Source: a virus
Reading direction: 5' to 3' (one strand)
Virus record (IMG/VR): IMGVR_UViG_3300042291_001568
Coordinates: 1-64,000 of that record
DNA length: 64,000 nt
Part shown: piece after piece, positions 1 through 64,000 of the stretch
Layout of the letters: the number at the start of each line of letters is the position of its first letter
Numbering within the stretch: the stretch's first letter is position 1
Program-made: the position numbers and the translations under genes
The notes under the pieces: model-generated
Databases searched by the model: none
Seen by the model: the letters and a program-made list of their open reading frames with translations, nothing else
Told to the model about the DNA's origin: nothing

Positions 1-198
1 AAGTACGATAAAAAAGGAAAAATCATTGCTCTTTCACGAGGTTTTATTTTTGAGAATCGTGGCACAGAGTACGCTGCTGGTCTTACCACTCAAGGAGAGA
101 CCTTCCTTATTAGTTACGGAAGTAGCGATGTTTCATCTCATATAGCGATACTGCCTCAAAAGCTAGTATTTGCCTCATTGCTGCCAGTGCCAGAGTAA
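1..198 (+). CDS. C-terminal end of a protein starting before the window (GH130/beta-propeller-like tail)
   Basis: Frame +1 is open from base 1 to TAA at 196-198. Translation ...GTEYAAGL...FLISYGSSD resembles propeller-blade ends of glycosidase-like phage proteins. Confidence 0.5.
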   Translation, partial: KYDKKGKIIALSRGFIFENRGTEYAAGLTTQGETFLISYGSSDVSSHIAILPQKLVFASLLPVPE

Positions 199-216
199 AA
201 TTAGTAAAATCATATT

Positions 217-399
217 ATGGTAGTTACATATATGAATAAGAGTATTTTGATGAAAATGGATAAGAGTACTTTCGTCTATGTCAAAGATCTTGAGTACCAG
301 ATTGAAGACCTCAGTCGTGCGTTAGCCGAGGCAAATGAAAAAATAGAGTCGCTTTACGAGGAAAAGTCACAAGCGTCTCTTGGCGACTTAACCGCGTGA
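217..399 (+). CDS. hypothetical protein (short coiled coil)
   Basis: 60-aa ORF whose stop overlaps the next start (GTGA). Confidence 0.55.
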   Translation: MVVTYMNKSILMKMDKSTFVYVKDLEYQIEDLSRALAEANEKIESLYEEKSQASLGDLTA

Positions 400-626
400 C
401 TGAGCTATCGTACGACACAATCACTGTACACATGCAAGGAAAAGACATGTTTGCCCACTACGCGGAGGCAGAAGAAATTACCCGAGCATTAGTTGAGGGA
501 ATTCCAATTGTTGCAATGTGCGGAAAGATATGGATCCCCACAAGGGCGCCTGACAGCTTTCCTATATGCCCACGGTGCAAAGAAATGTACGATCAATTGT
601 CTTGGCTGACCAACGGCAGAGTATAA
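396..626 (+). CDS. DUF3039 domain protein
   Basis: ALVEGIPIVAMCGKIWIPTR...PICPRCKEMY matches the actinobacterial DUF3039 pattern. Confidence 0.85.
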   Translation: MTELSYDTITVHMQGKDMFAHYAEAEEITRALVEGIPIVAMCGKIWIPTRAPDSFPICPRCKEMYDQLSWLTNGRV

Positions 627-677
627 TTTCATACATCCTTCTTTTGAAGATTGCCTAGCCAACCGTGGAGTTTATAT

Positions 678-2726
678 ATGTCATCAATGTTTTCCTTTCG
701 TGTTTCTGACGATTTCCTTAGTGGGTATAGGACAAAGAGCGCTCCGTTTGGATACCGCGATGCTGGTGGAAACTCAGTTGGTGAAATTACTTTTTTAAGG
801 ACGTATTCACGTCTTAAGGAAGACGGCACAAAAGAGACATGGGTTGATGTTTGCGAGCGAGTAATCAATGGTATGTACTCGTTGCAAAAAGATCATTGCA
901 AAACAAACCGTCTTCCGTGGAACGATACAAAAGCTCAAGCATCGGCAAAAGAAGCTTTTGATCGTTTGTTCAATTTGAAGTGGACACCGCCTGGAAGAGG
1001 CTTATGGGTAATGGGTACGCCACTTGTCAATGTTCAGAAGAACTCTGCTGCATTGCAAAACTGTGCTTTTGTGTCTACAAGCGAGATGACAAAGAACAAC
1101 CCTGCGCGTCCTTTTGCATTTCTTATGGAAGCGTCAATGCTTGGCGTCGGCGTCGGGTTCAACGATAAAGGCGCAGACAAAGATTTCACTATTTACGAGC
1201 CCATAGTTTCCGACGTCCCTAATGTCTATGTAGTACCAGACACCAGAGAAGGTTGGGTTGAGTCTGTGGCGCTGGCTATCAACTCGTATCTTAAAGCTGA
1301 TCAAGATGCAGTTGTGTTTGACTATTCTTTGGTTCGTCCGCTTGGTGCGCCAATCAAGACGTTTGGTGGAACTGCTGCGGGGCACGAGCCACTCGAGCGA
1401 CTTCACAAGTACATTGCTAAGACATTCGGCAACCGAGCTGGAGAAAAGGTTACACGCAAGGATATTGCAGACATCGGTAACTTAATTGGTGTTTGCGTTG
1501 TATCTGGAAACGTACGACGTTCTGCTGAATTGTTAATTGGACGAATTGATGATGATGAGTTTCTTAACCTTAAGAATGCAGAAGTATTCCCAGAAAGAAA
1601 TTCGTATGATCCAGCCACACCTGGGTGGGGGTGGATGTCAAACAACTCTGTTGAGACGTCTGTTGGGACGGACTTATCTAGAATTGTTGACGGCATCGCT
1701 CGCAACGGAGAACCTGGAGTTATTTGGTTAGACATGTCACGCAAGTACGGACGTCTTGCCGACCCTGCTAACAATAAAGACTGGCGTGTAGCTGGGTACA
1801 ATCCTTGCGCAGAACAGTCGCTTGAGTCGTACGAGTGTTGCACACTTGTTGAGACATACCTTAATCGTCATGAATCTCTTGAAGACTATAAGCGTACATT
1901 GAAGTTTGCTTACCTTTACGCTAAGACAGTTACACTGCTTCCAACGCATTGGGAAGAGACTAACGCAATCATGCAGCGTAATCGCCGCATTGGCACTTCA
2001 ATGTCTGGTGTCGCTAACTTTGCTGACCGTGTTGGACTACCAACGCTTCGTGAGTGGATGGACGCTGGGTACGCGACGATCAAGAACTATGACGTAACTT
2101 ACTCTGAATGGTTAGGTATTCGGGAATCAATCAAGATGACAACTGTCAAGCCGTCTGGCACAGTTTCAATCCTTGCTGGTGAGTCGCCTGGAGTTCACTG
2201 GACACCGGGTGGAAAGTACTTTGACCGAGCTATCCGTTTTGCTAATGAAGATCCTATGCTGCCACTGTTCAAAATGGCAAACTACCGTATTGAACCAGCG
2301 TCAGAGTCTCCAAAGACTACTAGCGTTGTTTTCTTTCCAATCAAATCAGATGCGGAACGCGCAGAACGAGATGTAACAATTTTTGAAAAGATGTCGCTTG
2401 CGGCTGTTGCCCAGCGTTACTGGTCAGATAACTCAGTCTCTGTAACCATCTCATTTGACCCTGAGACCGAGTCTGAGCACGTGGGGACGGTTCTTCACAT
2501 GTACGACGGCCAGCTCAAGACAGTGTCATTCTTGCCCTCTGGGAACGCTACATATCCGCAGATGCCATACACTCAGATTACTGAAGAAAAATATAATGAA
2601 GCATCTGCAAAGCTTTTCCCAATTGACTTTTCTGGAGTCTATGGTGGACTTGCCGCAGATGCTATTGGCGAGGCGTACTGCACAACAGACGCTTGCGAAA
2701 TAAAGTTCATAAAGAACAACCAATAA
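678..2726 (+). CDS. nrdJ: adenosylcobalamin-dependent (class II) ribonucleotide reductase
   Basis: Motifs FLRTYSR, PPGRGLW, LQNC, NPCAEQ, TTVKPSGTVS and C-terminal CxxxxC (YCTTDAC). GGAG RBS before ATG 678. No intein visible. Confidence 0.95.
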   Translation: MSSMFSFRVSDDFLSGYRTKSAPFGYRDAGGNSVGEITFLRTYSRLKEDGTKETWVDVCERVINGMYSLQKDHCKTNRLPWNDTKAQASAKEAFDRLFNLKWTPPGRGLWVMGTPLVNVQKNSAALQNCAFVSTSEMTKNNPARPFAFLMEASMLGVGVGFNDKGADKDFTIYEPIVSDVPNVYVVPDTREGWVESVALAINSYLKADQDAVVFDYSLVRPLGAPIKTFGGTAAGHEPLERLHKYIAKTFGNRAGEKVTRKDIADIGNLIGVCVVSGNVRRSAELLIGRIDDDEFLNLKNAEVFPERNSYDPATPGWGWMSNNSVETSVGTDLSRIVDGIARNGEPGVIWLDMSRKYGRLADPANNKDWRVAGYNPCAEQSLESYECCTLVETYLNRHESLEDYKRTLKFAYLYAKTVTLLPTHWEETNAIMQRNRRIGTSMSGVANFADRVGLPTLREWMDAGYATIKNYDVTYSEWLGIRESIKMTTVKPSGTVSILAGESPGVHWTPGGKYFDRAIRFANEDPMLPLFKMANYRIEPASESPKTTSVVFFPIKSDAERAERDVTIFEKMSLAAVAQRYWSDNSVSVTISFDPETESEHVGTVLHMYDGQLKTVSFLPSGNATYPQMPYTQITEEKYNEASAKLFPIDFSGVYGGLAADAIGEAYCTTDACEIKFIKNNQ

Positions 2727-2778
2727 ATGAGATAAAATGGTCTTATCCTGGAGAGGGCAATTACTCTAGGAGAGATAC

Positions 2779-3018
2779 GTGGAACAAGTTAAAAACATCC
2801 TGATGAGGATTATTGCTACATTTGCTGCTAGCGGCCTAGGCGTCATCGGCGCCGGTGCGATCGCAGGAGTGCCGTTGTACAAAGCAGTCTTTATGGCAGG
2901 CATCGCCGGTGTTGCTATGGTCGTCGAAGGACTCAGCCGAGCATTCTTAGACGATGGCAAATTGTCAGTTGCAGAAATCAATCAAGTTTTTGCTAAGGTA
3001 GACCGAAAGCAAGAGTAA
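2779..3018 (+). CDS. small two-TM membrane protein (holin-like)
   Basis: Two hydrophobic helices and a charged C-terminus (FLDDGKLSVAEINQVF). Confidence 0.65.
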   Translation: MEQVKNILMRIIATFAASGLGVIGAGAIAGVPLYKAVFMAGIAGVAMVVEGLSRAFLDDGKLSVAEINQVFAKVDRKQE

Positions 3019-3128
3019 CGCTTTTGATAAATTAACTTTAGATGCTGAAGTTAGTCCACAAGCTTAAAGTTGTATATTGGATTGCAAGCCTGTGGCTAAT
3101 TATTGTTTACATACGAAAGGCACTAAAA

Positions 3129-3305
3129 ATGACTATTGCTATTGCTGAAGAAATAGTTAAGCTATCTAGTCTTGAAAGTGCGATTAAGATTATTGATGAC
3201 GCGTTGCTTGAAATTGTTGCACAAACAATATGTTCAACTGCAACAATGTCAGATACTCTTTTAGACATTAGGCAACTAATTACTCAAAATATGTTAAAGG
3301 ATTAA
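3129..3305 (+). CDS. hypothetical protein
   Basis: GAAAGG RBS before ATG 3129; 58 aa. Confidence 0.6.
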   Translation: MTIAIAEEIVKLSSLESAIKIIDDALLEIVAQTICSTATMSDTLLDIRQLITQNMLKD

Positions 3306-3343
3306 GCCGTATCGCCGTAGGCGATGGTATTATTTGATGTAAC

Positions 3344-3667
3344 ATGGAACTATACAAAATACGCATTATAGACACAGACACAACCTGGTTAGCTCAAGCA
3401 AGTTGCAAAGGAAAGTCTGATCTTTTCTTTGGCCACATTTCTGAGAGACCTTCGGCAAAAGCTAAACGTGAACAGGAAGCCGCTGCAATTTGTGCTGCCT
3501 GTGAAGTATCTACGGAGTGTAGAGAATACGCTAGAAGAAACAATGAGCACGGCTTTTGGGGCGGCGAAAACGAAGACGAACGCTACGCTGGTGGATTCCT
3601 TAAGGACCCGACAATATCCAGAAGGATAAAAGCTAGAACAGCTCGAGGCGGTTGCACGCCTAGCTAA
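3344..3667 (+). CDS. whiB: WhiB-family transcription factor
   Basis: WxxxAxC, LFF, CxxCxVxxEC and GFWGG turn (4 Cys). Confidence 0.92.
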   Translation: MELYKIRIIDTDTTWLAQASCKGKSDLFFGHISERPSAKAKREQEAAAICAACEVSTECREYARRNNEHGFWGGENEDERYAGGFLKDPTISRRIKARTARGGCTPS

Positions 3668-3947
3668 GCGTATTTAATACTGCGTCAACCGCTTCTGCGG
3701 CTGACTGTTCTTTATTTTTTCCAGCAGCCATTAGTCCTAAGATTGCATCTGTTATTCTAATTGAGGCCCTGTGCAAATCCTCGTGCGCATACCCGTCGTG
3801 AGCAAGCGCGGCGTACGTTGTGTCATACATATCTTTGTAATTCATATGTGAGATTTTACACCAACCAGCATTCCACATTGCTGTACGCATTTCATCTGTG
3901 TCTGACATGCTACTTGTTCCTATCTGCCATTGCTTTGTATTTTGCAA
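3660..3947 (-). CDS. hypothetical protein
   Basis: 95-aa ORF, last gene of the minus-strand block, convergent with whiB. Confidence 0.6.
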   Translation of the reverse strand: MQNTKQWQIGTSSMSDTDEMRTAMWNAGWCKISHMNYKDMYDTTYAALAHDGYAHEDLHRASIRITDAILGLMAAGKNKEQSAAEAVDAVLNTLS

Positions 3948-4049
3948 GCTCTTGCTTCATATTTTTAATGTCTGGATCTATCCACCATCTATGGAAGAAG
4001 TACCCGGAGACGTGTCCCAGTACAACGTATAGTACTTTTACAAACATAG

Positions 4050-4253
4050 TCAGTAGCTTTCTCTTTGTAGCGCCTGTAGCATTTGCATATCGCTTGCTTT
4101 TTCTTCTATTATTCTATTTAACCTGTCTATTTCTTTTTGCTGCCTAGCGAGCAAGCGCCTGCACTTGCTAGCAATAAATGCTGTAGTGATAATACCAACT
4201 AAGCACAGCGTGATGATTTGCGCGCTACTCATTGACGAATGTAATTGGCTCAA
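4050..4253 (-). CDS. small membrane protein with coiled coil
   Basis: N-terminal hydrophobic helix followed by a heptad-like tail. Confidence 0.55.
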   Translation of the reverse strand: MSQLHSSMSSAQIITLCLVGIITTAFIASKCRRLLARQQKEIDRLNRIIEEKASDMQMLQALQRESY

Positions 4254-4578
4254 CAGTCACAGTCGGACAGTCACAGTACTTGGTAGTGAATTTGACAATA
4301 AGATGATACTCAGTAGTTGGAGAAGACCCATATCGTCGTGACCGCTTGTCTGCTACCAGTGCTTCAATTGGCGCTTCGCAGAGCGGGCACGACAGCGTGA
4401 TTTGTTTTCCTATGTCGTAGCTAACCGCCGCAAGAGCGTCTTCAGTTGAATGAAACTTTATTTCAGAGTCAGAGTCTAGTTCTAAGTCTGCGAGGTCATC
4501 GTTGCCTGGAGTGATCATATACTTTGTCACAGCCGGTACTGGGACTGCTGTTGTGTATGAAGTTGTTGATCTTGTCAT
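4225..4578 (-). CDS. hypothetical protein with CxxC/CxC motifs
   Basis: 117 aa; CPLC and CDC motifs. Confidence 0.55.
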   Translation of the reverse strand: MTRSTTSYTTAVPVPAVTKYMITPGNDDLADLELDSDSEIKFHSTEDALAAVSYDIGKQITLSCPLCEAPIEALVADKRSRRYGSSPTTEYHLIVKFTTKYCDCPTVTVEPITFVNE

Positions 4579-4740
4579 AGTTGCTTTTTTTCTTCTTCGT
4601 TTTGTTCTTTATTGTCGAGAGAGTTCGGTATAAGCTCGGCGTGATTGTGTAGCATGCATTGCTCTGATTCTTCAAACCAGGATATTACATTTGCTATAGT
4701 TACATTTACGTTCTTCACAAAAGCACCATTCCTTTTTATT

Positions 4741-5547
4741 TTATAGCTCAGTAGTAATGATCATGTGGTCGTCGTACGCGTATTGAGTGTCTGGCGGAGA
4801 GGCACTTACAGTAAGAGCCCGTAGGAGCCATCTGTCTGTTCCATCGTATCTGGCAGTAAATGATTTTCTACCGTGCACTAGTTTATGATTGTCCAGTGTC
4901 AACACGTCTCCTGCTTGAAGAGATACTTCTTTTGTGTTGTCTGCTATCGCTATAGTAATGGCGTCTAGAGCTTCTTGGGCTTGGAAAGTTTTCCCTCGCA
5001 TAAAGAACTGGTCAAAACAGATTTCTAATCCGTTAGGCGTGTCTCTTAAGATAGGCAAAAGCACGCTTCTATTCGGCTCTCCATTCGTGCGGAAGCTTTC
5101 ATCTATTGCCGTAACAAACAACGGCTCTTTTAAGCAAGAGATTGTTTTTTTGTCTAGTGACGCAACTATGCTGTCAACTGTTGCAAAAGTAGTAAACGCC
5201 TCTGTGTCTCCGCGCAAGCACATCAAAATTACCTTGGACGGCGGATATGGATGAAATGCTGTTTCGGTGTGGAGCTCTAGGTTTGTCTTTGAAGATGAAG
5301 ATATTTGTGCTGTTTCTAGTTTCTTAATTGGAAAGATACTCTGGATTAGACGACCATTTTGTTCTTGCTTGTATCCTGTCGGTATTCCATTTTTATAAGC
5401 TATTTTTCTAAGGACACTAATTGCCTGGTCTATTTGCGGTGTTTCATCTAAAGACGTCGGCGTAGGAGGTATTTCGCCAATGTCTGCACCTTTGACTAGT
5501 TCCCAGCTCATTGGTTTGTCATTTCCAAAAGTCCAAATACTCGGCAA
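4741..5547 (-). CDS. Fe(II)/2-oxoglutarate oxygenase, clavaminate synthase/AsnO-like (TauD/TfdA superfamily)
   Basis: HxE iron motif (LELHTETAFHPYPP), DNHKLVHGR distal His, RYDGTDRWLLR 2OG-binding Arg. Confidence 0.88.
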   Translation of the reverse strand: MPSIWTFGNDKPMSWELVKGADIGEIPPTPTSLDETPQIDQAISVLRKIAYKNGIPTGYKQEQNGRLIQSIFPIKKLETAQISSSSKTNLELHTETAFHPYPPSKVILMCLRGDTEAFTTFATVDSIVASLDKKTISCLKEPLFVTAIDESFRTNGEPNRSVLLPILRDTPNGLEICFDQFFMRGKTFQAQEALDAITIAIADNTKEVSLQAGDVLTLDNHKLVHGRKSFTARYDGTDRWLLRALTVSASPPDTQYAYDDHMIITTEL

Positions 5548-5764
5548 CTAATGCGAAGTACTCCTCGGAAACTTCTTGATTTTCCAGCAAACGTTCATTT
5601 GCTATTAGGAAAGCGTATGTCTTATCTAATAAGTCAAGACGAGCAGCCAAGTCCAGTAAAAAGTCTGGGTACAGCATGATTTGTACTCTGTCCTCCGCGT
5701 ATATCTCCCCAAGCAACCGTAAGAGGTCTTGAGGCGTCTCGCCTTCGTTGTCAAACTTCGGCAT
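5519..5764 (-). CDS. hypothetical protein
   Basis: Probable start at ATG 5764 (MPKFDNE), overlapping the stop of a small upstream ORF. Confidence 0.55.
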   Translation of the reverse strand: MPKFDNEGETPQDLLRLLGEIYAEDRVQIMLYPDFLLDLAARLDLLDKTYAFLIANERLLENQEVSEEYFALVAEYLDFWK

Positions 5765-5915
5765 GCCAGTGCTTACGCTTTTTGATTTTGTATCCATGTA
5801 TTTTTAGCTCTTCAATGATGTGCTCTGGGATACCTCCCCAAAAGACAATACCTTTATGCACGAGCGCATTCTTTATGACTTCTTCTTTTTTTGAGTGTGT
5901 TGTTTGCGCAAGCAC
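5751..5915 (-). CDS. hypothetical protein (54 aa, below ORF-track cutoff)
   Basis: GTG-started ORF (LAQTTHSKKEEVIKNAL...KHWHAEV) that fills the gap between its neighbours. Confidence 0.35.
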   Translation of the reverse strand: MLAQTTHSKKEEVIKNALVHKGIVFWGGIPEHIIEELKIHGYKIKKRKHWHAEV

Positions 5916-5921
5916 TGGCGG

Positions 5922-6389
5922 TTATACTTCTCGAAGCGTGTGCCGATTTACTCCGTAGTATAGCGGCGCAGCATTCTTAATTCCAAGACCTTTTGCAATC
6001 GCTCCAAGTGAGACTCCATTTTTGTAGTACTCAGTTGAAAGTTGCCTGTGATACGCGCGTGTTCCGCCAGTTTGTTTAGCCAAACGTACTCGCTCAATTG
6101 CAGCAGCAATTTCGTCCGCGGCAAGATTCTTATTTGTCCACGAGTTTAACGCTGAAGGTGTCTTTGCTGTGAATACCCTTCTCCGCATTCCAGAGTAGGC
6201 TACGCCTAGTTCATTGGCAAGGCGCAATAGACTTCCGTCTTTTTCTGTGTACTCAATAAGCAGCGCTGTGTACGCTTTGCTTGCAATATGCGCAGGCGTA
6301 GTTTGGTTCCTAGAGCCGTAGGCTTTTTTAGCTAACTCAAGCATTGGCTTGATTTTTTCGGCGTATTCTTTAGTGAGCTCTTCGCTCAT
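5922..6389 (-). CDS. putative DNA-binding protein with two HTH-like segments
   Basis: SLLRLANELGVAYSGMRRRV and VSLGAIAKGLG are HTH-like. Confidence 0.6.
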   Translation of the reverse strand: MSEELTKEYAEKIKPMLELAKKAYGSRNQTTPAHIASKAYTALLIEYTEKDGSLLRLANELGVAYSGMRRRVFTAKTPSALNSWTNKNLAADEIAAAIERVRLAKQTGGTRAYHRQLSTEYYKNGVSLGAIAKGLGIKNAAPLYYGVNRHTLREV

Positions 6390-6481
6390 AAGTGTATGTC
6401 TCCTTGTGTGCAGCTACGGAGGGTGTAGCTGTCTGGTTCATTATACCTAAGAAATAATAATTCTCGTGCCTAACTTCGGAA

Positions 6482-7141
6482 TTATTTAGTTTTCTTACGA
6501 CTTTCTTTTCGCAGGGTTTCCCATGTAGTTAGATCTACAGGGTAGTCAAAGTCTTCTGTCCAGTCGTCTATATCTATATAGTGCGAATTAGTAAATAGGT
6601 CCTGGCTAGTTGGCCCTGTAGTTGCTTTGTACCAAGCCCATTCTGCATTTTCTGAGCAGGCGCCAACAGAAATTGCGTGAAGTAGCGTTTGCAAGAGACT
6701 GTCTGCCTGTGAAGAATGGAAAGAAAACGCAAAGATCTCTTTACGTTGTTTTCCAGTTATCTTTGAACCGTTTTTTCTTAAGAACCACTTAAACGAGTCT
6801 TTGTTTTTCATTATCTTGTTCACTGCGTCAGGCGTAAACCACACGTCACCAAAAACAATAACTGTTCTACCATCTGGATTCCAAAGTGCCTTAGATGATA
6901 AAAACTTTGCTGCGTCCTGCCAGAAAGTATTTGAAGTCTTAATGATGTACAGCTTTGCGCCGTCAATAGCGTATGAGCTGTCTGGCGCAACAATGCACAC
7001 TTGATCTGTGTACTTCAAGAACTGATTAGCTGTTCGCTTAATAAGTACTTCTTTTTCCACTACAGTAAGATGTCTTGGCGTGCCATTGTGATTGGCCCAG
7101 CGTCTGTCTGCTCCTGCGGCGACGATAAGTACTCGGGTCAT
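6482..7141 (-). CDS. sugar/phosphocholine nucleotidyltransferase-like (GT-A NTP transferase)
   Basis: N-terminal VLIVAAGADRRW...PRHL, IVFGDV, and a C-terminal DFD metal-binding motif. Confidence 0.75.
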   Translation of the reverse strand: MTRVLIVAAGADRRWANHNGTPRHLTVVEKEVLIKRTANQFLKYTDQVCIVAPDSSYAIDGAKLYIIKTSNTFWQDAAKFLSSKALWNPDGRTVIVFGDVWFTPDAVNKIMKNKDSFKWFLRKNGSKITGKQRKEIFAFSFHSSQADSLLQTLLHAISVGACSENAEWAWYKATTGPTSQDLFTNSHYIDIDDWTEDFDYPVDLTTWETLRKESRKKTK

Positions 7142-7155
7142 ACGCTTACTATATC

Positions 7156-8937
7156 TTATGAAGTGCGAGTAGGCGTGAATTTTGTAGATTGCTTTTTAAC
7201 TACTAACCACTGTAGTTTTTTACTCTTTTTTTGACATACGTACGTACGGCCATTTAGTTTCTTTTGTTGCTTTACCTTTTTGCACGATTGCGCGTAATTG
7301 ACTTTGTTAGCTATAGTGGTCGTTGGCGTAGCAGTGTCAACTGCCATTGGTGCCGTTGGCATGGCCGTCGCTATGGTAGAACTAGTAGAGGAGGTAGACG
7401 ATGTTTCATTGGGTACTTGTGTGGTTGTGGGTGGCGGCGTCTGTGACTGTTTCGCTGGCGATGTTGGTTGTTCTTTTTGTTCTTCTTGCGGACTTGAAGG
7501 GATCGTGGTACTGGAAGAAGAAGTTGTAGGAGGAAGAGTTGTTGTTGATGTAGTTGCAGTCGTTGTCGGCTGAACTGTAGTTGTTGTAGTTGTAGTTGTA
7601 GTTGTAGTTGTAGGCGCAACAGTAGTTGGTGTCGTTGGTGTCGTTGGTGTCGTTGGTGTCGTTGTTGTTGTAGTTTCTGGGATAGTTGTAGTTGACGTTG
7701 TAGTTGACGTTGTAGTTGCAGGGGCTGGAGCAGGGGCTGGAGCCTCAGTAAGCATAGGCTGATAGTTGTTGAACAATAGCAAATTGACAGTGTCCGCTGG
7801 TAGCGTGCTAATTGCATTAGGCGTTGATTGCGATACAATTTGAGTGTGCACCTCTTGCGGTGTCCATGTTGGATGCTGTTCTAGTATCTGCGCTACCACT
7901 CCTGCCGCGTGCGGAGCAGCCATTGACGTGCCAGAGCGGCCTCGCAGAATTGTTGACGAACCGTACCACGCTGAAACTACATCTGCCCCTGGAGCAAATA
8001 TGTCAACGCAGGGGCCGTAATTTGAGTAGGACGCTCTTGCATTGCTTGGCACTATCGCAGCAACTGTGAGTGCTGTTTGTTCCGAAGCCATCGCATAGTC
8101 GCACGCGTTTGCGTTGTTGTTGCCTGCAGCGACTACTACTGTGATTCCATCGCTAATTGCACTGACAATCGCATCGTTCAAAATTAACGACATGCCTGCG
8201 CCTATACTTAGATTGGCCACGGCTGGAACACCTGATTGGTGGTGAGCTATCATCCAGTTGATACCAGCAAGCACAGTTGACACTGAACCAATGCCATTGC
8301 ACCCAGTCACGCGCACTGGAACAACACTTACGGCTTTAGCTACTCCGTAGACAGTTCCGCCAACAATCCCAGAGACATGGCTTCCATGGCCGTTGCAATC
8401 TTCAGTCCCTTTTCCATCGCTTATTGCTGAGTACCCAGGCTTTATTCTGTTTATGAATTCAGTGTGGCTGGAGTTTATTCCACTATCAATGACATATACG
8501 TCTACTCCATTGCCGCCATACTCGTATGAGTAGACGTCGTCAAGCACTGCACTGACTTGATCTATTCTGTCTAGTCCCCATTGAGGACGCCAGCCGTTGT
8601 TGTTTTGTAGCGATTGCTCTGTGCTTAAGCCAATCGCAGCATCTTTTTCTATGTACTCAACGCGAGTATTTTGTTTAAGCGCTGTGTACTCTTCGTCAGT
8701 TAAATTTGCCAAAAATCCAGATGTAGCTAAAGTGAATGTGCGAATGACATCTGTGCCGCGGCTGACTTCCGTACTCACAAAGTTCTGAGTAGATACGCCG
8801 TCTCGGAGTGCTACTATGTATGGAGTAGCTTGAGTGTTGTCAGCGCGCGCAACACTCACTGGAGCGAGCAGCACACTTAATGCAACTATTGATTTAATAG
8901 TTCTATTTGTCATTTGGTCTCTGTGTCTTTTTGTCAT
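7156..8937 (-). CDS. secreted S8 subtilisin-like serine protease (I9 propeptide, Thr/Pro stalk, basic C-terminal module)
   Basis: Signal peptide, I9-like prodomain, QWGLDRID, catalytic triad VIDSG / HGSHV / GTSMAAPH, long T/P/S linker, C-terminal CKK...YVCQKKSKKLQW. Confidence 0.93.
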   Translation of the reverse strand: MTKRHRDQMTNRTIKSIVALSVLLAPVSVARADNTQATPYIVALRDGVSTQNFVSTEVSRGTDVIRTFTLATSGFLANLTDEEYTALKQNTRVEYIEKDAAIGLSTEQSLQNNNGWRPQWGLDRIDQVSAVLDDVYSYEYGGNGVDVYVIDSGINSSHTEFINRIKPGYSAISDGKGTEDCNGHGSHVSGIVGGTVYGVAKAVSVVPVRVTGCNGIGSVSTVLAGINWMIAHHQSGVPAVANLSIGAGMSLILNDAIVSAISDGITVVVAAGNNNANACDYAMASEQTALTVAAIVPSNARASYSNYGPCVDIFAPGADVVSAWYGSSTILRGRSGTSMAAPHAAGVVAQILEQHPTWTPQEVHTQIVSQSTPNAISTLPADTVNLLLFNNYQPMLTEAPAPAPAPATTTSTTTSTTTIPETTTTTTPTTPTTPTTPTTVAPTTTTTTTTTTTTVQPTTTATTSTTTLPPTTSSSSTTIPSSPQEEQKEQPTSPAKQSQTPPPTTTQVPNETSSTSSTSSTIATAMPTAPMAVDTATPTTTIANKVNYAQSCKKVKQQKKLNGRTYVCQKKSKKLQWLVVKKQSTKFTPTRTS

Positions 8938-9104
8938 TGTTGCTTATAGATCTAATAGTATCCTATTGTAGAAGAGAACTCACTCGCTTCTGCCCTGTCT
9001 TCGTGTAAAAGTAAGCATGGCAGGACCGATGATAAGGCCTATCTAATTCTTTGATACTAGGCAAACAGAGTATTTTTTATCCAGATAGGTGCCATAATAG
9101 ATCT

Positions 9105-9245
9105 ATGATCATTTTTCTTATCGCACTAATAGCTGTAACTGCCGCAGCTCATTTATTTCTTATGAAGTCAGTTGACAACTACTCTGGCTATGGCTACAAC
9201 AAACACGAGTGGGAAGTGTTCCAGTCTGAACGGCTTAAGTACTAG
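9105..9245 (+). CDS. small membrane protein
   Basis: 46 aa with an N-terminal TM helix; lone + strand gene inside the minus block. Confidence 0.5.
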   Translation: MIIFLIALIAVTAAAHLFLMKSVDNYSGYGYNKHEWEVFQSERLKY

Positions 9246-9248
9246 CGC

Positions 9249-9494
9249 TTAGGGTTCAATAAAGATGCATTCGCCGGGGCATTCCTCGGCGGATTCAATT
9301 ACGTCTTCAAGCCTATCGTCTGCGAAAGATGCTAAACCAGCCGCGCCTTCTGGGTTTCCCACAGATGAGGCAAATATCTTGTCGCCTTCTTTTACGTATG
9401 CCAAACCATCTGGCATCATCGTAAATACATCGGGAGCTATTTCTGCGCAGAGACCATCTCCAGTGCATAGGTCTTGGTCAATCCAGACTCTCAT
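9249..9494 (-). CDS. ferredoxin (single-cluster, actinobacterial type)
   Basis: VWIDQDLCTGDGLCAEIAPDVF...ECPGECI: CxxDxxC plus distal CP motif. Confidence 0.92.
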   Translation of the reverse strand: MRVWIDQDLCTGDGLCAEIAPDVFTMMPDGLAYVKEGDKIFASSVGNPEGAAGLASFADDRLEDVIESAEECPGECIFIEP

Positions 9495-9895
9495 TTGTTT
9501 TCAGAACGCTTCTTGCGGAGAGCTTCAAAGTCTTTTACTTTCGTGTCGCCCATGTACGGCCATGCGTACCCGCCTGCAATGAGAGCTTCATTGACTGAAA
9601 GTTCTGCGCCATCGAGGTAAAGCCAGCCGAGGATACGACCATACTTTTCTGAGCTGTCCATTTTTTCTGTCTTAATGACAATGGACTTTGCTTTTTCAAT
9701 GTCGTGCTTGAGCTTTTCTTTTACCTCAAGACCAAGAACTTTTTCTGCCTTGTCTGTTGTTCGCGACTCTGGAGTATCAATGCCAGCAAGACGAACACGA
9801 GACGAGAACGAGATGTCAAAGCCAAGATCGATGTCAACATCAATGGTGTCGCCGTCTACAATTTTGTTTACTTTTTTTACGTAGTATGTGAACAT
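9491..9895 (-). CDS. thermonuclease (SNase-like)
   Basis: VDGDTIDV, RVRLAGIDTPE, KYGRILG, NEALIAGGYA. Confidence 0.9.
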   Translation of the reverse strand: MFTYYVKKVNKIVDGDTIDVDIDLGFDISFSSRVRLAGIDTPESRTTDKAEKVLGLEVKEKLKHDIEKAKSIVIKTEKMDSSEKYGRILGWLYLDGAELSVNEALIAGGYAWPYMGDTKVKDFEALRKKRSENK

Positions 9896-9904
9896 GTCTA
9901 TATT

Positions 9905-10102
9905 CTAGTCCATGTCGTTCTTGGCCATTACACGAATGTAATGAACAAGAAGAGCTACGCCTGTTGCAATGATAGCAATTTTGCGGGTGTTACCTGAGAG
10001 GGTGACAAACACAATGGTGCTTCCTGCAAGTGTGAAAGCCAAGGCGGCTGTCTCATCTGCAAACTTTTTGATGAATCCAATTGGGCTGAATGTTCTTTTC
10101 AT
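9905..10102 (-). CDS. small two-TM membrane protein
   Basis: 65 aa with two hydrophobic segments, directly downstream of the large surface protein. Confidence 0.65.
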   Translation of the reverse strand: MKRTFSPIGFIKKFADETAALAFTLAGSTIVFVTLSGNTRKIAIIATGVALLVHYIRVMAKNDMD

Positions 10103-10104
10103 TG

Positions 10105-13100
10105 TTAGTTCTCCTGGTACTTGAAAATACTATTACGTGTAAAGGGTTTCTTATCTTCGTCTTCTTCTGGGCCAGCAATTTCGCCAGCAGCTTCTTGCTC
10201 GCTTTCTTCTTCTTTTTTGCTGCGTCCTTCAGTGTTTCCGTTTCCGTTGCCACCGCTGTTGCTGTTGCCGCTTCCTCCACCACCATTGCCTCCACCTGAA
10301 GACCCTCCGCCTCCGCCTGCTGCTGCTCCAGCAGCACCGGCTGCTGCCATGGTTGATACTGCGGCAGAGGCTGCGATAAGGCTTCTACGCGTTCCTACGT
10401 CAACCTGAGAACCAACAGCCACGTACTCATCGAGACCTTCAGCAAAGATGTCAATCGTTTCTTCGAATGCGTTCTTTACTTCTTCAGGTGCGTCGGTTAC
10501 TGCTGCAACAAGTGCTGCTTCTTCTGCTGAAGTTAGCTCGTCAACTGCAACTGCATCGAAGATCTCCGCTGCTTGGTCACCGTCAATGCTCTCCAAAACC
10601 TTTTCGCTTGTGGCAAGGTCTGTTGCTTGTTCGGCAGTGACTTCGCTTTCCAAGATGCTATCAATGGCTGCGGATACTTGCTCTTCAGAGACAGCGTCGG
10701 ACTCAAGGATCCCAACAACTTCTGCAAACTGTTCATCTGAAAGCGGTTCATCCAAAACGGCGTCAATGATCGCATCAAACTTTTCATCAGAAATCGGTTC
10801 GCTAAAGACGGCCTCAAGAGCGTCGCTAAACTGTTCGGTTGACAAAGGCCCATCAAAAACTGCTTGCACTGCAGTGTCAAACTGTTCGTCGCTCAGCGTT
10901 GAAGTATCCGCAAAGACAGCATCAACTGCAGCAGAGAAGTTTTCGTCAGACATAGGTCCATCAAACACTGAATCAATAACTGTAGAAAACTGAGTGTCTG
11001 TTAGTTCTTGGTCAAGCAGCGCGGTAACAACGGCGGTTAGTGCTTCAGGTGTTTCCGCGTCTGCAACTAAATCATCAACTGCATCTTCAAGTTTTGCATC
11101 AGACATAGGACCGTCAAAAATATCTGCAACTGCAGCATCGGCTGCATCTTGAATATCCTCTGGGACAACTATTTCTGGAAGAACGTCTGTCGGTATTTCT
11201 TCTTCTGGGACGTATTCCGGTATCGTGGCGGTGGGTTCATCGTCTTTGGAATCACTCGTACCCGGGGATGTCGCAATTGGAAGTTCCTCTCCTGGAAGTG
11301 TTGTTGTTGTTCCTGTTTCTGTAGTTGGAAGCTCTATTACCGCTGGCAACGTTGTTACTACTGGGGTGTCCACTGGAAGCTCAGTTGGCACTGTAATGCT
11401 AGGGACTGTACCCTCTGGCACTGGAGTAACAGTAGTTGTTGTTGTGGAAGACGTGGTAGTTGTCGTTGTCGTTGTCACAACTGTGTTGCTATCTTCAACA
11501 AAGCCTAGGCCGGAGTAAATCCCATCGTTGTTATTAAATGTGTTGTCTCTAGAAGTTGACCACGAGTTAGCGCTAACACCGTTGTAAGAAACCTGACCAG
11601 CAATTCTGTTGTCAAACTGTATGGCTAGTGTGTTGTTGGTAAAAGTGTTTCCTTCTATTAACTGATTGTCTACACCAGGTGTCCAACCTGCTGGGATACC
11701 CGAGTAAGTGCGGACGCCAACTAAGTTGTTAGTAAATGTAGAATCAATAACCTGAATTCTGTTTAGTCCCTGCAGTTGCGCAGCGATTTGCGTATTGCCA
11801 AAGAACACTGAGTTTTCAATCTTCACAAAGCGCTCAGTTGCAAGTCCGTAGGTGTTGTCTACGAATTGTGAGTTGTCAATGTAGATTCTGTTTTGATAGT
11901 CAGAGTCTGTGAGACTCTTTGTCACTGGCGTGCTTCCGTAGTCAGAGCGAATACCTGCGTAGTTGTCTGCGAATAAGCAAGAGTCAAACGTAGTGACTGT
12001 CTGGTTTTGCTGGTACCACGCGTAGTGCGCGGTGTCTAAGAACTCAACATTTGTAACTGTGAATGTCCCTTGGTTTGCCCAGACAAGACCGCCCGATGCA
12101 GCCTTGCCATTTTTCAATGTCATATCACTAATAGCTATTGTTCTTTGACCATTATTATAGATAGGACGATACAAGTCGCTACCGTCAATGATTGTGCTTG
12201 TTGTTCCGTTGCCAGTAATTGACACGTCTTGCGTAATCGCTGGCAGGTCAGCAGTGAGGGTAATTGTGCCAGTAAGGCCACTTGCAAAAGTGATGCTGTC
12301 GTAAATGCCACCACTTTGAGCGTTCGCTTGTGTGATTGCCCAGCGCAGTGTTCCATCGGAAGTAGTGTCATCGAGACTTGTTACTTCAAGAGATGTTGCT
12401 GGAGGAAGCGTTGTCGTTGTCGATGTAGTCGTTGAAGGCTCGGGAATAGTAGTTGTAGTCGGTGGAGCTGTTGGTGCTGTTTCATTGTTTGGAGCAACAG
12501 CTCCAAAAGTTTCACATGAGCCGTTTTGTCCGCAAAGTTGCGTTGTGCCGACTTCGCTGTCGAGCATCAGAACTGGTGACAGTGCACTGTCGTCGAGATT
12601 GAACACCGCAAAGCCGAGCTTGTAAGTTCCAGTAACGGAAACTTCATATGTTGACATCTGCCAGCCAGTTGAACCATATGAATTGGTTGAATAGTCGCCA
12701 GTTCCTGGATTGGTGAAACCAAGAAGCGCGTATTGCTGTTCAAAGTTGTTGACTGTTATTGCTGGAGTCGACGCAACGGAGACAGGAACAAGAGACGTGA
12801 TAGAACCATCGTTGTATGGAACGTAGTCAGTTGCCATGTAGTTCCAAGACATTGTGTACGTGACACCAGCGGTAAGTTCTACTTCACGAGTAATCCACGC
12901 AGCATCGGTTGGGTTGCCTTGGCCTAGACCTGTTGTGGATGCTTGGCTGGACAGCATTTGTGCTATCTCTGAAGTTTGAGTTCCAGAAAGCCCGAGTGCT
13001 GTAGTAGCTTGGGTAAACGTCTGCTCACCCTTCGGCTGCAGTAGTGCCGCGTATGTAGCATTGTTTGGCGAGAATGTCCAACTGCCTGAGCCATAATTAA

Positions 13101-13389
13101 AAGTACGTGCGCCAGTGAAGACAGTTACGCCAGTTCCGCTACCAGTGATTGAATTACCCAGCGTTCCCGTCTGTGAACCTCGTGACCAGCCTGTGAGCGT
13201 TCCGTCTTCAAAGTCGGCATTTGGAATAGACGTAGTAGTACTTGTAGCATTGGCCGTAAGGCCTATTGGAGCAAAAGCCGAAGCTAGCGCTATAAGTATA
13301 GATGGAATTACAACCCAAGAGCCTTTACGAACTCTTATTTTCTTGTTCCGCCCAGAACGCTCTCCCCCACGTAAGCCGTGGTGGTTCAT
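10105..13389 (-). CDS. large surface/secreted protein (carbohydrate-binding-like domain, beta-helix, Thr stalks, acidic 17-aa repeats)
   Basis: Signal/TM at the N-terminus; NADFEDGTLTGW jelly-roll-like start; DGTLRWAITQAN beta-helix cap; poly-Thr linkers; about 9 copies of AVxAVFDGPLSDEQF; hydrophobic Ala/Gly segment near the C-terminus. Confidence 0.8.
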   Translation of the reverse strand: MNHHGLRGGERSGRNKKIRVRKGSWVVIPSILIALASAFAPIGLTANATSTTTSIPNADFEDGTLTGWSRGSQTGTLGNSITGSGTGVTVFTGARTFNYGSGSWTFSPNNATYAALLQPKGEQTFTQATTALGLSGTQTSEIAQMLSSQASTTGLGQGNPTDAAWITREVELTAGVTYTMSWNYMATDYVPYNDGSITSLVPVSVASTPAITVNNFEQQYALLGFTNPGTGDYSTNSYGSTGWQMSTYEVSVTGTYKLGFAVFNLDDSALSPVLMLDSEVGTTQLCGQNGSCETFGAVAPNNETAPTAPPTTTTIPEPSTTTSTTTTLPPATSLEVTSLDDTTSDGTLRWAITQANAQSGGIYDSITFASGLTGTITLTADLPAITQDVSITGNGTTSTIIDGSDLYRPIYNNGQRTIAISDMTLKNGKAASGGLVWANQGTFTVTNVEFLDTAHYAWYQQNQTVTTFDSCLFADNYAGIRSDYGSTPVTKSLTDSDYQNRIYIDNSQFVDNTYGLATERFVKIENSVFFGNTQIAAQLQGLNRIQVIDSTFTNNLVGVRTYSGIPAGWTPGVDNQLIEGNTFTNNTLAIQFDNRIAGQVSYNGVSANSWSTSRDNTFNNNDGIYSGLGFVEDSNTVVTTTTTTTTSSTTTTTVTPVPEGTVPSITVPTELPVDTPVVTTLPAVIELPTTETGTTTTLPGEELPIATSPGTSDSKDDEPTATIPEYVPEEEIPTDVLPEIVVPEDIQDAADAAVADIFDGPMSDAKLEDAVDDLVADAETPEALTAVVTALLDQELTDTQFSTVIDSVFDGPMSDENFSAAVDAVFADTSTLSDEQFDTAVQAVFDGPLSTEQFSDALEAVFSEPISDEKFDAIIDAVLDEPLSDEQFAEVVGILESDAVSEEQVSAAIDSILESEVTAEQATDLATSEKVLESIDGDQAAEIFDAVAVDELTSAEEAALVAAVTDAPEEVKNAFEETIDIFAEGLDEYVAVGSQVDVGTRRSLIAASAAVSTMAAAGAAGAAAGGGGGSSGGGNGGGGSGNSNSGGNGNGNTEGRSKKEEESEQEAAGEIAGPEEDEDKKPFTRNSIFKYQEN

Positions 13390-13403
13390 ATGACCTTACT
13401 TGG

Positions 13404-13682
13404 TTAGTAGTCTTCTTGGTTGTCTCTTTCAATCTGACTAGGAGTCAGCGTGTGCTGCCACGCGATATCCCTACCACATTCTACTATGTGCATGGCAACC
13501 TCATATAAATTCTCGACTGCGATCAGCAAGTCCGCCCGCTCTTCGAGATCGTCAGTATCGTCTAATTCTTCTGCGACAGCAATCAAAGTATACGTGCACG
13601 CCGCGAGTCTGCGCAGTGTTCTTTCGTGATCTGTCTCGTCTGAAAACTTTGCCATACCCGATATTACATTGTGGCTGCTCAC
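13404..13682 (-). CDS. hypothetical acidic helical protein
   Basis: 92-aa ORF, first gene of the minus block. Confidence 0.6.
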   Translation of the reverse strand: MSSHNVISGMAKFSDETDHERTLRRLAACTYTLIAVAEELDDTDDLEERADLLIAVENLYEVAMHIVECGRDIAWQHTLTPSQIERDNQEDY

Positions 13683-14078
13683 GTGAGAGACACGCAGATG
13701 AACGAAGTTAATGTATCATTTCTCGCAAAAAGAGATCGTATCGTACCTTAAGTAGTGCTTCAAAATTCATTAGTAGGAAGTGCCAAGATAAGGCGTTTGG
13801 CGAATAGCACACGTGTTAAATGCTGAAAGTGTTGGAAAGATACTAAGACGCTTTTCATCAGCGGCTATACCAAAAAGTCTTAGTACTTATAAAAGAGTAA
13901 ATACATAAAATAGAAAAGCCTATTATTCTCTATCTACGCGTATACGTATGTGTAGGCGGGTAACAAAATAAATAGTTGGCTTCTTTGTTTCAATGTTATT
14001 TATAGGCATTCATACGTGTTATATTTACAAACAACACAGGTGTACACTTTTGTTGTACACTTAGCTTCGGAGGATCAA

Positions 14079-14552
14079 ATGACAAATAGCACAGAAGACA
14101 TATTCAAGTCTATGGGACTATCGGTAGACGAAATAGAAAAAGCAAATGAAGACATTGTGTCCAAAGGAAGACGACCAGAAACTGATAGGCGAGTCTGCCT
14201 CTGTGGGCACGGCATCGGAAGGCACACATCAGTCAATGGGATGATCTTCTGCAAACCATCAAGAATGGAATGTCCTTGCAAAGTAGCAAGACCAGTCCTT
14301 GAGGTAGAGGATGTTCGTAAGTTCTTGCGAGTGACTCGTGGAGGTGGACCCTTGCACGCACTAATTCAAGGGATGCTTCAGCACGCAAAAGCTGGAAAGC
14401 AAGCAAAGTGGATAACAGATCTCGTGTGCGACCGCTGCGGCAAGGACGACAAGAACGTTGTCCCAGTCCCAGTGACTAAGCGTGGATTCGCTACAGATAC
14501 GGCAACTGGGTACGACGCCTTGCTTTGTCACGAATGCAGAGAGGCGGTGTAA
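14079..14552 (+). CDS. Cys/His-rich zinc-binding protein
   Basis: GGAGG RBS before ATG 14079; CLCGH, C-x6-CPC, CDRC and CHEC motifs. Confidence 0.7.
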   Translation: MTNSTEDIFKSMGLSVDEIEKANEDIVSKGRRPETDRRVCLCGHGIGRHTSVNGMIFCKPSRMECPCKVARPVLEVEDVRKFLRVTRGGGPLHALIQGMLQHAKAGKQAKWITDLVCDRCGKDDKNVVPVPVTKRGFATDTATGYDALLCHECREAV

Positions 14553-14633
14553 ATGAAAATCATAGGACTGATAGCGCTAGTACTCGTGTACCTTGCGTTG
14601 CGAAGAAACAGAAATAAGTACAATAAGTACTAG
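14553..14633 (+). CDS. tiny membrane peptide (26 aa)
   Basis: MKIIGLIALVLVYLALRRNRNKYNKY fills the gap between adjacent genes. Confidence 0.35.
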   Translation: MKIIGLIALVLVYLALRRNRNKYNKY

Positions 14634-14642
14634 GAGGAACAG

Positions 14643-14831
14643 ATGAATCAGATGACTGACAGCACTGGAAGAACGCCAACACTTGAGGAGTGGAAAACCT
14701 ATGTTGAAAGCAAGCTCATTGACATTATAAAAGTCTGGGAGACCAAGATGGGAGAAGACGATAAGAGCATGTACACGCTTGGAGTGCGCCGAGCTCTCGA
14801 TGTTGTGCGTGGTGAGGATCCTGAGTTATAG
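14643..14831 (+). CDS. hypothetical protein
   Basis: AGGAGG RBS; 62 aa. Confidence 0.65.
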   Translation: MNQMTDSTGRTPTLEEWKTYVESKLIDIIKVWETKMGEDDKSMYTLGVRRALDVVRGEDPEL

Positions 14832-14846
14832 TAAAAACCTCGGTAC

Positions 14847-14918
14847 GCCCGTTTAGCTCAGTGGTAGAGCTCTGCACTTGTAATGCAGTGGTCCTCGGTT
14901 CAATCCCGAGAGCGGGCT
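14847..14918 (+). tRNA. trnT: tRNA-Thr(UGU)
   Basis: Acceptor GCCCGTT/AGCGGGC, D arm GCTC-AGTGGTA-GAGC, anticodon arm CTGCA-CT-TGT-AA-TGCAG, T arm CTCGG-TTCAATC-CCGAG. No encoded CCA. Confidence 0.95.
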
Positions 14919-15111
14919 CAAAAAGCGCCCTGAAAAGCAAAATCAAGAAGCACTTTAGAAAAGGCACTTGACCGCCCGCAAAGCCATTGTTTCTAAAAGA
15001 ACCTAGGCGTCTAACCCTACTCTCGTGAAAAACTTCACGGACATCCCTCCTCGGATGCCTGGCCTATGATCGTCACTGGATCCATATCCTTGGTTCCAGG
15101 AGGAAAGAACA

Positions 15112-15300
15112 ATGAAGATCACAGCAGAACAAAAAGCAATGGTAGCGTCGTACGCAAGAAGCGTTATTGGCGCAGCAGTGGCGGTCTACGTGTCAACAGG
15201 AGACGTCAAGATGGCAGCAAACGCTCTCTGGGCAGCAGCACTTCCTGTCATCATGCGTTACATGAATCCAAACGATCCCGCATTTGGTCGTTCGAAGTAA
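15112..15300 (+). CDS. putative holin
   Basis: 62 aa, two TM helices, C-terminal NPNDPAFGR typical of small actinophage holin-like proteins. Confidence 0.6.
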   Translation: MKITAEQKAMVASYARSVIGAAVAVYVSTGDVKMAANALWAAALPVIMRYMNPNDPAFGRSK

Positions 15301-15343
15301 TATAGTAGCTTCGTTACACCCACACACACACAGAAAGACACAC

Positions 15344-15568
15344 ATGTCAACTACAAAGAAAACACCAGCCAAGAAGACAGCTCCTGCTAAGAAAGCCGCG
15401 CCTGCTAAAAAAGCAGCGCCAGTTAAAAAGGCAGCAGCTGCTTCAAAGAAACCAGTAGCACAGGAACCAGCCCGCGTTCTAATCGACACAGCGCCGGCTC
15501 CACGTCCTGCCGCTCCGGCTCCCGCAAAAAAGAAATCGTTCATCGCACGTTTCTTCGGGAAGGCCTAA
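15344..15568 (+). CDS. histone-H1-like Lys/Ala/Pro-rich protein
   Basis: Repeated PAKK(A/T)A motifs and an amphipathic C-terminal helix (SFIARFFGKA). Confidence 0.7.
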   Translation: MSTTKKTPAKKTAPAKKAAPAKKAAPVKKAAAASKKPVAQEPARVLIDTAPAPRPAAPAPAKKKSFIARFFGKA

Positions 15569-15654
15569 GACAGCGAGCTACGTACGCTCGGGGGATCCGT
15601 CGATACCCGCCCTCTCCCCATTGGCGGATCCCCTACCCTAACTGAAAGAAACCG

Positions 15655-16593
15655 ATGTCCATGTCTACTGACCTTGTATTTGAGCAAGAGCCAGGTCCAG
15701 AGCGTCCTGAAGTCCAAATTGACTCTCCAATCAATTTACGCCCAGATCTTTCCAAACTTGGAATTGACGAGGTAGAAAAAGGCATCTGCCAAGACACGTA
15801 CGAAAACCGTGCGATCCTTCGTAGATCTAAGATGGGCTGGGATCCGGTGTACGCCTCGAACGGCGTGCCTACTGGTCTCATCCAAGCGCGCTCGGAAGAA
15901 ATGGCGAAGGCGCGCCGTGTTCTGTCTCTTACGGAGAAAAAACCGATCTTAGTAGATCCCGACCACATGAACTCGGACTACATCACTGGCTACGATCTCC
16001 TAGCAGAATCAGCAGCGGATTACATTGTCCCACCCTGGGTTGTAGGCGCAACAAGGTCTTACATTAAAGAACAAGAAGCTGGTGGCGTTCCCGCAGGCTC
16101 TAAGAGAAAACCGGCGGCGCTTCCAACTCGCTGCCGCGCAATCAAAGACGATGGCATCCGTTGCATGATGTGGTCCTCGGGACGCATGCAAGATGACGGC
16201 TACTGCCGGGTACATCTTGGCTCGATTCAACGTAAGCCAGGAGAAGATGTCGAGCGCGCGCGATCCAAGCTTACACAAGCCGCGCCGTACGCTGTTGACA
16301 TCCTAGAAGATTTGATGGAGAACGCTGCCTCAGAACCTGTACGCTTGAAGGCGTCAACAGAAATCCTTGACCGCGCTGGTGTACGCGGTGGTGTAGAGTT
16401 TGATGCAAGAATAGAAGTAGCGGACGGACGACAGCCTGCACAGGTTGTCGCTGAAAGACTTCAACGTTTGGCAGCAGGGGCAATACAAGTTGCTTCGACA
16501 TTAGCGCAGGCAGGAATAATCATCCCAACCGAAAGTGACGAAATACAAGATGCAGAGATTATTGAACCAGATGAACCAACCGCAGAGGATTAG
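15655..16593 (+). CDS. putative terminase small subunit-like protein with CCCH zinc finger
   Basis: CRAIKDDGIRC...YCRVHLG (HGGxSTG-type finger) followed by the helical motif VRLKASTEILDRAG often seen in TerS-like proteins. Confidence 0.4.
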   Translation: MSMSTDLVFEQEPGPERPEVQIDSPINLRPDLSKLGIDEVEKGICQDTYENRAILRRSKMGWDPVYASNGVPTGLIQARSEEMAKARRVLSLTEKKPILVDPDHMNSDYITGYDLLAESAADYIVPPWVVGATRSYIKEQEAGGVPAGSKRKPAALPTRCRAIKDDGIRCMMWSSGRMQDDGYCRVHLGSIQRKPGEDVERARSKLTQAAPYAVDILEDLMENAASEPVRLKASTEILDRAGVRGGVEFDARIEVADGRQPAQVVAERLQRLAAGAIQVASTLAQAGIIIPTESDEIQDAEIIEPDEPTAED

Positions 16594-16749
16594 ACATAAT
16601 GGAGCTCGAAGTAACGGCATTAGCGCAGCAGCTGTTTCACAGCCTGCTCGCAGACGTGGACAAGGCGATCACACGGGAAGAACATATTCGCCTTACGGCT
16701 CGAGCGAACGAAGCAGAGAACTTGCTCAGCAAACTGCAGGGTGCGCCAG

Positions 16750-17526
16750 ATGAGAGCGCGGCCTAACGACCACGACCGTCTGATTGAAGAAGCGCGCACG
16801 CACCTTGGGTACAAACCAAGACCGGGCGGAATTTCTTTCTATGCGGAAAAGGTAGGGTACGCAAGTCACGGGTCGCCCTGGGACGGTGCGTTCATAGACG
16901 TAGTTGCACGGGATGCAAATTGCGTTATCCCATCTTGCACTTCAACATCTTCCGGCCTGGCTGAGTTCATCTACAGTGGACGGTGGCGAAAAACGCCTCG
17001 GCCTGGTGACATTGTCTTCTATTCTTTCTCAACGGGTGGTCCATGGACTCAACCTCACGTCGGAATAGTCACAGGCGTGGACCGTTGGAAAATTGATGGT
17101 ACGTTCATTGCGCTCGAGGCGATGGTGGATTCCGGCCTGCCCCAGGGCTCAAAAGAGATGACGGGTGTGTTTGAGCGAGTTCGTTGGAAGAACGAGGTTC
17201 TTGGATTTTGTAGGCCAAATTTCAAACTCAGGCCTGAGCTAGGAAAAAATAATATGACGGGTGCCAAAAACACCTTGAAGCTTTCGCACCTAAAGCCGAG
17301 GAAGAAACACGAAAGTGTCAAGGTTCTTCAGCAGGCTCTGAAGATTACCTCAGGATTGGTTTATTACGAGGCAGGCCACTACGACAACATGACCCAAAAC
17401 GCGTTCGCCCGTTGGCAACGCCAAATCGGGTACGTCGGCGAAGATGCCAACGGAATCCCAAATCACTCCTCACTTTCCCGATTAGGGAGCCAGACAGGGC
17501 TATTTCAGATCGCATCTGAAAACTAG
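16750..17526 (+). CDS. CHAP/NlpC-P60-like protein with C-terminal peptidoglycan-binding domain (endolysin-like)
   Basis: LIEEARTHLGY, PWDGAF, PGDIVFY, HVGIV; C-terminal VKVLQQAL...YDNMTQNAFARWQ (PG_binding_1-like). Confidence 0.75.
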   Translation: MRARPNDHDRLIEEARTHLGYKPRPGGISFYAEKVGYASHGSPWDGAFIDVVARDANCVIPSCTSTSSGLAEFIYSGRWRKTPRPGDIVFYSFSTGGPWTQPHVGIVTGVDRWKIDGTFIALEAMVDSGLPQGSKEMTGVFERVRWKNEVLGFCRPNFKLRPELGKNNMTGAKNTLKLSHLKPRKKHESVKVLQQALKITSGLVYYEAGHYDNMTQNAFARWQRQIGYVGEDANGIPNHSSLSRLGSQTGLFQIASEN

Positions 17527-17546
17527 GGAATATATAATAAAACCAG

Positions 17547-17960
17547 ATGAACAAGCGCCTAACTGACGAATGCGACAGCTGCGGCTCAGACATCCGTATC
17601 ATACCAGCGCCAGGGCTGAGCACTGACCCAGAGCAGACTATGTCTGGCTATCGCCAGGTTGAAAACGGCTGGTGTCTAAATCTGTCTGGCGGCTACGCTG
17701 AGTTTACTGACGACTGCTTTGTAGAAAACAGTCCACTGCTGTACGTTGTGCTGTGTCACGACTGCTGCTTAAAAATCGCAAGGATGCTTCCTAATCTATT
17801 TCCGCCGGGAACTGGCACGCACCCTCCGCATACTGAAAATAATTCCGATGCGTCGTGCTGTGAGTTTAACTGGTCTATAGACTCGCATGGCTGCACAGTC
17901 GTCGGCGACGGCAAAGGCGGCTGGGTTGAACGCATTGCGCCATCAGGAGAAGTAATCTAG
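17547..17960 (+). CDS. Cys-rich hypothetical protein
   Basis: First cassette gene; CDSC, CHDCC and CC motifs; stop lies in the next promoter copy. Confidence 0.7.
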   Translation: MNKRLTDECDSCGSDIRIIPAPGLSTDPEQTMSGYRQVENGWCLNLSGGYAEFTDDCFVENSPLLYVVLCHDCCLKIARMLPNLFPPGTGTHPPHTENNSDASCCEFNWSIDSHGCTVVGDGKGGWVERIAPSGEVI

Positions 17961-18045
17961 GGAAAATATAATTACCCTAAATCATAACGCAGGGTAAAGT
18001 CCTGTGTTATAATGACAGTATCCACAACGACATAGGAGACAGAAA

Positions 18046-18630
18046 ATGAAAACCATTCCAGTCCAGTTACAACCGTTTATTGAAGCACGACGTGCTCGTG
18101 GAAAAACCACGCGCGACATTGTTCAGTTCATCGTAGATGCTACGGACGTTCCGCTCACTGCGCTTGAAGTAACAAATCTCGCAGCACAACTCAACGAACG
18201 AGTCTACGACTACAACTACATCACGAAGATTCTTCGAGAGCTTATTGTTGACGGGCTTGCAATTAGCCGAATTGAAACCGATCAAGAGCGAAGCACTAGA
18301 TCTTACGGGCGTCTTGTGAAAGGTCACAACGCGACCTTATTCATTGGAACGTCAACGGGCCGCACGACAGTGCCGACACGCACGGTCGGTATTGCTGTCC
18401 CAGGCGTGGAGCTAGGCCAGAAGGTTGACGGGATCACCTACAGGTACAAGCACAAGACGAAAGCTGGAAAAAAGAAACGGGCTTCAACTCGTGTTCTGGT
18501 TTCCGGCCTGCCTAGCAAAACCACAGCGATGACGGGTGACGTTGCCGATCTTCTCGAGCAGCTGATTGCTGCACGAACAGCGAAGCTTCAATCGAAGCTT
18601 GATCGCATCACACGCATACTCGCCGAGTAA
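18046..18630 (+). CDS. putative winged-helix DNA-binding protein
   Basis: PLTALEV...YITKILRELIVDGL is wHTH-like; basic C-terminal half; AGGAG RBS. Confidence 0.55.
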   Translation: MKTIPVQLQPFIEARRARGKTTRDIVQFIVDATDVPLTALEVTNLAAQLNERVYDYNYITKILRELIVDGLAISRIETDQERSTRSYGRLVKGHNATLFIGTSTGRTTVPTRTVGIAVPGVELGQKVDGITYRYKHKTKAGKKKRASTRVLVSGLPSKTTAMTGDVADLLEQLIAARTAKLQSKLDRITRILAE

Positions 18631-18723
18631 AAAGTTCCGGCCTGAGCTGGGCTTCCCCGTGTATGACGGGCAGGCCTGAGCTCGGATTGTATTTCATTAA
18701 CGGGCACGTGTTATCGTGTACGA

Positions 18724-18981
18724 GTGATGTACAATTACGCGATGTACGTAGTCGAAGATCTAGAGCATTGCTTCATATCTGCGAATAAGGGTATCTACGA
18801 TTTTGTCATTGACGACGAAGAATGCAAGAACTGTGGAATGGTTGTTGGCCCGTATGGCGACTCGTTCTTCCCATGCGTAATTCTCGTAGGTCAAGACGAA
18901 GGAGAGTCATGGCCGATCTGCGTTGAATGCGCCGCGCCATTGCTGTACCCACGAGAATGGATCGATGAACTAGACGTGTAG
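18724..18981 (+). CDS. zinc-finger-like protein
   Basis: CKNC and CVEC motifs; start uncertain. Confidence 0.6.
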   Translation: MMYNYAMYVVEDLEHCFISANKGIYDFVIDDEECKNCGMVVGPYGDSFFPCVILVGQDEGESWPICVECAAPLLYPREWIDELDV

Positions 18982-19149
18982 CCAGATAATTAGTACTATG
19001 CCCGTAGTACTAATTATTCTAAGGATGATACTATTTGCTTCATCGGGATCGCCAATATCTGACTTAGCCCCACCTGGTGGGAAAACTAAGGATGGTATAA
19101 TGATCTCATACCCAAGCAATCCTGCCTGGGAGCGACGAAAGGACAAATA

Positions 19150-19404
19150 ATGGAACAGCGCAAATGGTGTCTCCTCAAGGGGAGCGACGTTGGCCCGATG
19201 GGCCGTGGCCAAGCTGGCAAGAAGAAAGTATACGAGATCATCGTCTCGGACAACGTTCTTCGTTGCGAGTGGGGCATGGCTGAAAAGACCCAGCGTCAAT
19301 CAAGCACTCGGGTGTTCACATCACACCAGTCAGCACGTGCCGCAGCCTACGAGAAGTTGTGGGCGAAGCAGGACCGCGGCTACACCGTGGCCTACGCTGT
19401 CTAA
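19150..19404 (+). CDS. standalone WGR-domain protein (paralog 1)
   Basis: KKVYE...CEWG...Q...A...K...K..RGY WGR pattern; promoter and RBS present. Confidence 0.8.
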   Translation: MEQRKWCLLKGSDVGPMGRGQAGKKKVYEIIVSDNVLRCEWGMAEKTQRQSSTRVFTSHQSARAAAYEKLWAKQDRGYTVAYAV

Positions 19405-19423
19405 ATAGACAGTGAAGTTCTGG

Positions 19424-19453
19424 AAGAGTGGGGGCTTCGGCCCCTGCTCTTTC
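19424..19453 (+). terminator. intrinsic terminator-like hairpin
   Basis: AAGAGTGGGGGC-TTCG-GCCCCTGCTCTTT after the WGR gene. Confidence 0.65.
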
Positions 19454-19500
19454 TAAGGAAGATATAATGAACTCAACAACCTATACAAAAGGACAAAAAC

Positions 19501-19797
19501 ATGAGCAAAGTAAAAATTACGTGGAAAGCATTTGGAGATCATCCAGAAGCAAAACCACCACGCTTCGTGTCATCGGTGACATTCTCACCAGTGGCAGTTC
19601 TGGAAAGAGCAGACGCGATGGATATCTGCAACCAAGTCTTTCGTGACACCAACATGTACGAAGGCCCGCTGTGGAAAGTCATCGAGCCACTTCTTTCGCC
19701 ATCACGCACGCACACAGCGCTGTCTGTCGGCGACGAAGTAGAAGTCGATGGAGTTACCTTCCGCTGCGAAAGCGCCGGCTGGTCAAAAATCAAATAA
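19501..19797 (+). CDS. hypothetical protein (YodL-like C-terminus)
   Basis: HTALSVGDEVEVDGVTFRCESAGW resembles the YodL SLSVSD motif. Confidence 0.6.
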   Translation: MSKVKITWKAFGDHPEAKPPRFVSSVTFSPVAVLERADAMDICNQVFRDTNMYEGPLWKVIEPLLSPSRTHTALSVGDEVEVDGVTFRCESAGWSKIK

Positions 19798-19826
19798 GGT
19801 TTGGTTCCAATAAATAATCGGAACCT

Positions 19827-19954
19827 GGTGGTCCTGGGCCTACGCCCAGCTAAGCAGGCGGCTCTCACGAAGTACGCGGGTGCAATCATGTCACGGCCTC
19901 ACGGCCACGACTACGATTTGCAGAGTCGATTAGTAGAAGAGCATAGCGGCCACC
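19827..19954 (+). ncRNA. candidate structured RNA
   Basis: Closing stem GGTGGTC/GGCCACC enclosing hairpins CTGGGC/GCCCAG and TGCAATC...GATTTGCA; no RBS-led ORF. Confidence 0.4.
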
Positions 19955-20011
19955 GAATTCTCAGGAATATATAATGAACATACCAACAACAACAACAAAA
20001 GGACAAATGAC

Positions 20012-20377
20012 ATGGGCGACAGAGCAGTAATCGGATTCAAAGCGGACTCGGCAGCAGTGCCTGTGTTCCTCTATTCTCACTGGGGTGGAAGTGACAGGTA
20101 CAAGGACGCGCAGCGAGCAATCACTGCGGCAGCCCCACGGTGGAACGACCACGCTTATGCGACACGCATCGGCATCTCACAAATCGTTGAGAACTACTGG
20201 GCAGAAGAAACTGGGTTCGGCATCAGCGCCGGCCACAATTCATTCAGCACACCAGACTACGATGACGTAATTCTCATCACGTGGGAAGACAAGTTAGTCG
20301 AGATCGTCAGCGCAGGTGACACCACAAAGGTTGCACAGACAATGACGTTCAAGCAGTTTCTGGATCAGACCTCCTGA
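20012..20377 (+). CDS. hypothetical phage protein
   Basis: Cassette promoter and RBS; MGDRAVI...LYSHWGG. Confidence 0.8.
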   Translation: MGDRAVIGFKADSAAVPVFLYSHWGGSDRYKDAQRAITAAAPRWNDHAYATRIGISQIVENYWAEETGFGISAGHNSFSTPDYDDVILITWEDKLVEIVSAGDTTKVAQTMTFKQFLDQTS

Positions 20378-20439
20378 TCTAGAAACTAAGGAAGATATAA
20401 TAGTCTTACAACCCACAACAACAAAAGGACAAAAACACA

Positions 20440-20652
20440 ATGTCAACACAAATGAACATTCACGCCAATGACGGAGACAAGCTCTCAGTTGAGATCAAAG
20501 ACTGGGGCACGTACATCTCAGTCACTTTCAACTATGGCCGCAACTCAGTCACGATGTATCCCAAGGACGGCGACACAAGCGTTGCTGTGCAAGTTCACGA
20601 AGTGCTCAAAGCGCTTAGCAATCCCGAGATGTCTTTCCCTGGCAAAAACTAG
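20440..20652 (+). CDS. hypothetical protein
   Basis: Cassette promoter and RBS; stop inside the next motif. Confidence 0.8.
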   Translation: MSTQMNIHANDGDKLSVEIKDWGTYISVTFNYGRNSVTMYPKDGDTSVAVQVHEVLKALSNPEMSFPGKN

Positions 20653-20694
20653 GGAAGATATAATAATCTCACAACCTACAACAAAAGGACAAAA

Positions 20695-21183
20695 ATGACA
20701 ACTGAGGTAAACACCAATGGCATTCACGTGGTCGGCAAAGCCGTCTACCTTGAATTCCGCAAAGGCACCAGCACAACGCAAGTTCTTCTGATGCCAGAAG
20801 GCATGGCGTCAAGCCATTCACTGGCACCACTAGCAATGTATCGTCGTCGCTTGAGCGTCATTCAGCCGAAGAAGACATGGCGACAAATCGCTTCAAGCGT
20901 GACGTCGGTATCGGCAAGCGCAGGTGGAGTGCGGACAGAGCAAGCAGCAATGAACTTGTTAGCGTTTGCTGACACACTGTTCCAAGGACTAGTCAAGAAC
21001 GAATGGAAACTCTACAAAGAGCCAGTCGTCGTTGAAGTGACAGCCGAAGACTTGGAAGATGTGCGCCGAGCAAAGACTCCATACAAGACTCTTGGCCGAG
21101 TATGGAAAGCACGCAAGTTCCTAGGATTCCCTAAAGAATACTACGACTCAGTCGCACCAACTCCTCCATCCCCAGTAATCTAG
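20695..21183 (+). CDS. hypothetical protein
   Basis: Cassette promoter and RBS; stop inside the next motif. Confidence 0.8.
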   Translation: MTTEVNTNGIHVVGKAVYLEFRKGTSTTQVLLMPEGMASSHSLAPLAMYRRRLSVIQPKKTWRQIASSVTSVSASAGGVRTEQAAMNLLAFADTLFQGLVKNEWKLYKEPVVVEVTAEDLEDVRRAKTPYKTLGRVWKARKFLGFPKEYYDSVAPTPPSPVI

Positions 21184-21228
21184 GGATGATACAATGACTA
21201 CACAACCTACAACTACAAAGGACACTAA

Positions 21229-22221
21229 ATGACAACTACAACCTACGATGCACTATACCCTGGACTGACTAAGATACTCGTTAGCGCTGCAACCCAAGTG
21301 TTTGACACTGACGCTGCAAAGCAAATGGAGCGTATGACGACAGATGCAGGCAGGGCTTCAGCAGGACGAAGTGCCGCCCCAAAGAAGAAAGCAACAATGA
21401 TCGAAGCAGACGCACTCATAGCCGGTGACAAGTTCAAGCGGCCTAATGGCGAGATGTACTACACTCGCAAGTGGGGCGAACACGACGATGTCATGGTGCT
21501 TCGCAAAGCTCGCGACATGAGCAGCTACATTCTGCTCTACGGTGCGCCGGGTTGCGGAAAGACTGCACTCGTTGAAGCAGCGTACTGCGATGAGCCGGGT
21601 GGCATGTACACTATTCTTGGCTCTGGCGATACTGAAGTCTCTGACTTAGTCGGTGGCTACGTTCAAACGCCAAGCGGTGGCTTCCTTTGGGAAGATGGCC
21701 CACTGCTCAAAGCAGCCGAAGCAGGTGGAGTACTGCTCATTGATGAGGTCGGACTTATTGACCCTAAGGTTCTATCCATTGTCTATGGACTTATGGATGG
21801 ACGCCGTGAGTACACGGTAACTGCTAACCCGGAGCGTGGGACAGTGTCAGCGGCTGATGGCTTCTTTGTCATCGCAGCGACAAACCCCAATGCACCTGGC
21901 GTGCGACTCTCAGAAGCGTTGCTCTCGCGATTCATTATGCAGGCAGAGATGACAACTGACTGGGGACTCGCTCGCAAACTCGGTTGTCCTATTCCAATCG
22001 TGACAGCGGCACAGAATCTCGCCAAGAAGCAGCAATCATCTGAAGTATCGTGGGCACCACAGATGCGAGAGTTGCTCGGCTTCCGAGATCTTGCTAAAGA
22101 GTTTGGCACAAAGTTTGCGATCGCAAACCTTCTTGCTGCGGCTCCCGAGATGGATCGTCCCGTAGTGGCCGACGTCTTCACCAGAGTCTTCGGCGAGGAA
22201 TGCCGACCTGCCAAGATCTAG
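21229..22221 (+). CDS. MoxR/CbbQ/NirQ-type AAA+ ATPase
   Basis: Walker A GAPGCGKT, Walker B LLIDE, sensor ATNP, ALLSRF. Confidence 0.9.
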   Translation: MTTTTYDALYPGLTKILVSAATQVFDTDAAKQMERMTTDAGRASAGRSAAPKKKATMIEADALIAGDKFKRPNGEMYYTRKWGEHDDVMVLRKARDMSSYILLYGAPGCGKTALVEAAYCDEPGGMYTILGSGDTEVSDLVGGYVQTPSGGFLWEDGPLLKAAEAGGVLLIDEVGLIDPKVLSIVYGLMDGRREYTVTANPERGTVSAADGFFVIAATNPNAPGVRLSEALLSRFIMQAEMTTDWGLARKLGCPIPIVTAAQNLAKKQQSSEVSWAPQMRELLGFRDLAKEFGTKFAIANLLAAAPEMDRPVVADVFTRVFGEECRPAKI

Positions 22222-22237
22222 GCAGGCACACTGGTCT

Positions 22238-22276
22238 GTGAGCCAGCCTTGAGTAGGTTGGGGCTGGCTCACTTTC
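22238..22276 (+). terminator. intrinsic terminator-like hairpin
   Basis: Perfect 11-bp stem GTGAGCCAGCC/GGCTGGCTCAC followed by TTTC. Confidence 0.65.
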
Positions 22277-22331
22277 AAGAATTCTAGGGATTGTATAATA
22301 ATCACATACCTATAAACACAAAGGACAAACA

Positions 22332-24128
22332 ATGACGCACATCAAATACAGGAAGACAACCAGGGCCGAGGCCACGCCTTCAGAGTGGCTCAGCGTTGGC
22401 TCACAGGTTGGCCAGTTGGCTAATATCTGGAGCACCCGCGGCGACCTCATCGGTTACGTAGGACCTGGCGCTGGTGGCATGGCCCCAGCTTGCTACACCC
22501 CAGCGACTGCCGAGGTGGAAGTCAACGTAGACGTTGCCTTCGGTAAAGGCGTCAACCCGAGCGACATCGGCGATCTTCGCGATCGAAAGAATCAATTTGA
22601 ATGGCCAAAAGCTACAGGCGCGATCTTTCACGAAGCTCTTCACGCTCGCTTCTCTAACTGGGACATCGAGCAGGCTTACAAGGATCTGTCCCCTGCGGAG
22701 TTCAAAGCGCTTCTTCATCTTGAGGAAGGCCGCATTGAAAGCAATGGCGTAGCAATCCTTCCAGAGAATGCAGGGTTCCTCCGTGCATGCGCTCTCGAGA
22801 TTGTGCTCGCTGACATCGCAGAGAACCCGATCGGTGAGTCAGACACTCGTGCAGCAGCAATGCTCGCAGCACTTACGATGGCTCGTGTTGACGCAGGAGT
22901 TCTAGAGCCTGAAGACATCACAGGCTTGACTGAAGTCATTGAGTCTAAGCTTGGCGCAGAGCGCCTTGCGCAACTACGTGGCTGCTGGCTTGCATCGCAA
23001 GAGTACACTCGCCACAACGACATCACTGGTCTTTACGATGTTGCTCGCGAATGGGTACGCATCGTTGAAGAAGCAGCCGAAGAGAATGGCGATCAACCTG
23101 GCGAAGAACCTGGCGAAGGCGGCGCTGGCGCAGGTGGCGACATCAGTGAGTTTGTCAAAGGCGCACTTGAAGCACTTCAAGAAGCAGCGGACTCTGCAGT
23201 GGTCGGCTCGTACGATCAACTCGTTGATCAACAAGAGATCGAAGAATGGCAGGCGGAAGCAAAAAGCCGTGCATCAGAATCTCAACAAGAGAAAGAGCAC
23301 AAGGACATTGCCAATGAAGTATTTGGTCAAGGCACTGGGCCGATGGCCGATGCCAAGACAAACAGCCGACTTCTTGAATCACGAGTGCCTTCAAGCGAAG
23401 AACGTTCAGCAGCAGTGCTGGTCGCTAAGATGCTTGAGAAAGCAAAGTATCGCGACAGGGATGTAACTGAGGTACACTCAATTCTTCCTCCCGGCAGACT
23501 TCGCACTCGTGCGATGGTCCAAGGTGCGGCACTCAAGAGCAAAGGCATCATGACTCAAGTTGAGCCATGGCGCCGCACAGCGCGCAAGCACGTTGACGAT
23601 CCAACACTTACGATTGGTGTGCTGGTTGACATCAGCGGTTCAATGGGTGAAGCGATGGAAGCGATGGCTACAACAGCGTGGGTCATGAGTGAAGCAGTGC
23701 GACGCGTGCAAGGTAGAGCAGCGATGGTCTACTTCGGCGAAGGAGTGTTCCCCACTCTGAAGCCAGGGCAACACCTTGACAAAGTCAATGTGTACACTGC
23801 GTCTGATGGAACTGAGAAGTTCACACGAGCATGGAAAGCGCTCGATGGATCGCTTCATTTGCTGAAAGGCACAGGCGCAAGAATGCTTGTTGTAGTGAGC
23901 GATGGTTGCTACACAGGCGTTGAGAATGCGAGCGCACGCAGGACACTTGTGGAGTGCGAGCGCAATGGCGTGGCAGTCTTGTGGCTACCGATCGATGATG
24001 GTCGCACGGCACGAGGCATCTGCCAAAGCACTACCTCGGCGGTCATGCTGCCGAACACGAAGTCGCCAGCACTGGTGGCTTCAGAGATCGGTAAGGCCGC
24101 AGCCCGAGCCCTCACGGCAGCAGGCTGA
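22332..24128 (+). CDS. vWA-domain protein (CobT-like) with N-terminal HExxH metallopeptidase-like domain
   Basis: FHEALH and LEEGRIE; acidic linker; MIDAS VDISGS...SDG; adjacent to the MoxR ATPase. Confidence 0.88.
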   Translation: MTHIKYRKTTRAEATPSEWLSVGSQVGQLANIWSTRGDLIGYVGPGAGGMAPACYTPATAEVEVNVDVAFGKGVNPSDIGDLRDRKNQFEWPKATGAIFHEALHARFSNWDIEQAYKDLSPAEFKALLHLEEGRIESNGVAILPENAGFLRACALEIVLADIAENPIGESDTRAAAMLAALTMARVDAGVLEPEDITGLTEVIESKLGAERLAQLRGCWLASQEYTRHNDITGLYDVAREWVRIVEEAAEENGDQPGEEPGEGGAGAGGDISEFVKGALEALQEAADSAVVGSYDQLVDQQEIEEWQAEAKSRASESQQEKEHKDIANEVFGQGTGPMADAKTNSRLLESRVPSSEERSAAVLVAKMLEKAKYRDRDVTEVHSILPPGRLRTRAMVQGAALKSKGIMTQVEPWRRTARKHVDDPTLTIGVLVDISGSMGEAMEAMATTAWVMSEAVRRVQGRAAMVYFGEGVFPTLKPGQHLDKVNVYTASDGTEKFTRAWKALDGSLHLLKGTGARMLVVVSDGCYTGVENASARRTLVECERNGVAVLWLPIDDGRTARGICQSTTSAVMLPNTKSPALVASEIGKAAARALTAAG

Positions 24129-24142
24129 TACCAAAGATCGTC

Positions 24143-24188
24143 CACCTGGGAAGTCCTGCTTTGTTTGTCCTTTGCAGGCTCCCGGGTG
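24143..24188 (+). terminator. 3' hairpin with RBS-complementary loop
   Basis: Stem CACCTGGGA..CCTGC/GCAGGCTCCCGGGTG; loop TTTGTTTGTCCTTT. Confidence 0.55.
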
Positions 24189-24265
24189 CGGCACCTCTCC
24201 CGGGTACGAATATAATCTAGGGATTGTATAATAACTACTACAAGGACACACAACGGAAGGACAAC

Positions 24266-24676
24266 ATGAAAGCTACGTACACACTCTCAAAAGAACACGA
24301 CTATTCAAACTCGAGCCTCCCGTGGTACCGAAACCCGGACAACATCCCGGCGGACGAGCTCGAAGAAGCGGAAGCGCTATCGCGATCAATGTCAACGAGT
24401 GACAGCGAACACGAGTGGCGAATGCGTCACTACAAGTGGATGCGCATCGGCTACGGCTGGAGCGTCCGCTGCTACTATCCATGGTTCATGGATACACATG
24501 AAGATGGGATGCAGTTCATCCGCGGAATGTGCGATCATACTTGGGGTGAGCGAACCCAAGTTGGCGACAAGAATATCTACCTTGGCACCTACGAGTACGG
24601 CTACAACCACACGTGCTCAAAGTGTGACCACACAGAATATGTCAGAACATCATTCAACAACTACTCAGGAGACTAA
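24266..24676 (+). CDS. hypothetical protein
   Basis: Promoter and GGAAGGACA RBS before ATG 24266. Confidence 0.75.
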   Translation: MKATYTLSKEHDYSNSSLPWYRNPDNIPADELEEAEALSRSMSTSDSEHEWRMRHYKWMRIGYGWSVRCYYPWFMDTHEDGMQFIRGMCDHTWGERTQVGDKNIYLGTYEYGYNHTCSKCDHTEYVRTSFNNYSGD

Positions 24677-24677
24677 A

Positions 24678-25007
24678 ATGAAAGAACTTGAAACGCTAAG
24701 TGAAATCCAAGAAGCGATGGCTGTACTACTCCCAGGATCAAAGATCTACTTAGACAGGGAGAACTACGACGAGATCGTTATCCGCACTAAACGAATTGAG
24801 CCAGCAGATGGCCAACAACTCCACTCCACTTGGGAGATCATAGAGATGTATGAAGAAGAAGAGAATACAGAGCGCGTTCAATTCAGCATAACAATCACAG
24901 CACCAGCAGGGCCCGATGCGCATAAGTCAGCGTATGAAACTCTAGTGGAAATCTTGGAGCAAGACTCAATGTCAATGAGTAACTTCAACATAGAAACAAT
25001 CAACTAA
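24678..25007 (+). CDS. hypothetical acidic protein
   Basis: AGGAG RBS before ATG 24678 (MKELETL). Confidence 0.7.
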   Translation: MKELETLSEIQEAMAVLLPGSKIYLDRENYDEIVIRTKRIEPADGQQLHSTWEIIEMYEEEENTERVQFSITITAPAGPDAHKSAYETLVEILEQDSMSMSNFNIETIN

Positions 25008-25023
25008 CAAAGGAACAATCAAC

Positions 25024-25326
25024 ATGGCAAACATTCAAGTACTAAAGAAGATCAAAGTAGAACTTACAGCAGAAGAGCGTGAAGAGTTATTGACACGGTC
25101 GTACGGCATGTACACACAGTCAGGCAATCGACGTCTTGGAGAGATTATGGTAATGCGCTTCTCTCGTGGGATCGAGGTTATGAACTCAGATGACGACATC
25201 GCGAAACTCGTGCGAACAATTCAAGGCGCAGCGACACGCAACAAAAAGTTTGCGGAAGCAGACGACACGTCTGTTCGTGAGTCACTCGGTGCTACAATTG
25301 AAAGCCTCCTTGGCGCAGCAATCTAG
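25024..25326 (+). CDS. hypothetical protein
   Basis: AAAGGA RBS; stop inside the next motif. Confidence 0.75.
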   Translation: MANIQVLKKIKVELTAEEREELLTRSYGMYTQSGNRRLGEIMVMRFSRGIEVMNSDDDIAKLVRTIQGAATRNKKFAEADDTSVRESLGATIESLLGAAI

Positions 25327-25371
25327 GGATTGTATAATGATCTCATCAACACAAACCGAAAGGACAACGCA

Positions 25372-25671
25372 ATGGCAACTAGTTACTACATCGCAGCAAA
25401 TGGCGTAGAGACAGCAGTCGAGAATCTCATTGTCTTCACTGACACAGAGTTTGGATGCCGTATCTATATGGAAGGCACCAAGTTCATTGTGAACTGGACA
25501 GACTACGTAGCAAACGAATGGACTGAAGAGTACGATCTTCTTTCTGAAGCGTTGACACGACTCGCCATGCTTGCAGCATGCAAAGAAGCAAATTGGGAGT
25601 TGGGCTTCGGCACTTCGCCTGAAGAGCACCAAGTATCGGTAGCAGAATTCATGGAAGGAGTACTACAATGA
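25372..25671 (+). CDS. hypothetical protein (WxDYVAN family, paralog 1)
   Basis: Shares WxDYVANxWxExYDxLxxALxRxAxL with 27242..27538. Confidence 0.8.
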   Translation: MATSYYIAANGVETAVENLIVFTDTEFGCRIYMEGTKFIVNWTDYVANEWTEEYDLLSEALTRLAMLAACKEANWELGFGTSPEEHQVSVAEFMEGVLQ

Positions 25672-25871
25672 GAGTCCCACACATGTGCCCACGTTGCCAG
25701 TTTAGTTGGATTCCAACTAACGCGCACCCAGGCAAGTACCCAGGCGCAATCAGCAGGGCCGATAACAAGACTGAGATCTGCTCAGACTGTGGCACGGCTG
25801 AAGCGCTCCAAGACTTCACTGCGGGAGCGTCAACTCCAGTCTCGATGTGGCCAGTCGCCTCAAGGCGCTGA
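25668..25871 (+). CDS. zinc-finger protein
   Basis: CPRC...ALSR-like (AISR)...ICSDCG; ATGA overlap with the upstream gene. Confidence 0.7.
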   Translation: MRVPHMCPRCQFSWIPTNAHPGKYPGAISRADNKTEICSDCGTAEALQDFTAGASTPVSMWPVASRR

Positions 25872-25924
25872 GCAATCTAGGGATTGTATAATACTCTTAT
25901 ACCAACTACAAAGGACAAACTACA

Positions 25925-26221
25925 ATGGCATTCATTATTGACATCAAAGTAAAGACGCGCGTGCCTGGCAAATCATGGGACGTCACCGGGAAGTATCTCA
26001 ATGACGATCCAATTCTATTAGGGACTGTTATTTACAACGACAGAGACCCACGCGACGATCGCTGGGTACCGTACGCGGTCAATGGCAATCACCCTCTTAC
26101 GTGGTGCCCAACTAAGACGAAGGCAGTCAAGTTCTGCGCGACAGAATTACTTGAGCACTTCAGCGAAGTTGAGTGCCGTTGGGGCAAGCAAGCATGGAAC
26201 CTCAAGAAGATTGGAATCTAA
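25925..26221 (+). CDS. hypothetical protein
   Basis: Cassette promoter and RBS. Confidence 0.75.
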   Translation: MAFIIDIKVKTRVPGKSWDVTGKYLNDDPILLGTVIYNDRDPRDDRWVPYAVNGNHPLTWCPTKTKAVKFCATELLEHFSEVECRWGKQAWNLKKIGI

Positions 26222-26457
26222 TGACAAACCTAGACTACATCAAAAAAGAATACGGCTCGCTTATCGGGCGAACAATAAAGACCGTGCGACCACTATCGCT
26301 ATCTGAGATCGCGGACTTCGGCTGGGATAGCGGGTATGGCGAGGTAGCGTTCGTCATCGTTCTCGATGACGGGACCGCTCTTGTGCCATCGCAAGATGCA
26401 GAAGGCAACGGGCCTGGCCATATCTTTATTGAGTCAACCGTGACGGTGCCGGCATGA
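26221..26457 (+). CDS. hypothetical phage protein
   Basis: TAATG coupling; LDDGTALVPSQDAEGNGPG. Confidence 0.75.
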   Translation: MTNLDYIKKEYGSLIGRTIKTVRPLSLSEIADFGWDSGYGEVAFVIVLDDGTALVPSQDAEGNGPGHIFIESTVTVPA

Positions 26458-26695
26458 GCGTGGGCACGAGCTCAAGACGGGCAGCATTCTATAAGACGAT
26501 AACTGCACGCAACTTACGCAAACGCACTTGGATCAAAACGAAGAACCGGCCTGAGCGAGGCTTTATAAACTATGACGGGCACCTAAGCCATGGGTCGGAA
26601 TAACAAACCGGCCTGAGCTGGGACCTGTCAATGATGACGGGCACAAGATCTATGGAATATATAATGACTCTATACACAACAACAGAAGGACAGAT

Positions 26696-26893
26696 ATGAC
26701 AAAGCACTACTTTGCAGCAGATGGAAGTTATGGTGATGCCCAGATTATCGTGATTGACACGAGTGACTGGTCACAGGACGAGTGGGACATCATCGAGAAT
26801 TGTTCAGATAATGAGCGTCTCGACATCGCGTATCAGCTGACCCAAGGGCCGAAGATCCAGCAAGACATGTTACCAGGCCTCGATTCAATCTAG
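26696..26893 (+). CDS. hypothetical acidic protein
   Basis: Promoter variant and GAAGGACA RBS. Confidence 0.75.
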   Translation: MTKHYFAADGSYGDAQIIVIDTSDWSQDEWDIIENCSDNERLDIAYQLTQGPKIQQDMLPGLDSI

Positions 26894-26937
26894 GTCACCC
26901 TGCTAAACTTGGAATCTAGGGATTGTATAATGATCTC

Positions 26938-27189
26938 ATGGAAACAACAACGACAAACCCAACACACCAAGAATTAGTATCCGCTTTCGATGGAACAGCC
27001 CCAGGCAAAGTATTCGAGGCAACCTTCATTCCAGAAGATGCCCCGTATCCTAGCGTTGACCAATGGGACCGCCGATACTTCAAAGCAGCAAACAAAAAGG
27101 AAGCAGTGAAGATTGCTCGCCTTTATGGTCAAGAGATTATTGAGATGAAGTCAATCTTCGTCTACCTAGCAGGCCGCTCAGGCTGCTAG
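26938..27189 (+). CDS. hypothetical protein (leaderless)
   Basis: ATG 6 nt after TATAAT, no SD. Confidence 0.7.
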   Translation: METTTTNPTHQELVSAFDGTAPGKVFEATFIPEDAPYPSVDQWDRRYFKAANKKEAVKIARLYGQEIIEMKSIFVYLAGRSGC

Positions 27190-27241
27190 GTAGATCTAAG
27201 GATTGTATAATAGTCTTATCAACCACAACGAAAGGACAACA

Positions 27242-27538
27242 ATGACAATGTCAATGCTAATCGAAGAAACAGACAAAGTTCTATTCACGAGCCGAGGCGA
27301 CAACACAGAAGTTCATGTGACTCTCGAGACTGATGGATTCAAAGTCATCTGGGGCGACTACGTTGCCAATGCTTGGGAAGAAAAGTATGACTCGCTAGGA
27401 ACAGCGCTCGCTCGAGCCGCTGTCTTGATTCATGCTTCCGAGCACAATGACAACTTTGGCTTCAAGCAAAGCTCTGAACAAGAGTTTGCTGCCGCATGGA
27501 AAGAAGCTATGGACAACTTCGTATTCTACGAAAACTAG
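27242..27538 (+). CDS. hypothetical protein (WxDYVAN family, paralog 2)
   Basis: Homologous to 25372..25671; stop inside the next motif. Confidence 0.8.
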   Translation: MTMSMLIEETDKVLFTSRGDNTEVHVTLETDGFKVIWGDYVANAWEEKYDSLGTALARAAVLIHASEHNDNFGFKQSSEQEFAAAWKEAMDNFVFYEN

Positions 27539-27580
27539 GGATTGTATAATAATCACATGGACAACGACGAAAGGACAAAC

Positions 27581-27976
27581 ATGGACAGAGTAACAATCGA
27601 CATCGACGGAGGAAAGCTTACGCTTACCCGTCGCACATGGGGCAAGGGCACAAACTCACGAGACATGTACAAGGCACCACGCATGTACGTATCAGTGGCC
27701 GATGGCTCCGTGATGGAACACTTGGCAAACAGAACACGCCGCCCGTACAACGTCTACAAGACGTTGATCCACGCAAGCAGCCTCAAGGGAGTGCTCAACC
27801 TCTCTAAGCTCAGCTGGGATCAGTTCGCAGGGTGCACATGCCACTGCTCGCCGGGATTCGTTCTCGCCGCACAGAGCGTCACTATTGAGGGCGAGACCTT
27901 CCATAACTGGGACGCGTGGTTGGAACTTGACGGCGCGACAAGCCACGTCAACTTCAAGAAGCCAGCCCTGATCTAG
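27581..27976 (+). CDS. hypothetical phage protein
   Basis: WDQFAGCTCHCSPGF motif; stop inside the next motif. Confidence 0.8.
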   Translation: MDRVTIDIDGGKLTLTRRTWGKGTNSRDMYKAPRMYVSVADGSVMEHLANRTRRPYNVYKTLIHASSLKGVLNLSKLSWDQFAGCTCHCSPGFVLAAQSVTIEGETFHNWDAWLELDGATSHVNFKKPALI

Positions 27977-27994
27977 GGATTGTATAATAACTAC

Positions 27995-28174
27995 ATGGAA
28001 ACAATCATGAGGCACTTCGACTACATCGAGCACTACGAGCGTCAAGCGGAGCGTGAGGCAGCAAAAAAGAAACCCAATGCTGACCTCATCGCTTCGGCGA
28101 TGGCGTACGTGGCGCACTCACGGACAAGGATCGCGATCCTCAACGAGGCGTTCATCGCCGAGTTCGGCATCTAG
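27995..28174 (+). CDS. hypothetical protein (leaderless)
   Basis: ATG 6 nt after TATAAT; stop inside the next motif. Confidence 0.7.
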   Translation: METIMRHFDYIEHYERQAEREAAKKKPNADLIASAMAYVAHSRTRIAILNEAFIAEFGI

Positions 28175-28219
28175 GGATTGTATAATAGTCTCACAAGCAC
28201 GAACAACGAAAGGACAATC

Positions 28220-28405
28220 ATGGCGCAAATGAAGAGAATTTGGACGATGGGTCAAGAGATCATGGAGCAAGTCCGTGTGGAGTACCCTACTGACATCTTC
28301 CAGGAATTTGAAGAGAAGGTGATGGACATGTGTGCGGCCGTCAAAGAATCCGATGGGCTGACAGATGCCGAGTACTCACTCCTCCGCGAGGTGTGTGGAA
28401 TCTAA
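28220..28405 (+). CDS. hypothetical protein
   Basis: Cassette RBS; stop inside the next motif. Confidence 0.75.
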   Translation: MAQMKRIWTMGQEIMEQVRVEYPTDIFQEFEEKVMDMCAAVKESDGLTDAEYSLLREVCGI

Positions 28406-28447
28406 GGATGGTATAATAGTCTTATACCCACTACGAAAGGACAAATC

Positions 28448-28726
28448 ATGACACTTACTTACAACATGGACGTGGCGTTCAGCGACGACTACGAAACACT
28501 TGCGGATTCCTTGGAGGTCTTGGCGAAACTCTGCCCGACATCTTGGGTCCGCGTGAATGGAAACTGGGGCAGCGGCTGGCCGAACGTTACGGTCACCATT
28601 GAGGAATCCGATATTCTCGGAATCTGCACTTGGTACGGCGGTGAAGGCGCCACACCAGAGAGTCTTCTTGAGGACTCCAGCTTCGGTCCGATCCGCGAGG
28701 AAGGTCACCCAGGAATCTGGGACTGA
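28448..28726 (+). CDS. hypothetical protein (GWP family)
   Basis: Similar to 33724..33972 and to a segment of the giant ORF near 56290-56480. Confidence 0.75.
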   Translation: MTLTYNMDVAFSDDYETLADSLEVLAKLCPTSWVRVNGNWGSGWPNVTVTIEESDILGICTWYGGEGATPESLLEDSSFGPIREEGHPGIWD

Positions 28727-28780
28727 AACTCGGGATGGTATAATGGTCTTATACAACCGACCACGACGAAGGGACAAACA

Positions 28781-29005
28781 ATGATACTAAGAGAAAAAGA
28801 AGTTCAAACACTTAAGGAAGGCGAAAAAATCGTCTTCTCACGAGGTGGAGATACCGAACAGCAAATGGGAACAGTCCGCAGCATTGAAGTTGACGGAAAG
28901 TATGTGACCATCTGGTACACTTCAGAAAGTCAAGAAGTCTCGCTTATCCTTGCGGAAAAAGGAGAAACGATCTTCATCACTCGGAAAGACCGAGTGATGA
29001 ACTAG
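28781..29005 (+). CDS. hypothetical protein (SH3/OB-like beta-rich)
   Basis: Cassette promoter and RBS; stop inside the next motif. Confidence 0.75.
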   Translation: MILREKEVQTLKEGEKIVFSRGGDTEQQMGTVRSIEVDGKYVTIWYTSESQEVSLILAEKGETIFITRKDRVMN

Positions 29006-29023
29006 GGATGATATAATTAGTTC

Positions 29024-29095
29024 ATCGGGTTGGAACGACCCACACCTTCCGATTATGGAAGGCCCTGGCCCAGGGTAAAAGTTCCAGGGCACCTT
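29024..29095 (+). ncRNA. candidate small RNA cassette
   Basis: Promoter copy at 29000 followed by three hairpins and then another promoter copy at 29098; no RBS or ORF. Confidence 0.45.
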
Positions 29096-36397: not shown

Positions 36398-36637
36398 ATG
36401 GAAACAACAAAGACAAAAGACATCAAACAAGTAGACCTCATCGTCCATACCTCATGCGGTATAGCGTTCGAAGTCACTGACGTACTGACTGGAGAGTCCC
36501 TCACGGAAGGACGAATCAATTGGTGCACAGACGAAGACATTGAAGAAGATGAAGAGATTGAGTCACGCGGTTGGAACCACTTTCGCAAAAAGATTGCCAA
36601 GCAAGGTTGGACAATCAGAGAAGAAGTCTGGTCGTAG
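36398..36637 (+). CDS. hypothetical protein (leaderless)
   Basis: ATG 6 nt after TATAAT. Confidence 0.7.
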   Translation: METTKTKDIKQVDLIVHTSCGIAFEVTDVLTGESLTEGRINWCTDEDIEEDEEIESRGWNHFRKKIAKQGWTIREEVWS

Positions 36638-36691
36638 CTCTAACTAAGGATTGTATAATGGTCTTATCAACACAACGACAAAAGGAAACAC

Positions 36692-36871
36692 ATGCTAAAA
36701 AGTAGACACATCAGAAACACACGAGCGGCCGAGCGTAGACTTTACGCAATCGTCGCAAAAGCAAATGAGCTAAAAGCAGAGTCAGAAGAAGTCCGTGAGT
36801 ACCTGCGGGAAAACCATGAGTCAATTGAAGCAACATTGAAAGCGTTTGACGTAGCGGGTATTCGCTACTAA
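36692..36871 (+). CDS. hypothetical protein (59 aa)
   Basis: AAAGGA RBS; TAA abuts the thyX ATG; absent from the ORF track. Confidence 0.65.
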   Translation: MLKSRHIRNTRAAERRLYAIVAKANELKAESEEVREYLRENHESIEATLKAFDVAGIRY

Positions 36872-37567
36872 ATGAAAGAGCTAATCAACGTTGGCGGAGG
36901 ATTCGTTCGCTTGGACGCAGCGATGGCAGACGACATGTCTGTCGTCAATGCGGCCCGAGTGTCGTTTGCAAAGCAAAAGCAAGAGAACGAATGGATAGCA
37001 ATGTCAGAGGTTGACAAAGGTCTTGTCAACTTTCTCATGCGGGAGCGTCATGGAACTCCGTTTGAGCACAACGCTTTTCGCTTCCATGTCAAGTGCCCGG
37101 TCTTTGTTGCTCGTGAGTGGTTTCGTCACCGTATTGGATCATTCAATGAGTTTAGCGCGCGGTACTCAGAAGTTCCAAATGAGTTCTTCGTGCCGGCTGA
37201 AAGTGATGTTAGGACGCAAGTCGGCAAGCCAGGCGCATATCGCTTTGAGCCTGTAGATGCTGAATTGTCTCGTGAGACTGTAGAACTCATTCAAAAAAAC
37301 AATGAGCAAGCGTACGAAGCGTACCAGCACATGATAGTTCGTGGCGTAGCAAAAGAACTTGCTCGAGCGGTTCTACCTGTCTCAATGTATACACAATTCT
37401 ATTGGACAGTAAATGCGCGCTCGCTCATGAACTTTTTGTCGCTGAGACAGCACGAGTCCGCGCAACGCGATATTCGTGAGTACGCTAATGCGGTGTGCGA
37501 ACTTGCGTCGCCTGTGATGCCGGTTACGTTTGCGGCGTGGGAACAAAACGCTCGTATCGCGCCGTAA
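36872..37567 (+). CDS. thyX: flavin-dependent thymidylate synthase
   Basis: ThyX signature RHRIGSFNEFSARY; HGTPFEH; ELARAVLP; NARSLMNFLSLR. Confidence 0.95.
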   Translation: MKELINVGGGFVRLDAAMADDMSVVNAARVSFAKQKQENEWIAMSEVDKGLVNFLMRERHGTPFEHNAFRFHVKCPVFVAREWFRHRIGSFNEFSARYSEVPNEFFVPAESDVRTQVGKPGAYRFEPVDAELSRETVELIQKNNEQAYEAYQHMIVRGVAKELARAVLPVSMYTQFYWTVNARSLMNFLSLRQHESAQRDIREYANAVCELASPVMPVTFAAWEQNARIAP

Positions 37568-37590
37568 ACTCAGGATTGTATAATGATACT

Positions 37591-37764
37591 ATGAACAACG
37601 CGGACCTAGACAAAGCAATTGACTTCGCGGAGGGATACCAGAATACGTATCCTTTCTGCAAAAAGATGGCAATTCACTTCAATCGACTTGGGTACCTTAC
37701 AAGCAGCCAGGTTCAGACCCTACTTTCAATCAAAAAGGAACATGGGCTAAAAGCTCGGTTCTAG
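37591..37764 (+). CDS. hypothetical protein (leaderless)
   Basis: ATG 6 nt after TATAAT. Confidence 0.65.
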   Translation: MNNADLDKAIDFAEGYQNTYPFCKKMAIHFNRLGYLTSSQVQTLLSIKKEHGLKARF

Positions 37765-37812
37765 CTTCTTGGGATGATAAAGTAGCTAATAACAACATGG
37801 AAGGAAACCAAA

Positions 37813-37917
37813 ATGGAATTTGTAGTATCATTTGATAACACAGTGGCATCAGTGGCATGGGCTTTGACAGTCTTCTTGCTTGGTGGAATGGCAATTAGCA
37901 AGCGTCGGACAAAATAG
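37813..37917 (+). CDS. tiny membrane protein (34 aa)
   Basis: GAAGGA RBS; single TM helix followed by KRRTK. Confidence 0.5.
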   Translation: MEFVVSFDNTVASVAWALTVFLLGGMAISKRRTK

Positions 37918-37918
37918 C

Positions 37919-38098
37919 ATGGAAGCATTAGAGATAAGCACGGCTGCAAAGCTCGCGCTCGCGACGCTTCCAGCAGTGGCCTTCGTATTAGTTATGCGCG
38001 GCTATGGCACTCTCGCAGAGTGCTCTTTGCAAAAGAAAGCAGAACTCGCTGGCAGTAAGCATCGCCACCCGACTAATGCAAATTACAAGGCTGGCTAA
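37919..38098 (+). CDS. small membrane protein
   Basis: Follows the upstream stop by 1 nt; one TM helix. Confidence 0.5.
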   Translation: MEALEISTAAKLALATLPAVAFVLVMRGYGTLAECSLQKKAELAGSKHRHPTNANYKAG

Positions 38099-38176
38099 TT
38101 TTCTAGGGATGTTATTATAATCCTGTCAACCTTTACGGTAAGACAACAACAACGACAAACGACAAAGGACTAAGCT

Positions 38177-38692
38177 ATGGGAATGGATGTGTACGGAAGA
38201 AATGCTACGTCAGAAAAAGGCGAGTACTTTCGCAATAATGTTTGGTGGTGGAGACCACTGTGGAACTACTGTCTTGAAGTAGCTCCGGCACTATGCGGTG
38301 AAGTCGATGGCGACACTAATGGTGGCGATGGATTAGACGAAGATGGCGCACAAGAACTCAGCGCTATTCTAAAAGAGTGCCTTGCAACTGGGCACACCTT
38401 TGAATACGAAGACAAATACAACAAACACATCGCGGAGTTGCCACAAACAGACTGCGCGTATTGCGGTACGACTGGGATCCGCACTGACAAAGTAGGCGAA
38501 GAATTTGGAATGCCTGCTAAGCAACTGGAAGAAGCGCTTGCCGTCTTACTTGGCCGCACGCACGGCACTTGCAATGGTTGCGGTGGCGAAGGCAAGGTTG
38601 CTTCGTGGGAAGCTTCGTATCCATTCTCAGCAGAGAACGTTGAAGAGTTCGCAGAGTTTCTTGCGCAAAGCGGTGGCTTCTCAATTTGCTGA
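38177..38692 (+). CDS. hypothetical protein with DnaJ-like CxxCxGxG zinc finger
   Basis: YFRNNVWWWRPLW; CAYCGTTG and CNGCGGEG. Confidence 0.8.
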   Translation: MGMDVYGRNATSEKGEYFRNNVWWWRPLWNYCLEVAPALCGEVDGDTNGGDGLDEDGAQELSAILKECLATGHTFEYEDKYNKHIAELPQTDCAYCGTTGIRTDKVGEEFGMPAKQLEEALAVLLGRTHGTCNGCGGEGKVASWEASYPFSAENVEEFAEFLAQSGGFSIC

Positions 38693-38799
38693 TCTAATGT
38701 CCCGACCTCGATAAGTTCTTACTGTGATAAGACTCGAGGTTGGACTTACAATCTAAGGATTGTATAATAGTACTATCAACAACAACAGGAGGACACGCT

Positions 38800-39009
38800 G
38801 TGGCACATTACGTAGACACGGTTCTTGAAGGACTCAAGGAGATTGGTCATACGGCCAAGAAACTGGGCATCGAGAAAGTAGCAGAAGCTGCAGGGATCAA
38901 ACCGAGAATGGTAAAGAAGTTCACGGTTGACCCGATGACATGCAACAATGCGGACATCAGAAAGATCACAGCCGCCGTCAAAGAACTAACAGAGGACAAA
39001 CCAGAATGA
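38800..39009 (+). CDS. XRE-like HTH protein
   Basis: GGAGG RBS, GTG start; IEKVAEAAGIKPRMVKKF. Confidence 0.6.
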   Translation: MAHYVDTVLEGLKEIGHTAKKLGIEKVAEAAGIKPRMVKKFTVDPMTCNNADIRKITAAVKELTEDKPE

Positions 39010-39344
39010 CATCAGCAGAAGAAACAGTCATACGCCACATATCGCTCGGGGTATACGACAGTACGTTAGCGGACATAGAGAAAGCTCTAACAGAGCGACT
39101 CCGAGTCACGCGGCAGTCAAGAACTATCAAAGACTATGGCGTAGGCGACAAGGTCGTATTCAATAGCCTATGCGGTACACAGTACTTACAAGGAGCCACA
39201 GGGGTAGTTGTAGGCTTGAAGCAGAAAAAGTTGCTGGTCAAATTGGACAATCCAGTAGGACGATTTGTCCGCTATTCGTCAGATGGGAAAGTAGAGTCGT
39301 CGAGTATCAGTGTACCGACAAGCATCGTTGACATAGTAAGGTAG
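39006..39344 (+). CDS. hypothetical protein with SH3-like domain
   Basis: YGVGDKVVF...GATGVVVG...KLLVKLD. Confidence 0.7.
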   Translation: MTSAEETVIRHISLGVYDSTLADIEKALTERLRVTRQSRTIKDYGVGDKVVFNSLCGTQYLQGATGVVVGLKQKKLLVKLDNPVGRFVRYSSDGKVESSSISVPTSIVDIVR

Positions 39345-39350
39345 TACTCA

Positions 39351-39938
39351 ATGACAACCATAGTGTGCGTACAAGGACCTAAGTGGGCAGTAGTCGGCTA
39401 CGACTCTCAAGTGACAGAAGAAGATGGTCGTCGCTACACGATGGCACGCGGTTCAACAAAGGTCGCAAGGAATGGCGAGTTTCTTCTCGGTGCTGCGGGT
39501 GATGTGCGAGCAATCAACATCCTTACGCACGCATTCTTTCCACCACAAGTCGGTGACTTAGTTGGAGTGCGGCTAGACAAATACATGACTAGCAAATTCA
39601 TTCCTTCATTGCGGACGTGCTTTGAAGCTCAAGGCTACGCAGCGTCAGGTAAAGACGAGCAAGCACAGTACGGATCAGATGTTCTTGCGGTAGTCAATGG
39701 AACTGTCTACGTCATTGGTGACGACTACTCGTGGGTACGAGATGCTGCGGGTGTGTACGCGCTGGGAACTGGCGGCGACTACGCATTAGGCAGTCTGCAT
39801 TCGTTCGGATTGCCAAAGCTCATGACAAAAGTGTCTGCGGCTCAAGATGCGGTGCGGCAATCTTTACAAATTGCTGCAAAACTAGATCCCGGGTCAGGAC
39901 CACCTTTCCATATTGTAAGCCAACTTGCTCCAAAATAG
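39351..39938 (+). CDS. HslV/proteasome-beta-like Ntn peptidase
   Basis: N-terminal Thr nucleophile (MTTIV), DSQVT, K33-like STKV, ALGTGGDYALG. Confidence 0.85.
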   Translation: MTTIVCVQGPKWAVVGYDSQVTEEDGRRYTMARGSTKVARNGEFLLGAAGDVRAINILTHAFFPPQVGDLVGVRLDKYMTSKFIPSLRTCFEAQGYAASGKDEQAQYGSDVLAVVNGTVYVIGDDYSWVRDAAGVYALGTGGDYALGSLHSFGLPKLMTKVSAAQDAVRQSLQIAAKLDPGSGPPFHIVSQLAPK

Positions 39939-39961
39939 ACGCAAACGAAAGAAGAATAGAC

Positions 39962-40207
39962 ATGAACGACGAAAATGACCTGATGAGTTGGAGAGACAAA
40001 GCTGCATGCATTGGTCGCCAAGAACTATTCTTTGAAGATCACAAAAGTACTACGGTGCGAAAGGCAAAAAGCGTATGCGCTACCTGTGCGGTGATTGACA
40101 ACTGTAGAGAGTACGCACTCGTCCATACTGAGTTTGGAGTCTGGGGCGGAATGACTGCAAACGAAAGGCGACGTATGTTGCGGGTACGCCGTAGGCAGCA
40201 AAAGTAG
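39962..40207 (+). CDS. whiB: WhiB-family transcription factor (second copy)
   Basis: WRDKAAC...LFF...AKSVCATCAVIDNCREYAL...FGVWGGMTANERR. Confidence 0.93.
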   Translation: MNDENDLMSWRDKAACIGRQELFFEDHKSTTVRKAKSVCATCAVIDNCREYALVHTEFGVWGGMTANERRRMLRVRRRQQK

Positions 40208-40279
40208 AATGAAATACTCAATAGCTCCGTTGACTTGTAGTATCGTGTATGACTTAGGACAATATGTACGGAGGAAGCA

Positions 40280-40435
40280 ATGTCAGAAAACTCAGAGAAG
40301 CGTAAGCCACAAAAGTGGAAGTGCCCTAAATGCGACAACACTATGATCACTTTTGTCGGCCTTAGTGAGAACCCTACTTGCCGCAATCCTTCTGCGCACT
40401 CAACTACGACCGTAGAAATGGAAGAAACTAAATGA
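40280..40435 (+). CDS. small zinc-ribbon protein (51 aa)
   Basis: GGAGG RBS; WKCPKC...PTC...H. Confidence 0.65.
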   Translation: MSENSEKRKPQKWKCPKCDNTMITFVGLSENPTCRNPSAHSTTTVEMEETK

Positions 40436-40566
40436 TCTTTCTCGTACTTGCTTTCTTGTTTACGTTTGCGGCAATGTCAGTTCGCCTCGCTCGTAAAGAG
40501 AAGGTGCACGGTACGGCTCTTCTTGGGGTAGTCAGTCCTCAAAAAGATATTGACAAAAAATTGTAG
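40432..40566 (+). CDS. small membrane protein (44 aa)
   Basis: ATGA overlap; N-terminal TM helix. Confidence 0.45.
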   Translation: MIFLVLAFLFTFAAMSVRLARKEKVHGTALLGVVSPQKDIDKKL

Positions 40567-40608
40567 TACTTATGTACTTTTCAGTATCTACGAAGTAGTA
40601 TAAGACCA

Positions 40609-40926
40609 ATGACACACATGGATGCAGCAGCCTATGCGGTTCTCGATGAAGCAAAAGCGCTTATTGAAGAAGCAAGAAAGCAGCTTTCACTGATGCCAGA
40701 AGAAATACAAACAAAAACTACACTACGAAGGAGACAAACAAACATGTCAGAACTTACAGCACAGCGTGCGGGCGAACTCTACGCTCAAGGGCAATCAGTT
40801 ATTGAAGTAGCTCGAGCACATGGACTCTCGTACAGCCAGACTCGTAAGCTCATCGGAGCAAGCGGTACACCAATTCGCGATGCATCTGGTCGTCTCAAAG
40901 GACGTACCCGTAAGGCAACAGCGTAA
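40609..40926 (+). CDS. HTH DNA-binding protein (actinophage HTH_58-like)
   Basis: ELYAQGQSVIEVARAHGLSYSQTRKLIGASGTPIR; start may be 40744. Confidence 0.75.
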   Translation: MTHMDAAAYAVLDEAKALIEEARKQLSLMPEEIQTKTTLRRRQTNMSELTAQRAGELYAQGQSVIEVARAHGLSYSQTRKLIGASGTPIRDASGRLKGRTRKATA

Positions 40927-40928
40927 CT

Positions 40929-41099
40929 ATGCCAACTTGGTTCTCGCAATTGCGGAACTTAGTATGGACATCTGTTCTTGCGGTGATCATGGGTTTAGCA
41001 TCTGTGGTCACCGCAATTGCGGGTGGAAGTATTGAGGTAGTCGTTAGTCTCGCCTTGTTTGGAGCAATACTAAGCACCCTGTCCTCTAAGGTGCGCTAA
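40929..41099 (+). CDS. two-TM membrane protein (56 aa)
   Basis: Frame missed by the ORF track; MPTWFSQLRNLVWTSVLAVIMG...ALFGAILSTLSSKVR. Confidence 0.55.
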   Translation: MPTWFSQLRNLVWTSVLAVIMGLASVVTAIAGGSIEVVVSLALFGAILSTLSSKVR

Positions 41100-41143
41100 C
41101 ACTCGGGAATGTATAGTAGTAGTTATACAACAGAGGAGTAAAC

Positions 41144-41317
41144 ATGGAACCAGAAGTATTCAAAGTAACAGTGACCAATAGCGATGGAGACGACATCGTC
41201 GCCTACGTCACCCCCGTACAGAAGCAAGCCTATGTTCGCTCGATGACAGAAGAGTACGGTCCTGCCGTAGTTGAGCCGATGATGATTGCGGACCTTCCTG
41301 AAGGCATAGAACTCTGA
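41144..41317 (+). CDS. hypothetical protein (57 aa)
   Basis: Promoter variant and GAGGAG RBS. Confidence 0.65.
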   Translation: MEPEVFKVTVTNSDGDDIVAYVTPVQKQAYVRSMTEEYGPAVVEPMMIADLPEGIEL

Positions 41318-41475
41318 TGGTCTGGCTAGAGCACTTGCGTATTGCGGGTGGGCCAACAACAATTGAAGACGACAAGCGCGAACTGCGCAAAGTCGCAAAG
41401 ATCGATGCCGACTGTAATGAACGCTTTATGCGGGACTTACTTGGTGACGACGAGTACGAAGACTGGGACAACTAG
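41317..41475 (+). CDS. hypothetical protein (52 aa)
   Basis: TGATG coupling to the upstream gene. Confidence 0.5.
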   Translation: MVWLEHLRIAGGPTTIEDDKRELRKVAKIDADCNERFMRDLLGDDEYEDWDN

Positions 41476-41524
41476 TCTTCGCATTCAATACTAAATGACA
41501 AAACGACAAATAAGGAGATAACAT

Positions 41525-41890
41525 ATGTGGGTATTTACCCAAGACGGATTCGTAAGCGTGGTGGACAACCATCAACGCAAGGGATTCCTTACAGCACGAT
41601 CACGTGATCGTCAATCGCTAATCGCTCTTTCAGAGATTGCAAGCTGCGAAATTGAGTTCACACCTATGCGGGACTATCAGTACCGTACTTTCGTAACTCG
41701 AGATCAGTATTCAGAATGGCTTGCATTGCAATCAGAAATGCTGAACTACGGCAACTTCAAAGATCAAGTGCATAAGACACTTGGCGACACGTACTACCAT
41801 GCATGCGGTGAAGTATGGCACGCAATGAACATGGTTCAAGATGACGAAGCCGCGCAGTGGACTAGAGATCGCTACGCTGCGAAAGCGTAA
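41525..41890 (+). CDS. hypothetical phage protein
   Basis: AAGGAG RBS; MWVFTQDGFVSVV...DYQYR...YGNFK. Confidence 0.8.
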   Translation: MWVFTQDGFVSVVDNHQRKGFLTARSRDRQSLIALSEIASCEIEFTPMRDYQYRTFVTRDQYSEWLALQSEMLNYGNFKDQVHKTLGDTYYHACGEVWHAMNMVQDDEAAQWTRDRYAAKA

Positions 41891-42014
41891 CGCAATGGAC
41901 TCGCACGATCAAGCAACACTAATACTTTGCGTTGCTTTGGCCTGCTGCGTTGCGGTGCTTCTATGCCTGTGACTCAGAGTTTCACATCTATTCTGAAGTC
42001 GGAATGGATGTGAA

Positions 42015-42248
42015 ATGACTGCCAATCGACTCAAGTATGAGTGCGCCGCATGCGGTGAGATGTTTGCGAAGACTTATGAGCACATGAGCCATTACATGGA
42101 GAAGCACGACGAAGGCTACATACCTCGTGGGCAGCGTCGCTTGCGTAAGGTTGCGTGCCGGAGCTGCGTCAAAGAAATGCCAGTCCCAAACTTAGAAGCT
42201 GGCGAGTGGTGGCGTTGTGAGTGCGGCTTTGAGCTTCCACGATCTTGA
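42015..42248 (+). CDS. C2H2-type zinc finger plus zinc ribbon protein
   Basis: YECAACGEMF...HYMEKH; CRSC...CECG. Confidence 0.7.
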   Translation: MTANRLKYECAACGEMFAKTYEHMSHYMEKHDEGYIPRGQRRLRKVACRSCVKEMPVPNLEAGEWWRCECGFELPRS

Positions 42249-42329
42249 GGTAGCGGTTAGCTCGGGGCTAAAACTCGGGATGATAAAGTGTATCTATCAG
42301 CAAATGCTGGTAACGACAAAAGGATGATC

Positions 42330-42539
42330 ATGGAAACTATTACAATGAAGGGAGCCGTAGTTGCGGTTCTCACGCTCGGAAGCACTGTGCAAATCTGGGT
42401 GGCTTCGCCAACCGGTGACTCATCAGACTCACACATCTTTGAGATGCCAACAACGTCTGACTCACACGCACACGTCATTGCAAATATGTGGCGCAAAGCC
42501 TGGAATCTTCCAGCAGCTGACGCTCCTCTCGAGTTCTAA
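42330..42539 (+). CDS. hypothetical protein
   Basis: Promoter variant, hairpin leader and RBS. Confidence 0.7.
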   Translation: METITMKGAVVAVLTLGSTVQIWVASPTGDSSDSHIFEMPTTSDSHAHVIANMWRKAWNLPAADAPLEF

Positions 42540-42551
42540 TTTATAGTGGCC

Positions 42552-42700
42552 GAGTAACGCCGCAATACCTCATCGCGCTGAGCGGTGTCAAAGTTACTCA
42601 CTCAGCTAATATCTGCTCGCCCAGCTCGAGTTCTTCGTCGTACTTGGGCTGGCTGCTGAGCTAAAGTCAGGGGCTCGCAAGGACCTCCACCTTGCGGGCC
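42552..42700 (+). ncRNA. candidate three-hairpin structured RNA
   Basis: GAGTAAC/GTTACTC, CTCAGC/GCTGAG and GGCTCGCAAGG/CCTTGCGGGCC domains after a TATAGT box; no ORF. Confidence 0.45.
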
Positions 42701-42776
42701 TCACGACTTCTCACCTTGTACGTCAAAAAACTCAGGATGGTACAATGTTCTTACCAACAAGGAAAGGACGAATGAC

Positions 42777-42947
42777 ATGCAGATTACAGAAGACAACTAC
42801 AACGACATCCAGTATGTGACAGCTCATGACGACTGCGGTACATGCCGCGGACACCTAGAGTTCGCACTCGCAAACTTCAAGCGCACACCATCGATTGAAT
42901 CGATGACTGGGGACAATGACTGCTTCGGTAAGGTCTACATCGCGTAG
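42777..42947 (+). CDS. small Cys-containing protein (56 aa)
   Basis: Cassette promoter and GAAAGGA RBS; HDDCGTC; absent from the ORF track. Confidence 0.65.
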   Translation: MQITEDNYNDIQYVTAHDDCGTCRGHLEFALANFKRTPSIESMTGDNDCFGKVYIA

Positions 42948-42989
42948 GCCTTATCGCGGTCATTATCTAAGGATTGTATAATTGGCTAC

Positions 42990-43142
42990 ATGACAACCTA
43001 CATAGTTACCATCACACCTAACAATCCACAAACCATAATCAGCGGCGATCCGTATACTGCGTACGAAATAGCGTACACTAACGATCCAGCCCCGATCAAT
43101 CCAAAAACTTTCGACATCGAAAATTACGTCAAACTCGCATAA
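42990..43142 (+). CDS. leaderless 50-aa protein (DPY family, paralog 2)
   Basis: MTTYIVTI...DPYTAYE...NPKTFDIENYV; same length as 34009..34161. Confidence 0.7.
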   Translation: MTTYIVTITPNNPQTIISGDPYTAYEIAYTNDPAPINPKTFDIENYVKLA

Positions 43143-43268
43143 CACTCAAACCGCAAGGGCGACGGCGATTGCAACTCGCCGCCGCCATACGGCGATCAAA
43201 AACTGAGGATGATAAAGTGTACATATCAGCTAGGCACTCCGCCTGACTGAACGACGAAGGGACAAATA

Positions 43269-43598
43269 ATGGAAACACTACTCAACAAGCCAGTGATTGG
43301 CGAAGGAGCTACGGTCAGCTACTGCGCTGACTCGCACGCAATGACAATCATCGCGGTCAGCGATAACGGCAAGACAGTTACCGTTCAGCGGGATTCCGTC
43401 AAGCCAGCAGATCACGCAAACATCTACCGTGGCGCCAACTACAACAACATCTGGGTGACCACACCAGACCCAGCCGGAGCGACAATGGTCTTCACCCTCC
43501 GCCAGAATGGCAAGTACGTGGCGCAAGGTGAGCCAATGCGGTCAGGGACTAAGCTCCACATCGGCAGCCGCCACGAATACTACAGCTACGAGTTCTAA
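43269..43598 (+). CDS. hypothetical phage protein
   Basis: GEGATVSYCADSHAMTI...GSRHEYYSYEF; cassette leader. Confidence 0.8.
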   Translation: METLLNKPVIGEGATVSYCADSHAMTIIAVSDNGKTVTVQRDSVKPADHANIYRGANYNNIWVTTPDPAGATMVFTLRQNGKYVAQGEPMRSGTKLHIGSRHEYYSYEF

Positions 43599-43713
43599 GT
43601 AAGGACTCAGGGGCCAGGCTCGAGAGGGCCTGGCTCCCCCTCCCGGGGGGAATCTAGGGATGATAAATTGATCTCATCAGCAAGGCGCTGGTAACGACGA
43701 AGGGACAAATACA

Positions 43714-43965
43714 ATGAATAAGAAATGGGCACTCCTCAAGGGATCAGATATCGGACCAATGGGCCGAGGACAATCCGGCAAAAAGAAGATCTACGAGGTC
43801 ACGGTGACAGACACCACACTCCACTGCTCGTGGGGAATGGCCGAGAAGACCAACCGCCAGTCAAGCACGCAGGTGTTCCGCACCAGCCAGCAAGCACTCG
43901 CAGCCGGGTACGCCAAGGTCAACAGCAAGATGGACCGCGGGTACGCAGTAGCCTACTCGGTCTGA
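43714..43965 (+). CDS. standalone WGR-domain protein (paralog 3)
   Basis: Alignable with the other two WGR genes. Confidence 0.8.
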   Translation: MNKKWALLKGSDIGPMGRGQSGKKKIYEVTVTDTTLHCSWGMAEKTNRQSSTQVFRTSQQALAAGYAKVNSKMDRGYAVAYSV

Positions 43966-44215
43966 CCAGACCTCAACCCAAGGCCTCACCTCAGCAGCAA
44001 AGCTGGGGTGGGGCTCAGAGGCGCTCAGAAGCCCTGAGTGCCCTTGCGGTATCCACATCAGGTATTTAGGTAGCACGAGCACAGACCAAGTTCTAGGGCC
44101 TCTGGCAACACTCCAAAGCGAGGTGCCTTGCGGGCTAAGGTCCCAGGGCACAGTTCTAGGGATGATAAAGTACTACTATCAGCCAAACCGACTGGTAACG
44201 ACGAAAGAAGACAAA

Positions 44216-44377
44216 ATGACCACATACACAGTAATGATCGCCGATGGCGGTGGAAGCGAAGTTTACATCTCGGGCGTCACGCTCGAGCACGCCGAGACTC
44301 TTGTCGCGACGAACAAGCTTCAGAATGAAGTGAAGTACACAGGCAGCGTCCTGTACATCCGCGGACTCAAGAAATAA
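44216..44377 (+). CDS. hypothetical protein (53 aa)
   Basis: Last promoter copy with hairpin leader. Confidence 0.65.
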   Translation: MTTYTVMIADGGGSEVYISGVTLEHAETLVATNKLQNEVKYTGSVLYIRGLKK

Positions 44378-44395
44378 CCGACGAAAGGAAACAAC

Positions 44396-44956
44396 ATGAC
44401 AACATACGCACCACCATCAGAGAAGCAAGTGGCTTTCCTCAAGTCACTGCTCGGCACCCGTGAGGTTGACGAAGCGGTGAAGAGTGATTTGCTCGAGCAG
44501 TTAGAACTTGACGTCCTTGAGAAGCGCATCGCAAGTGAAGCGATTGACTCGCTACTCAAGTTGCCGAAGTTGCCGAAGTCAACCACGCCGTCGCCGTTCC
44601 AAGAACTACTGCGGAGCATTCCAAAGTCGCGGTACGCAATTCCGGTTGATGAACTCGAGTTGACAGATGCGACAGACTCCTTCACAGGCGACTTAGTATT
44701 TGTTGAACTCAAGGAGTACATGCAGACAATGTACATGCGCCAGTTACACGGTGCCCCAGGTGGCTTCAGTCGCTCGAAGCTCACAATAGAATCCGTGAAG
44801 GCGATCATCGCAATTGTTGCGACTGACCCATACAAGTACACTCGCATCTTCGGTGAGCACTACACATGTTGCGGGTCATGTGGAGCAGAGTTGACTGACA
44901 CCAAGTCACGTGAACTCATGCTTGGACCGGAGTGCCGCAAGAAGTTTGGGAGGTAG
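44396..44956 (+). CDS. DUF6011-like zinc-finger protein
   Basis: C-terminal CCGSCGAELTDTKSRELMLGPECRKK; N-terminal PSEKQVAFLKSL. Confidence 0.75.
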   Translation: MTTYAPPSEKQVAFLKSLLGTREVDEAVKSDLLEQLELDVLEKRIASEAIDSLLKLPKLPKSTTPSPFQELLRSIPKSRYAIPVDELELTDATDSFTGDLVFVELKEYMQTMYMRQLHGAPGGFSRSKLTIESVKAIIAIVATDPYKYTRIFGEHYTCCGSCGAELTDTKSRELMLGPECRKKFGR

Positions 44957-44960
44957 GAAC

Positions 44961-45281
44961 ATGAGCACATATTCAATCACGCGCGCAATTGACAAGGCCA
45001 TACTTCAATTTTGGTACTTGCGGGTGTCTATCCGAGTCGGACTTGTTGTTGCAGGTCTTGCAACGTTCATCGCGGTCATCGTATGGCAAGGCAATGACGA
45101 CAGCAAGTACCACTGTGACAATGGTGGCTTGGCAGTTGTCATTCATGAAGGCGACACACTTTGGGACATCGCCAAGCAGTACTGCACAGGCAGCACCGTG
45201 ACAGCGGTTGACGACTTGTACAAGATATACGGTTCCACCCTGTACCCAGGTCAGATCATTCATTTGACATCAACCGACTGA
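44961..45281 (+). CDS. membrane-anchored LysM protein (YneA/ChiZ-like architecture)
   Basis: One TM helix, then VIHEGDTLWDIAKQY...TLYPGQIIHL. Confidence 0.8.
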   Translation: MSTYSITRAIDKAILQFWYLRVSIRVGLVVAGLATFIAVIVWQGNDDSKYHCDNGGLAVVIHEGDTLWDIAKQYCTGSTVTAVDDLYKIYGSTLYPGQIIHLTSTD

Positions 45282-45322
45282 CGCGGTCAACATACATGGC
45301 CTGACTCGTGTAGAATAAGTTC

Positions 45323-46753
45323 ATGGCCAAAAGCATAATGGAGCAACTCGCACTGCTTCCTGTCGATGAACAACGAGTGATACTCGATGGCATGGACATG
45401 GAACAATTGATGTGGGACTGGAGAGCATGGGCTCGCCCTGAGCAACTGCCACCGTCGGGAGACGATTGGGCAATCTGGTTGTACCTTGCGGGACGTGGCG
45501 CTGGCAAAACTCGAAGTGCTGCTGAATGGGTGCGTGACATGGCGAAGCGAACTGACAAAGGTCAATTGCGCTTTGCACTCGTTGCTCGTACTGCGGCTGA
45601 CGTTCGTGACGTCATCGTTGAAGGTGAGTCAGGTATCATCTCTGTTTCACCACCGAGCGAGCGTCCACTGTATGAGCCGTCAAAGCGACGACTCACTTGG
45701 CCGAACGGCAACACTGCAACATGCTTCACTGCTGATGAGCCTGACGGACTTCGTGGTCCGCAATTCCACTATGCTTGGGCTGACGAGATTGCTGCGTGGC
45801 GTCAATCACCTGATGCTGCGGGTATGACATCGTGGGACAACTTGCGTGTTGCTTGCCGTCTTGGTTCCTCACCTCAGATTATCTGCACCACCACACCAAA
45901 GCGAGTACCGATGCTGTACGCCCTGCTCACTGAAGCAGAGAAGACAGGCCGCGTAGTGGTGTCACGTGGTTCAACACTTGACAATGCGGGTAACCTCTCA
46001 GCAACGTACCTCGATGCAATCACAGGCGTGTACGCAGGTACTCGCCTTGCTGCACAGGAATTGTTTGGTGAGATGCTGAGTGATGTTGAAGGCGCACTCT
46101 GGACAATTGAATTGCTTGAACGCTCACGTGAGACTGCATTCCCAGTCGGCGCGCAACTTCGCTGCGTGGGTGTTGACCCATCAGTTGCTGAGAACCCACG
46201 TGACGAATGCGGGATTGTGGTATGCGCATCGAGTGGTGAGCGCGATCTATACAAGAGGCACGCTTGGGTACTTGAGGACGCATCAATCCATGGCTCACCT
46301 GAGCAGTGGGCGAACAAGGTAGTTGACATGGCTCGCAAGTACTCATGCCCAGTCGTGGCTGAAGTCAACCAAGGTGGTGCGCTCGTTACTAATGCGATCC
46401 TCGCGATTGACCCATCAATCAAAGTACTCGAGGTGCATTCAAAGTTCGGTAAAGCATTGCGGGCTGAGCCTGTGACACTCGCTTATGAACAGGGACGCAT
46501 CCACCACGTCAACTACCTGCCTGACCTTGAGTCACAGATGTGTTCATGGATTCCCGGTGAAGGTAAGTCACCTGACAGAGTCGACGCACTCGTGCACGCT
46601 CTCACAGCACTCGTGATCAAGCCACCGCCTGGTTTCGTAGGCGGTACGATCACAGCACGGTCGCCATCATCGAAGCGCATTGCAAGTTTGCGGGACAGCG
46701 TGCTCGGTGGAGGCAGAGGTGGTGCAAGAGTGTTCATACCTCGTACCAAGTAA
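45323..46753 (+). CDS. terL: terminase large subunit
   Basis: Walker A AGRGAGKT, Walker B AWADE, coupling motif TTTP, nuclease VGVDP and SPDRVDA. Confidence 0.93.
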   Translation: MAKSIMEQLALLPVDEQRVILDGMDMEQLMWDWRAWARPEQLPPSGDDWAIWLYLAGRGAGKTRSAAEWVRDMAKRTDKGQLRFALVARTAADVRDVIVEGESGIISVSPPSERPLYEPSKRRLTWPNGNTATCFTADEPDGLRGPQFHYAWADEIAAWRQSPDAAGMTSWDNLRVACRLGSSPQIICTTTPKRVPMLYALLTEAEKTGRVVVSRGSTLDNAGNLSATYLDAITGVYAGTRLAAQELFGEMLSDVEGALWTIELLERSRETAFPVGAQLRCVGVDPSVAENPRDECGIVVCASSGERDLYKRHAWVLEDASIHGSPEQWANKVVDMARKYSCPVVAEVNQGGALVTNAILAIDPSIKVLEVHSKFGKALRAEPVTLAYEQGRIHHVNYLPDLESQMCSWIPGEGKSPDRVDALVHALTALVIKPPPGFVGGTITARSPSSKRIASLRDSVLGGGRGGARVFIPRTK

Positions 46754-46785
46754 TCACGTATGCGGTGAGAGTATATGATGAAGCA

Positions 46786-47292
46786 ATGAACACTGACAAC
46801 ACTCATGAACACGATGCGCCTGTGGCAGTCGAGGTACCAGAAGTAATTGCTGTACCAGAAGTAATCGCCGAAGTAGAAGTACTCGCCGAAGTAGAAGCAC
46901 CTGCGGTACTCAATGTACCTGCTGAGCCACAAGCATCTGCGCCACTTGACAAGTTTGAACTACCATCGCCAGCACCTGATGCTTTCGTAAAGCGTGCAGG
47001 TGTAGTCGTTACCGGAGGTGCAACAGACTCCGTGTATCTTGACAAGTGCGTGTTCAAGAATACGGGTGCTCGCAAATCACTCTCAGTTCATCACCTTCAA
47101 CGTCGCCTCGTCGAGTTGGGTTACCACAACGCACTCGGAGATCCTGACGGCTGGTACGGTGACGATACTCGTGCTTGCGTTCATGCATTTCAGAAAGACA
47201 GCAACATTGATGGCGATGGCATTATGGATGCCACCACACTTGAAGCGTTGTTTGCTCGAGATCCACACGTGACCGTCGTACTCGTCAACTAA
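46786..47292 (+). CDS. peptidoglycan-binding-domain protein with EV(I/L)A repeats
   Basis: VHHLQRRLVELGY...DGWYGDDTRACVHAFQ...DGIMDATT; no catalytic domain evident. Confidence 0.75.
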   Translation: MNTDNTHEHDAPVAVEVPEVIAVPEVIAEVEVLAEVEAPAVLNVPAEPQASAPLDKFELPSPAPDAFVKRAGVVVTGGATDSVYLDKCVFKNTGARKSLSVHHLQRRLVELGYHNALGDPDGWYGDDTRACVHAFQKDSNIDGDGIMDATTLEALFARDPHVTVVLVN

Positions 47293-47295
47293 TAC

Positions 47296-47720
47296 TCTTG
47301 CGGGTGGGCCTCGCTCGCCTCACCACACTCGCCACACCTACTCGCCACGGTGAGTGCACGGTAAATGTATGCGCGGTTCATTGCGCGGTTCATTGTGAAG
47401 CACCTCACTCAGGCGCACGCCTTTCGTTTCAACTTTGCGATTGCGCACCTCACCCAACACGTGTGGCCACTCGCAATGCCATGCGGGTGACCTTTATGAA
47501 CACGCCTTCACATGCGGGCACACCTCACTCGCCATGCGGTGCACCTCATCACGTGCGCCTCACGCCTTCACGTGTACCTCACGTGTACCCCATCACGTGT
47601 ACCCCATCACACCTCATGCACGCCTCGTAGGCACCTCACCTGTGCACCAAACACGCGCACCACTGCCACACGCCTTCACGCCTCACTGGCACCCTCCGCG
47701 AGTGCCAAACACGTGTTCAT
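47296..47720. repeat. low-complexity non-coding tract of short CAC/GTG-rich repeats
   Basis: Recurrent CACCTCAC, CACGCCT(T)CAC, CACGTGTACC, GCGGTTCATT and TGCGG(T/G) units; no RBS-led ORF. Confidence 0.6.
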
Positions 47721-47809
47721 GATGCCCACTTTTGGCCCTCTTCTGGGGGCCTCTCAGGGCCTCTCAGAAGGCCTCATTTTGACCTCACTTTTGGCCCTTG
47801 CTTTTGACG

Positions 47810-48132
47810 AAACCCTTGCAATCATTGGACATTAGACAGCCATATAACATAAGGGTTTGACGACTGCCTGTCATCAAACCATTGCAATCATTGGACCTTA
47901 GAAAGCCTTATGTTACAAGGGTTTGATGAAGGCACACCATGAAACCCTTGCTATCATTGGACATTAGAAAGCCTTATAGAGTAAGGCTTTGATGATGACA
48001 CCTCGTCAAACCATTGCAATCATTGGACATTAGAAGACCAATGATACCAACGGTTTCATGGCACCTTGCCCTCTAACCATTGCAATCATTGGCTTTCAGA
48101 AACCGTTATAACATAAGGGTTTCATGGAAACC
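47810..48132. repeat. five tandem degenerate repeats with an exact 66-bp period
   Basis: Units start at 47810, 47876, 47942, 48008 and 48074; consensus AAACCATTGCAATCATTGGACATTAGAAAGCCTT-N7-AAGGGTTTGATG. Confidence 0.9.
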
Positions 48133-48300
48133 AATCCCGAGTGGACGCTCTATAACCGCTGCCCTCTCGCAGGCTAAAACCATTAACCATAATGTACTAT
48201 TTCTCTAGCTGTACAAATTCCCCAAAGCCTTTTTATCCTTAAGGTACAAATTCCTCTGTTGTACACAAGTTTTCCGCTGCGGCTATGATACGTTGAAGAC

Positions 48301-48849
48301 ATGGCCAAGCAAGTTCTTCCACATTCTGAGCGTGAGTTTCTCGCCGTCCTTAATGGTAATGAATTAAAAGCGCGAGTAAAGGCGCTTTCAAGTGCGGGTT
48401 GGTCACTTGGTGCGATTGCCGATGCGTTCACTCCTCCCAAGCAACGTTCATCCATCCGTGTATGGGCCACTGGCAATACGCAAACACGTCCCGACCATCC
48501 ACCTATTCCCTCAATCTCTTCCCCTTCTTCTCCGAGATCACGTTCTATCTTACCCGCAGCGGAAAAATCCGCCTCGGCGCATAAGCACAAGCGCGTCCGC
48601 CGTGCATACGATCCGACCAGTCCTTTGCTTACTCACGCCAAGCAACAACAAATACAAAAGCTCTCACCACTTGCGAGACAGTATAGAGCTCGAGCAAATC
48701 CAAATGGCGTCTACGCAAAGGCAAACGTTGAACTTACAGAACTATGTAAGGATCTATACTTCAAGCAAAATGTCTCTGTCCGAGAGCTTTCCGACGCCGC
48801 AGGTGTTACCTACAGGGCGATGGCTCGAAGAATTGGCGTAGGAAAGTAG
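48301..48849 (+). CDS. double-HTH DNA-binding protein
   Basis: AGWSLGAIADAF and VSVRELSDAAGVTYRAMARRI. Confidence 0.75.
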   Translation: MAKQVLPHSEREFLAVLNGNELKARVKALSSAGWSLGAIADAFTPPKQRSSIRVWATGNTQTRPDHPPIPSISSPSSPRSRSILPAAEKSASAHKHKRVRRAYDPTSPLLTHAKQQQIQKLSPLARQYRARANPNGVYAKANVELTELCKDLYFKQNVSVRELSDAAGVTYRAMARRIGVGK

Positions 48850-48852
48850 CTA

Positions 48853-49251
48853 ATGCAAATAAAATACGATGTCTTTCCTGCACAGGTTCTAGTTTGCCCG
48901 GCGCCTGAAGATAACCAATATGAAGCCTATAGCGCTCTTACCGTTCTTGACGGCAAGCAGATTGCACACTCGCGGAAAGTTGAAGCCGTACGAGTAGTGC
49001 TGTACGGCGGCAATGTTTTGATAGCAGGCGATGGTCAAAACGGACCGATGCTTATCTTTAAAGAAGGCTATAACGAAGAAACCCTAGACTTGACAACAGA
49101 ACGGAACAAAGGAACGTCTCGCCTAGTAACCACATCTGGAAAAGTAGTAATCTTCAGCAAAGACAACAACTGCGGCTGCGGCAGTATGCTGCGCGCATGG
49201 AATCCGTACGGAACCCTGTACTCAGTGAAGGACCCAACAGGAACAGAATGA
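48853..49251 (+). CDS. hypothetical protein
   Basis: 132 aa; NCGCGS motif; same operon as the portal. Confidence 0.7.
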   Translation: MQIKYDVFPAQVLVCPAPEDNQYEAYSALTVLDGKQIAHSRKVEAVRVVLYGGNVLIAGDGQNGPMLIFKEGYNEETLDLTTERNKGTSRLVTTSGKVVIFSKDNNCGCGSMLRAWNPYGTLYSVKDPTGTE

Positions 49252-49532
49252 CTCGTATAATAGACTACACAATCATGGCTTTGGCCATTTACCGAATCAC
49301 AAGACTTGCCACAACTGACGTTGTCTTTAATAAGTATCGCAATCGTATTTGGAAAAAGTATCCAGCTTCCGAAGGCGGTTTGGGATACTTAATTACCTGC
49401 CCGTGGTGCGTCAGCATCTGGGTATCATTGCCTGCTGTAGTTATGTATAGAATAAACACTGACTGGACAGTTGTTGTATTAAGCATCTTTGCTTTTTCAA
49501 CTATCGTCGGGTTTCTTAACCGCGTTGATTGA
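49248..49532 (+). CDS. DUF1360 membrane protein
   Basis: LAIYRITRLATTD...GYLITCPWCVSIW. Confidence 0.85.
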   Translation: MTRIIDYTIMALAIYRITRLATTDVVFNKYRNRIWKKYPASEGGLGYLITCPWCVSIWVSLPAVVMYRINTDWTVVVLSIFAFSTIVGFLNRVD

Positions 49533-49599
49533 CATACAAACACACTAAGCGTGTTAGTATGCCTTAGTCAACTCCGTTGTAACGACTATAGGAGATAAC

Positions 49600-51357
49600 G
49601 TGGGCGTTTTCCGCCGAGATTTTATTGAGCCAACACGCAGGACTGGCAAGCCTGTAGCACGATCATCCGCGCAGCCGACCTTTCCTTCTTCCCCAGGATA
49701 TTCTGTAGCACAGTCAGCACCATACTCAGCGCCACGAGCTTTGACAGCAGCGGCCGCACAGGTACGAGTCAATGACAAAGGCGAAGCCGAACAGTTTAAG
49801 AACCGTCGTGCCGCAAGCTCGTCTGCTTGGCAGTCAGAGGCTTGGGAATACTACGATGCCATTGGCGAAGTCAAGTACGCCTTTAACTTAGTTGCGTCAG
49901 TTGTTTCACGTATTCGTATTTATCCAGCAGTAATTGAAAACCAAGCTGAAACTCCAGTGTCGGTACGTAGCTCTTCTCAGATTGACCAGCGCTTAGCTGC
50001 AGCAGCCGAGCGCGCGCTTCTTCGTCTTGACTCAGCGTACGGTGGCCAAGCAGGATTGCTTCGAGATGCCGCGCTCAATATAAGCGTCACCGGCGAATGC
50101 TACTTAGTGCAAATGCCTGCGCAAATCGGATCTCAAATTCCTGAGTCGTGGGATATTCGCTCAGTTGATGAAGTACAAGTTGATGCAAAAAATACTTATG
50201 GAATTGTCGGTCGTAGGGACTTGCTCACTGGGAGTAACAACAGCGGTGGCGGAAATCGCAACAAGGGAATAGTTGCGCTGCCATCGACTTCGTTTGTTGG
50301 TCGCATCTGGCGCGCGCATCCACGATTTTCTGAAGAAGCCGACTCGTCACTTCGAGGACTGCTTGATCTTTGCGCAGAATTGTTGCTATTAAATAGAACG
50401 TTCCGTGCCACAGCTCGCTCACGCTTAAACGCTGGTGCGTTGTACCTTCCTGACGGACTCAGTGTTGCGGCATCTGCTGATCCTGATTATCCGTATGATG
50501 ACGAGAACAATATGAATCCAGGTATCACGGCTGAAGAAGCTGGCGACGAGTTTGAAGATCAACTCATTGATGCGATGACAACGCCAATTCGTGATGAAGA
50601 TTCTGCATCAGCAGTTGTTCCTTTGATTATCCGTGGTCCTGCTGAGCTTGGCGACAAGATTAAGCAATTCAAGTTTGAGCGCTCGTTTGACCCGGCGCTT
50701 GCGCAACGAGCTGATCGCGTCTTAGACAGAATTCTTCAAGGACTTGACGTTCCAAAAGATATCGTCACTGGTCTTGCGAATGTTCGCTATTCAAATGCAT
50801 TGCAAATTGACGAGTCACTGTACAAAGCACATATTGAACCGTTAATGCTACTTATCGCTGACGCACTTACAGTTGTTTACCTTCGTCCGTACCTTATTGC
50901 TAACGGTTTTGATGAAGGCGACGTAAGGCGTATCACCGTATGGTACGACCCAAGCGCCGTCGCAACTCGTAATGACAGAGCAGCTGACGCTGACTCCGGC
51001 TTTGATAGAAAAGCTATTTCGTTTGATACATGGAGGCGTGCACACGGTTTCAGCGAAGCAGATGCGCCGACACCGGATGAAGTCGCACTTCGTATGTTGT
51101 TTGAAAAAGGAAGCATTTCTCCAGAACTTACTGAGTCAATGATTGGCGCGTTCGCTCCAGAGATCATAAAAGCTACTAGAGCAGCTCAACAAGCTTCAAG
51201 CGTAGCTCCAATGCCCGCCAACATAATGGACATGTTGCAAGGTGGACAGCCAAGCGCCGCACCACCGCCAGAGCAACCTACACAAGGACCTCCACCAGAG
51301 ACGTTAGCAGAACCGCAAGTGGCCGTGGACTTAGGTCCTCAAGCGCCACCGCAGTAA
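49600..51357 (+). CDS. portal protein
   Basis: 585 aa following TerL and DUF1360; WQSEAWEYYDAIGEVKY...SRIRIY...GECY...GRIWRAHPR pattern of actinophage portals. Confidence 0.8.
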   Translation: MGVFRRDFIEPTRRTGKPVARSSAQPTFPSSPGYSVAQSAPYSAPRALTAAAAQVRVNDKGEAEQFKNRRAASSSAWQSEAWEYYDAIGEVKYAFNLVASVVSRIRIYPAVIENQAETPVSVRSSSQIDQRLAAAAERALLRLDSAYGGQAGLLRDAALNISVTGECYLVQMPAQIGSQIPESWDIRSVDEVQVDAKNTYGIVGRRDLLTGSNNSGGGNRNKGIVALPSTSFVGRIWRAHPRFSEEADSSLRGLLDLCAELLLLNRTFRATARSRLNAGALYLPDGLSVAASADPDYPYDDENNMNPGITAEEAGDEFEDQLIDAMTTPIRDEDSASAVVPLIIRGPAELGDKIKQFKFERSFDPALAQRADRVLDRILQGLDVPKDIVTGLANVRYSNALQIDESLYKAHIEPLMLLIADALTVVYLRPYLIANGFDEGDVRRITVWYDPSAVATRNDRAADADSGFDRKAISFDTWRRAHGFSEADAPTPDEVALRMLFEKGSISPELTESMIGAFAPEIIKATRAAQQASSVAPMPANIMDMLQGGQPSAAPPPEQPTQGPPPETLAEPQVAVDLGPQAPPQ

Positions 51358-51376
51358 CATCGCGTAGGAGAACTAA

Positions 51377-52444
51377 GTGAACACGAACTGTCAGTCATGT
51401 GACATAGCATGCGTTTGCACAGCAGGTGCATGTGTTTGTATGCCAGAATGCACGTGCGGTTGCCGCGACGTGACTGGCGTGATTGTAATAACTGACGCCG
51501 CTGACGGATACACAAATGGTGGAATGCGTAGTGGCAAATACGTCATACCAGAAGAGAGCGAACTTGCAGATGCTCTCATTGAGATAACGCAAAGGTACGG
51601 CAAGTTCAATAGCGATGACACTGGTGTCTGGGCTGGATACACGCCAGGCGCGCAAAACGAATTAGCCAGCATCGGCGTTAAGTGCGGCAACTGCATTCTA
51701 TATGAAGGCGGCACTTCTTGTAAAATAATTGAAGCGCAAGTCGAGCCAGACGGGTATTGCCGTTTTGCGCTTATCCCAGATGGGACGGTAACCGCTGCAG
51801 CGTCTAAGCCCGCACCGAAAAAAGATCGCATACGTGGATCAGATACAAATAAAAAAGGATCTGCATCTGGCGGTAAAAAAATAGTTTTTTCTGACAAAGT
51901 AGAAAAGGCTTTATCAAACAAAGTAGAAGAGCATAATAAAAAAGCGTCTGAAGGAAGAAAAGCTACTCTTTCAATGCTCAAGGCAGTTTATCGCCGAGGC
52001 GCCGGTGCATTTTCAAGTTCGCACAGGCCAGGAGTTGGCCGTGACCAATGGGCAATGGCTCGCGTTAATGCGTATCTTCGTCTGCTAAGGACTGGCCGAC
52101 CAGCCAATCCAAACTACAAACAAGATAATGACCTTCTTCCTGCTAAGCATCCTAAGTCGTCGAGAAAAGATTTAGCGATTACAGCATCGGCAGCTGCAAG
52201 TGCTGAATTGATTGTTCACATAGAAAGTAAAGATGCGTACATGTCACCTGAGCATGCGATATTGCGCTTTACAGAATTCTCAGGACTAAACTACGACTCA
52301 GTTCCTATTTTTCGCGCAGCTTGGATGCGCGCTGTAGCTGCTAATGAAGATCCGTACGAAAGAACATCACAGTTGGCAATAACAATGTACAATAGTAAAG
52401 ACGCAGATCTGCTACCACGCAAAAAGACAGGCGATAAAAAATGA
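51377..52444 (+). CDS. head-module protein: Cys-rich N-terminus, HiPIP-like CxxC motif, AVYRRG/RVN domain
   Basis: CQSCDIACVC...CTCGC; KCGNCILY...DGYCRF; LKAVYRRGAGAF...QWAMARVNAYL. Confidence 0.7.
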   Translation: MNTNCQSCDIACVCTAGACVCMPECTCGCRDVTGVIVITDAADGYTNGGMRSGKYVIPEESELADALIEITQRYGKFNSDDTGVWAGYTPGAQNELASIGVKCGNCILYEGGTSCKIIEAQVEPDGYCRFALIPDGTVTAAASKPAPKKDRIRGSDTNKKGSASGGKKIVFSDKVEKALSNKVEEHNKKASEGRKATLSMLKAVYRRGAGAFSSSHRPGVGRDQWAMARVNAYLRLLRTGRPANPNYKQDNDLLPAKHPKSSRKDLAITASAAASAELIVHIESKDAYMSPEHAILRFTEFSGLNYDSVPIFRAAWMRAVAANEDPYERTSQLAITMYNSKDADLLPRKKTGDKK

Positions 52445-55400
52445 GCAACTTGCATAATGGATCTAAATTACGCAAAAAAGATGTACACAGCATTCGTGAG
52501 GCAATTCTCTCGATGGTACAAGAAGCGAACCTTCGCACTCTTCCTGAGCGTAGGGTGTCTGACAAAGCGGCTATCACTGTTGCTAACAGGGATCTTGAAA
52601 AGACAAAAAACGCAAGTGTAGCAAAGCGCGAGTTTTCCGCGCTTCGAGCAGTTGGCTCGTTTATCTCTCTTGCAACGATTAACAAGGTAACTGAAGCATC
52701 GCTGCAAAATAGTGATCTATTGGCTATCGGACATCCTTTCTCAACAAAAGCACACAGCATGACCGCAGCTTCGCTGCGCAACGAGCGCGCTAAGTGGATT
52801 GCAGCTGACGAATACATCGACAGCTCAATACGCTCTTTGGTTATTAAAGCTCATGGATATGAAGAAAATTCAATGGAGCGAGCACATGCTTTTGCACGAC
52901 TCGCTGCAATGGGACCAGGATTCGTGCCAATCACTGCATCGATTGATCTCAATACTGCTACATCCGCGTACACCGAGTTCGTATTTGGCCTTGGCCTTGG
53001 CGGCAACTCAGATATGGCTAGAAGGCTTAGGGCGAAAATGCAACGCCGTGACCGCCTTGGACGTTTTGCATTTATGGGCGGTGGATTCTCGTTTAGCTTC
53101 CGCAGCAAAGATGGCAGGTTTAGCAAAGTATCTGGCCGTGTAGTTGGCGCATCTGGCGATCAAGATAGCATCGACATTGAAGTAAAGAATCATCCAAGAC
53201 TCGCTGACGGTATTTATGCTATGCCGTCATCTAGAGGTACCGCAGTTAGAGCCATTCTTGATGATGAAATCATTAAAGATCTGCCACAGGCTGACATTGA
53301 TATAGCAGCAGATGATGTATTTGTCGACGAAGCAAGTCTTACGCGAATGATGGCTCCGACTGGCTGGACCACAGAAGAATCGTCAACTCAAGGTGGCAAA
53401 GCAGTCAGCTGGGTTCACAAGAGTGAAGACGGTTACGAGGTCTATGACTCACCAGGCGATCCTTTCGGTCGCTTTCAATTGCGCAGAGAAAAAGGCAATG
53501 GCGCAAGACAACCTTTTCCAAAAGTTAAGTCATGGGCAGACGTTCAAAAGCAAGCAATTTCAGACCAAGATCTTTACAAAGACTATCTTGAAAAAGAGCA
53601 AATCAATCAAGATAAAAACAAAGCGTTTGATGAAGCAGCAAAGTCTGGTGAAGGCCCTCCTAGTAAGGCGCTTCCCGGCCGAGCTTGGGTCAAGCATGAA
53701 AACGGACAATGGTATGAGCGCGAGCTTGGTAGAAACTATGACGTTGCAGACGAAGAACTTCAGAAAATAGCTAAAGAAGCTACTGGACCATACCTCCCAC
53801 CGAAAGACAACGACTTCGGTAAAAAATACAAAACCTCAACAGGTAAGTGGAAAGAATGGGACGAAGGCAGTGATGAGTCTTGGCAGTACAAGCAGGATTA
53901 TCAAAAGCGTCTGAACGGTGAATACTCAAAACTTAAGCGTCTGCAAGAAGCGCAAAAGGCTGGACTGTTTGATCCAAAGTCAGACATCGCTACTGTGCGC
54001 GACATCAATGGCGACAGCTCAGTAGGCGAGCAACTCCGTAGCGCTATCACCGATACTGCGGCAGTGCGGTTTAACTATGATGGAAAATACGATGTTCAGT
54101 TCACTCCGAAAAGCTCGTATGTAAACAAAAAAACTGGCAAAACAAACTTTGTTGGTTTAGACACTAAAGGCGTACAACGCACGTATGCTGCTGACAAAAT
54201 TGCTCCACCAAAGTCGGCTGCAAAAACAGAAGTAAAAGCAACAATTCCAGATGCACCAGAAGCTCCACCTGTAGACACAACACCAGATGTTGTTGATCTC
54301 AAAGCTGCAATTGAAGGAATGAAACTTGGCGAAACTAAAGAATACGTTGCAGGTCTCGCAGCTAAAAAACAAAAAGTACGATTCAACTACAGCGGCTCAG
54401 AGCGGGTCGTTGAGCCGATTGAAGTATGGGTCAATGGCCAGACAGGCCGAATCAACCTACGCGCCATTGACAAAGACGTAAAGAAGAACTTTAGCTTTGA
54501 CAAGATTGAAGCACCTAAGCCTTCAGAGCGCGACATCGCACGTGACCAGCGCAACGCGGACCGCGTAGACGAAAACATCAACAACCCAGACAACTGGGAA
54601 CTAAAGCCAGTGGGGTACCCCGCCACGCGAAGTGAGTGGAACTACATTGGCCCACGGCCACGGTCCGAGGACAGCGTTGGTCCTTACATTTCGCCACCAC
54701 AGTCTGTTCTTGACAAGTATGCTAAAGACTTGTTTGGCCCTAAAGACGGCGGCCCTAACGTAGACGAAACTGACACAAGCACAGACTTCCCGATGAGTCC
54801 AGAAGAGCGTGCAGCAGCTAAGGCCCGACCTAGCGAGCGCGTGACAAATCTTGACGGACTAAAAGGCGATGAGCTTACAGCAGCCATTGATAAAGCAATA
54901 GCAGACAAAAAGCCACTTAAGTTTACATACCACGAAAAAGAGCGCCTGGTTCGCCCACTCGAAGTATGGACAAATCCAAAAACTGGAAAAGTCAACTTGC
55001 GTGCTGTTGAGGCCGATGCCGATACTGATAAGAACTTTACACTTGAAAAAATTGGCAAACCAGTTGATGAGAAAATCAAACAAATTGATGCCGATGACAT
55101 TATCAACATGCCACAAGAGCAGCTCGATGACGTTGTCGATGCGCTGTGGCCAGCAGCGGCTCCTTCACAGCAGGTAGCGCCAGAAGCAACAGGCCGTCGT
55201 ATTGTTGATGCATCAAGCAGCACTGCAGTTGAGCGCGTTGAATACGACCCAGCTACAAAAGAATTGTTCATTCAATTCAAGTCATCAAAAGATGGAAAGG
55301 GTGGTGGCGTTTACAAGTACAGCGACGTTGCTCCCGAGTTTGTAGACAGACTTGAAAGCGGATCAATTGGAAAAATGATTCCAGAACTCAAGAAGAATAA

Positions 55401-58400
55401 CTCTTCTGAGAAACTAGATGAATTCCCAGCAGGCGGAAGCGGAGGCCCAGGCGAGCCACCAGCAGGCGGCCCAGTCGTACCGGGGAACACCGGTGACGAT
55501 GCTGTTGATAAACTGCGCCAAGCACAGGCGCTCATCGCCGAAATGGAAGACTCGGGCGCGTTTGATGCTGCAAAAGTAGATGACGCAATAAAGCTTGTCA
55601 ATAGCGCATCAAGTGATTTTGATTCTTTCGTAAAGTCAAAGGATGCTGTCAACCAAGGCAACGCTGAAGGTCAAATTAAGAATCTTTTAGAAGAACTCGA
55701 CGATCTTAAGTCTAGAGAAGATGTTGATCTTGCTCCTAATTTTGATGACTATATTCTTGACGTTGAACTCGACGTCATAAGATTCGGCGAGTCAGACGAT
55801 GACGGCCCAGGCGAGCCACCAACAGGAGGACCATCAGCAGGCACCCCAGGTGACGATGCTGTTGATAAACTGCGCCAAGCACAGGCGCTCATCGCCGACT
55901 TGGAAGACTCAGGCAAGTACGATGCTAAAAAAGCAAATGCTGCAATAAAACTTGTCGAAGAAGCATCGAAAGATTTTGACTCGTTCTTGATGTCAAAGGA
56001 TGCTGTCAACCAAGGTGATGCTGAAGGTCAAATTAAGAATCTTTTAGAAGAACTTAAGGACCTTAGGAACAGAAAAGATGTTGATCTTGCTCCTAACTTC
56101 GATGACTACCTTCTCGATGTTGAGGCTGACATCATACGATTTAGCGAACTAGACGATGACGGCACGGGAGGCCCAGGTGCCCCAAGCGAGCCACCAGCAG
56201 GCGGCCCAGTCAATCCTGACAAGTACGAAACAGAGTACGGCTTTGACTATCCTAAAAAAGTTACCGACGAAAACGGCAACCAAGTCAGCCGCGTGATTGT
56301 CGATGTTGTCACAGAAGACATGTCGCTAGAAGAGATTGAAAGAGACTTCAAGAAAAAGTTCCCTGGTGGCGCGATGAAAGTTATTCGTCAACGCGGAACT
56401 AACGGTTGGCCCGAAGTGCAATACGACGTTCGTCCAGGAGACGAAGACAAACTCGGTAAGTGGTACAGCGGCGACCTTGAGCCTTATGACTATGCCGGTG
56501 ATGCCGACGCACTTGACGATGCCGATACTCGTAACTTGCCAACAGCTCAAGACTACATGGATGATCCAGCAGTTGCTGAAGATGCTGATGCCGGGTCGTT
56601 CTTTGATGAACCAATGTTTGATTCGCTATTTGATACGCCAGATGGCGCGTACAAACTTAATGTTTTCGAAGCGTATCGCCCAGTCGGAAGAACAACAGAA
56701 GACAGTGAAGATTTTACTGATGATCCAGACGTTCTTGCCACTAAGTTTGATGTAACAGAGCTTGGAAGAGCGCTGGCACAGGCAGTTCTTCCACTTACAA
56801 ATGACCAAGCCACAGGTTACGGAAACCTTCCATTTGAAAGCGGCGACGAGCCAGTAAAAGCTGAGGCGTTGTACGAGGCGCTTGGTGCAGCGAGAATGAC
56901 GCCAAACCTTGTTCTTGCTGGTCTATACGACTCGATGCTCGACCCAGAGCGTGGGCTAACTAATGTTGAGCGAATTACTGATGTTTCCCGCAATGACAGC
57001 TCGCTTGACAATGGCATTGATGATCCATTCACTGCTGAAATTCTTCCCGTGGCTGACCGCAGCGCAGAAATTGATGCTGCCATCGCGCTAAACGAAAAGA
57101 TTGGCTCGTATAGATACGCAAGCAACGGCGTTCAAAAAATGCGTGATCATTCTGAGAATAATCCTAAAATGCTGGATATTGCAAAGGACCTGACACAGCG
57201 AGAGGATGATGATGTTCAATTTGACACCATCAACCTTATTGACTTGTTAGATAAATATCTCCCGTGGGCTTCGAGTAGCGATGCCGATGAGCGCGACGCG
57301 TTTAGAGGCCTTTGGGGAATGATGATGTCGCTTGATGGAGGAAGTTCCATTGAAAGCGACTCACGATTTGAAGGATTTAGGCGAGAAATTCTTAGTTCGT
57401 TTGAACGAAGGAGTGGAAACCCAACTCTTGCGCAAGACGACTATGACGAGTTCGTTCTACAGTATGGTGGTTTTCCAGAGTTCGTAGCTGGCAAGAAAGC
57501 TATCGCCGATGGACAAGACGATCTGTCCGCTGAAACAAGCGCTGCAGCATTTTTTAGACTTGTCAAAGCAAGTTCCCGCCCGAATACTGCTCCATTGTGG
57601 AGGTCAATCGGCGTAGCGGAAGGCTCGAGCGAGTTTCAGAAGTACACAGTACCTGGATCACGATTTGACATGGACCCGCGTTCATTTACCGCGCAGTCGT
57701 TAGAAACTGGGACATTTGGCGACATAGCGTATTCGCCTACTGACAAAAAAATTGAACGAGTAATCTTTAAACTAGATCCGGGCGACGGAGATACTATTTC
57801 AGCTGAGTCCGTTTCTTGGTTCCCAGACGAGCGCGAAAATATTGCATTTGGTTCATTTGAAGTTATTGAAGTAACGCGGCAACCGTCGCAGCTTGGCAAG
57901 ACGCGTAATGACGATTACGTTGTCCGTATTCGTAAAGTTGATAGTGGCAATCAAACAGATGAGCAAAGCGCGCTGCCAGCGCCAGGGCAATTCTCCGAAG
58001 CAACGCAGCACGGAGACATTTCTGGTTGGACGCAGGTTGGCAATCAAGCAGGGTCTAACCCTGGAGGATTCTATGACGACCCAGCCGGGAACAGCTACTA
58101 CATTAAACAAGCAAGGTCACAGTCTCATGCGGACAATGAAGCTCTTGCATCGGCCTTCTACAAAGAGCTTGGAGTGCCAGCCGCTGAAGTTGGTTTTGGC
58201 GAAAAAGACGGAGTGTTGCATTTAGTCACTCCGTTGATTGATGGTGCTACACCAAACTTTGAAGAAAAAGTGTATGGCGGAGACAATGAATACGTCAAGA
58301 AAGTCCAAGACAACTTCGCAGTTGACGCGTGGCTTGCTAACTACGACATTGTTGGAATGGTCTATGACAACGTTGTTTCAGATGCAAACGGCGAGCCAGT

Positions 58401-61400
58401 AAGAGTTGATCCAGGCGGCGCGCTGATGTGGCGAGCTCAAGGCAAGCCAAAGCCATGGTTTGGTGACACTGTTGACGAGCTCGACAGCATGCGCGATCCA
58501 GATGTTAACGAGCAAGCAGCTAACGTATTTGGCACAATGAGCGATGATCAAATCAAAGCAAGCGCGCAAAAAGTTGCTAACCTTACGCCAGAAAGAATTG
58601 AAGAAATTATTGACTCGGTTGTCACAAGCCCAGACGATGCTGCACTTCTCAAGGAGCGGTTGCTAAACCGTCGTCAATACATTATGGATCGTTTTGGCTT
58701 TGAAGAGCCTACAGACGTTCTCGGTGAGCCACAATCAATTGCTTCAGAAATGGGCATTGCTTCTAAGGATCTTCAAGCAGGCGATGTCACAGTCGGCGAT
58801 TCATTCGTTATTGAGCGCATATTCACTGATGCAGATACTAAGAAAGGCAAGGTAAGCGTTCAAGGATACTTCCCTGGCCACGAGTCACAAGTTAAGCAGT
58901 GGAACGAAAACACAGTCATTATGGCAACACGAGGCGGACAGCTTCCTGCTAAAGGCGACGCACCAGCGTTACACAGACCAGTCGCGCCTGCCAAGCCGCA
59001 GCCTGCCGCTTTCACTGGCTCAATCGCAGATGAACTCTCTGGAGCTCAAAGCTGGGACGAAGTTCGCAGCATCCTACGTGGAAAAACAATCGTATTCTTT
59101 GACTACGAAACAACTGGATTCCCAGACAAGAAGACAGGCGACAAGAGCAGCAACCAACCAGCGCAACTTGGCGCAGTAAAAGTTGTTGATGGTCAGATAG
59201 TTGACCGTTTCAACTTGTTCATGAATCCAGAAGAGCCTCTTGGCGGTTGGTCGCGCGATAACCTTAAGGGCGCAGACGGCACTCCACTAACCGATGAGCA
59301 ACTTGCCACGGCACTGGACAAAGGCGAAGCGCATAGGCAGTTCATTGAATGGGCTGGCCAAGATGTGATTTTAGCAGCACACAACGCTCCATTTGACCTT
59401 GGCGTTATGAATGAAACGCTTGGCAAAAAAGGACTAGAGTACGCGCCAACCGGTGGAGTTATTGACACTCTCAAGCTTGCGCAAACAGTGATTGCATCAA
59501 AGAAAGCTGCAGCTCATCACGTAAACAAAGATCAAATTAAGACTGGAGACCCGAGTGGGCCAGATACCCACCGACTAGGCGACCTTGCATCTCACTTTGG
59601 CGTTGAACTTGGAGACGGGTGGCACACTGCAGATGCCGACTCTGAAGCAACGTCAAACGTCTTAAACTCTCTTATTGACTACGCAGCCGGAGCAGACGGT
59701 GGAGACACGTCGCTCCGCAGCGTTCTTGATGCGGGTGACAGCTACCAAAGCAACATGGCCGAGTTTGAGGCAAGAAGTGCACAGTTCAAAGATGAGCTAG
59801 CTAACTATGAAATACAAAAAGCAATTGCCGCAGCATGGAATTGTCGTGGTGGAACAGTTGCAAGTATCGCAGCTCTTATCGCAGCAATTGACGACCCAGA
59901 CTGCAACGTCCCGTCAATTGATGACCTTATCAAGGCAGCAACTCCTGGTGGTACAGACTTTGTAGATCCAGAAGGTCTTCATACAGGAGATTCTTCTACG
60001 GGAGACGCTTACACGCTAGAAGCAGAAGAAATCCCAGAGATGGACGGCGTTGAGCCTCCGTTTATTCCAGGAATTGAAGATCCAGACGATGAATTCCGTC
60101 CAAGCGATCAGCAGCAGGCAGTAGTTGAAGCTTTGTTTACTGGCGGCGACATTGTTATTCGCGCAGCCGCTGGCGCGGGCAAGACGAGCACACTAAAGAT
60201 CCTCGCACGACGACTACAAAAGCACAAGCCAAAAGAGCGCGTGGCGTACATTGCCTTTAACGCTACAGTTGCCGCTGAAGCTCGTGAATCGATGCCATCA
60301 AATGTTGAAGTACGCACCGCTGACTCTATTTCAGTCAACTGGACAAAACTGAACTTTCCAAAGTTGCATAAGAAAAAGGGCGCAAAAGATACGCTTTACA
60401 GCCCTAGTGACATAGCTACTCATCTTAAAGTTCCAGCGATGACTGGAATGGACAATAAAGGCAAGCCAGCAAAACTGCCAGTGTCAGAGTCTGTCAAAGA
60501 ATTGCGTAAGGCAATTTACCAATTTACCATCAGTGCTGATAAAGAAATAGGACCACAGCATTTTGACTCCGATGCAGTAGAAGCTTCAGACATACCAAAG
60601 CTTGTTGAGGCCGCAGAAAGATGGTGGGCAGACATCTTAAGCGAAAACGGAAAAATGCTGTTTAGCTTTCCGCACATGAAAAAGATGTGGGCGCTTTCAA
60701 ACCCAGATCTATCAGATGACAGTGGCGGGCTTAAGACTCCAGCAAGCGTTATTTTTATGGATGAAGCGCAAGACATTAACCCGGTCTTAGGCCGTGTTAT
60801 TGCAGCACAGACAGCCCAAAAAGTCTACGTTGGCGACGAAAACCAAGCTATCTACCAGTTCATGGGCGCAGAAGATGAGCTACAAAAAGTAACAGTTCAG
60901 CACGATCTTCCTCTTACTAAGTCATATCGTTTTGGCGAAGTAATCGCGAGAAACGCAAACAGGTATCTACGGTTTAAAGAACGGTTCCTCGGCGAAAAGA
61001 AGACTTTTGCTGTTGAGGGAGCAGGCAAGTTCCCTGGAGAAATAGTTGCGGCTGGGTCTATGAAAAACGCTCAAGCTGTGCTTGTTCGTTCAAACGCTGG
61101 CGCATTTAGAGAAGTGCGCACTGAACTTTTAAACGACAGAATAGTTGGAGTCACAAAAGGCTTCAAAGCAGACTTAGATAACTTCATCATAGCTGTTGAC
61201 TGGCTTCAAGCACCAGAGGCCACGCGGGGAAGTCGCCCAATGCGGGTTCCAGAGGAACTCCGCGGATACAAGAATTGGGCAGAAATTGTCGACGAAGCCG
61301 CTAAGGAAGGCGACAGCGACTTTAGCCGCAAGACACGAATCTTAGTTGACGACGTTGAACAACTTGGACTCGAAGAACTTAAGTCATTGGCCAGCCGCGT

Positions 61401-64000
61401 CAAAGTACTTAAAGGCAAAGTCAATACAAAAGTTGTCGATGACGGCTCTCTTCCTGATCTTCCAGACGACCTGTCACCAGGCGTTGAAGGAGATGTTGGC
61501 CGTGACATTACTTTCTCAGTTGAAGAAGATGCAATTGTTCTTAGAGGAAGCACATACGGTGTAAAAGATCAAATAAAAACAGCCAATGGTGGTCCAGCAA
61601 AATATGACGGTGACCGCAAAGCTTGGATTATTCCAGCCAAAACAGACAAAGCTCGCCAAGCAGGACTTGAAAAACTTCAAAAAGTTCTTGCACCAGAAAC
61701 AGTCGCAGAGGCGTCATACGTAGACGTAGTTGTTTCATCAGTTCACCAAGCCAAAGGCGCCGAGTGGGACGAAGTTCGCATGGGCAACGACTTCTTTGGG
61801 CCACGAAAGCCGAAGAAGTCTGACGGCGGCGAAGATGCCGATTGGATTATGCCAACCCCAGTTGAGCTCAACCTCGCGTACGTTGGCGTTACTCGAGCCA
61901 AGAAAACTCTTGACCCTGGCTCACTCAATTGGATTGATAGTTGGGTAAAATCAGATGACCCAGAAATTATGGGACTTGTTGACGGCGTGGTTGTTGCACC
62001 AGAAGCACCAGAAGCACCAGAAGCACCTACAGCAGCAAGTGAAGATGATTCAAGTGCGCCAACAACTTCTCCTGATGTTGACGATGAAGTAGCTGAAACT
62101 GCTGAAACAATAGAAAGTGTTGGAGAAGCTGTTGAAGGAACTAACGATCCATTTGGGCCTGGCGGTGAAGCGCCGTCAGCAGAGCAGCAGGCAAAAGATT
62201 TAGAAGATTCATTTAACGAGTTAAGCGACTATGCGGATTCACTTACTGATCCAGAAGGCGAAAACAACCTTAAGACAGGCGCAAAGAATAAAGTAAAGAA
62301 AGCGCAAAAAGATCTAAAGCAACTTCAAAAAGATCTTGAGGATGGAAGCATTACGCAAGCAGAGGCTACAACCAAGCTTCAGCAAATGATTGCTGAGTTC
62401 CCAGATAGCGACTCAAATACTGAAGAAGCTCTTGACATGTGGACTTACCGGCAGACAATGATAGATCTCGAATCTGTGCTTACGGGAGAGCGCTATATGC
62501 GCCCGACTGGGAAAGGACTTCCACCTAGAGATGCAGTTGACAGCAAAGGCCGACCAGTTGGCTTTTCAAAGAATGGAAAGTTTATTCGCCTCGGAACTCG
62601 AGTCCGCGACAAGTGGGGATTCTCTGGAACAGTTGATTCGTACAACGAAAACGACTGGATTAACGTCAATGTTAGATATGACATTGATCCACGAGATCCT
62701 GCCAAGGTAAAGAAAGGCAAGTGGGGTCCAGGAGTTGCGCGAGTCTCTAAGAATAGCCGCACTCTTACCGTCATCGAGCCCGGCGACCGTGAACCATGGA
62801 TTGACAACGGAAGCGTTCCTGAAAACAAAAAGCCAAAGCAAATAGAAGAGCAAACTAGAATTCATCTAGACATGCTCGAAAAACGTGGTGAAACCGCGTG
62901 GGACGGCTCCGAAAAAGATAGACAAGAGCCAGGCGGCGACCTCCCAAAAGCTGAGGCCCCGCAAGGGGCTACCGAGGCTCCTGAAGAAAGCAAAGCATCA
63001 AAAGCAGAATTCATAAAAAATTCTGACTTTGTTGACGTACTCGCAGAGTACTACACCACGGCTAAACAAGCGTTCAATAAAGGCACACTTACTAAAAAAG
63101 ATTGGGACAGAGTACAGTCTTATTTTGGCTCGGATTCAATAGCCGTTAACAACTTTTTACGTAGTGGGAAGCGGCTGTGGCTTACCAATGACAAAGATAC
63201 TATTGAAAACGTAATCAAATCTATTGACGATATTTTCGATGTTGCTGGTGTTGAATTGCCAGGAAATGTAATCGTATTCCGAGGCATTTACGATGCAGAT
63301 AAGCTCTTCCCAGATGGCGTAAAACCTGGCGACGTGTTTGACGATCTTGGGTACTCTTCTACAAGCATTAAATCTGATGTTGCACGGACCTTTACCAACA
63401 CTGATGAAACAGCAACAGTCTTAGCAATAACTGTTCCGAGCGGAACAAAAATGCTAGCAAACAATACAGCTATTCAGGCTGGTCAACAGAAGAAGGAAAA
63501 AGAGATTTTGCTGCCAAGAGGATTGACATTTAAGGTCACTTCTGTTACCGAGCGCACTAAGCCGAATAAAGCATATTCATTTTTGCCTGAAACGTACAGA
63601 GAAATAGCAGTTGAAATTGTCAGCACTCCTAACGCAAAAGCACCTAAAGCAGAAGAAATACCAGCACCTCCACCATGGAATCCTGACGTAGACGCACCGG
63701 AAGAAACAGCACCCACAGTTGCCAATGCAAAACCAAGCGTCGAGCTTGCAGCTGCTGCTGACGATGCGCGCGTATCATTAGATGCGTACTTTGATGAGAG
63801 CTTTGACAAGGACGATGTTGAGCAGGCAACTAATAGTTTTTCCTTAAAAAAGACTAGCCACGGACAAGCAGCAGACGCAGTCGTTTACCGCAAAGGCGCT
63901 GACGGTTTTGAAGTACTAATGATTTCAAGAGAGTACGGTCCGTTCCGTGGAGCAATGGCTTTGCCTGGTGGATTTAGAGACGGCGAAGAGTCATTCGCTG
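52441..64000 (+). CDS. giant polyvalent protein (more than 3850 aa, runs off the window end)
   Basis: Frame +1 opens at ATG 52441 (ATGA overlap). The ORF track lists no frame +1 ORF after this point, consistent with no stop. Recognisable WYL-like x3, KTSC, ART x2, HipA/PI4K-like kinase, DEDDh exonuclease, UvrD helicase and Nudix motifs. Confidence 0.9.
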   Translation, partial: MSNLHNGSKLRKKDVHSIREAILSMVQEANLRTLPERRVSDKAAITVANRDLEKTKNASVAKREFSALRAVGSFISLATINKVTEASLQNSDLLAIGHPFSTKAHSMTAASLRNERAKWIAADEYIDSSIRSLVIKAHGYEENSMERAHAFARLAAMGPGFVPITASIDLNTATSAYTEFVFGLGLGGNSDMARRLRAKMQRRDRLGRFAFMGGGFSFSFRSKDGRFSKVSGRVVGASGDQDSIDIEVKNHPRLADGIYAMPSSRGTAVRAILDDEIIKDLPQADIDIAADDVFVDEASLTRMMAPTGWTTEESSTQGGKAVSWVHKSEDGYEVYDSPGDPFGRFQLRREKGNGARQPFPKVKSWADVQKQAISDQDLYKDYLEKEQINQDKNKAFDEAAKSGEGPPSKALPGRAWVKHENGQWYERELGRNYDVADEELQKIAKEATGPYLPPKDNDFGKKYKTSTGKWKEWDEGSDESWQYKQDYQKRLNGEYSKLKRLQEAQKAGLFDPKSDIATVRDINGDSSVGEQLRSAITDTAAVRFNYDGKYDVQFTPKSSYVNKKTGKTNFVGLDTKGVQRTYAADKIAPPKSAAKTEVKATIPDAPEAPPVDTTPDVVDLKAAIEGMKLGETKEYVAGLAAKKQKVRFNYSGSERVVEPIEVWVNGQTGRINLRAIDKDVKKNFSFDKIEAPKPSERDIARDQRNADRVDENINNPDNWELKPVGYPATRSEWNYIGPRPRSEDSVGPYISPPQSVLDKYAKDLFGPKDGGPNVDETDTSTDFPMSPEERAAAKARPSERVTNLDGLKGDELTAAIDKAIADKKPLKFTYHEKERLVRPLEVWTNPKTGKVNLRAVEADADTDKNFTLEKIGKPVDEKIKQIDADDIINMPQEQLDDVVDALWPAAAPSQQVAPEATGRRIVDASSSTAVERVEYDPATKELFIQFKSSKDGKGGGVYKYSDVAPEFVDRLESGSIGKMIPELKKNNSSEKLDEFPAGGSGGPGEPPAGGPVVPGNTGDDAVDKLRQAQALIAEMEDSGAFDAAKVDDAIKLVNSASSDFDSFVKSKDAVNQGNAEGQIKNLLEELDDLKSREDVDLAPNFDDYILDVELDVIRFGESDDDGPGEPPTGGPSAGTPGDDAVDKLRQAQALIADLEDSGKYDAKKANAAIKLVEEASKDFDSFLMSKDAVNQGDAEGQIKNLLEELKDLRNRKDVDLAPNFDDYLLDVEADIIRFSELDDDGTGGPGAPSEPPAGGPVNPDKYETEYGFDYPKKVTDENGNQVSRVIVDVVTEDMSLEEIERDFKKKFPGGAMKVIRQRGTNGWPEVQYDVRPGDEDKLGKWYSGDLEPYDYAGDADALDDADTRNLPTAQDYMDDPAVAEDADAGSFFDEPMFDSLFDTPDGAYKLNVFEAYRPVGRTTEDSEDFTDDPDVLATKFDVTELGRALAQAVLPLTNDQATGYGNLPFESGDEPVKAEALYEALGAARMTPNLVLAGLYDSMLDPERGLTNVERITDVSRNDSSLDNGIDDPFTAEILPVADRSAEIDAAIALNEKIGSYRYASNGVQKMRDHSENNPKMLDIAKDLTQREDDDVQFDTINLIDLLDKYLPWASSSDADERDAFRGLWGMMMSLDGGSSIESDSRFEGFRREILSSFERRSGNPTLAQDDYDEFVLQYGGFPEFVAGKKAIADGQDDLSAETSAAAFFRLVKASSRPNTAPLWRSIGVAEGSSEFQKYTVPGSRFDMDPRSFTAQSLETGTFGDIAYSPTDKKIERVIFKLDPGDGDTISAESVSWFPDERENIAFGSFEVIEVTRQPSQLGKTRNDDYVVRIRKVDSGNQTDEQSALPAPGQFSEATQHGDISGWTQVGNQAGSNPGGFYDDPAGNSYYIKQARSQSHADNEALASAFYKELGVPAAEVGFGEKDGVLHLVTPLIDGATPNFEEKVYGGDNEYVKKVQDNFAVDAWLANYDIVGMVYDNVVSDANGEPVRVDPGGALMWRAQGKPKPWFGDTVDELDSMRDPDVNEQAANVFGTMSDDQIKASAQKVANLTPERIEEIIDSVVTSPDDAALLKERLLNRRQYIMDRFGFEEPTDVLGEPQSIASEMGIASKDLQAGDVTVGDSFVIERIFTDADTKKGKVSVQGYFPGHESQVKQWNENTVIMATRGGQLPAKGDAPALHRPVAPAKPQPAAFTGSIADELSGAQSWDEVRSILRGKTIVFFDYETTGFPDKKTGDKSSNQPAQLGAVKVVDGQIVDRFNLFMNPEEPLGGWSRDNLKGADGTPLTDEQLATALDKGEAHRQFIEWAGQDVILAAHNAPFDLGVMNETLGKKGLEYAPTGGVIDTLKLAQTVIASKKAAAHHVNKDQIKTGDPSGPDTHRLGDLASHFGVELGDGWHTADADSEATSNVLNSLIDYAAGADGGDTSLRSVLDAGDSYQSNMAEFEARSAQFKDELANYEIQKAIAAAWNCRGGTVASIAALIAAIDDPDCNVPSIDDLIKAATPGGTDFVDPEGLHTGDSSTGDAYTLEAEEIPEMDGVEPPFIPGIEDPDDEFRPSDQQQAVVEALFTGGDIVIRAAAGAGKTSTLKILARRLQKHKPKERVAYIAFNATVAAEARESMPSNVEVRTADSISVNWTKLNFPKLHKKKGAKDTLYSPSDIATHLKVPAMTGMDNKGKPAKLPVSESVKELRKAIYQFTISADKEIGPQHFDSDAVEASDIPKLVEAAERWWADILSENGKMLFSFPHMKKMWALSNPDLSDDSGGLKTPASVIFMDEAQDINPVLGRVIAAQTAQKVYVGDENQAIYQFMGAEDELQKVTVQHDLPLTKSYRFGEVIARNANRYLRFKERFLGEKKTFAVEGAGKFPGEIVAAGSMKNAQAVLVRSNAGAFREVRTELLNDRIVGVTKGFKADLDNFIIAVDWLQAPEATRGSRPMRVPEELRGYKNWAEIVDEAAKEGDSDFSRKTRILVDDVEQLGLEELKSLASRVKVLKGKVNTKVVDDGSLPDLPDDLSPGVEGDVGRDITFSVEEDAIVLRGSTYGVKDQIKTANGGPAKYDGDRKAWIIPAKTDKARQAGLEKLQKVLAPETVAEASYVDVVVSSVHQAKGAEWDEVRMGNDFFGPRKPKKSDGGEDADWIMPTPVELNLAYVGVTRAKKTLDPGSLNWIDSWVKSDDPEIMGLVDGVVVAPEAPEAPEAPTAASEDDSSAPTTSPDVDDEVAETAETIESVGEAVEGTNDPFGPGGEAPSAEQQAKDLEDSFNELSDYADSLTDPEGENNLKTGAKNKVKKAQKDLKQLQKDLEDGSITQAEATTKLQQMIAEFPDSDSNTEEALDMWTYRQTMIDLESVLTGERYMRPTGKGLPPRDAVDSKGRPVGFSKNGKFIRLGTRVRDKWGFSGTVDSYNENDWINVNVRYDIDPRDPAKVKKGKWGPGVARVSKNSRTLTVIEPGDREPWIDNGSVPENKKPKQIEEQTRIHLDMLEKRGETAWDGSEKDRQEPGGDLPKAEAPQGATEAPEESKASKAEFIKNSDFVDVLAEYYTTAKQAFNKGTLTKKDWDRVQSYFGSDSIAVNNFLRSGKRLWLTNDKDTIENVIKSIDDIFDVAGVELPGNVIVFRGIYDADKLFPDGVKPGDVFDDLGYSSTSIKSDVARTFTNTDETATVLAITVPSGTKMLANNTAIQAGQQKKEKEILLPRGLTFKVTSVTERTKPNKAYSFLPETYREIAVEIVSTPNAKAPKAEEIPAPPPWNPDVDAPEETAPTVANAKPSVELAAAADDARVSLDAYFDESFDKDDVEQATNSFSLKKTSHGQAADAVVYRKGADGFEVLMISREYGPFRGAMALPGGFRDGEESFA
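55444..56160 (+). repeat. internal tandem duplication of 357 bp (119 aa) in the giant ORF
   Basis: GGTGACGATGCTGTTGATAAACTGCGCCAAGCACAGGCGCTCATCGCCGA occurs at 55492 and 55849. Confidence 0.9.

Follow-up and report, generated by a model that had tools for sequence, protein, structure and literature searches.

The closest known system to the locus described here is that of the PeSL cassettes of T4-type phages. The present array differs from these in that it has no -35 or UP element, carries a stem-loop at only 22 of its 58 units, allows leaderless starts, and belongs to an actinophage. We propose, with a probability of about 0.7, that it is an accessory-gene region in which nearly every gene has its own module, the modules being read by host sigma-A and recombining as repeats.

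RESULTS

The 64-kb window is the first part of a 116,822-bp phage contig, the whole of which was scanned on both strands with a PWM over -25..+2 and a cutoff of at least 14 bits. This full-genome scan, which the initial annotation had called for, returned 58 motif copies, all on the + strand, with the first start at 17,521 and the last -10 end at 44,171. At this cutoff there were no matches on the - strand and none outside 17,521-44,171 in the whole contig, and the best score in shuffled genomes was 13.9 bits. A strict 16-mer with up to two mismatches gave 38 matches versus 0.06 expected. The multicopy promoter motif first described as a ~27-kb array was therefore recovered, but the single - strand copy reported with it was not, the sole candidate, at 16,030, being a weak partial match. 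The median promoter-to-promoter spacing is 313 bp, and the first ORFs of the units have a median length of 82 aa. One small ORF per cassette had been given as typical; this describes 44 of the 58 units but not the remainder, three of which have no ORF.

Whole array, 17521..44171, +: 58 promoter modules, about 75 ORFs, 3 ORF-less units (PWM scan, unit list)
Large terminase (TerL), 45323..46753, +: right-hand array boundary; anchor for finding relatives

Units (promoter coordinates, -25..+1; strand; PWM score; genes):
P1, 17520..17545, +, 28 bits; ORF 17547-17960 starts at +3
P2, 17954..17979, +, 27 bits; ORF 18046-18630, 67-nt leader
P3, 19083..19108, +, 39 bits; ORF 19150-19404 (paralogue family A)
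P4, 19450..19475, +, 28 bits; ORF 19501-19797
P5, 19957..19982, +, 29 bits; ORF 20012-20377
P6, 20383..20408, +, 35 bits; ORF 20440-20652
P7, 20646..20671, +, 35 bits; ORF 20695-21183
P8, 21177..21202, +, 27 bits; ORF 21229-22221, AAA_5 (MoxR-like) ATPase
P9, 22281..22306, +, 37 bits; ORF 22332-24128, VWA-domain protein
P10, 24214..24239, +, 29 bits; three ORFs 24266-25326
P11, 25320..25345, +, 40 bits; ORFs 25372-25871
P12, 25874..25899, +, 37 bits; ORFs 25925-26457
P13, 26647..26672, +, 29 bits; ORF 26696-26893
P14, 26913..26938, +, 40 bits; leaderless ORF 26938-27189 (ATG at +1)
P15, 27193..27218, +, 39 bits; ORF 27242-27538
P16, 27532..27557, +, 39 bits; leaderless ORF 27557-27976
P17, 27970..27995, +, 33 bits; leaderless ORF 27995-28174
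P18, 28168..28193, +, 35 bits; ORF 28220-28405
P19, 28399..28424, +, 40 bits; ORF 28448-28726
P20, 28726..28751, +, 38 bits; ORF 28781-29005
P21, 28999..29024, +, 29 bits; no ORF; c21
P22, 29098..29123, +, 33 bits; ORF 29148-29474
P23, 29533..29558, +, 30 bits; no ORF
P24, 29737..29762, +, 27 bits; ORF 29780-30079
P25, 30165..30190, +, 35 bits; ORF 30215-30481
P26, 30475..30500, +, 37 bits; ORF 30524-30751
P27, 30767..30792, +, 24 bits; ORFs 30810-31447
P28, 31587..31612, +, 33 bits; leaderless ORF 31612-31776
P29, 31781..31806, +, 32 bits; no ORF
P30, 31930..31955, +, 37 bits; ORF 31980-32228
P31, 32243..32268, +, 24 bits; ORF 32312-32476, hairpin leader
P32, 32544..32569, +, 39 bits; ORF 32593-32715
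P33, 32731..32756, +, 30 bits; ORF 32778-32906
P34, 32907..32932, +, 35 bits; ORF 32956-33066
P35, 33065..33090, +, 37 bits; ORF 33114-33365 (paralogue family A)
P36, 33433..33458, +, 40 bits; ORF 33482-33667
P37, 33674..33699, +, 41 bits; ORF 33724-33972
P38, 33984..34009, +, 34 bits; leaderless ORF 34009-34161 (paralogue family C)
P39, 34189..34214, +, 33 bits; ORF 34240-34473
P40, 34485..34510, +, 30 bits; ORF 34511-34672 starts at +2
P41, 34683..34708, +, 35 bits; ORF 34737-34964
P42, 34963..34988, +, 39 bits; ORF 35025-35345, DUF3846
P43, 35346..35371, +, 21 bits; ORF 35395-35586
P44, 35580..35605, +, 26 bits; ORF 35633-35890
P45, 35911..35936, +, 28 bits; ORF 35953-36162
P46, 36160..36185, +, 25 bits; ORF 36209-36379
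P47, 36373..36398, +, 36 bits; leaderless ORF 36398-36637
P48, 36641..36666, +, 38 bits; ORF 36692-36871, then ThyX 36872-37567
P49, 37566..37591, +, 36 bits; leaderless ORF 37591-37764
P50, 38100..38125, +, 23 bits; ORF 38177-38692
P51, 38750..38775, +, 37 bits; multigene unit 38800-41099, including WhiB 39731-40207 and HTH protein 40609-40926
P52, 41099..41124, +, 17 bits (TATAGT -10); ORFs 41144-42248
P53, 42271..42296, +, 18 bits (TAAAGT -10, TGn); ORF 42330-42539, hairpin leader
P54, 42728..42753, +, 28 bits; ORF 42777-42947
P55, 42964..42989, +, 24 bits; ORF 42990-43142 starts at +2 (paralogue family C)
P56, 43200..43225, +, 17 bits (TAAAGT); ORF 43269-43598, hairpin leader
P57, 43651..43676, +, 26 bits (TAAATT); ORF 43714-43965 (paralogue family A)
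P58, 44153..44178, +, 17 bits (TAAAGT); small ORF, then DUF6011 protein 44396-44956 and LysM protein 44961-45281

The consensus of the 58 array promoters is AAWCTARGGATTG followed by TATAAT. The initial annotation had noted the lack of a TTGACA-like -35 box, conservation near -22 to -16, and a 6-nt spacer after TATAAT, and all three hold. Positions -36..-30 of the motif alignment carry no information, and no -35 box was found there. The conserved upstream positions are C-22, T-21, R-18, and G-17, also across related lake-phage lineages, and the spacer precedes a conserved A (0.83) that is the predicted +1. The -22..-17 element is real and clade-wide: it was recovered with sites picked only by the -10 and a downstream ribosome site or ATG, and it is kept in a lineage with a TAAAAT -10. 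The -10 variants seen (TACAAT, TAAAAT, and TAAAGT) retain A-11 and T-7, while positions -16..-13 and the discriminator are lineage specific. The upstream half (-25..-14, loosely AATC-N4-GATT) has a weak dyad symmetry that can be read directly from the sequence.

ATG occupies the predicted +1 at promoters of the phage studied here and in 57 of 228 scorable clade promoters. Across 266 distinct clade promoters, the first ATG opening an ORF of at least 40 aa lies 6 nt after the -10 in 42 and 7 nt after it in 15, with almost none at 8 to 26 nt and a second mode at 27 to 33 nt. This exact coincidence of start codons with the predicted +1 supports the view that the repeats behave as promoters.

Leaders of 17 to 67 nt (mode, 24 to 27) are present in 45/58 units; they are A/C-rich (47% A, 25% C, 10% T), and all 45 units have an AAAGGAC-like ribosome site. 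An A/C-rich leader had been described as typical of the units, which is correct for these 45 but not for the ten leaderless units, with ATG at +1..+3, or the three ORF-less units (P21, P23, and P29). The last three are probably small RNAs and are listed as candidates. The description of the cassettes as self-contained also stands in part: a stable hairpin (z below -2) lies directly upstream of 22 of the 58 promoters, but a scan of the array for terminators was at chance level.

Stem-loop upstream of P4, 19424..19451, +: z -5.3
Stem-loop upstream of P9, 22238..22272, +: -26.6 kcal/mol, z -5.6
Stem-loop upstream of P15, 27161..27194, +: z -4.5; overlaps end of preceding ORF
Stem-loop upstream of P57, 43610..43637, +: -32 kcal/mol
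c21 small-RNA candidate, 29024..29092, +: driven by P21; 62-nt core identical in three lineages
c23 ORF-less transcript candidate, 29558..29735, +: structured, z -1.3, not significant
c29 small-RNA candidate, 31806..31905, +: 5' and 3' ends paired, z -5.8

Comparison with Pfam and with relatives supports the description of the array as a hypervariable ORFan island. A Pfam match is absent from 63 of 73 array proteins, dispersed paralogues (families A and C among them) occur within the array, and relatives at 85 to 88% TerL identity share only about one quarter to two fifths of these proteins, in shuffled order. Near-identical relatives (96 to 99% identity) differ by whole-cassette indels with both breakpoints inside the promoter module. 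Six such events are clean, with 14 to 82 nt of shared sequence.

L045/L046: 405-bp indel, breakpoints inside module
L072/L073: 390-bp indel, breakpoints inside module
L261/L331: 3,933-bp indel, breakpoints inside module
L276/L280: 315-bp indel, breakpoints inside module
L326/L327: 349-bp indel, breakpoints inside module
L326/L328: 358-bp indel, breakpoints inside module

Since these breakpoints fall inside the module, they support the earlier suggestion that the repeats may be recombination points for cassette gain and loss. The comparison is not uniform, however: five to six of ~13 indels have only 3- to 9-nt overlaps that are not clearly promoter modules, among them all three indels between L302 and L308. 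The L065/L067 replacement ends at a hairpin rather than at a promoter. Gene-preserving indels are expected to end intergenically anyway, and promoters fill nearly all of the space between genes in this array.

An actinobacterial host is indicated by three WhiB genes in the phage and by the hosts of its TerL relatives, which are Microbacterium, Gordonia, and Arthrobacter. No sigma region 2 or 4 was found in the 87%-complete contig, nor, in its ORFs of at least 150 aa, a T7-type RNA polymerase family or DxDGD motif. A polymerase or sigma gene could sit in the missing part. In sister clades, similar arrays carry the same leaders behind TTGACAA-N16/17-TAnnnT promoters. On the basis of these canonical promoters and the lack of a detected phage polymerase or sigma factor, host sigma-A polymerase is the likeliest reader of the array.

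DISCUSSION

In the explanation that we favor, the array would hold the hypervariable accessory genes of a freshwater actinobacteriophage that has not been cultured, with a regulatory module of some 50 bp repeated in front of nearly every small gene. This module would comprise, in some units, a stem-loop at which transcripts from upstream may end; a -35-less promoter that combines C-22 T-21 N R R G-17 with a perfect TATAAT and, at -15..-13, a TG-like step; a predicted start site at an A seven bases past the -10; and either a short A/C-rich leader with the AAAGGAC ribosome site or the AUG itself, giving a leaderless mRNA. The host primary sigma-A RNA polymerase would read it much as it reads extended -10 promoters, with no contact to a -35. 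As direct repeats that are nearly identical, the modules allow homologous recombination or slippage, by which, as comparison with relatives shows, whole genes are deleted, inserted, duplicated, and reordered.

We know of no contact between sigma-A holoenzyme and a -22..-17 element, which leaves room for an extra factor. The initial annotation had suggested such a phage factor or host cofactor: it is possible, though unlikely, that the holoenzyme alone cannot use these promoters and that C-22..G-17 must be read by, for example, a phage WhiB on sigma region 4, a protein delivered along with the phage DNA, or a host cofactor such as RbpA or CarD. The element is conserved like a protein-binding site, being kept across lineages while neighboring positions drift, and the promoters have no -35. 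The phage encodes three WhiB proteins, and one candidate for injection is a giant head-module protein that has ADP-ribosyltransferase and WYL domains. Phage WhiBs bound sigma-A region 4 in pull-downs, which also favors such a factor (PMC13013590). However, with a single promoter class at all 58 sites, such a factor would have to be present before the first transcripts could be made, and the array's own WhiB sits behind a promoter of that class. Sister clades drive the same kind of array with canonical host-type promoters. A perfect TATAAT with a TG step is normally sufficient at -35-independent promoters. More doubtful still is that -25..-14 is an operator through which one phage regulator switches all 58 sites off or on together, next to an ordinary -10, much as cluster A mycobacteriophages use their stoperators. 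The many copies, intergenic and in a single orientation, the weak dyad, and the HTH protein encoded in the array would fit an operator, and lineage-specific -16..-13 and discriminator positions are expected if a regulator coevolves with its site. Gene conversion among repeats explains this drift equally well, though; the symmetry is poor, with T-21 and G-18 invariant yet not symmetric; no repressor was identified; and the distance to every -10 is fixed, as for part of the promoter itself.

Two further readings are very improbable. About 27 contiguous bases are conserved within one genome, an unbroken length typical of the promoters that single-subunit polymerases use; with a contig only 87% complete, an RNA polymerase or sigma factor encoded by the phage and recognizing the motif might have escaped detection. 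Against this stand the negative searches above, an invariant core that is the classical sigma-70-family -10 hexamer at the classical start distance, and the addition of a classical -35 in sister clades. Alternatively, since most units have no terminator, transcription from promoters farther upstream would run through the motif, which could be an RNA processing site in long read-through transcripts, releasing monocistronic, sometimes AUG-ended mRNAs. Yet the core matches TATAAT exactly and lies 6 nt ahead of a purine start, its variants keep the bases critical to a promoter, and no conserved RNA structure extends across the motif.

The initial annotation took the array for an early, host-takeover island; its genes may be expressed early, on the analogy of T4 and SPO1, and a role in host takeover is conceivable on similar grounds. 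Since it is precisely at the repeats that whole genes come and go among related phages, we regard the array, in which almost all of about 75 small genes over 27 kb are preceded by modules probably read by host sigma-A, as what would be a new, actinophage version of the T4-type promoter cassettes.

The array promoter lacks a -35 box and occurs only within the array

17521-44171, plus strand: array of 58 promoter modules (P1 to P58) and about 75 small ORFs
45323-46753: terminase (TerL) gene, used as an anchor for comparisons between phages

The initial annotation had placed about 58 copies of a promoter motif between 17,521 and 44,171 and proposed scanning the full genome with a weight matrix. 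A matrix covering -25 to +2 relative to the predicted transcription start, applied to the whole contig at a threshold of at least 14 bits, returned 58 matches, every one on the plus strand between 17,521 and 44,171, and none on the minus strand or beyond the array. The count and the coordinates were thus exact. Shuffled genomes, used as the control, reached a maximum of 13.9 bits. A strict 16-mer allowing up to two mismatches matched 38 times versus 0.06 expected. TATAAT is depleted outside the array (11 observed versus 21 to 29 expected); this depletion is real but unspecific, as other hexamers with this base composition are just as rare.

C-22, T-21, G-18, G-17, A-16, and TATAAT are near-invariant, and the A seven bases past the hexamer is conserved. 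TATAAT or a one-off variant is present in 58 of 58 copies, and A is found at +1 in 83% of them. Positions -36 to -26 contain less than 0.2 bit of information, and there is therefore neither a -35 box nor an AT-rich upstream element. A two-hexamer promoter scan gave results at chance level, with 3 of the 58 copies passing. About one-fifth of the copies have TGn before the hexamer, while most have TTG directly before it, which places the TG at -14/-13. The first eight promoters (P1 to P8) have no TG and form a GGAAnA subclass, while the lineages of the related locus L070 and of phage DSL-LC01 have the canonical TGT plus TATAAT. Hexamer variants in the phage and its relatives (TACAAT, TAAAAT, TAAAGT, and TATAGT) all keep A-11 and T-7. 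At the terminase end of the array (42271-44178), P53, P56, P57, and P58, together with P31, have three traits in common: the -10 is weaker (TAAAGT or TAAATT), TGn is in its canonical form, and the conserved leader opens with a small hairpin. The positional clustering of promoter subclasses may be a sign of temporal classes or of local gene conversion. The possibility that the conserved TAR is merely the stop codon of the upstream gene was rejected, as a stop falls there in only 12 of 54 upstream ORFs.

Only one other viral contig contains multiple exact copies of the motif, the remainder having single chance matches. Across 185,579 prokaryote genomes the motif was found as single chance matches only, with no actinobacterial enrichment and no clue to the host.

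Related phages carry arrays of the same design

A scan of related phage contigs had also been proposed and was carried out on relatives collected by terminase search. Among the best 80 of 112 related contigs, matches to a generic form of the motif number 217 on the terminase strand versus 23 on the other, and 24 loci contain at least four copies. The motif-bearing loci form one clade in the TerL tree. C-22, T/C-21, R-19, R-18, and G-17 are kept throughout this clade, and the C-22 to G-17 element (the -20 element) was also recovered when sites were chosen with upstream sequence ignored. Positions -16 to -13 and the discriminator are lineage specific, and for the drift at -16 to -13, gene conversion among repeats and coevolution with a factor are equally good explanations. 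One lineage inside the clade (L254, positions 11000 to 20200) has TAAAAT as its -10 and retains CTAAAG at -22 to -17, so counts based on TATAAT underestimate the spread of the arrays. Another relative, G001, has 56 regex-defined promoters within 20 kb.

Sister clades, which are TerL relatives outside the -20-type clade (loci L113, L117, and L106), contain comparable arrays whose promoters are TTGACAA-N16/17-TAnnnT or a TGACA box plus TGG-TATAAT. The same array design is therefore run by canonical host-type promoters next door. About half of the array promoters in L113 (positions 100 to 9500) consist of TTGACAA, TGTCSGTG, eight bases, and TAnnnT. This arrangement has the sequence and spacing of the mycobacterial PafBC (RecA-NDp) DNA damage box, here joined to a -35.

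Start codons place the predicted transcription start at a conserved A

Neighboring promoters are separated by a median of 313 bp (range, 99 to 2,349), and their density is one per 460 bp, compared with one per 350 bp in G001. The units contain a single ORF in 44 cases, several in 11, and none in 3, and the first ORF has a median length of 82 aa. A leader of 17 to 67 nt, with a sharp mode at 24 to 27 nt, is found in 45 units. Leader composition is 47% A and 25% C, with T at only 10%, and an AAAGGAC-like ribosome site closes each leader. In silico, the ATG is predicted to fall exactly at +1 in 7 units and at +2 or +3 in 3 more. These predicted leaderless units, with the -10 lying 6 to 7 nt before the start codon and no ribosome site, match the pattern of leaderless mRNAs, which are common in actinobacteria (PMC3898074).

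The position of the start was assessed with 266 distinct promoters from the phage and its relatives by scoring ATG codons that open an ORF of at least 40 aa. The first ATG after the -10 is found at 6 nt in 42 cases and at 7 nt in 15, almost never at 8 to 26 nt, and next at 27 to 33 nt. A start codon so near the -10 is feasible only if the mRNA begins there, which would fix the start at the conserved A, at the classical distance of a sigma-70-family holoenzyme from the -10. Clade-wide, 57 of 228 scorable promoters are predicted in silico to be leaderless. This ATG-at-+1 ruler supports the earlier proposal that the TATAAT repeats are promoters.

The initial annotation had called the cassettes self-contained, which holds insofar as each unit has its own promoter but only in part as regards insulation. 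The gap between the end of an upstream ORF and the next promoter has a median of 17 nt, and a scan of the array found canonical terminators at chance level, with no enrichment. A hairpin with z below -2 relative to shuffled controls lies directly upstream of 22 of the 58 promoters. For the full set, mean pre-promoter folding energy was -13.8 kcal/mol versus -9.1 kcal/mol at random array positions (P = 1.5e-7), and the stem-loops have neither a conserved G/C-tract form nor a U-tract. Insulation of the units is therefore only partial, and read-through between them is probably extensive.

The three units without an ORF are as follows.

29024-29092, plus strand: unit of P21, containing a 62-nt core with three hairpins
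29558-29735, plus strand: G+C-rich, structured unit, with z only -1.3
31806-31905, plus strand: unit with paired 5' and 3' ends, z of -5.8

The 62-nt core of the P21 unit is also found in the related loci L264, L258, and L041. Three lineages carry it with 100% identity, although their proteins share just 65 to 85%, and the fourth lineage has one compensatory change, G-C to U-A. Every copy lies directly past the -10 of its own lineage. The core is probably a conserved phage small RNA. No homologues of the units at 31806-31905 and 29558-29735 were found among the fetched relatives, and none of the ORF-less units had an Rfam match.

Promoter modules serve as recombination points

No Pfam match was obtained for 63 of 73 array proteins. 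The approximately 10 matched proteins are an AAA_5 ATPase, a VWA protein, ThyX, WhiB, DUF3846, DUF6011, LysM, two WGR proteins, and an HTH protein. The flavin-dependent thymidylate synthase ThyX (36872-37567, plus strand) is encoded inside the array behind P48 and is among the few metabolic genes there. Two relatives with 85 to 88% identical TerL have only about 20 and about 30 of some 75 array proteins in common, array gene order is partly scrambled between relatives, and a gene that lacks a leader in one phage may have one in another. Three protein families have dispersed paralogues in the array, with 44 to 70% identity, spread over up to 24 kb and with a separate promoter for each copy.

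19150-19404, 33114-33365, and 43714-43965: paralogue family with three copies
25372-25671 and 27242-27538: paralogue family with two copies
34009-34161 and 42990-43142: paralogue family with two copies

The dispersed paralogues suggest duplication through unequal exchange between promoters.

The initial annotation had proposed that the promoter repeats act as recombination points and that relatives be compared for cassette-level indels. Pairwise comparison of relatives that are 96 to 99% identical revealed six clean indels in which the overlap of the flanks is the promoter module, with 14 to 82 nt shared.

Clean cassette indels between closely related loci: pair, size, and shared flank
L045/L046: 405 bp, one ORF; 14-nt overlap
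L072/L073: 390 bp; 27 nt
L261/L331: 3,933 bp; 44 nt across promoter, leader, and ribosome site
L276/L280: 315 bp; 42 nt
L326/L327 (-35-type sister clade): 349 bp; 82 nt of hairpin plus promoter
L326/L328 (-35-type sister clade): 358 bp; 23 nt

The predicted signature was therefore found, and the six events support the role of the repeats as recombination points, though several events lie off the modules. These other indels have overlaps of only 3 to 9 nt, and one replacement terminates at a hairpin. Exchange through modules is therefore frequent, although not the sole route.

The carrier is an uncultured freshwater actinophage

The phage contig, an IMG/VR record, is linear, 116,822 bp long, with 47.6% G+C and an estimated completeness of 87%; the window is its first 64 kb. 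It encodes three WhiB-family proteins, a family found only in Actinobacteria and their phages (PMC13013590). Its TerL shares 84% identity with the TerL of a metagenome-assembled phage of Dishui Lake, "Actinomycetia phage DSL-LC01." Among cultured phages, the nearest TerL relatives (43 to 61% identity) come from phages of Microbacterium, Gordonia, and Arthrobacter, the closest of them infecting Microbacterium and Gordonia. As judged from its sequence, the WhiB genes and TerL relatives identify the phage as an uncultured freshwater actinophage. A search of GenBank phages for near-identical DNA gave no match. The closest GenBank record is DSL-LC01, which carries an array of the same kind; its published description mentions neither promoters nor repeats. 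The cultured relatives GodonK (Gordonia phage) and Cece (Microbacterium phage) also have small genes packed before the terminase, but as operons, and the repeated promoter is absent from both. Literature searches found no prior account of such a promoter array in actinophages.

Other genes of the window lie outside the array.

678-2726, plus strand: B12-dependent ribonucleotide reductase
3344-3667, plus strand: second WhiB gene
7156-8937, minus strand, upstream of the array: subtilase (S8 peptidase with I9 propeptide)
10105-13389, minus strand, upstream of the array: 1,094-aa beta-helix protein
14847-14919, plus strand: tRNA-Thr (TGT)
52513-64000, continuing to 67992 of the contig: 5,159-aa ORF between the portal and capsid genes

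The 5,159-aa ORF contains exonuclease, KTSC, WYL, UvrD-helicase, ADP-ribosyltransferase, and NUDIX domains and is a "polyvalent" protein, possibly one that is injected. T4 Alt is an ADP-ribosyltransferase acting on host RNA polymerase; by analogy, the ADP-ribosyltransferase of this ORF, if injected, could have the same target.

The array resembles PeSL cassettes and differs in promoter architecture

Promoter-early stem-loops (PeSLs) of T4-type phages, described by Arbiol et al. in 2010 (PMC2839356) and Comeau et al. in 2014 (PMC4122927), pair a strong sigma-70-consensus early promoter that has an AT-rich region upstream with a neighboring stem-loop terminator. Copies lie between ORFans in hyperplastic regions, and recombination among them produces indels, replacements, and mini-circles (PMC2839356, PMC4122927). 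The array likewise contains many copies of one strong host-type promoter between small ORFans in a hyperplastic region, its repeats are crossover points for gene insertion, deletion, and replacement between related phages, and in some units a stem-loop is joined to the promoter. Unlike PeSLs, the array has no -35 and no AT-rich upstream (UP) region, having the -22 to -17 element instead, and the third PeSL feature is present only in part, with a stem-loop at 22 of the 58 units. A quarter of the clade's units are predicted to start leaderless, and the 58 units form one unbroken 27-kb block, whereas PeSLs lie in several scattered regions. The carrier is an actinophage (nearest cultured TerL at 43 to 61% identity, WhiB) and not a T4-type myovirus. 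To the PeSL scheme the array adds the -20 element and two alternative kinds of predicted transcript start, one leaderless and one with a stereotyped CA-rich leader.

The array was also compared with several other known systems. Extended -10 (TGn) promoters of sigma-70-family holoenzymes, among them the middle and late promoters of Thermus phage P23-45, function without a -35, and the array promoters share with them a consensus -10, in most copies a TG step near it, the missing -35, and a predicted start 7 nt past the -10. They differ in that the TG mostly lies one base nearer the -10, with the canonical TGn register in only about one-fifth, and in that C-22, T-21, R-18, and G-17, which lie outside the extended -10 definition, are conserved as well. 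PafBC, which adapts sigma at -26 elements of mycobacterial DNA damage promoters, offers an actinobacterial precedent for promoters without a -35 in which an accessory protein contacts a conserved element between -35 and -10. The array element is centered near -20 rather than -26, has another sequence, and has no linked PafBC-like gene; likeness to the PafBC box in sequence and spacing is confined to the sister-clade promoters of L113. The stoperators of cluster A mycobacteriophages are asymmetric sites at which the immunity repressor blocks elongation, mostly without promoters. Like the array motif, these sites of about 13 bp number in the tens, are asymmetric, point one way, and lie in the short gaps between actinophage genes; unlike them, every array copy is joined, with constant spacing, to a consensus -10 and start. 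Integron cassettes are promoterless, bounded by attC, and moved by an adjacent integrase. They were ruled out because a promoter accompanies each array unit, the array proteins include no integrase family, and the junction repeats are promoters rather than attC-like imperfect palindromes.

A search for sigma region 2 or 4, a T7-type polymerase, or a DxDGD catalytic motif (the last in ORFs of at least 150 aa) found none in the 87%-complete contig, the polymerase family search having been run without a positive control. Given the canonical promoters of the sister arrays and the perfect -10 with its TG step, the most economical reader is the sigma-A holoenzyme of the host working with no contacts at -35. 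The initial annotation had read the array as an early, host-takeover island of possibly recombining cassettes whose promoters may need a phage factor or host cofactor. That reading is partly supported: the evidence favors the promoters and the recombination points, and the need for a factor or cofactor is slightly disfavored. Early timing of the array genes is plausible by analogy. T4 early promoters and the SPO1 terminal-redundancy module are early promoter sets or host-takeover modules of large virulent phages, and like them the array has dozens of near-consensus host-sigma promoters, predicted short transcripts, and small genes of unknown function in one orientation; it is denser, more uniform in sequence, and different in promoter architecture.

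The -20 element itself may be a new basal element, a site for an adaptor protein, or an operator. Tentatively, with a probability of roughly 0.3, we propose that freshwater actinobacteria have an unrecognized promoter element, C-22 T-21 N R R G-17, which replaces the -35 and is contacted either by a preexisting or injected adaptor or by some portion of the sigma-A holoenzyme for which no base-specific contacts are known, and that related phage lineages swapped whole arrays between the -35 type and the -20 type. A phage that blocks sigma region 4 could favor promoters without a -35. Binding of phage WhiB proteins to sigma-A region 4 has been published (PMC13013590), and that finding fits the idea that the phage prevents -35 reading while its own -35-less promoters are spared. 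If so, -20-type promoters together with phage WhiB on region 4 would allow phage transcription to go on while -35-dependent host promoters shut down.

We know of no described transcription signals of uncultured freshwater actinobacteria. The array and its relatives provide a natural promoter library of several hundred variants for these organisms, in which start codons within units serve as rulers for the transcription start. The consensus module could supply a compact genetic part for actinobacteria that combines a strong promoter with a 5' UTR, and the conserved -20 element in promoters without a -35 poses a testable question for actinobacterial transcription. Promoter-mediated gene shuffling, known from T4-type phages of Gram-negative bacteria, works in an unrelated actinophage family too, and its operation with a different promoter suggests a general, recombinase-free turnover of accessory genes in large phages.

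Follow-up and report, generated by a model that had tools for sequence, protein, structure and literature searches.

What is encoded by the very long open reading frame (ORF) at the end of this stretch of viral DNA, and what would its product do during infection? The stretch analysed here (the window, 64,000 nucleotides) corresponds to positions 1-64000 of a parent virus record of 116,822 bp, and its source is an uncultured lake phage whose hosts are actinobacteria. Frame +1 is open from 52441 for 3853 codons (52441..63999) and then leaves the window at its end, so that the ORF scan returned a clipped feature at 52441..64000. All features of the window described below lie on the plus strand. 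The sequence-only reading had proposed one giant uninterrupted ORF in the head module, with its stop to be sought by extension of the contig. Both points were borne out on the parent record, where the stop codon is located at contig 67990-67992 and the whole ORF (contig 52441-67992) encodes 5183 aa, or roughly 570 kDa by length. The closest in-frame stop on the 5' side is at 52435. The last 1330 residues, beyond the window, contain a second Nudix domain and the universal C-terminal module of the protein family.

The parent record stems from metagenome assembly and is listed as linear with 87% completeness, and several genes joined by assembly or sequencing error could in principle produce such a frame. 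Such an artefact is unlikely because a stop-free frame of 15.5 kb is far beyond chance and equally long ORFs occur in relatives. Collinear ORFs encoding 2940-7986 aa were obtained from independent assemblies, including the PCR-checked complete genome of phage DSL-LC01, and we regard the probability of an artefact as negligible. The ORF encodes a single genuine protein with at least 14 enzyme or binding domains in line. The ten domains called by the sequence-only reading were all located where it had placed them.

The giant gene is situated in the head module. Terminase and portal genes lie upstream, the portal gene two genes away (49600..51357; phrog_776, E 2e-104), and the intervening gene encodes a DUF5824 protein of 355 aa (51377..52444; Pfam DUF5824, E 3e-8), whose stop overlaps the ATG of the giant ORF in the tetranucleotide ATGA (52441-52444). 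On the 3' side, a protease-containing protein of 1559 aa (contig 68706-73385) is followed by the major head protein (contig 73522-75369). Divergent relatives keep the order of portal, small genes, giant gene, protease-containing protein and major head protein, and family members are always found between the portal and capsid protease genes.

Polyvalent proteins carry 2 to 15 unrelated effector domains per polypeptide, as described in passages of Iyer et al. 2017 (PMC5512222). The passages of that paper (Iyer, Burroughs, Anand, de Souza and Aravind) and of the 2022 survey of NAD+-ADPr systems (PMC9503650) that deal with this class treat head-packaged ADP-ribosyltransferases (ARTs), Nudix domains and polyvalent proteins. 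The giant protein has at least 14 domains in one ORF and is encoded among packaging and late virion genes. Given these features and the analogy with known systems, we consider it probable (roughly 60%) that it is a polyvalent effector of a lake actinophage, which would be made late, packaged in the capsid, injected and active on the host. The evidence for virion delivery consists of gene position and of analogy with packaged proteins of the MuF, Alt and N4 types; packaging and injection, like any processing into fragments and the identity of every substrate, are inferred. According to this reading, the protein would be synthesised alongside the head proteins, would probably enter the procapsid through its N-terminal block, which is positioned like MuF in classical polyvalent proteins, and would probably leave the capsid along with the phage DNA upon the next infection. 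Proteins of this class are the predicted first strike on the host, yet bench work exists for hardly any of them. A protein of approximately 570 kDa would need unfolding for tail passage, or prior cleavage. To our knowledge, the only precedent for tail passage at such a size is the 3500-aa virion RNA polymerase of N4.

The N-terminal block (aa 1-390; 52441..53610) defines the family and was used to identify it, thereby recovering at least 36 clusters with proteins of 2940-7986 aa. The N-terminal, middle and C-terminal blocks are collinear across the family, and the enzymes between them are variable, so that constant ends enclose a variable interior. The N-terminal block contains many invariant arginines and, near aa 200, the motif QRRDRxGRF...GGG. 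Pfam searches of 13 members at E up to 1 gave only scattered chance matches, a profile search of the PDB gave no match, and the protein atlas gave no usable match. The second half of the block recurs in the protein P0111, where it is joined to a PI3/PI4-kinase domain; by this sequence comparison, the block appears portable, being attached to a different kinase there. No MuF domain (PF04233) was detected in the giant protein, or in 13 relatives carrying the N-terminal block at E up to 1. No description of the giant-protein family was found in the literature, whereas the polyvalent class as such has been described (Iyer et al. 2017, 2022). The family is abundant in lake actinophages, reaches about 8000 residues and has conserved end modules of its own. 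Should the N-terminal block turn out to be the signal for loading into the capsid, it would represent a second MuF-like cargo-delivery system.

Downstream of this block, three WYL-like units and a KTSC domain were found at the places expected from the sequence-only reading. Pfam WYL (PF13280) passes its cut-off on the joint segment of 501 aa that holds the three units (28.3 bits, cut-off 21.8). In isolation, unit 3 (aa 813-871; 54877..55053), where the Pfam WYL match is strongest, falls short of that cut-off with 18.3 bits, unit 2 (aa 641-692; 54361..54516) scores 14.9 bits (E 0.028), and unit 1 (aa 535-590; 54043..54210) alone has no Pfam match. The units are mutually homologous: unit 2 is 48% identical to unit 3 (E 1e-18), and unit 1 is homologous to unit 3 (E 6e-6). 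The KTSC domain (PF13619; aa 926-973; 55216..55359) scores 32.5 bits against a cut-off of 25. Together, the three WYL units and KTSC would bind ligands or nucleic acid. Pairwise comparison of segments, used to assess internal repeats, further revealed a tandem duplication at aa ~1015-1255 (55483..56205), in which two copies of a helical module of ~120 aa with Pro/Gly-rich linkers share 73% identity (E 6e-61). A conserved, mostly helical block follows at aa 1370-1700 (56548..57540); it is kept in nearly all relatives, and in the AF2 model its C-terminal helices pack onto the first ART domain.

The linkers and the neighbouring genes bear on another explanation, in which the product is a polyprotein or internal head protein that is taken up into the procapsid, is cut by the head-maturation protease and serves mainly as internal scaffold, inner body or ejection conduit, with the enzymes secondary. 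T4 Alt and the T4 internal proteins undergo processing by the head protease. Likewise processed T4 proteins appear in passages of PMC5512222, the giant gene adjoins a very large protease-containing protein, and Pro/Gly/Glu-rich linkers separate its domains. However, when the giant protein was examined for recurrent linker or protease-site motifs, by itself and in comparison with the portal, DUF5824, protease and capsid proteins, only chance 5-mers emerged and no recurring cleavage-like motif, and catalytic residues are conserved in all enzyme domains, which speaks for a real role of the enzymes. We consider this explanation quite unlikely and return to the polyvalent effector, whose enzymes are described in turn.

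The first ART domain (ART1; aa ~1700-1835; 57538..57945) is of the R-S-ExE type. Its motif residues, R1721, R1747-S1748 and E1797-x-E1799, are invariant over 37 relatives. There is no Pfam match to ART1, and the call made from its LWR/RSFT/DERE pattern is instead supported by this invariance and by predicted structure. The AF2 model (pLDDT 84.6) has a VIA match to Tre1 (6drh_F; Z 9.2, 152 residues), in an alignment that covers model positions 228-465 (aa ~1597-1834) and thus also the helices of the preceding block; Foldseek matches to Vis and Plx2a were also obtained. On this model, ART1 has an ART fold with R, S and ExE in register, and hhalign of the ART1 profile against that of the second ART likewise places all three motifs in register (E 0.0055). 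The second domain (ART2; aa 3546-3714; 63076..63582) is of the VIP2/C3/Alt type; the sequence-only reading had called it VIP2-type. It scores 72.7 bits against Pfam ADPrib_exo_Tox (PF03496; cut-off 23.4, E 3e-20), matches the Alt-like PHROG phrog_802 (E 6e-13) and presents R3614, S3640-T-S (STS 3640-3642) and E3686-K-E3688. These two R-S-E ARTs, and probably a third, DarT-like one, would catalyse NAD+-dependent modification of host proteins and possibly of DNA.

The match of ART2 to ADPrib_exo_Tox is also what would be expected of a 'Trojan horse' toxin, in which a VIP2-type ART is aimed at eukaryotic grazers that eat infected cells, and this hypothesis has been published for VIP2-like ARTs of freshwater phages (PMC6802176). 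In the giant protein, however, the ART is one among about 14 domains of a head-module protein, and no toxin binding or translocation component came up when the whole protein was searched by sequence against Pfam, PHROGs and the PDB. The helicase, exonuclease, Nudix and WYL partners suggest targets inside bacteria. A toxin against grazers is therefore very improbable in our estimation, and the polyvalent effector acting on the bacterial host is preferred.

Between the two ARTs lies an atypical protein-kinase-like domain (aa 1855-2093; 58003..58719), which matches no Pfam kinase family and was identified by fold and by invariant residues. The best VIA match of its AF2 model is CtkA (3akk; Z 15.8, 212 aa, 3.5 A), and further VIA matches include CotH (Z 13.7), PI4K-IIa (Z 12.5), HipT (12.1) and HipT/HipA (11-12). 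The HipA/PI3-4K-like kinase of the sequence-only reading is thus supported, and the modelled domain belongs to the CtkA/CotH/PI4K-II/HipA fold group. The fold is shared with CtkA, CotH, type II PI4K and HipA/HipT over the whole domain, and the G-rich loop, Lys, Glu, D-x4-N-x-D, DN and metal-binding Asp of this group are also present in the giant protein, as the loop at 1871-1875, K1889, E1900, D1962/N1967/D1969, N1977 and D1990. Over 37 relatives there is no variation at K1889, D1962, N1967, D1969, N1977 and D1990, and most of these positions remain invariant in a wider 38-member set. Scanning viral contigs with the single sequence of the domain returned no relatives, whereas an alignment-based scan did find them. 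The same domain occurs in P0035 and P0068, two MuF-anchored polyvalent proteins that share only this domain with the giant protein. In GenBank phage records, genes with the same domain are labelled 'ADP-ribosyltransferase' or 'hypothetical protein'; two domains of phage proteins, a widespread kinase-like one and an ART, are thus wrongly named or overlooked in databases. This kinase would phosphorylate host targets.

The DEDDh 3'-5' exonuclease (aa 2218-2407; 59092..59661) was readily verified, with 54.8 bits against RNase_T (PF00929; cut-off 24, E 2e-14), a PDB search that leads to the PolC exonuclease domain, and all motifs present (DYETTG 2221, HNAPFD 2314, HTADAD 2395). The UvrD-like SF1 helicase (aa 2555-3157; 60103..61914) is supported by Pfam UvrD-helicase, AAA_19 and UvrD_C. 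UvrD-helicase (PF00580) scores 24.6 and 27.5 bits in two overlapping halves (cut-off 23), and UvrD_C (PF13361) scores 23.9 bits, slightly below its cut-off of 25.6. The domain also matches phrog_1967 (E 2e-54) and FBH1 in the PDB (E 5e-15), and it carries AAAGAGKT 2575 (Walker A), DEAQD 2774 and VGVTRA 3148, as the sequence-only reading had proposed. The same reading had considered a helicase with an exonuclease unusual in such a protein, and this did not hold: the exonuclease occurs in 30 of 36 family clusters, the helicase in 23 and both together in 22, which makes the combination the family norm. These two enzymes would process nucleic acids.

Helicases and exonucleases are typical of replication and repair, and related stand-alone helicases of Arthrobacter phages are annotated as DNA helicases. 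The giant protein could accordingly form a late enzyme complex that is never packaged and acts in the producing cell, for instance by degrading or modifying host DNA and NAD-derived defence signals while the phage replicates and packages its DNA; Pfam detects no known head-anchoring domain (MuF, portal or other) in it, as such a complex would predict. Against this, the slot between portal and capsid protease is strictly kept over deep divergence, the kinase-like domain is common to MuF-anchored proteins, and this gene context is tied to packaging in the literature (PMC9503650). We judge a non-packaged complex to be rather unlikely, and the packaged, injected effector better accommodates the position of the gene.

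Beyond the helicase, a conserved block B3 (aa 3200-3515; 62038..62985), which includes a small beta-rich conserved core, is kept in most relatives and has Pfam matches at chance level only. ART2 and two Nudix domains follow. Nudix 1 (aa 3808-3941; whole domain contig 63862-64263, of which 63862..64000 is in the window) scores 61.7 bits against Pfam NUDIX (PF00293; E 1e-16) and contains a canonical Nudix box at aa 3844-3865, which starts at 63970 and extends slightly beyond the window; the start of a Nudix domain noticed at the window end is therefore genuine. Nudix 2 (aa 4053-4206; contig 64597-65058) is RenU-like (PDB 6uuf, E 9e-17); it scores 21.3 bits in Pfam against a cut-off of 21.1, and its Nudix box has an insertion. 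The substrates cleaved by the two hydrolases would be NAD(H), ADP-ribose or similar nucleotide signals.

The C-terminal end is formed by the universal block C1 (aa 4362-4850; contig 65524-66990), which is present in 35 of 36 family clusters and 26 viral loci, and by a small PH/EVH1-like domain (aa ~5089-5175; contig 67705-67965; fold match Z 5-6). A DarT-like core of C1 (aa ~4642-4855; contig 66364-67005) was delimited using the AF2 model and fold search, and the C-terminal core was found in 2022 cluster representatives. DarT is the best non-helical fold match of the modelled core in two search modes, over ~75% of the DarT chain. The matches are 8baq (Z 7.6, 156 aa, 3.6 A), 7omu (6.9), 7omv (6.7) and 7yk3 (6.3); these DarT structures come from four organisms, align over 142-156 residues and head the list of non-helical matches. 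The invariant residues of the core are H4658, R4713, S4724, D4728, Y4736, N4776, D4779, E4800 and K4804, among which H4658, R4713, S4724, Y4736 and E4800 are so in an 18-member alignment. The invariant H, R, S, Y and E occur in an order compatible with DarT, and the R-to-S spacing of 11 residues is the same as that between R52 and S63 of DarT1 (PMC11543638).

In sequence searches, Pfam DarT (PF14487) matches nowhere in the entire phage record, even with an E limit of 10, and three profile searches of the PDB with C1 or its core returned chance-level matches only and no DarT chain. C1 and its core have no PDB or Pfam sequence match, Pfam gave nothing recurrent on 18 members, protein atlas scores were below 0.9, and Foldseek against the viral BFVD library gave nothing significant. 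NSE2 and free serine kinase were rejected as identities of C1, being chance-level PDB profile matches, and kinship with P0042 (Pfam ART-PolyVal) was discarded after hhalign showed no relation. A match to the glycyl-radical protein GrcA at aa ~4621-4697 (E 0.024) was dismissed as chance. The core therefore resembles DarT DNA ADP-ribosyltransferases in fold only, at Z 6.3-7.6 and on a predicted model. A bolder proposal is that C1 is a new DarT-related DNA ART delivered from the capsid, with the helicase and exonuclease exposing single-stranded DNA and the host chromosome being disabled moments after injection, while the N-terminal block takes the place of MuF as a new module for capsid loading; we hold this to be unlikely as a whole. 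An ART activity of the C-terminal core on DNA would mean that these phages turn the chemistry of the DarTG anti-phage defence on the host. DarT itself is a toxin paired with the antitoxin DarG, whereas the C1 core lies towards the C-terminus of a phage protein.

T4 Alt provides the experimental precedent of a head-packaged, injected ART, and ART2 matches both the Alt-like PHROG and ADPrib_exo_Tox. Alt has one domain and about 680 aa, and the route by which it is targeted to the capsid and processed is known; no counterpart of that route was identified in the giant protein.

The nearest GenBank relative is WJZ48510.1 (3289 aa; 42% identity over aa 2-2087) of the Actinomycetia phage DSL-LC01 (OQ999401, PMC10611076). 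It occupies the same post-portal slot and has the N-terminal block, WYL units, ART1, kinase, B3 and C1 in common with the giant protein, whereas no exonuclease, helicase, second ART or Nudix domain was seen in it by BLAST against the giant protein and in the precomputed Pfam listing. It is labelled 'hypothetical protein', and the passages of PMC10611076 that name the phage are silent on it. In the cultured actinophage Sixama of Gordonia, gp73 and gp75, between portal and capsid protease, are a 774-aa protein with the same kinase-like domain (35% identity) and a 1285-aa ART; the functions are thus distributed over separate, much smaller genes, with a MuF-like gene nearby.

The closest likeness overall is to the polyvalent proteins, which are multi-effector polypeptides (ARTs, kinase, helicase, nuclease, Nudix) encoded by late or virion genes and predicted to be packaged and injected, and the giant protein is alike in these respects. 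Several differences are evident. The kinase in passages of PMC5512222 is a truncated Ser/Thr/Tyr kinase, whereas that of the giant protein is of the CtkA/CotH/PI4K/HipA type. UvrD helicases appear there in proteins of conjugative elements, and the word 'exonuclease' occurs there only once, whereas exonuclease and helicase form a common core of the giant-protein family. Classical polyvalent proteins have a MuF or portal anchor, and the giant protein has its own N-terminal block and the universal C-terminal block instead. We place it in the known polyvalent class, as a very large representative of a hitherto undescribed family.

On the full virus record of 116,822 bp, whose first 64 kb make up the window (CheckV completeness, 87%), the giant open frame could be followed to its end. 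From its ATG at position 52441, frame +1 stays open to the end of the window (3853 codons) and reaches its stop at 67990–67992 on the full record, yielding a protein of 5183 aa and bearing out the sequence-only reading, which had claimed a giant frame open from 52441. The nearest in-frame stop upstream is at 52435. The gene begins within an ATGA that also contains the stop of the gene before it, an overlap suggesting that the two are translated as one unit.

Every domain named in the sequence-only reading was recovered in place using Pfam, motifs and structure prediction. Pfam identified a KTSC domain (aa 926–973); an RNase_T/DEDDh exonuclease (aa 2218–2407) with intact DYETTG, HNAPFD and HTADAD motifs; the N- and C-terminal domains of a UvrD helicase (aa 2555–3157) with intact Walker A, DEAQD and VGVTRA; an ADPrib_exo_Tox ADP-ribosyltransferase (ART2, aa 3546–3714) with intact R, STS and EKE; and a first NUDIX domain (aa 3808–3941) with a canonical Nudix box. 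The three-unit WYL segment scored 28.3 bits against a Pfam cut-off of 21.8; scanned singly, each unit fell below the cut-off, and pairwise comparison showed them to be clear repeats (E 1e-18 and 6e-6).

Two domains missed by Pfam were recovered by predicting the structure of aa 1370–2100 from an alignment with 37 relatives (mean pLDDT, 84.6). In a fold search of the predicted structure, aa 1855–2093 aligned over their full length with atypical kinases, namely, H. pylori CtkA (Z 15.8, 212 residues, 3.5 Å), CotH (Z 13.7), PI4K type II alpha (Z 12.5) and HipT and HipA (Z 11–12); LepB and actin-fragmin kinase were also matched, and Foldseek agreed. The glycine-rich loop, K1889, E1900, D1962/N1967/D1969, N1977 and D1990 are invariant in the 37 relatives, and most of these residues remain so in a wider set of 38 members. 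These fold matches and invariant catalytic residues support the proposed HipA/PI3-4K-like kinase at the level of a predicted structure. The first ADP-ribosyltransferase (ART1, aa ~1700–1835) resembled the ART toxin Tre1 (6drh_F; Z 9.2, 152 residues), and Foldseek matched it to Vis and Plx2a. Its conserved residues are R1721, R1747-S1748 and E1797-x-E1799, and its profile aligned with that of the Pfam-confirmed ART2 over 97 columns (pairwise E 0.0055), the R, S and ExE motifs each matching their counterparts; this call too is supported. The kinase-like domain of the giant protein also occurs, at 39% identity, in a 1213-aa protein of Pseudomonas phage Jeremy annotated 'ADP-ribosyltransferase' (L031, record positions 86311–89952), whose gene lies among small hypothetical genes, outside any head module.

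Past the window's end, aa 4053–4206 form a second Nudix domain, which matched RenU, a Nudix hydrolase of mycobacteria (6uuf, E 9e-17); the domain passes the Pfam cut-off narrowly, and its Nudix box has an insertion. The last 830 residues had no match in Pfam families, PDB sequences or atlas clusters, and were predicted with 30 relatives (pLDDT 82.1, pTM 0.72). DarT was the best non-helical fold match of aa ~4642–4855, the core of the conserved C-terminal block C1 (aa 4362–4850), both when 48,161 chains were searched independently of Foldseek and in a second search mode. The core aligned with E. coli DarT1 8baq at Z 7.6 (156/208 residues, 3.6 Å) and with the Thermosipho, Thermus and M. tuberculosis enzymes at Z 6.9 to 6.3. 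Counting against the match, Z stayed below 8 throughout, and Foldseek E-values were not significant. The core holds the invariant polar residues of the block (H4658, R4713, S4724, D4728, Y4736, N4776, D4779, E4800 and K4804). In the predicted structure, the first strand carries H4658, and E4800 also lies on a strand, with K4804 after it. The succession H...Y...E is consistent with ARTs of the H-Y-E class, and R and S are 11 residues apart, just as R52 and S63 are in DarT1 (PMC11543638). Also against the match, the Pfam DarT model was silent across the whole record, and an enriched 40-sequence profile of the core did not find DarT in the PDB. We place about even odds on the modelled core being a DarT-like ART. 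The extreme C-terminus (aa ~5089–5175) showed a weak PH/EVH1-like fold (Z 5–6).

An assembly artefact, one rival explanation for the giant gene, is unlikely, since relatives carry ORFs of similar length. Using the N-terminal 530 residues as query among proteins of similar length, we obtained a family of 36 clusters of 2940–7986 aa on contigs of 12–152 kb. A BLAST map showed collinear conserved blocks at aa 1–390 (the N-block), the WYL units, 1370–2090, the exonuclease, the helicase, 3200–3515 and 4362–4850. A C-terminal alignment scan of IMG/VR gave 26 loci, and the N-block was present in all but one of those containing the gene start. Used in a deep profile search, the C1 core returned 2022 cluster representatives at E ≤0.001 (979 at E ≤1e-10), nearly always at the C-terminal end of proteins of 2000–7000 aa. 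In a divergent subgroup, the interior runs exonuclease, Nudix, kinase and WYL. With both end blocks kept and the interior reordered, the family has constant ends and variable cargo. The combination of exonuclease and helicase had been considered unusual; instead, it is the common core of the family, since a precomputed Pfam listing places the exonuclease in 30, the helicase in 23 and both in 22 of the 36 clusters. Besides being shuffled, cargo domains are also duplicated: at the viral loci L019, L014 and L007, a single ORF carries two or three VIP2-type ART copies, or a second copy of the kinase-like domain. A helical module of ~120 aa with Pro/Gly-rich flanks occurs in tandem copies (73% identical, E 6e-61) at window 55483–56205 (aa ~1015–1255); most relatives align little or not at all there, so the duplication looks recent. 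Between exonuclease and helicase (window ~59820–59930, aa ~2461–2495), the family shares a short motif, AAAWNC...C.VPS, in which the W, the two Cys and the P hardly vary; this could represent a small disulfide- or metal-binding element.

Genes for the large terminase, a peptidoglycan-binding protein, the portal and a DUF5824 protein stand upstream of the giant gene, the portal matching phrog_776 at E 2e-104. The giant gene is followed by a gene for 239 aa, then by one for a 1559-aa protein in which a head-maturation-protease region was recognised, and then by the gene for the major head protein; the order is the same in Actinomycetia phage DSL-LC01 and three divergent loci. The peptidoglycan-binding protein (175 aa, PG_binding_1, window 46765–47292) directly follows the terminase, a pairing also annotated in DSL-LC01. 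The 1559-aa protein (contig 68706–73385; 1395–1834 aa in relatives) matches head-maturation-protease and 'portal' PHROGs in its C-terminal part and families of unknown function over its N-terminal ~800 aa. One rival holds that the giant protein is a late enzyme that is never packaged, and another that it is an internal head polyprotein in which enzyme activity is secondary. Pfam found no MuF domain in the giant protein, nor in 13 N-block relatives at E up to 1; Pfam, the PDB and the atlas yielded no fold for the N-block, and a search for a linker or cleavage motif common to the giant protein and the head proteins found none. A capsid-cargo role is indirectly suggested by three relationships. 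Classical MuF-anchored polyvalent proteins (P0035 and P0068), with MuF N-terminal and an ART C-terminal, contain this kinase-like domain as well. In P0111 (623 aa), the second half of the N-block (from QRRDRxGRF, aa ~200–381) is fused to a different, Pfam-recognised PI3_PI4_kinase domain, which suggests a portable adaptor; P0111 lies on a contig of 102,293 bp, a length shared by the longest listed contig of P0079, a member of the family, and may be a second cargo on the same adaptor. The cultured Gordonia phage Sixama (L032, record positions 31765–38213) encodes a split counterpart between portal and capsid protease, namely, a kinase-like gp73 (774 aa, 'hypothetical') and the ART gp75 (1285 aa), and offers a usable laboratory model. 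Two papers argue that ARTs, Nudix and other effectors in such gene context are packaged and injected (PMC5512222, PMC9503650).

Most likely, the giant protein would be made late, loaded into the procapsid via the N-block and delivered along with the DNA to the next host, either intact or as fragments, whereupon several enzymes would act simultaneously. The ARTs would perform NAD+-dependent ADP-ribosylation of proteins and possibly DNA, and the kinase-like domain phosphorylation; helicase and exonuclease would unwind nucleic acid and degrade it 3′–5′; the Nudix domains would hydrolyse NAD(H), ADP-ribose or related signal nucleotides; and WYL and KTSC would bind nucleic acid or ligands. A further rival for its ART is the 'Trojan horse' idea published for freshwater phage ARTs (PMC6802176).

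The closest homologue in GenBank is a 3289-aa protein of DSL-LC01 labelled 'hypothetical protein'; where the paper on DSL-LC01 names the phage, this protein is not discussed (PMC10611076). The polyvalent class is known, and no description of this family was found in the literature searched. The 2017 account describes polyvalent proteins of up to 15 domains, with lengths reaching 12,242 aa in a Streptomyces plasmid (PMC5512222). In contrast to the proteins described there, the giant protein has no MuF or portal anchor and carries conserved modules of its own at both termini; its kinase differs in type from the truncated kinase of that account, and its core is an exonuclease with a UvrD helicase, whereas UvrD is reported there only for conjugative elements. 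The giant protein is a rich and very large example of the class, and its interest lies chiefly in its two universal modules, the N-block and C1.
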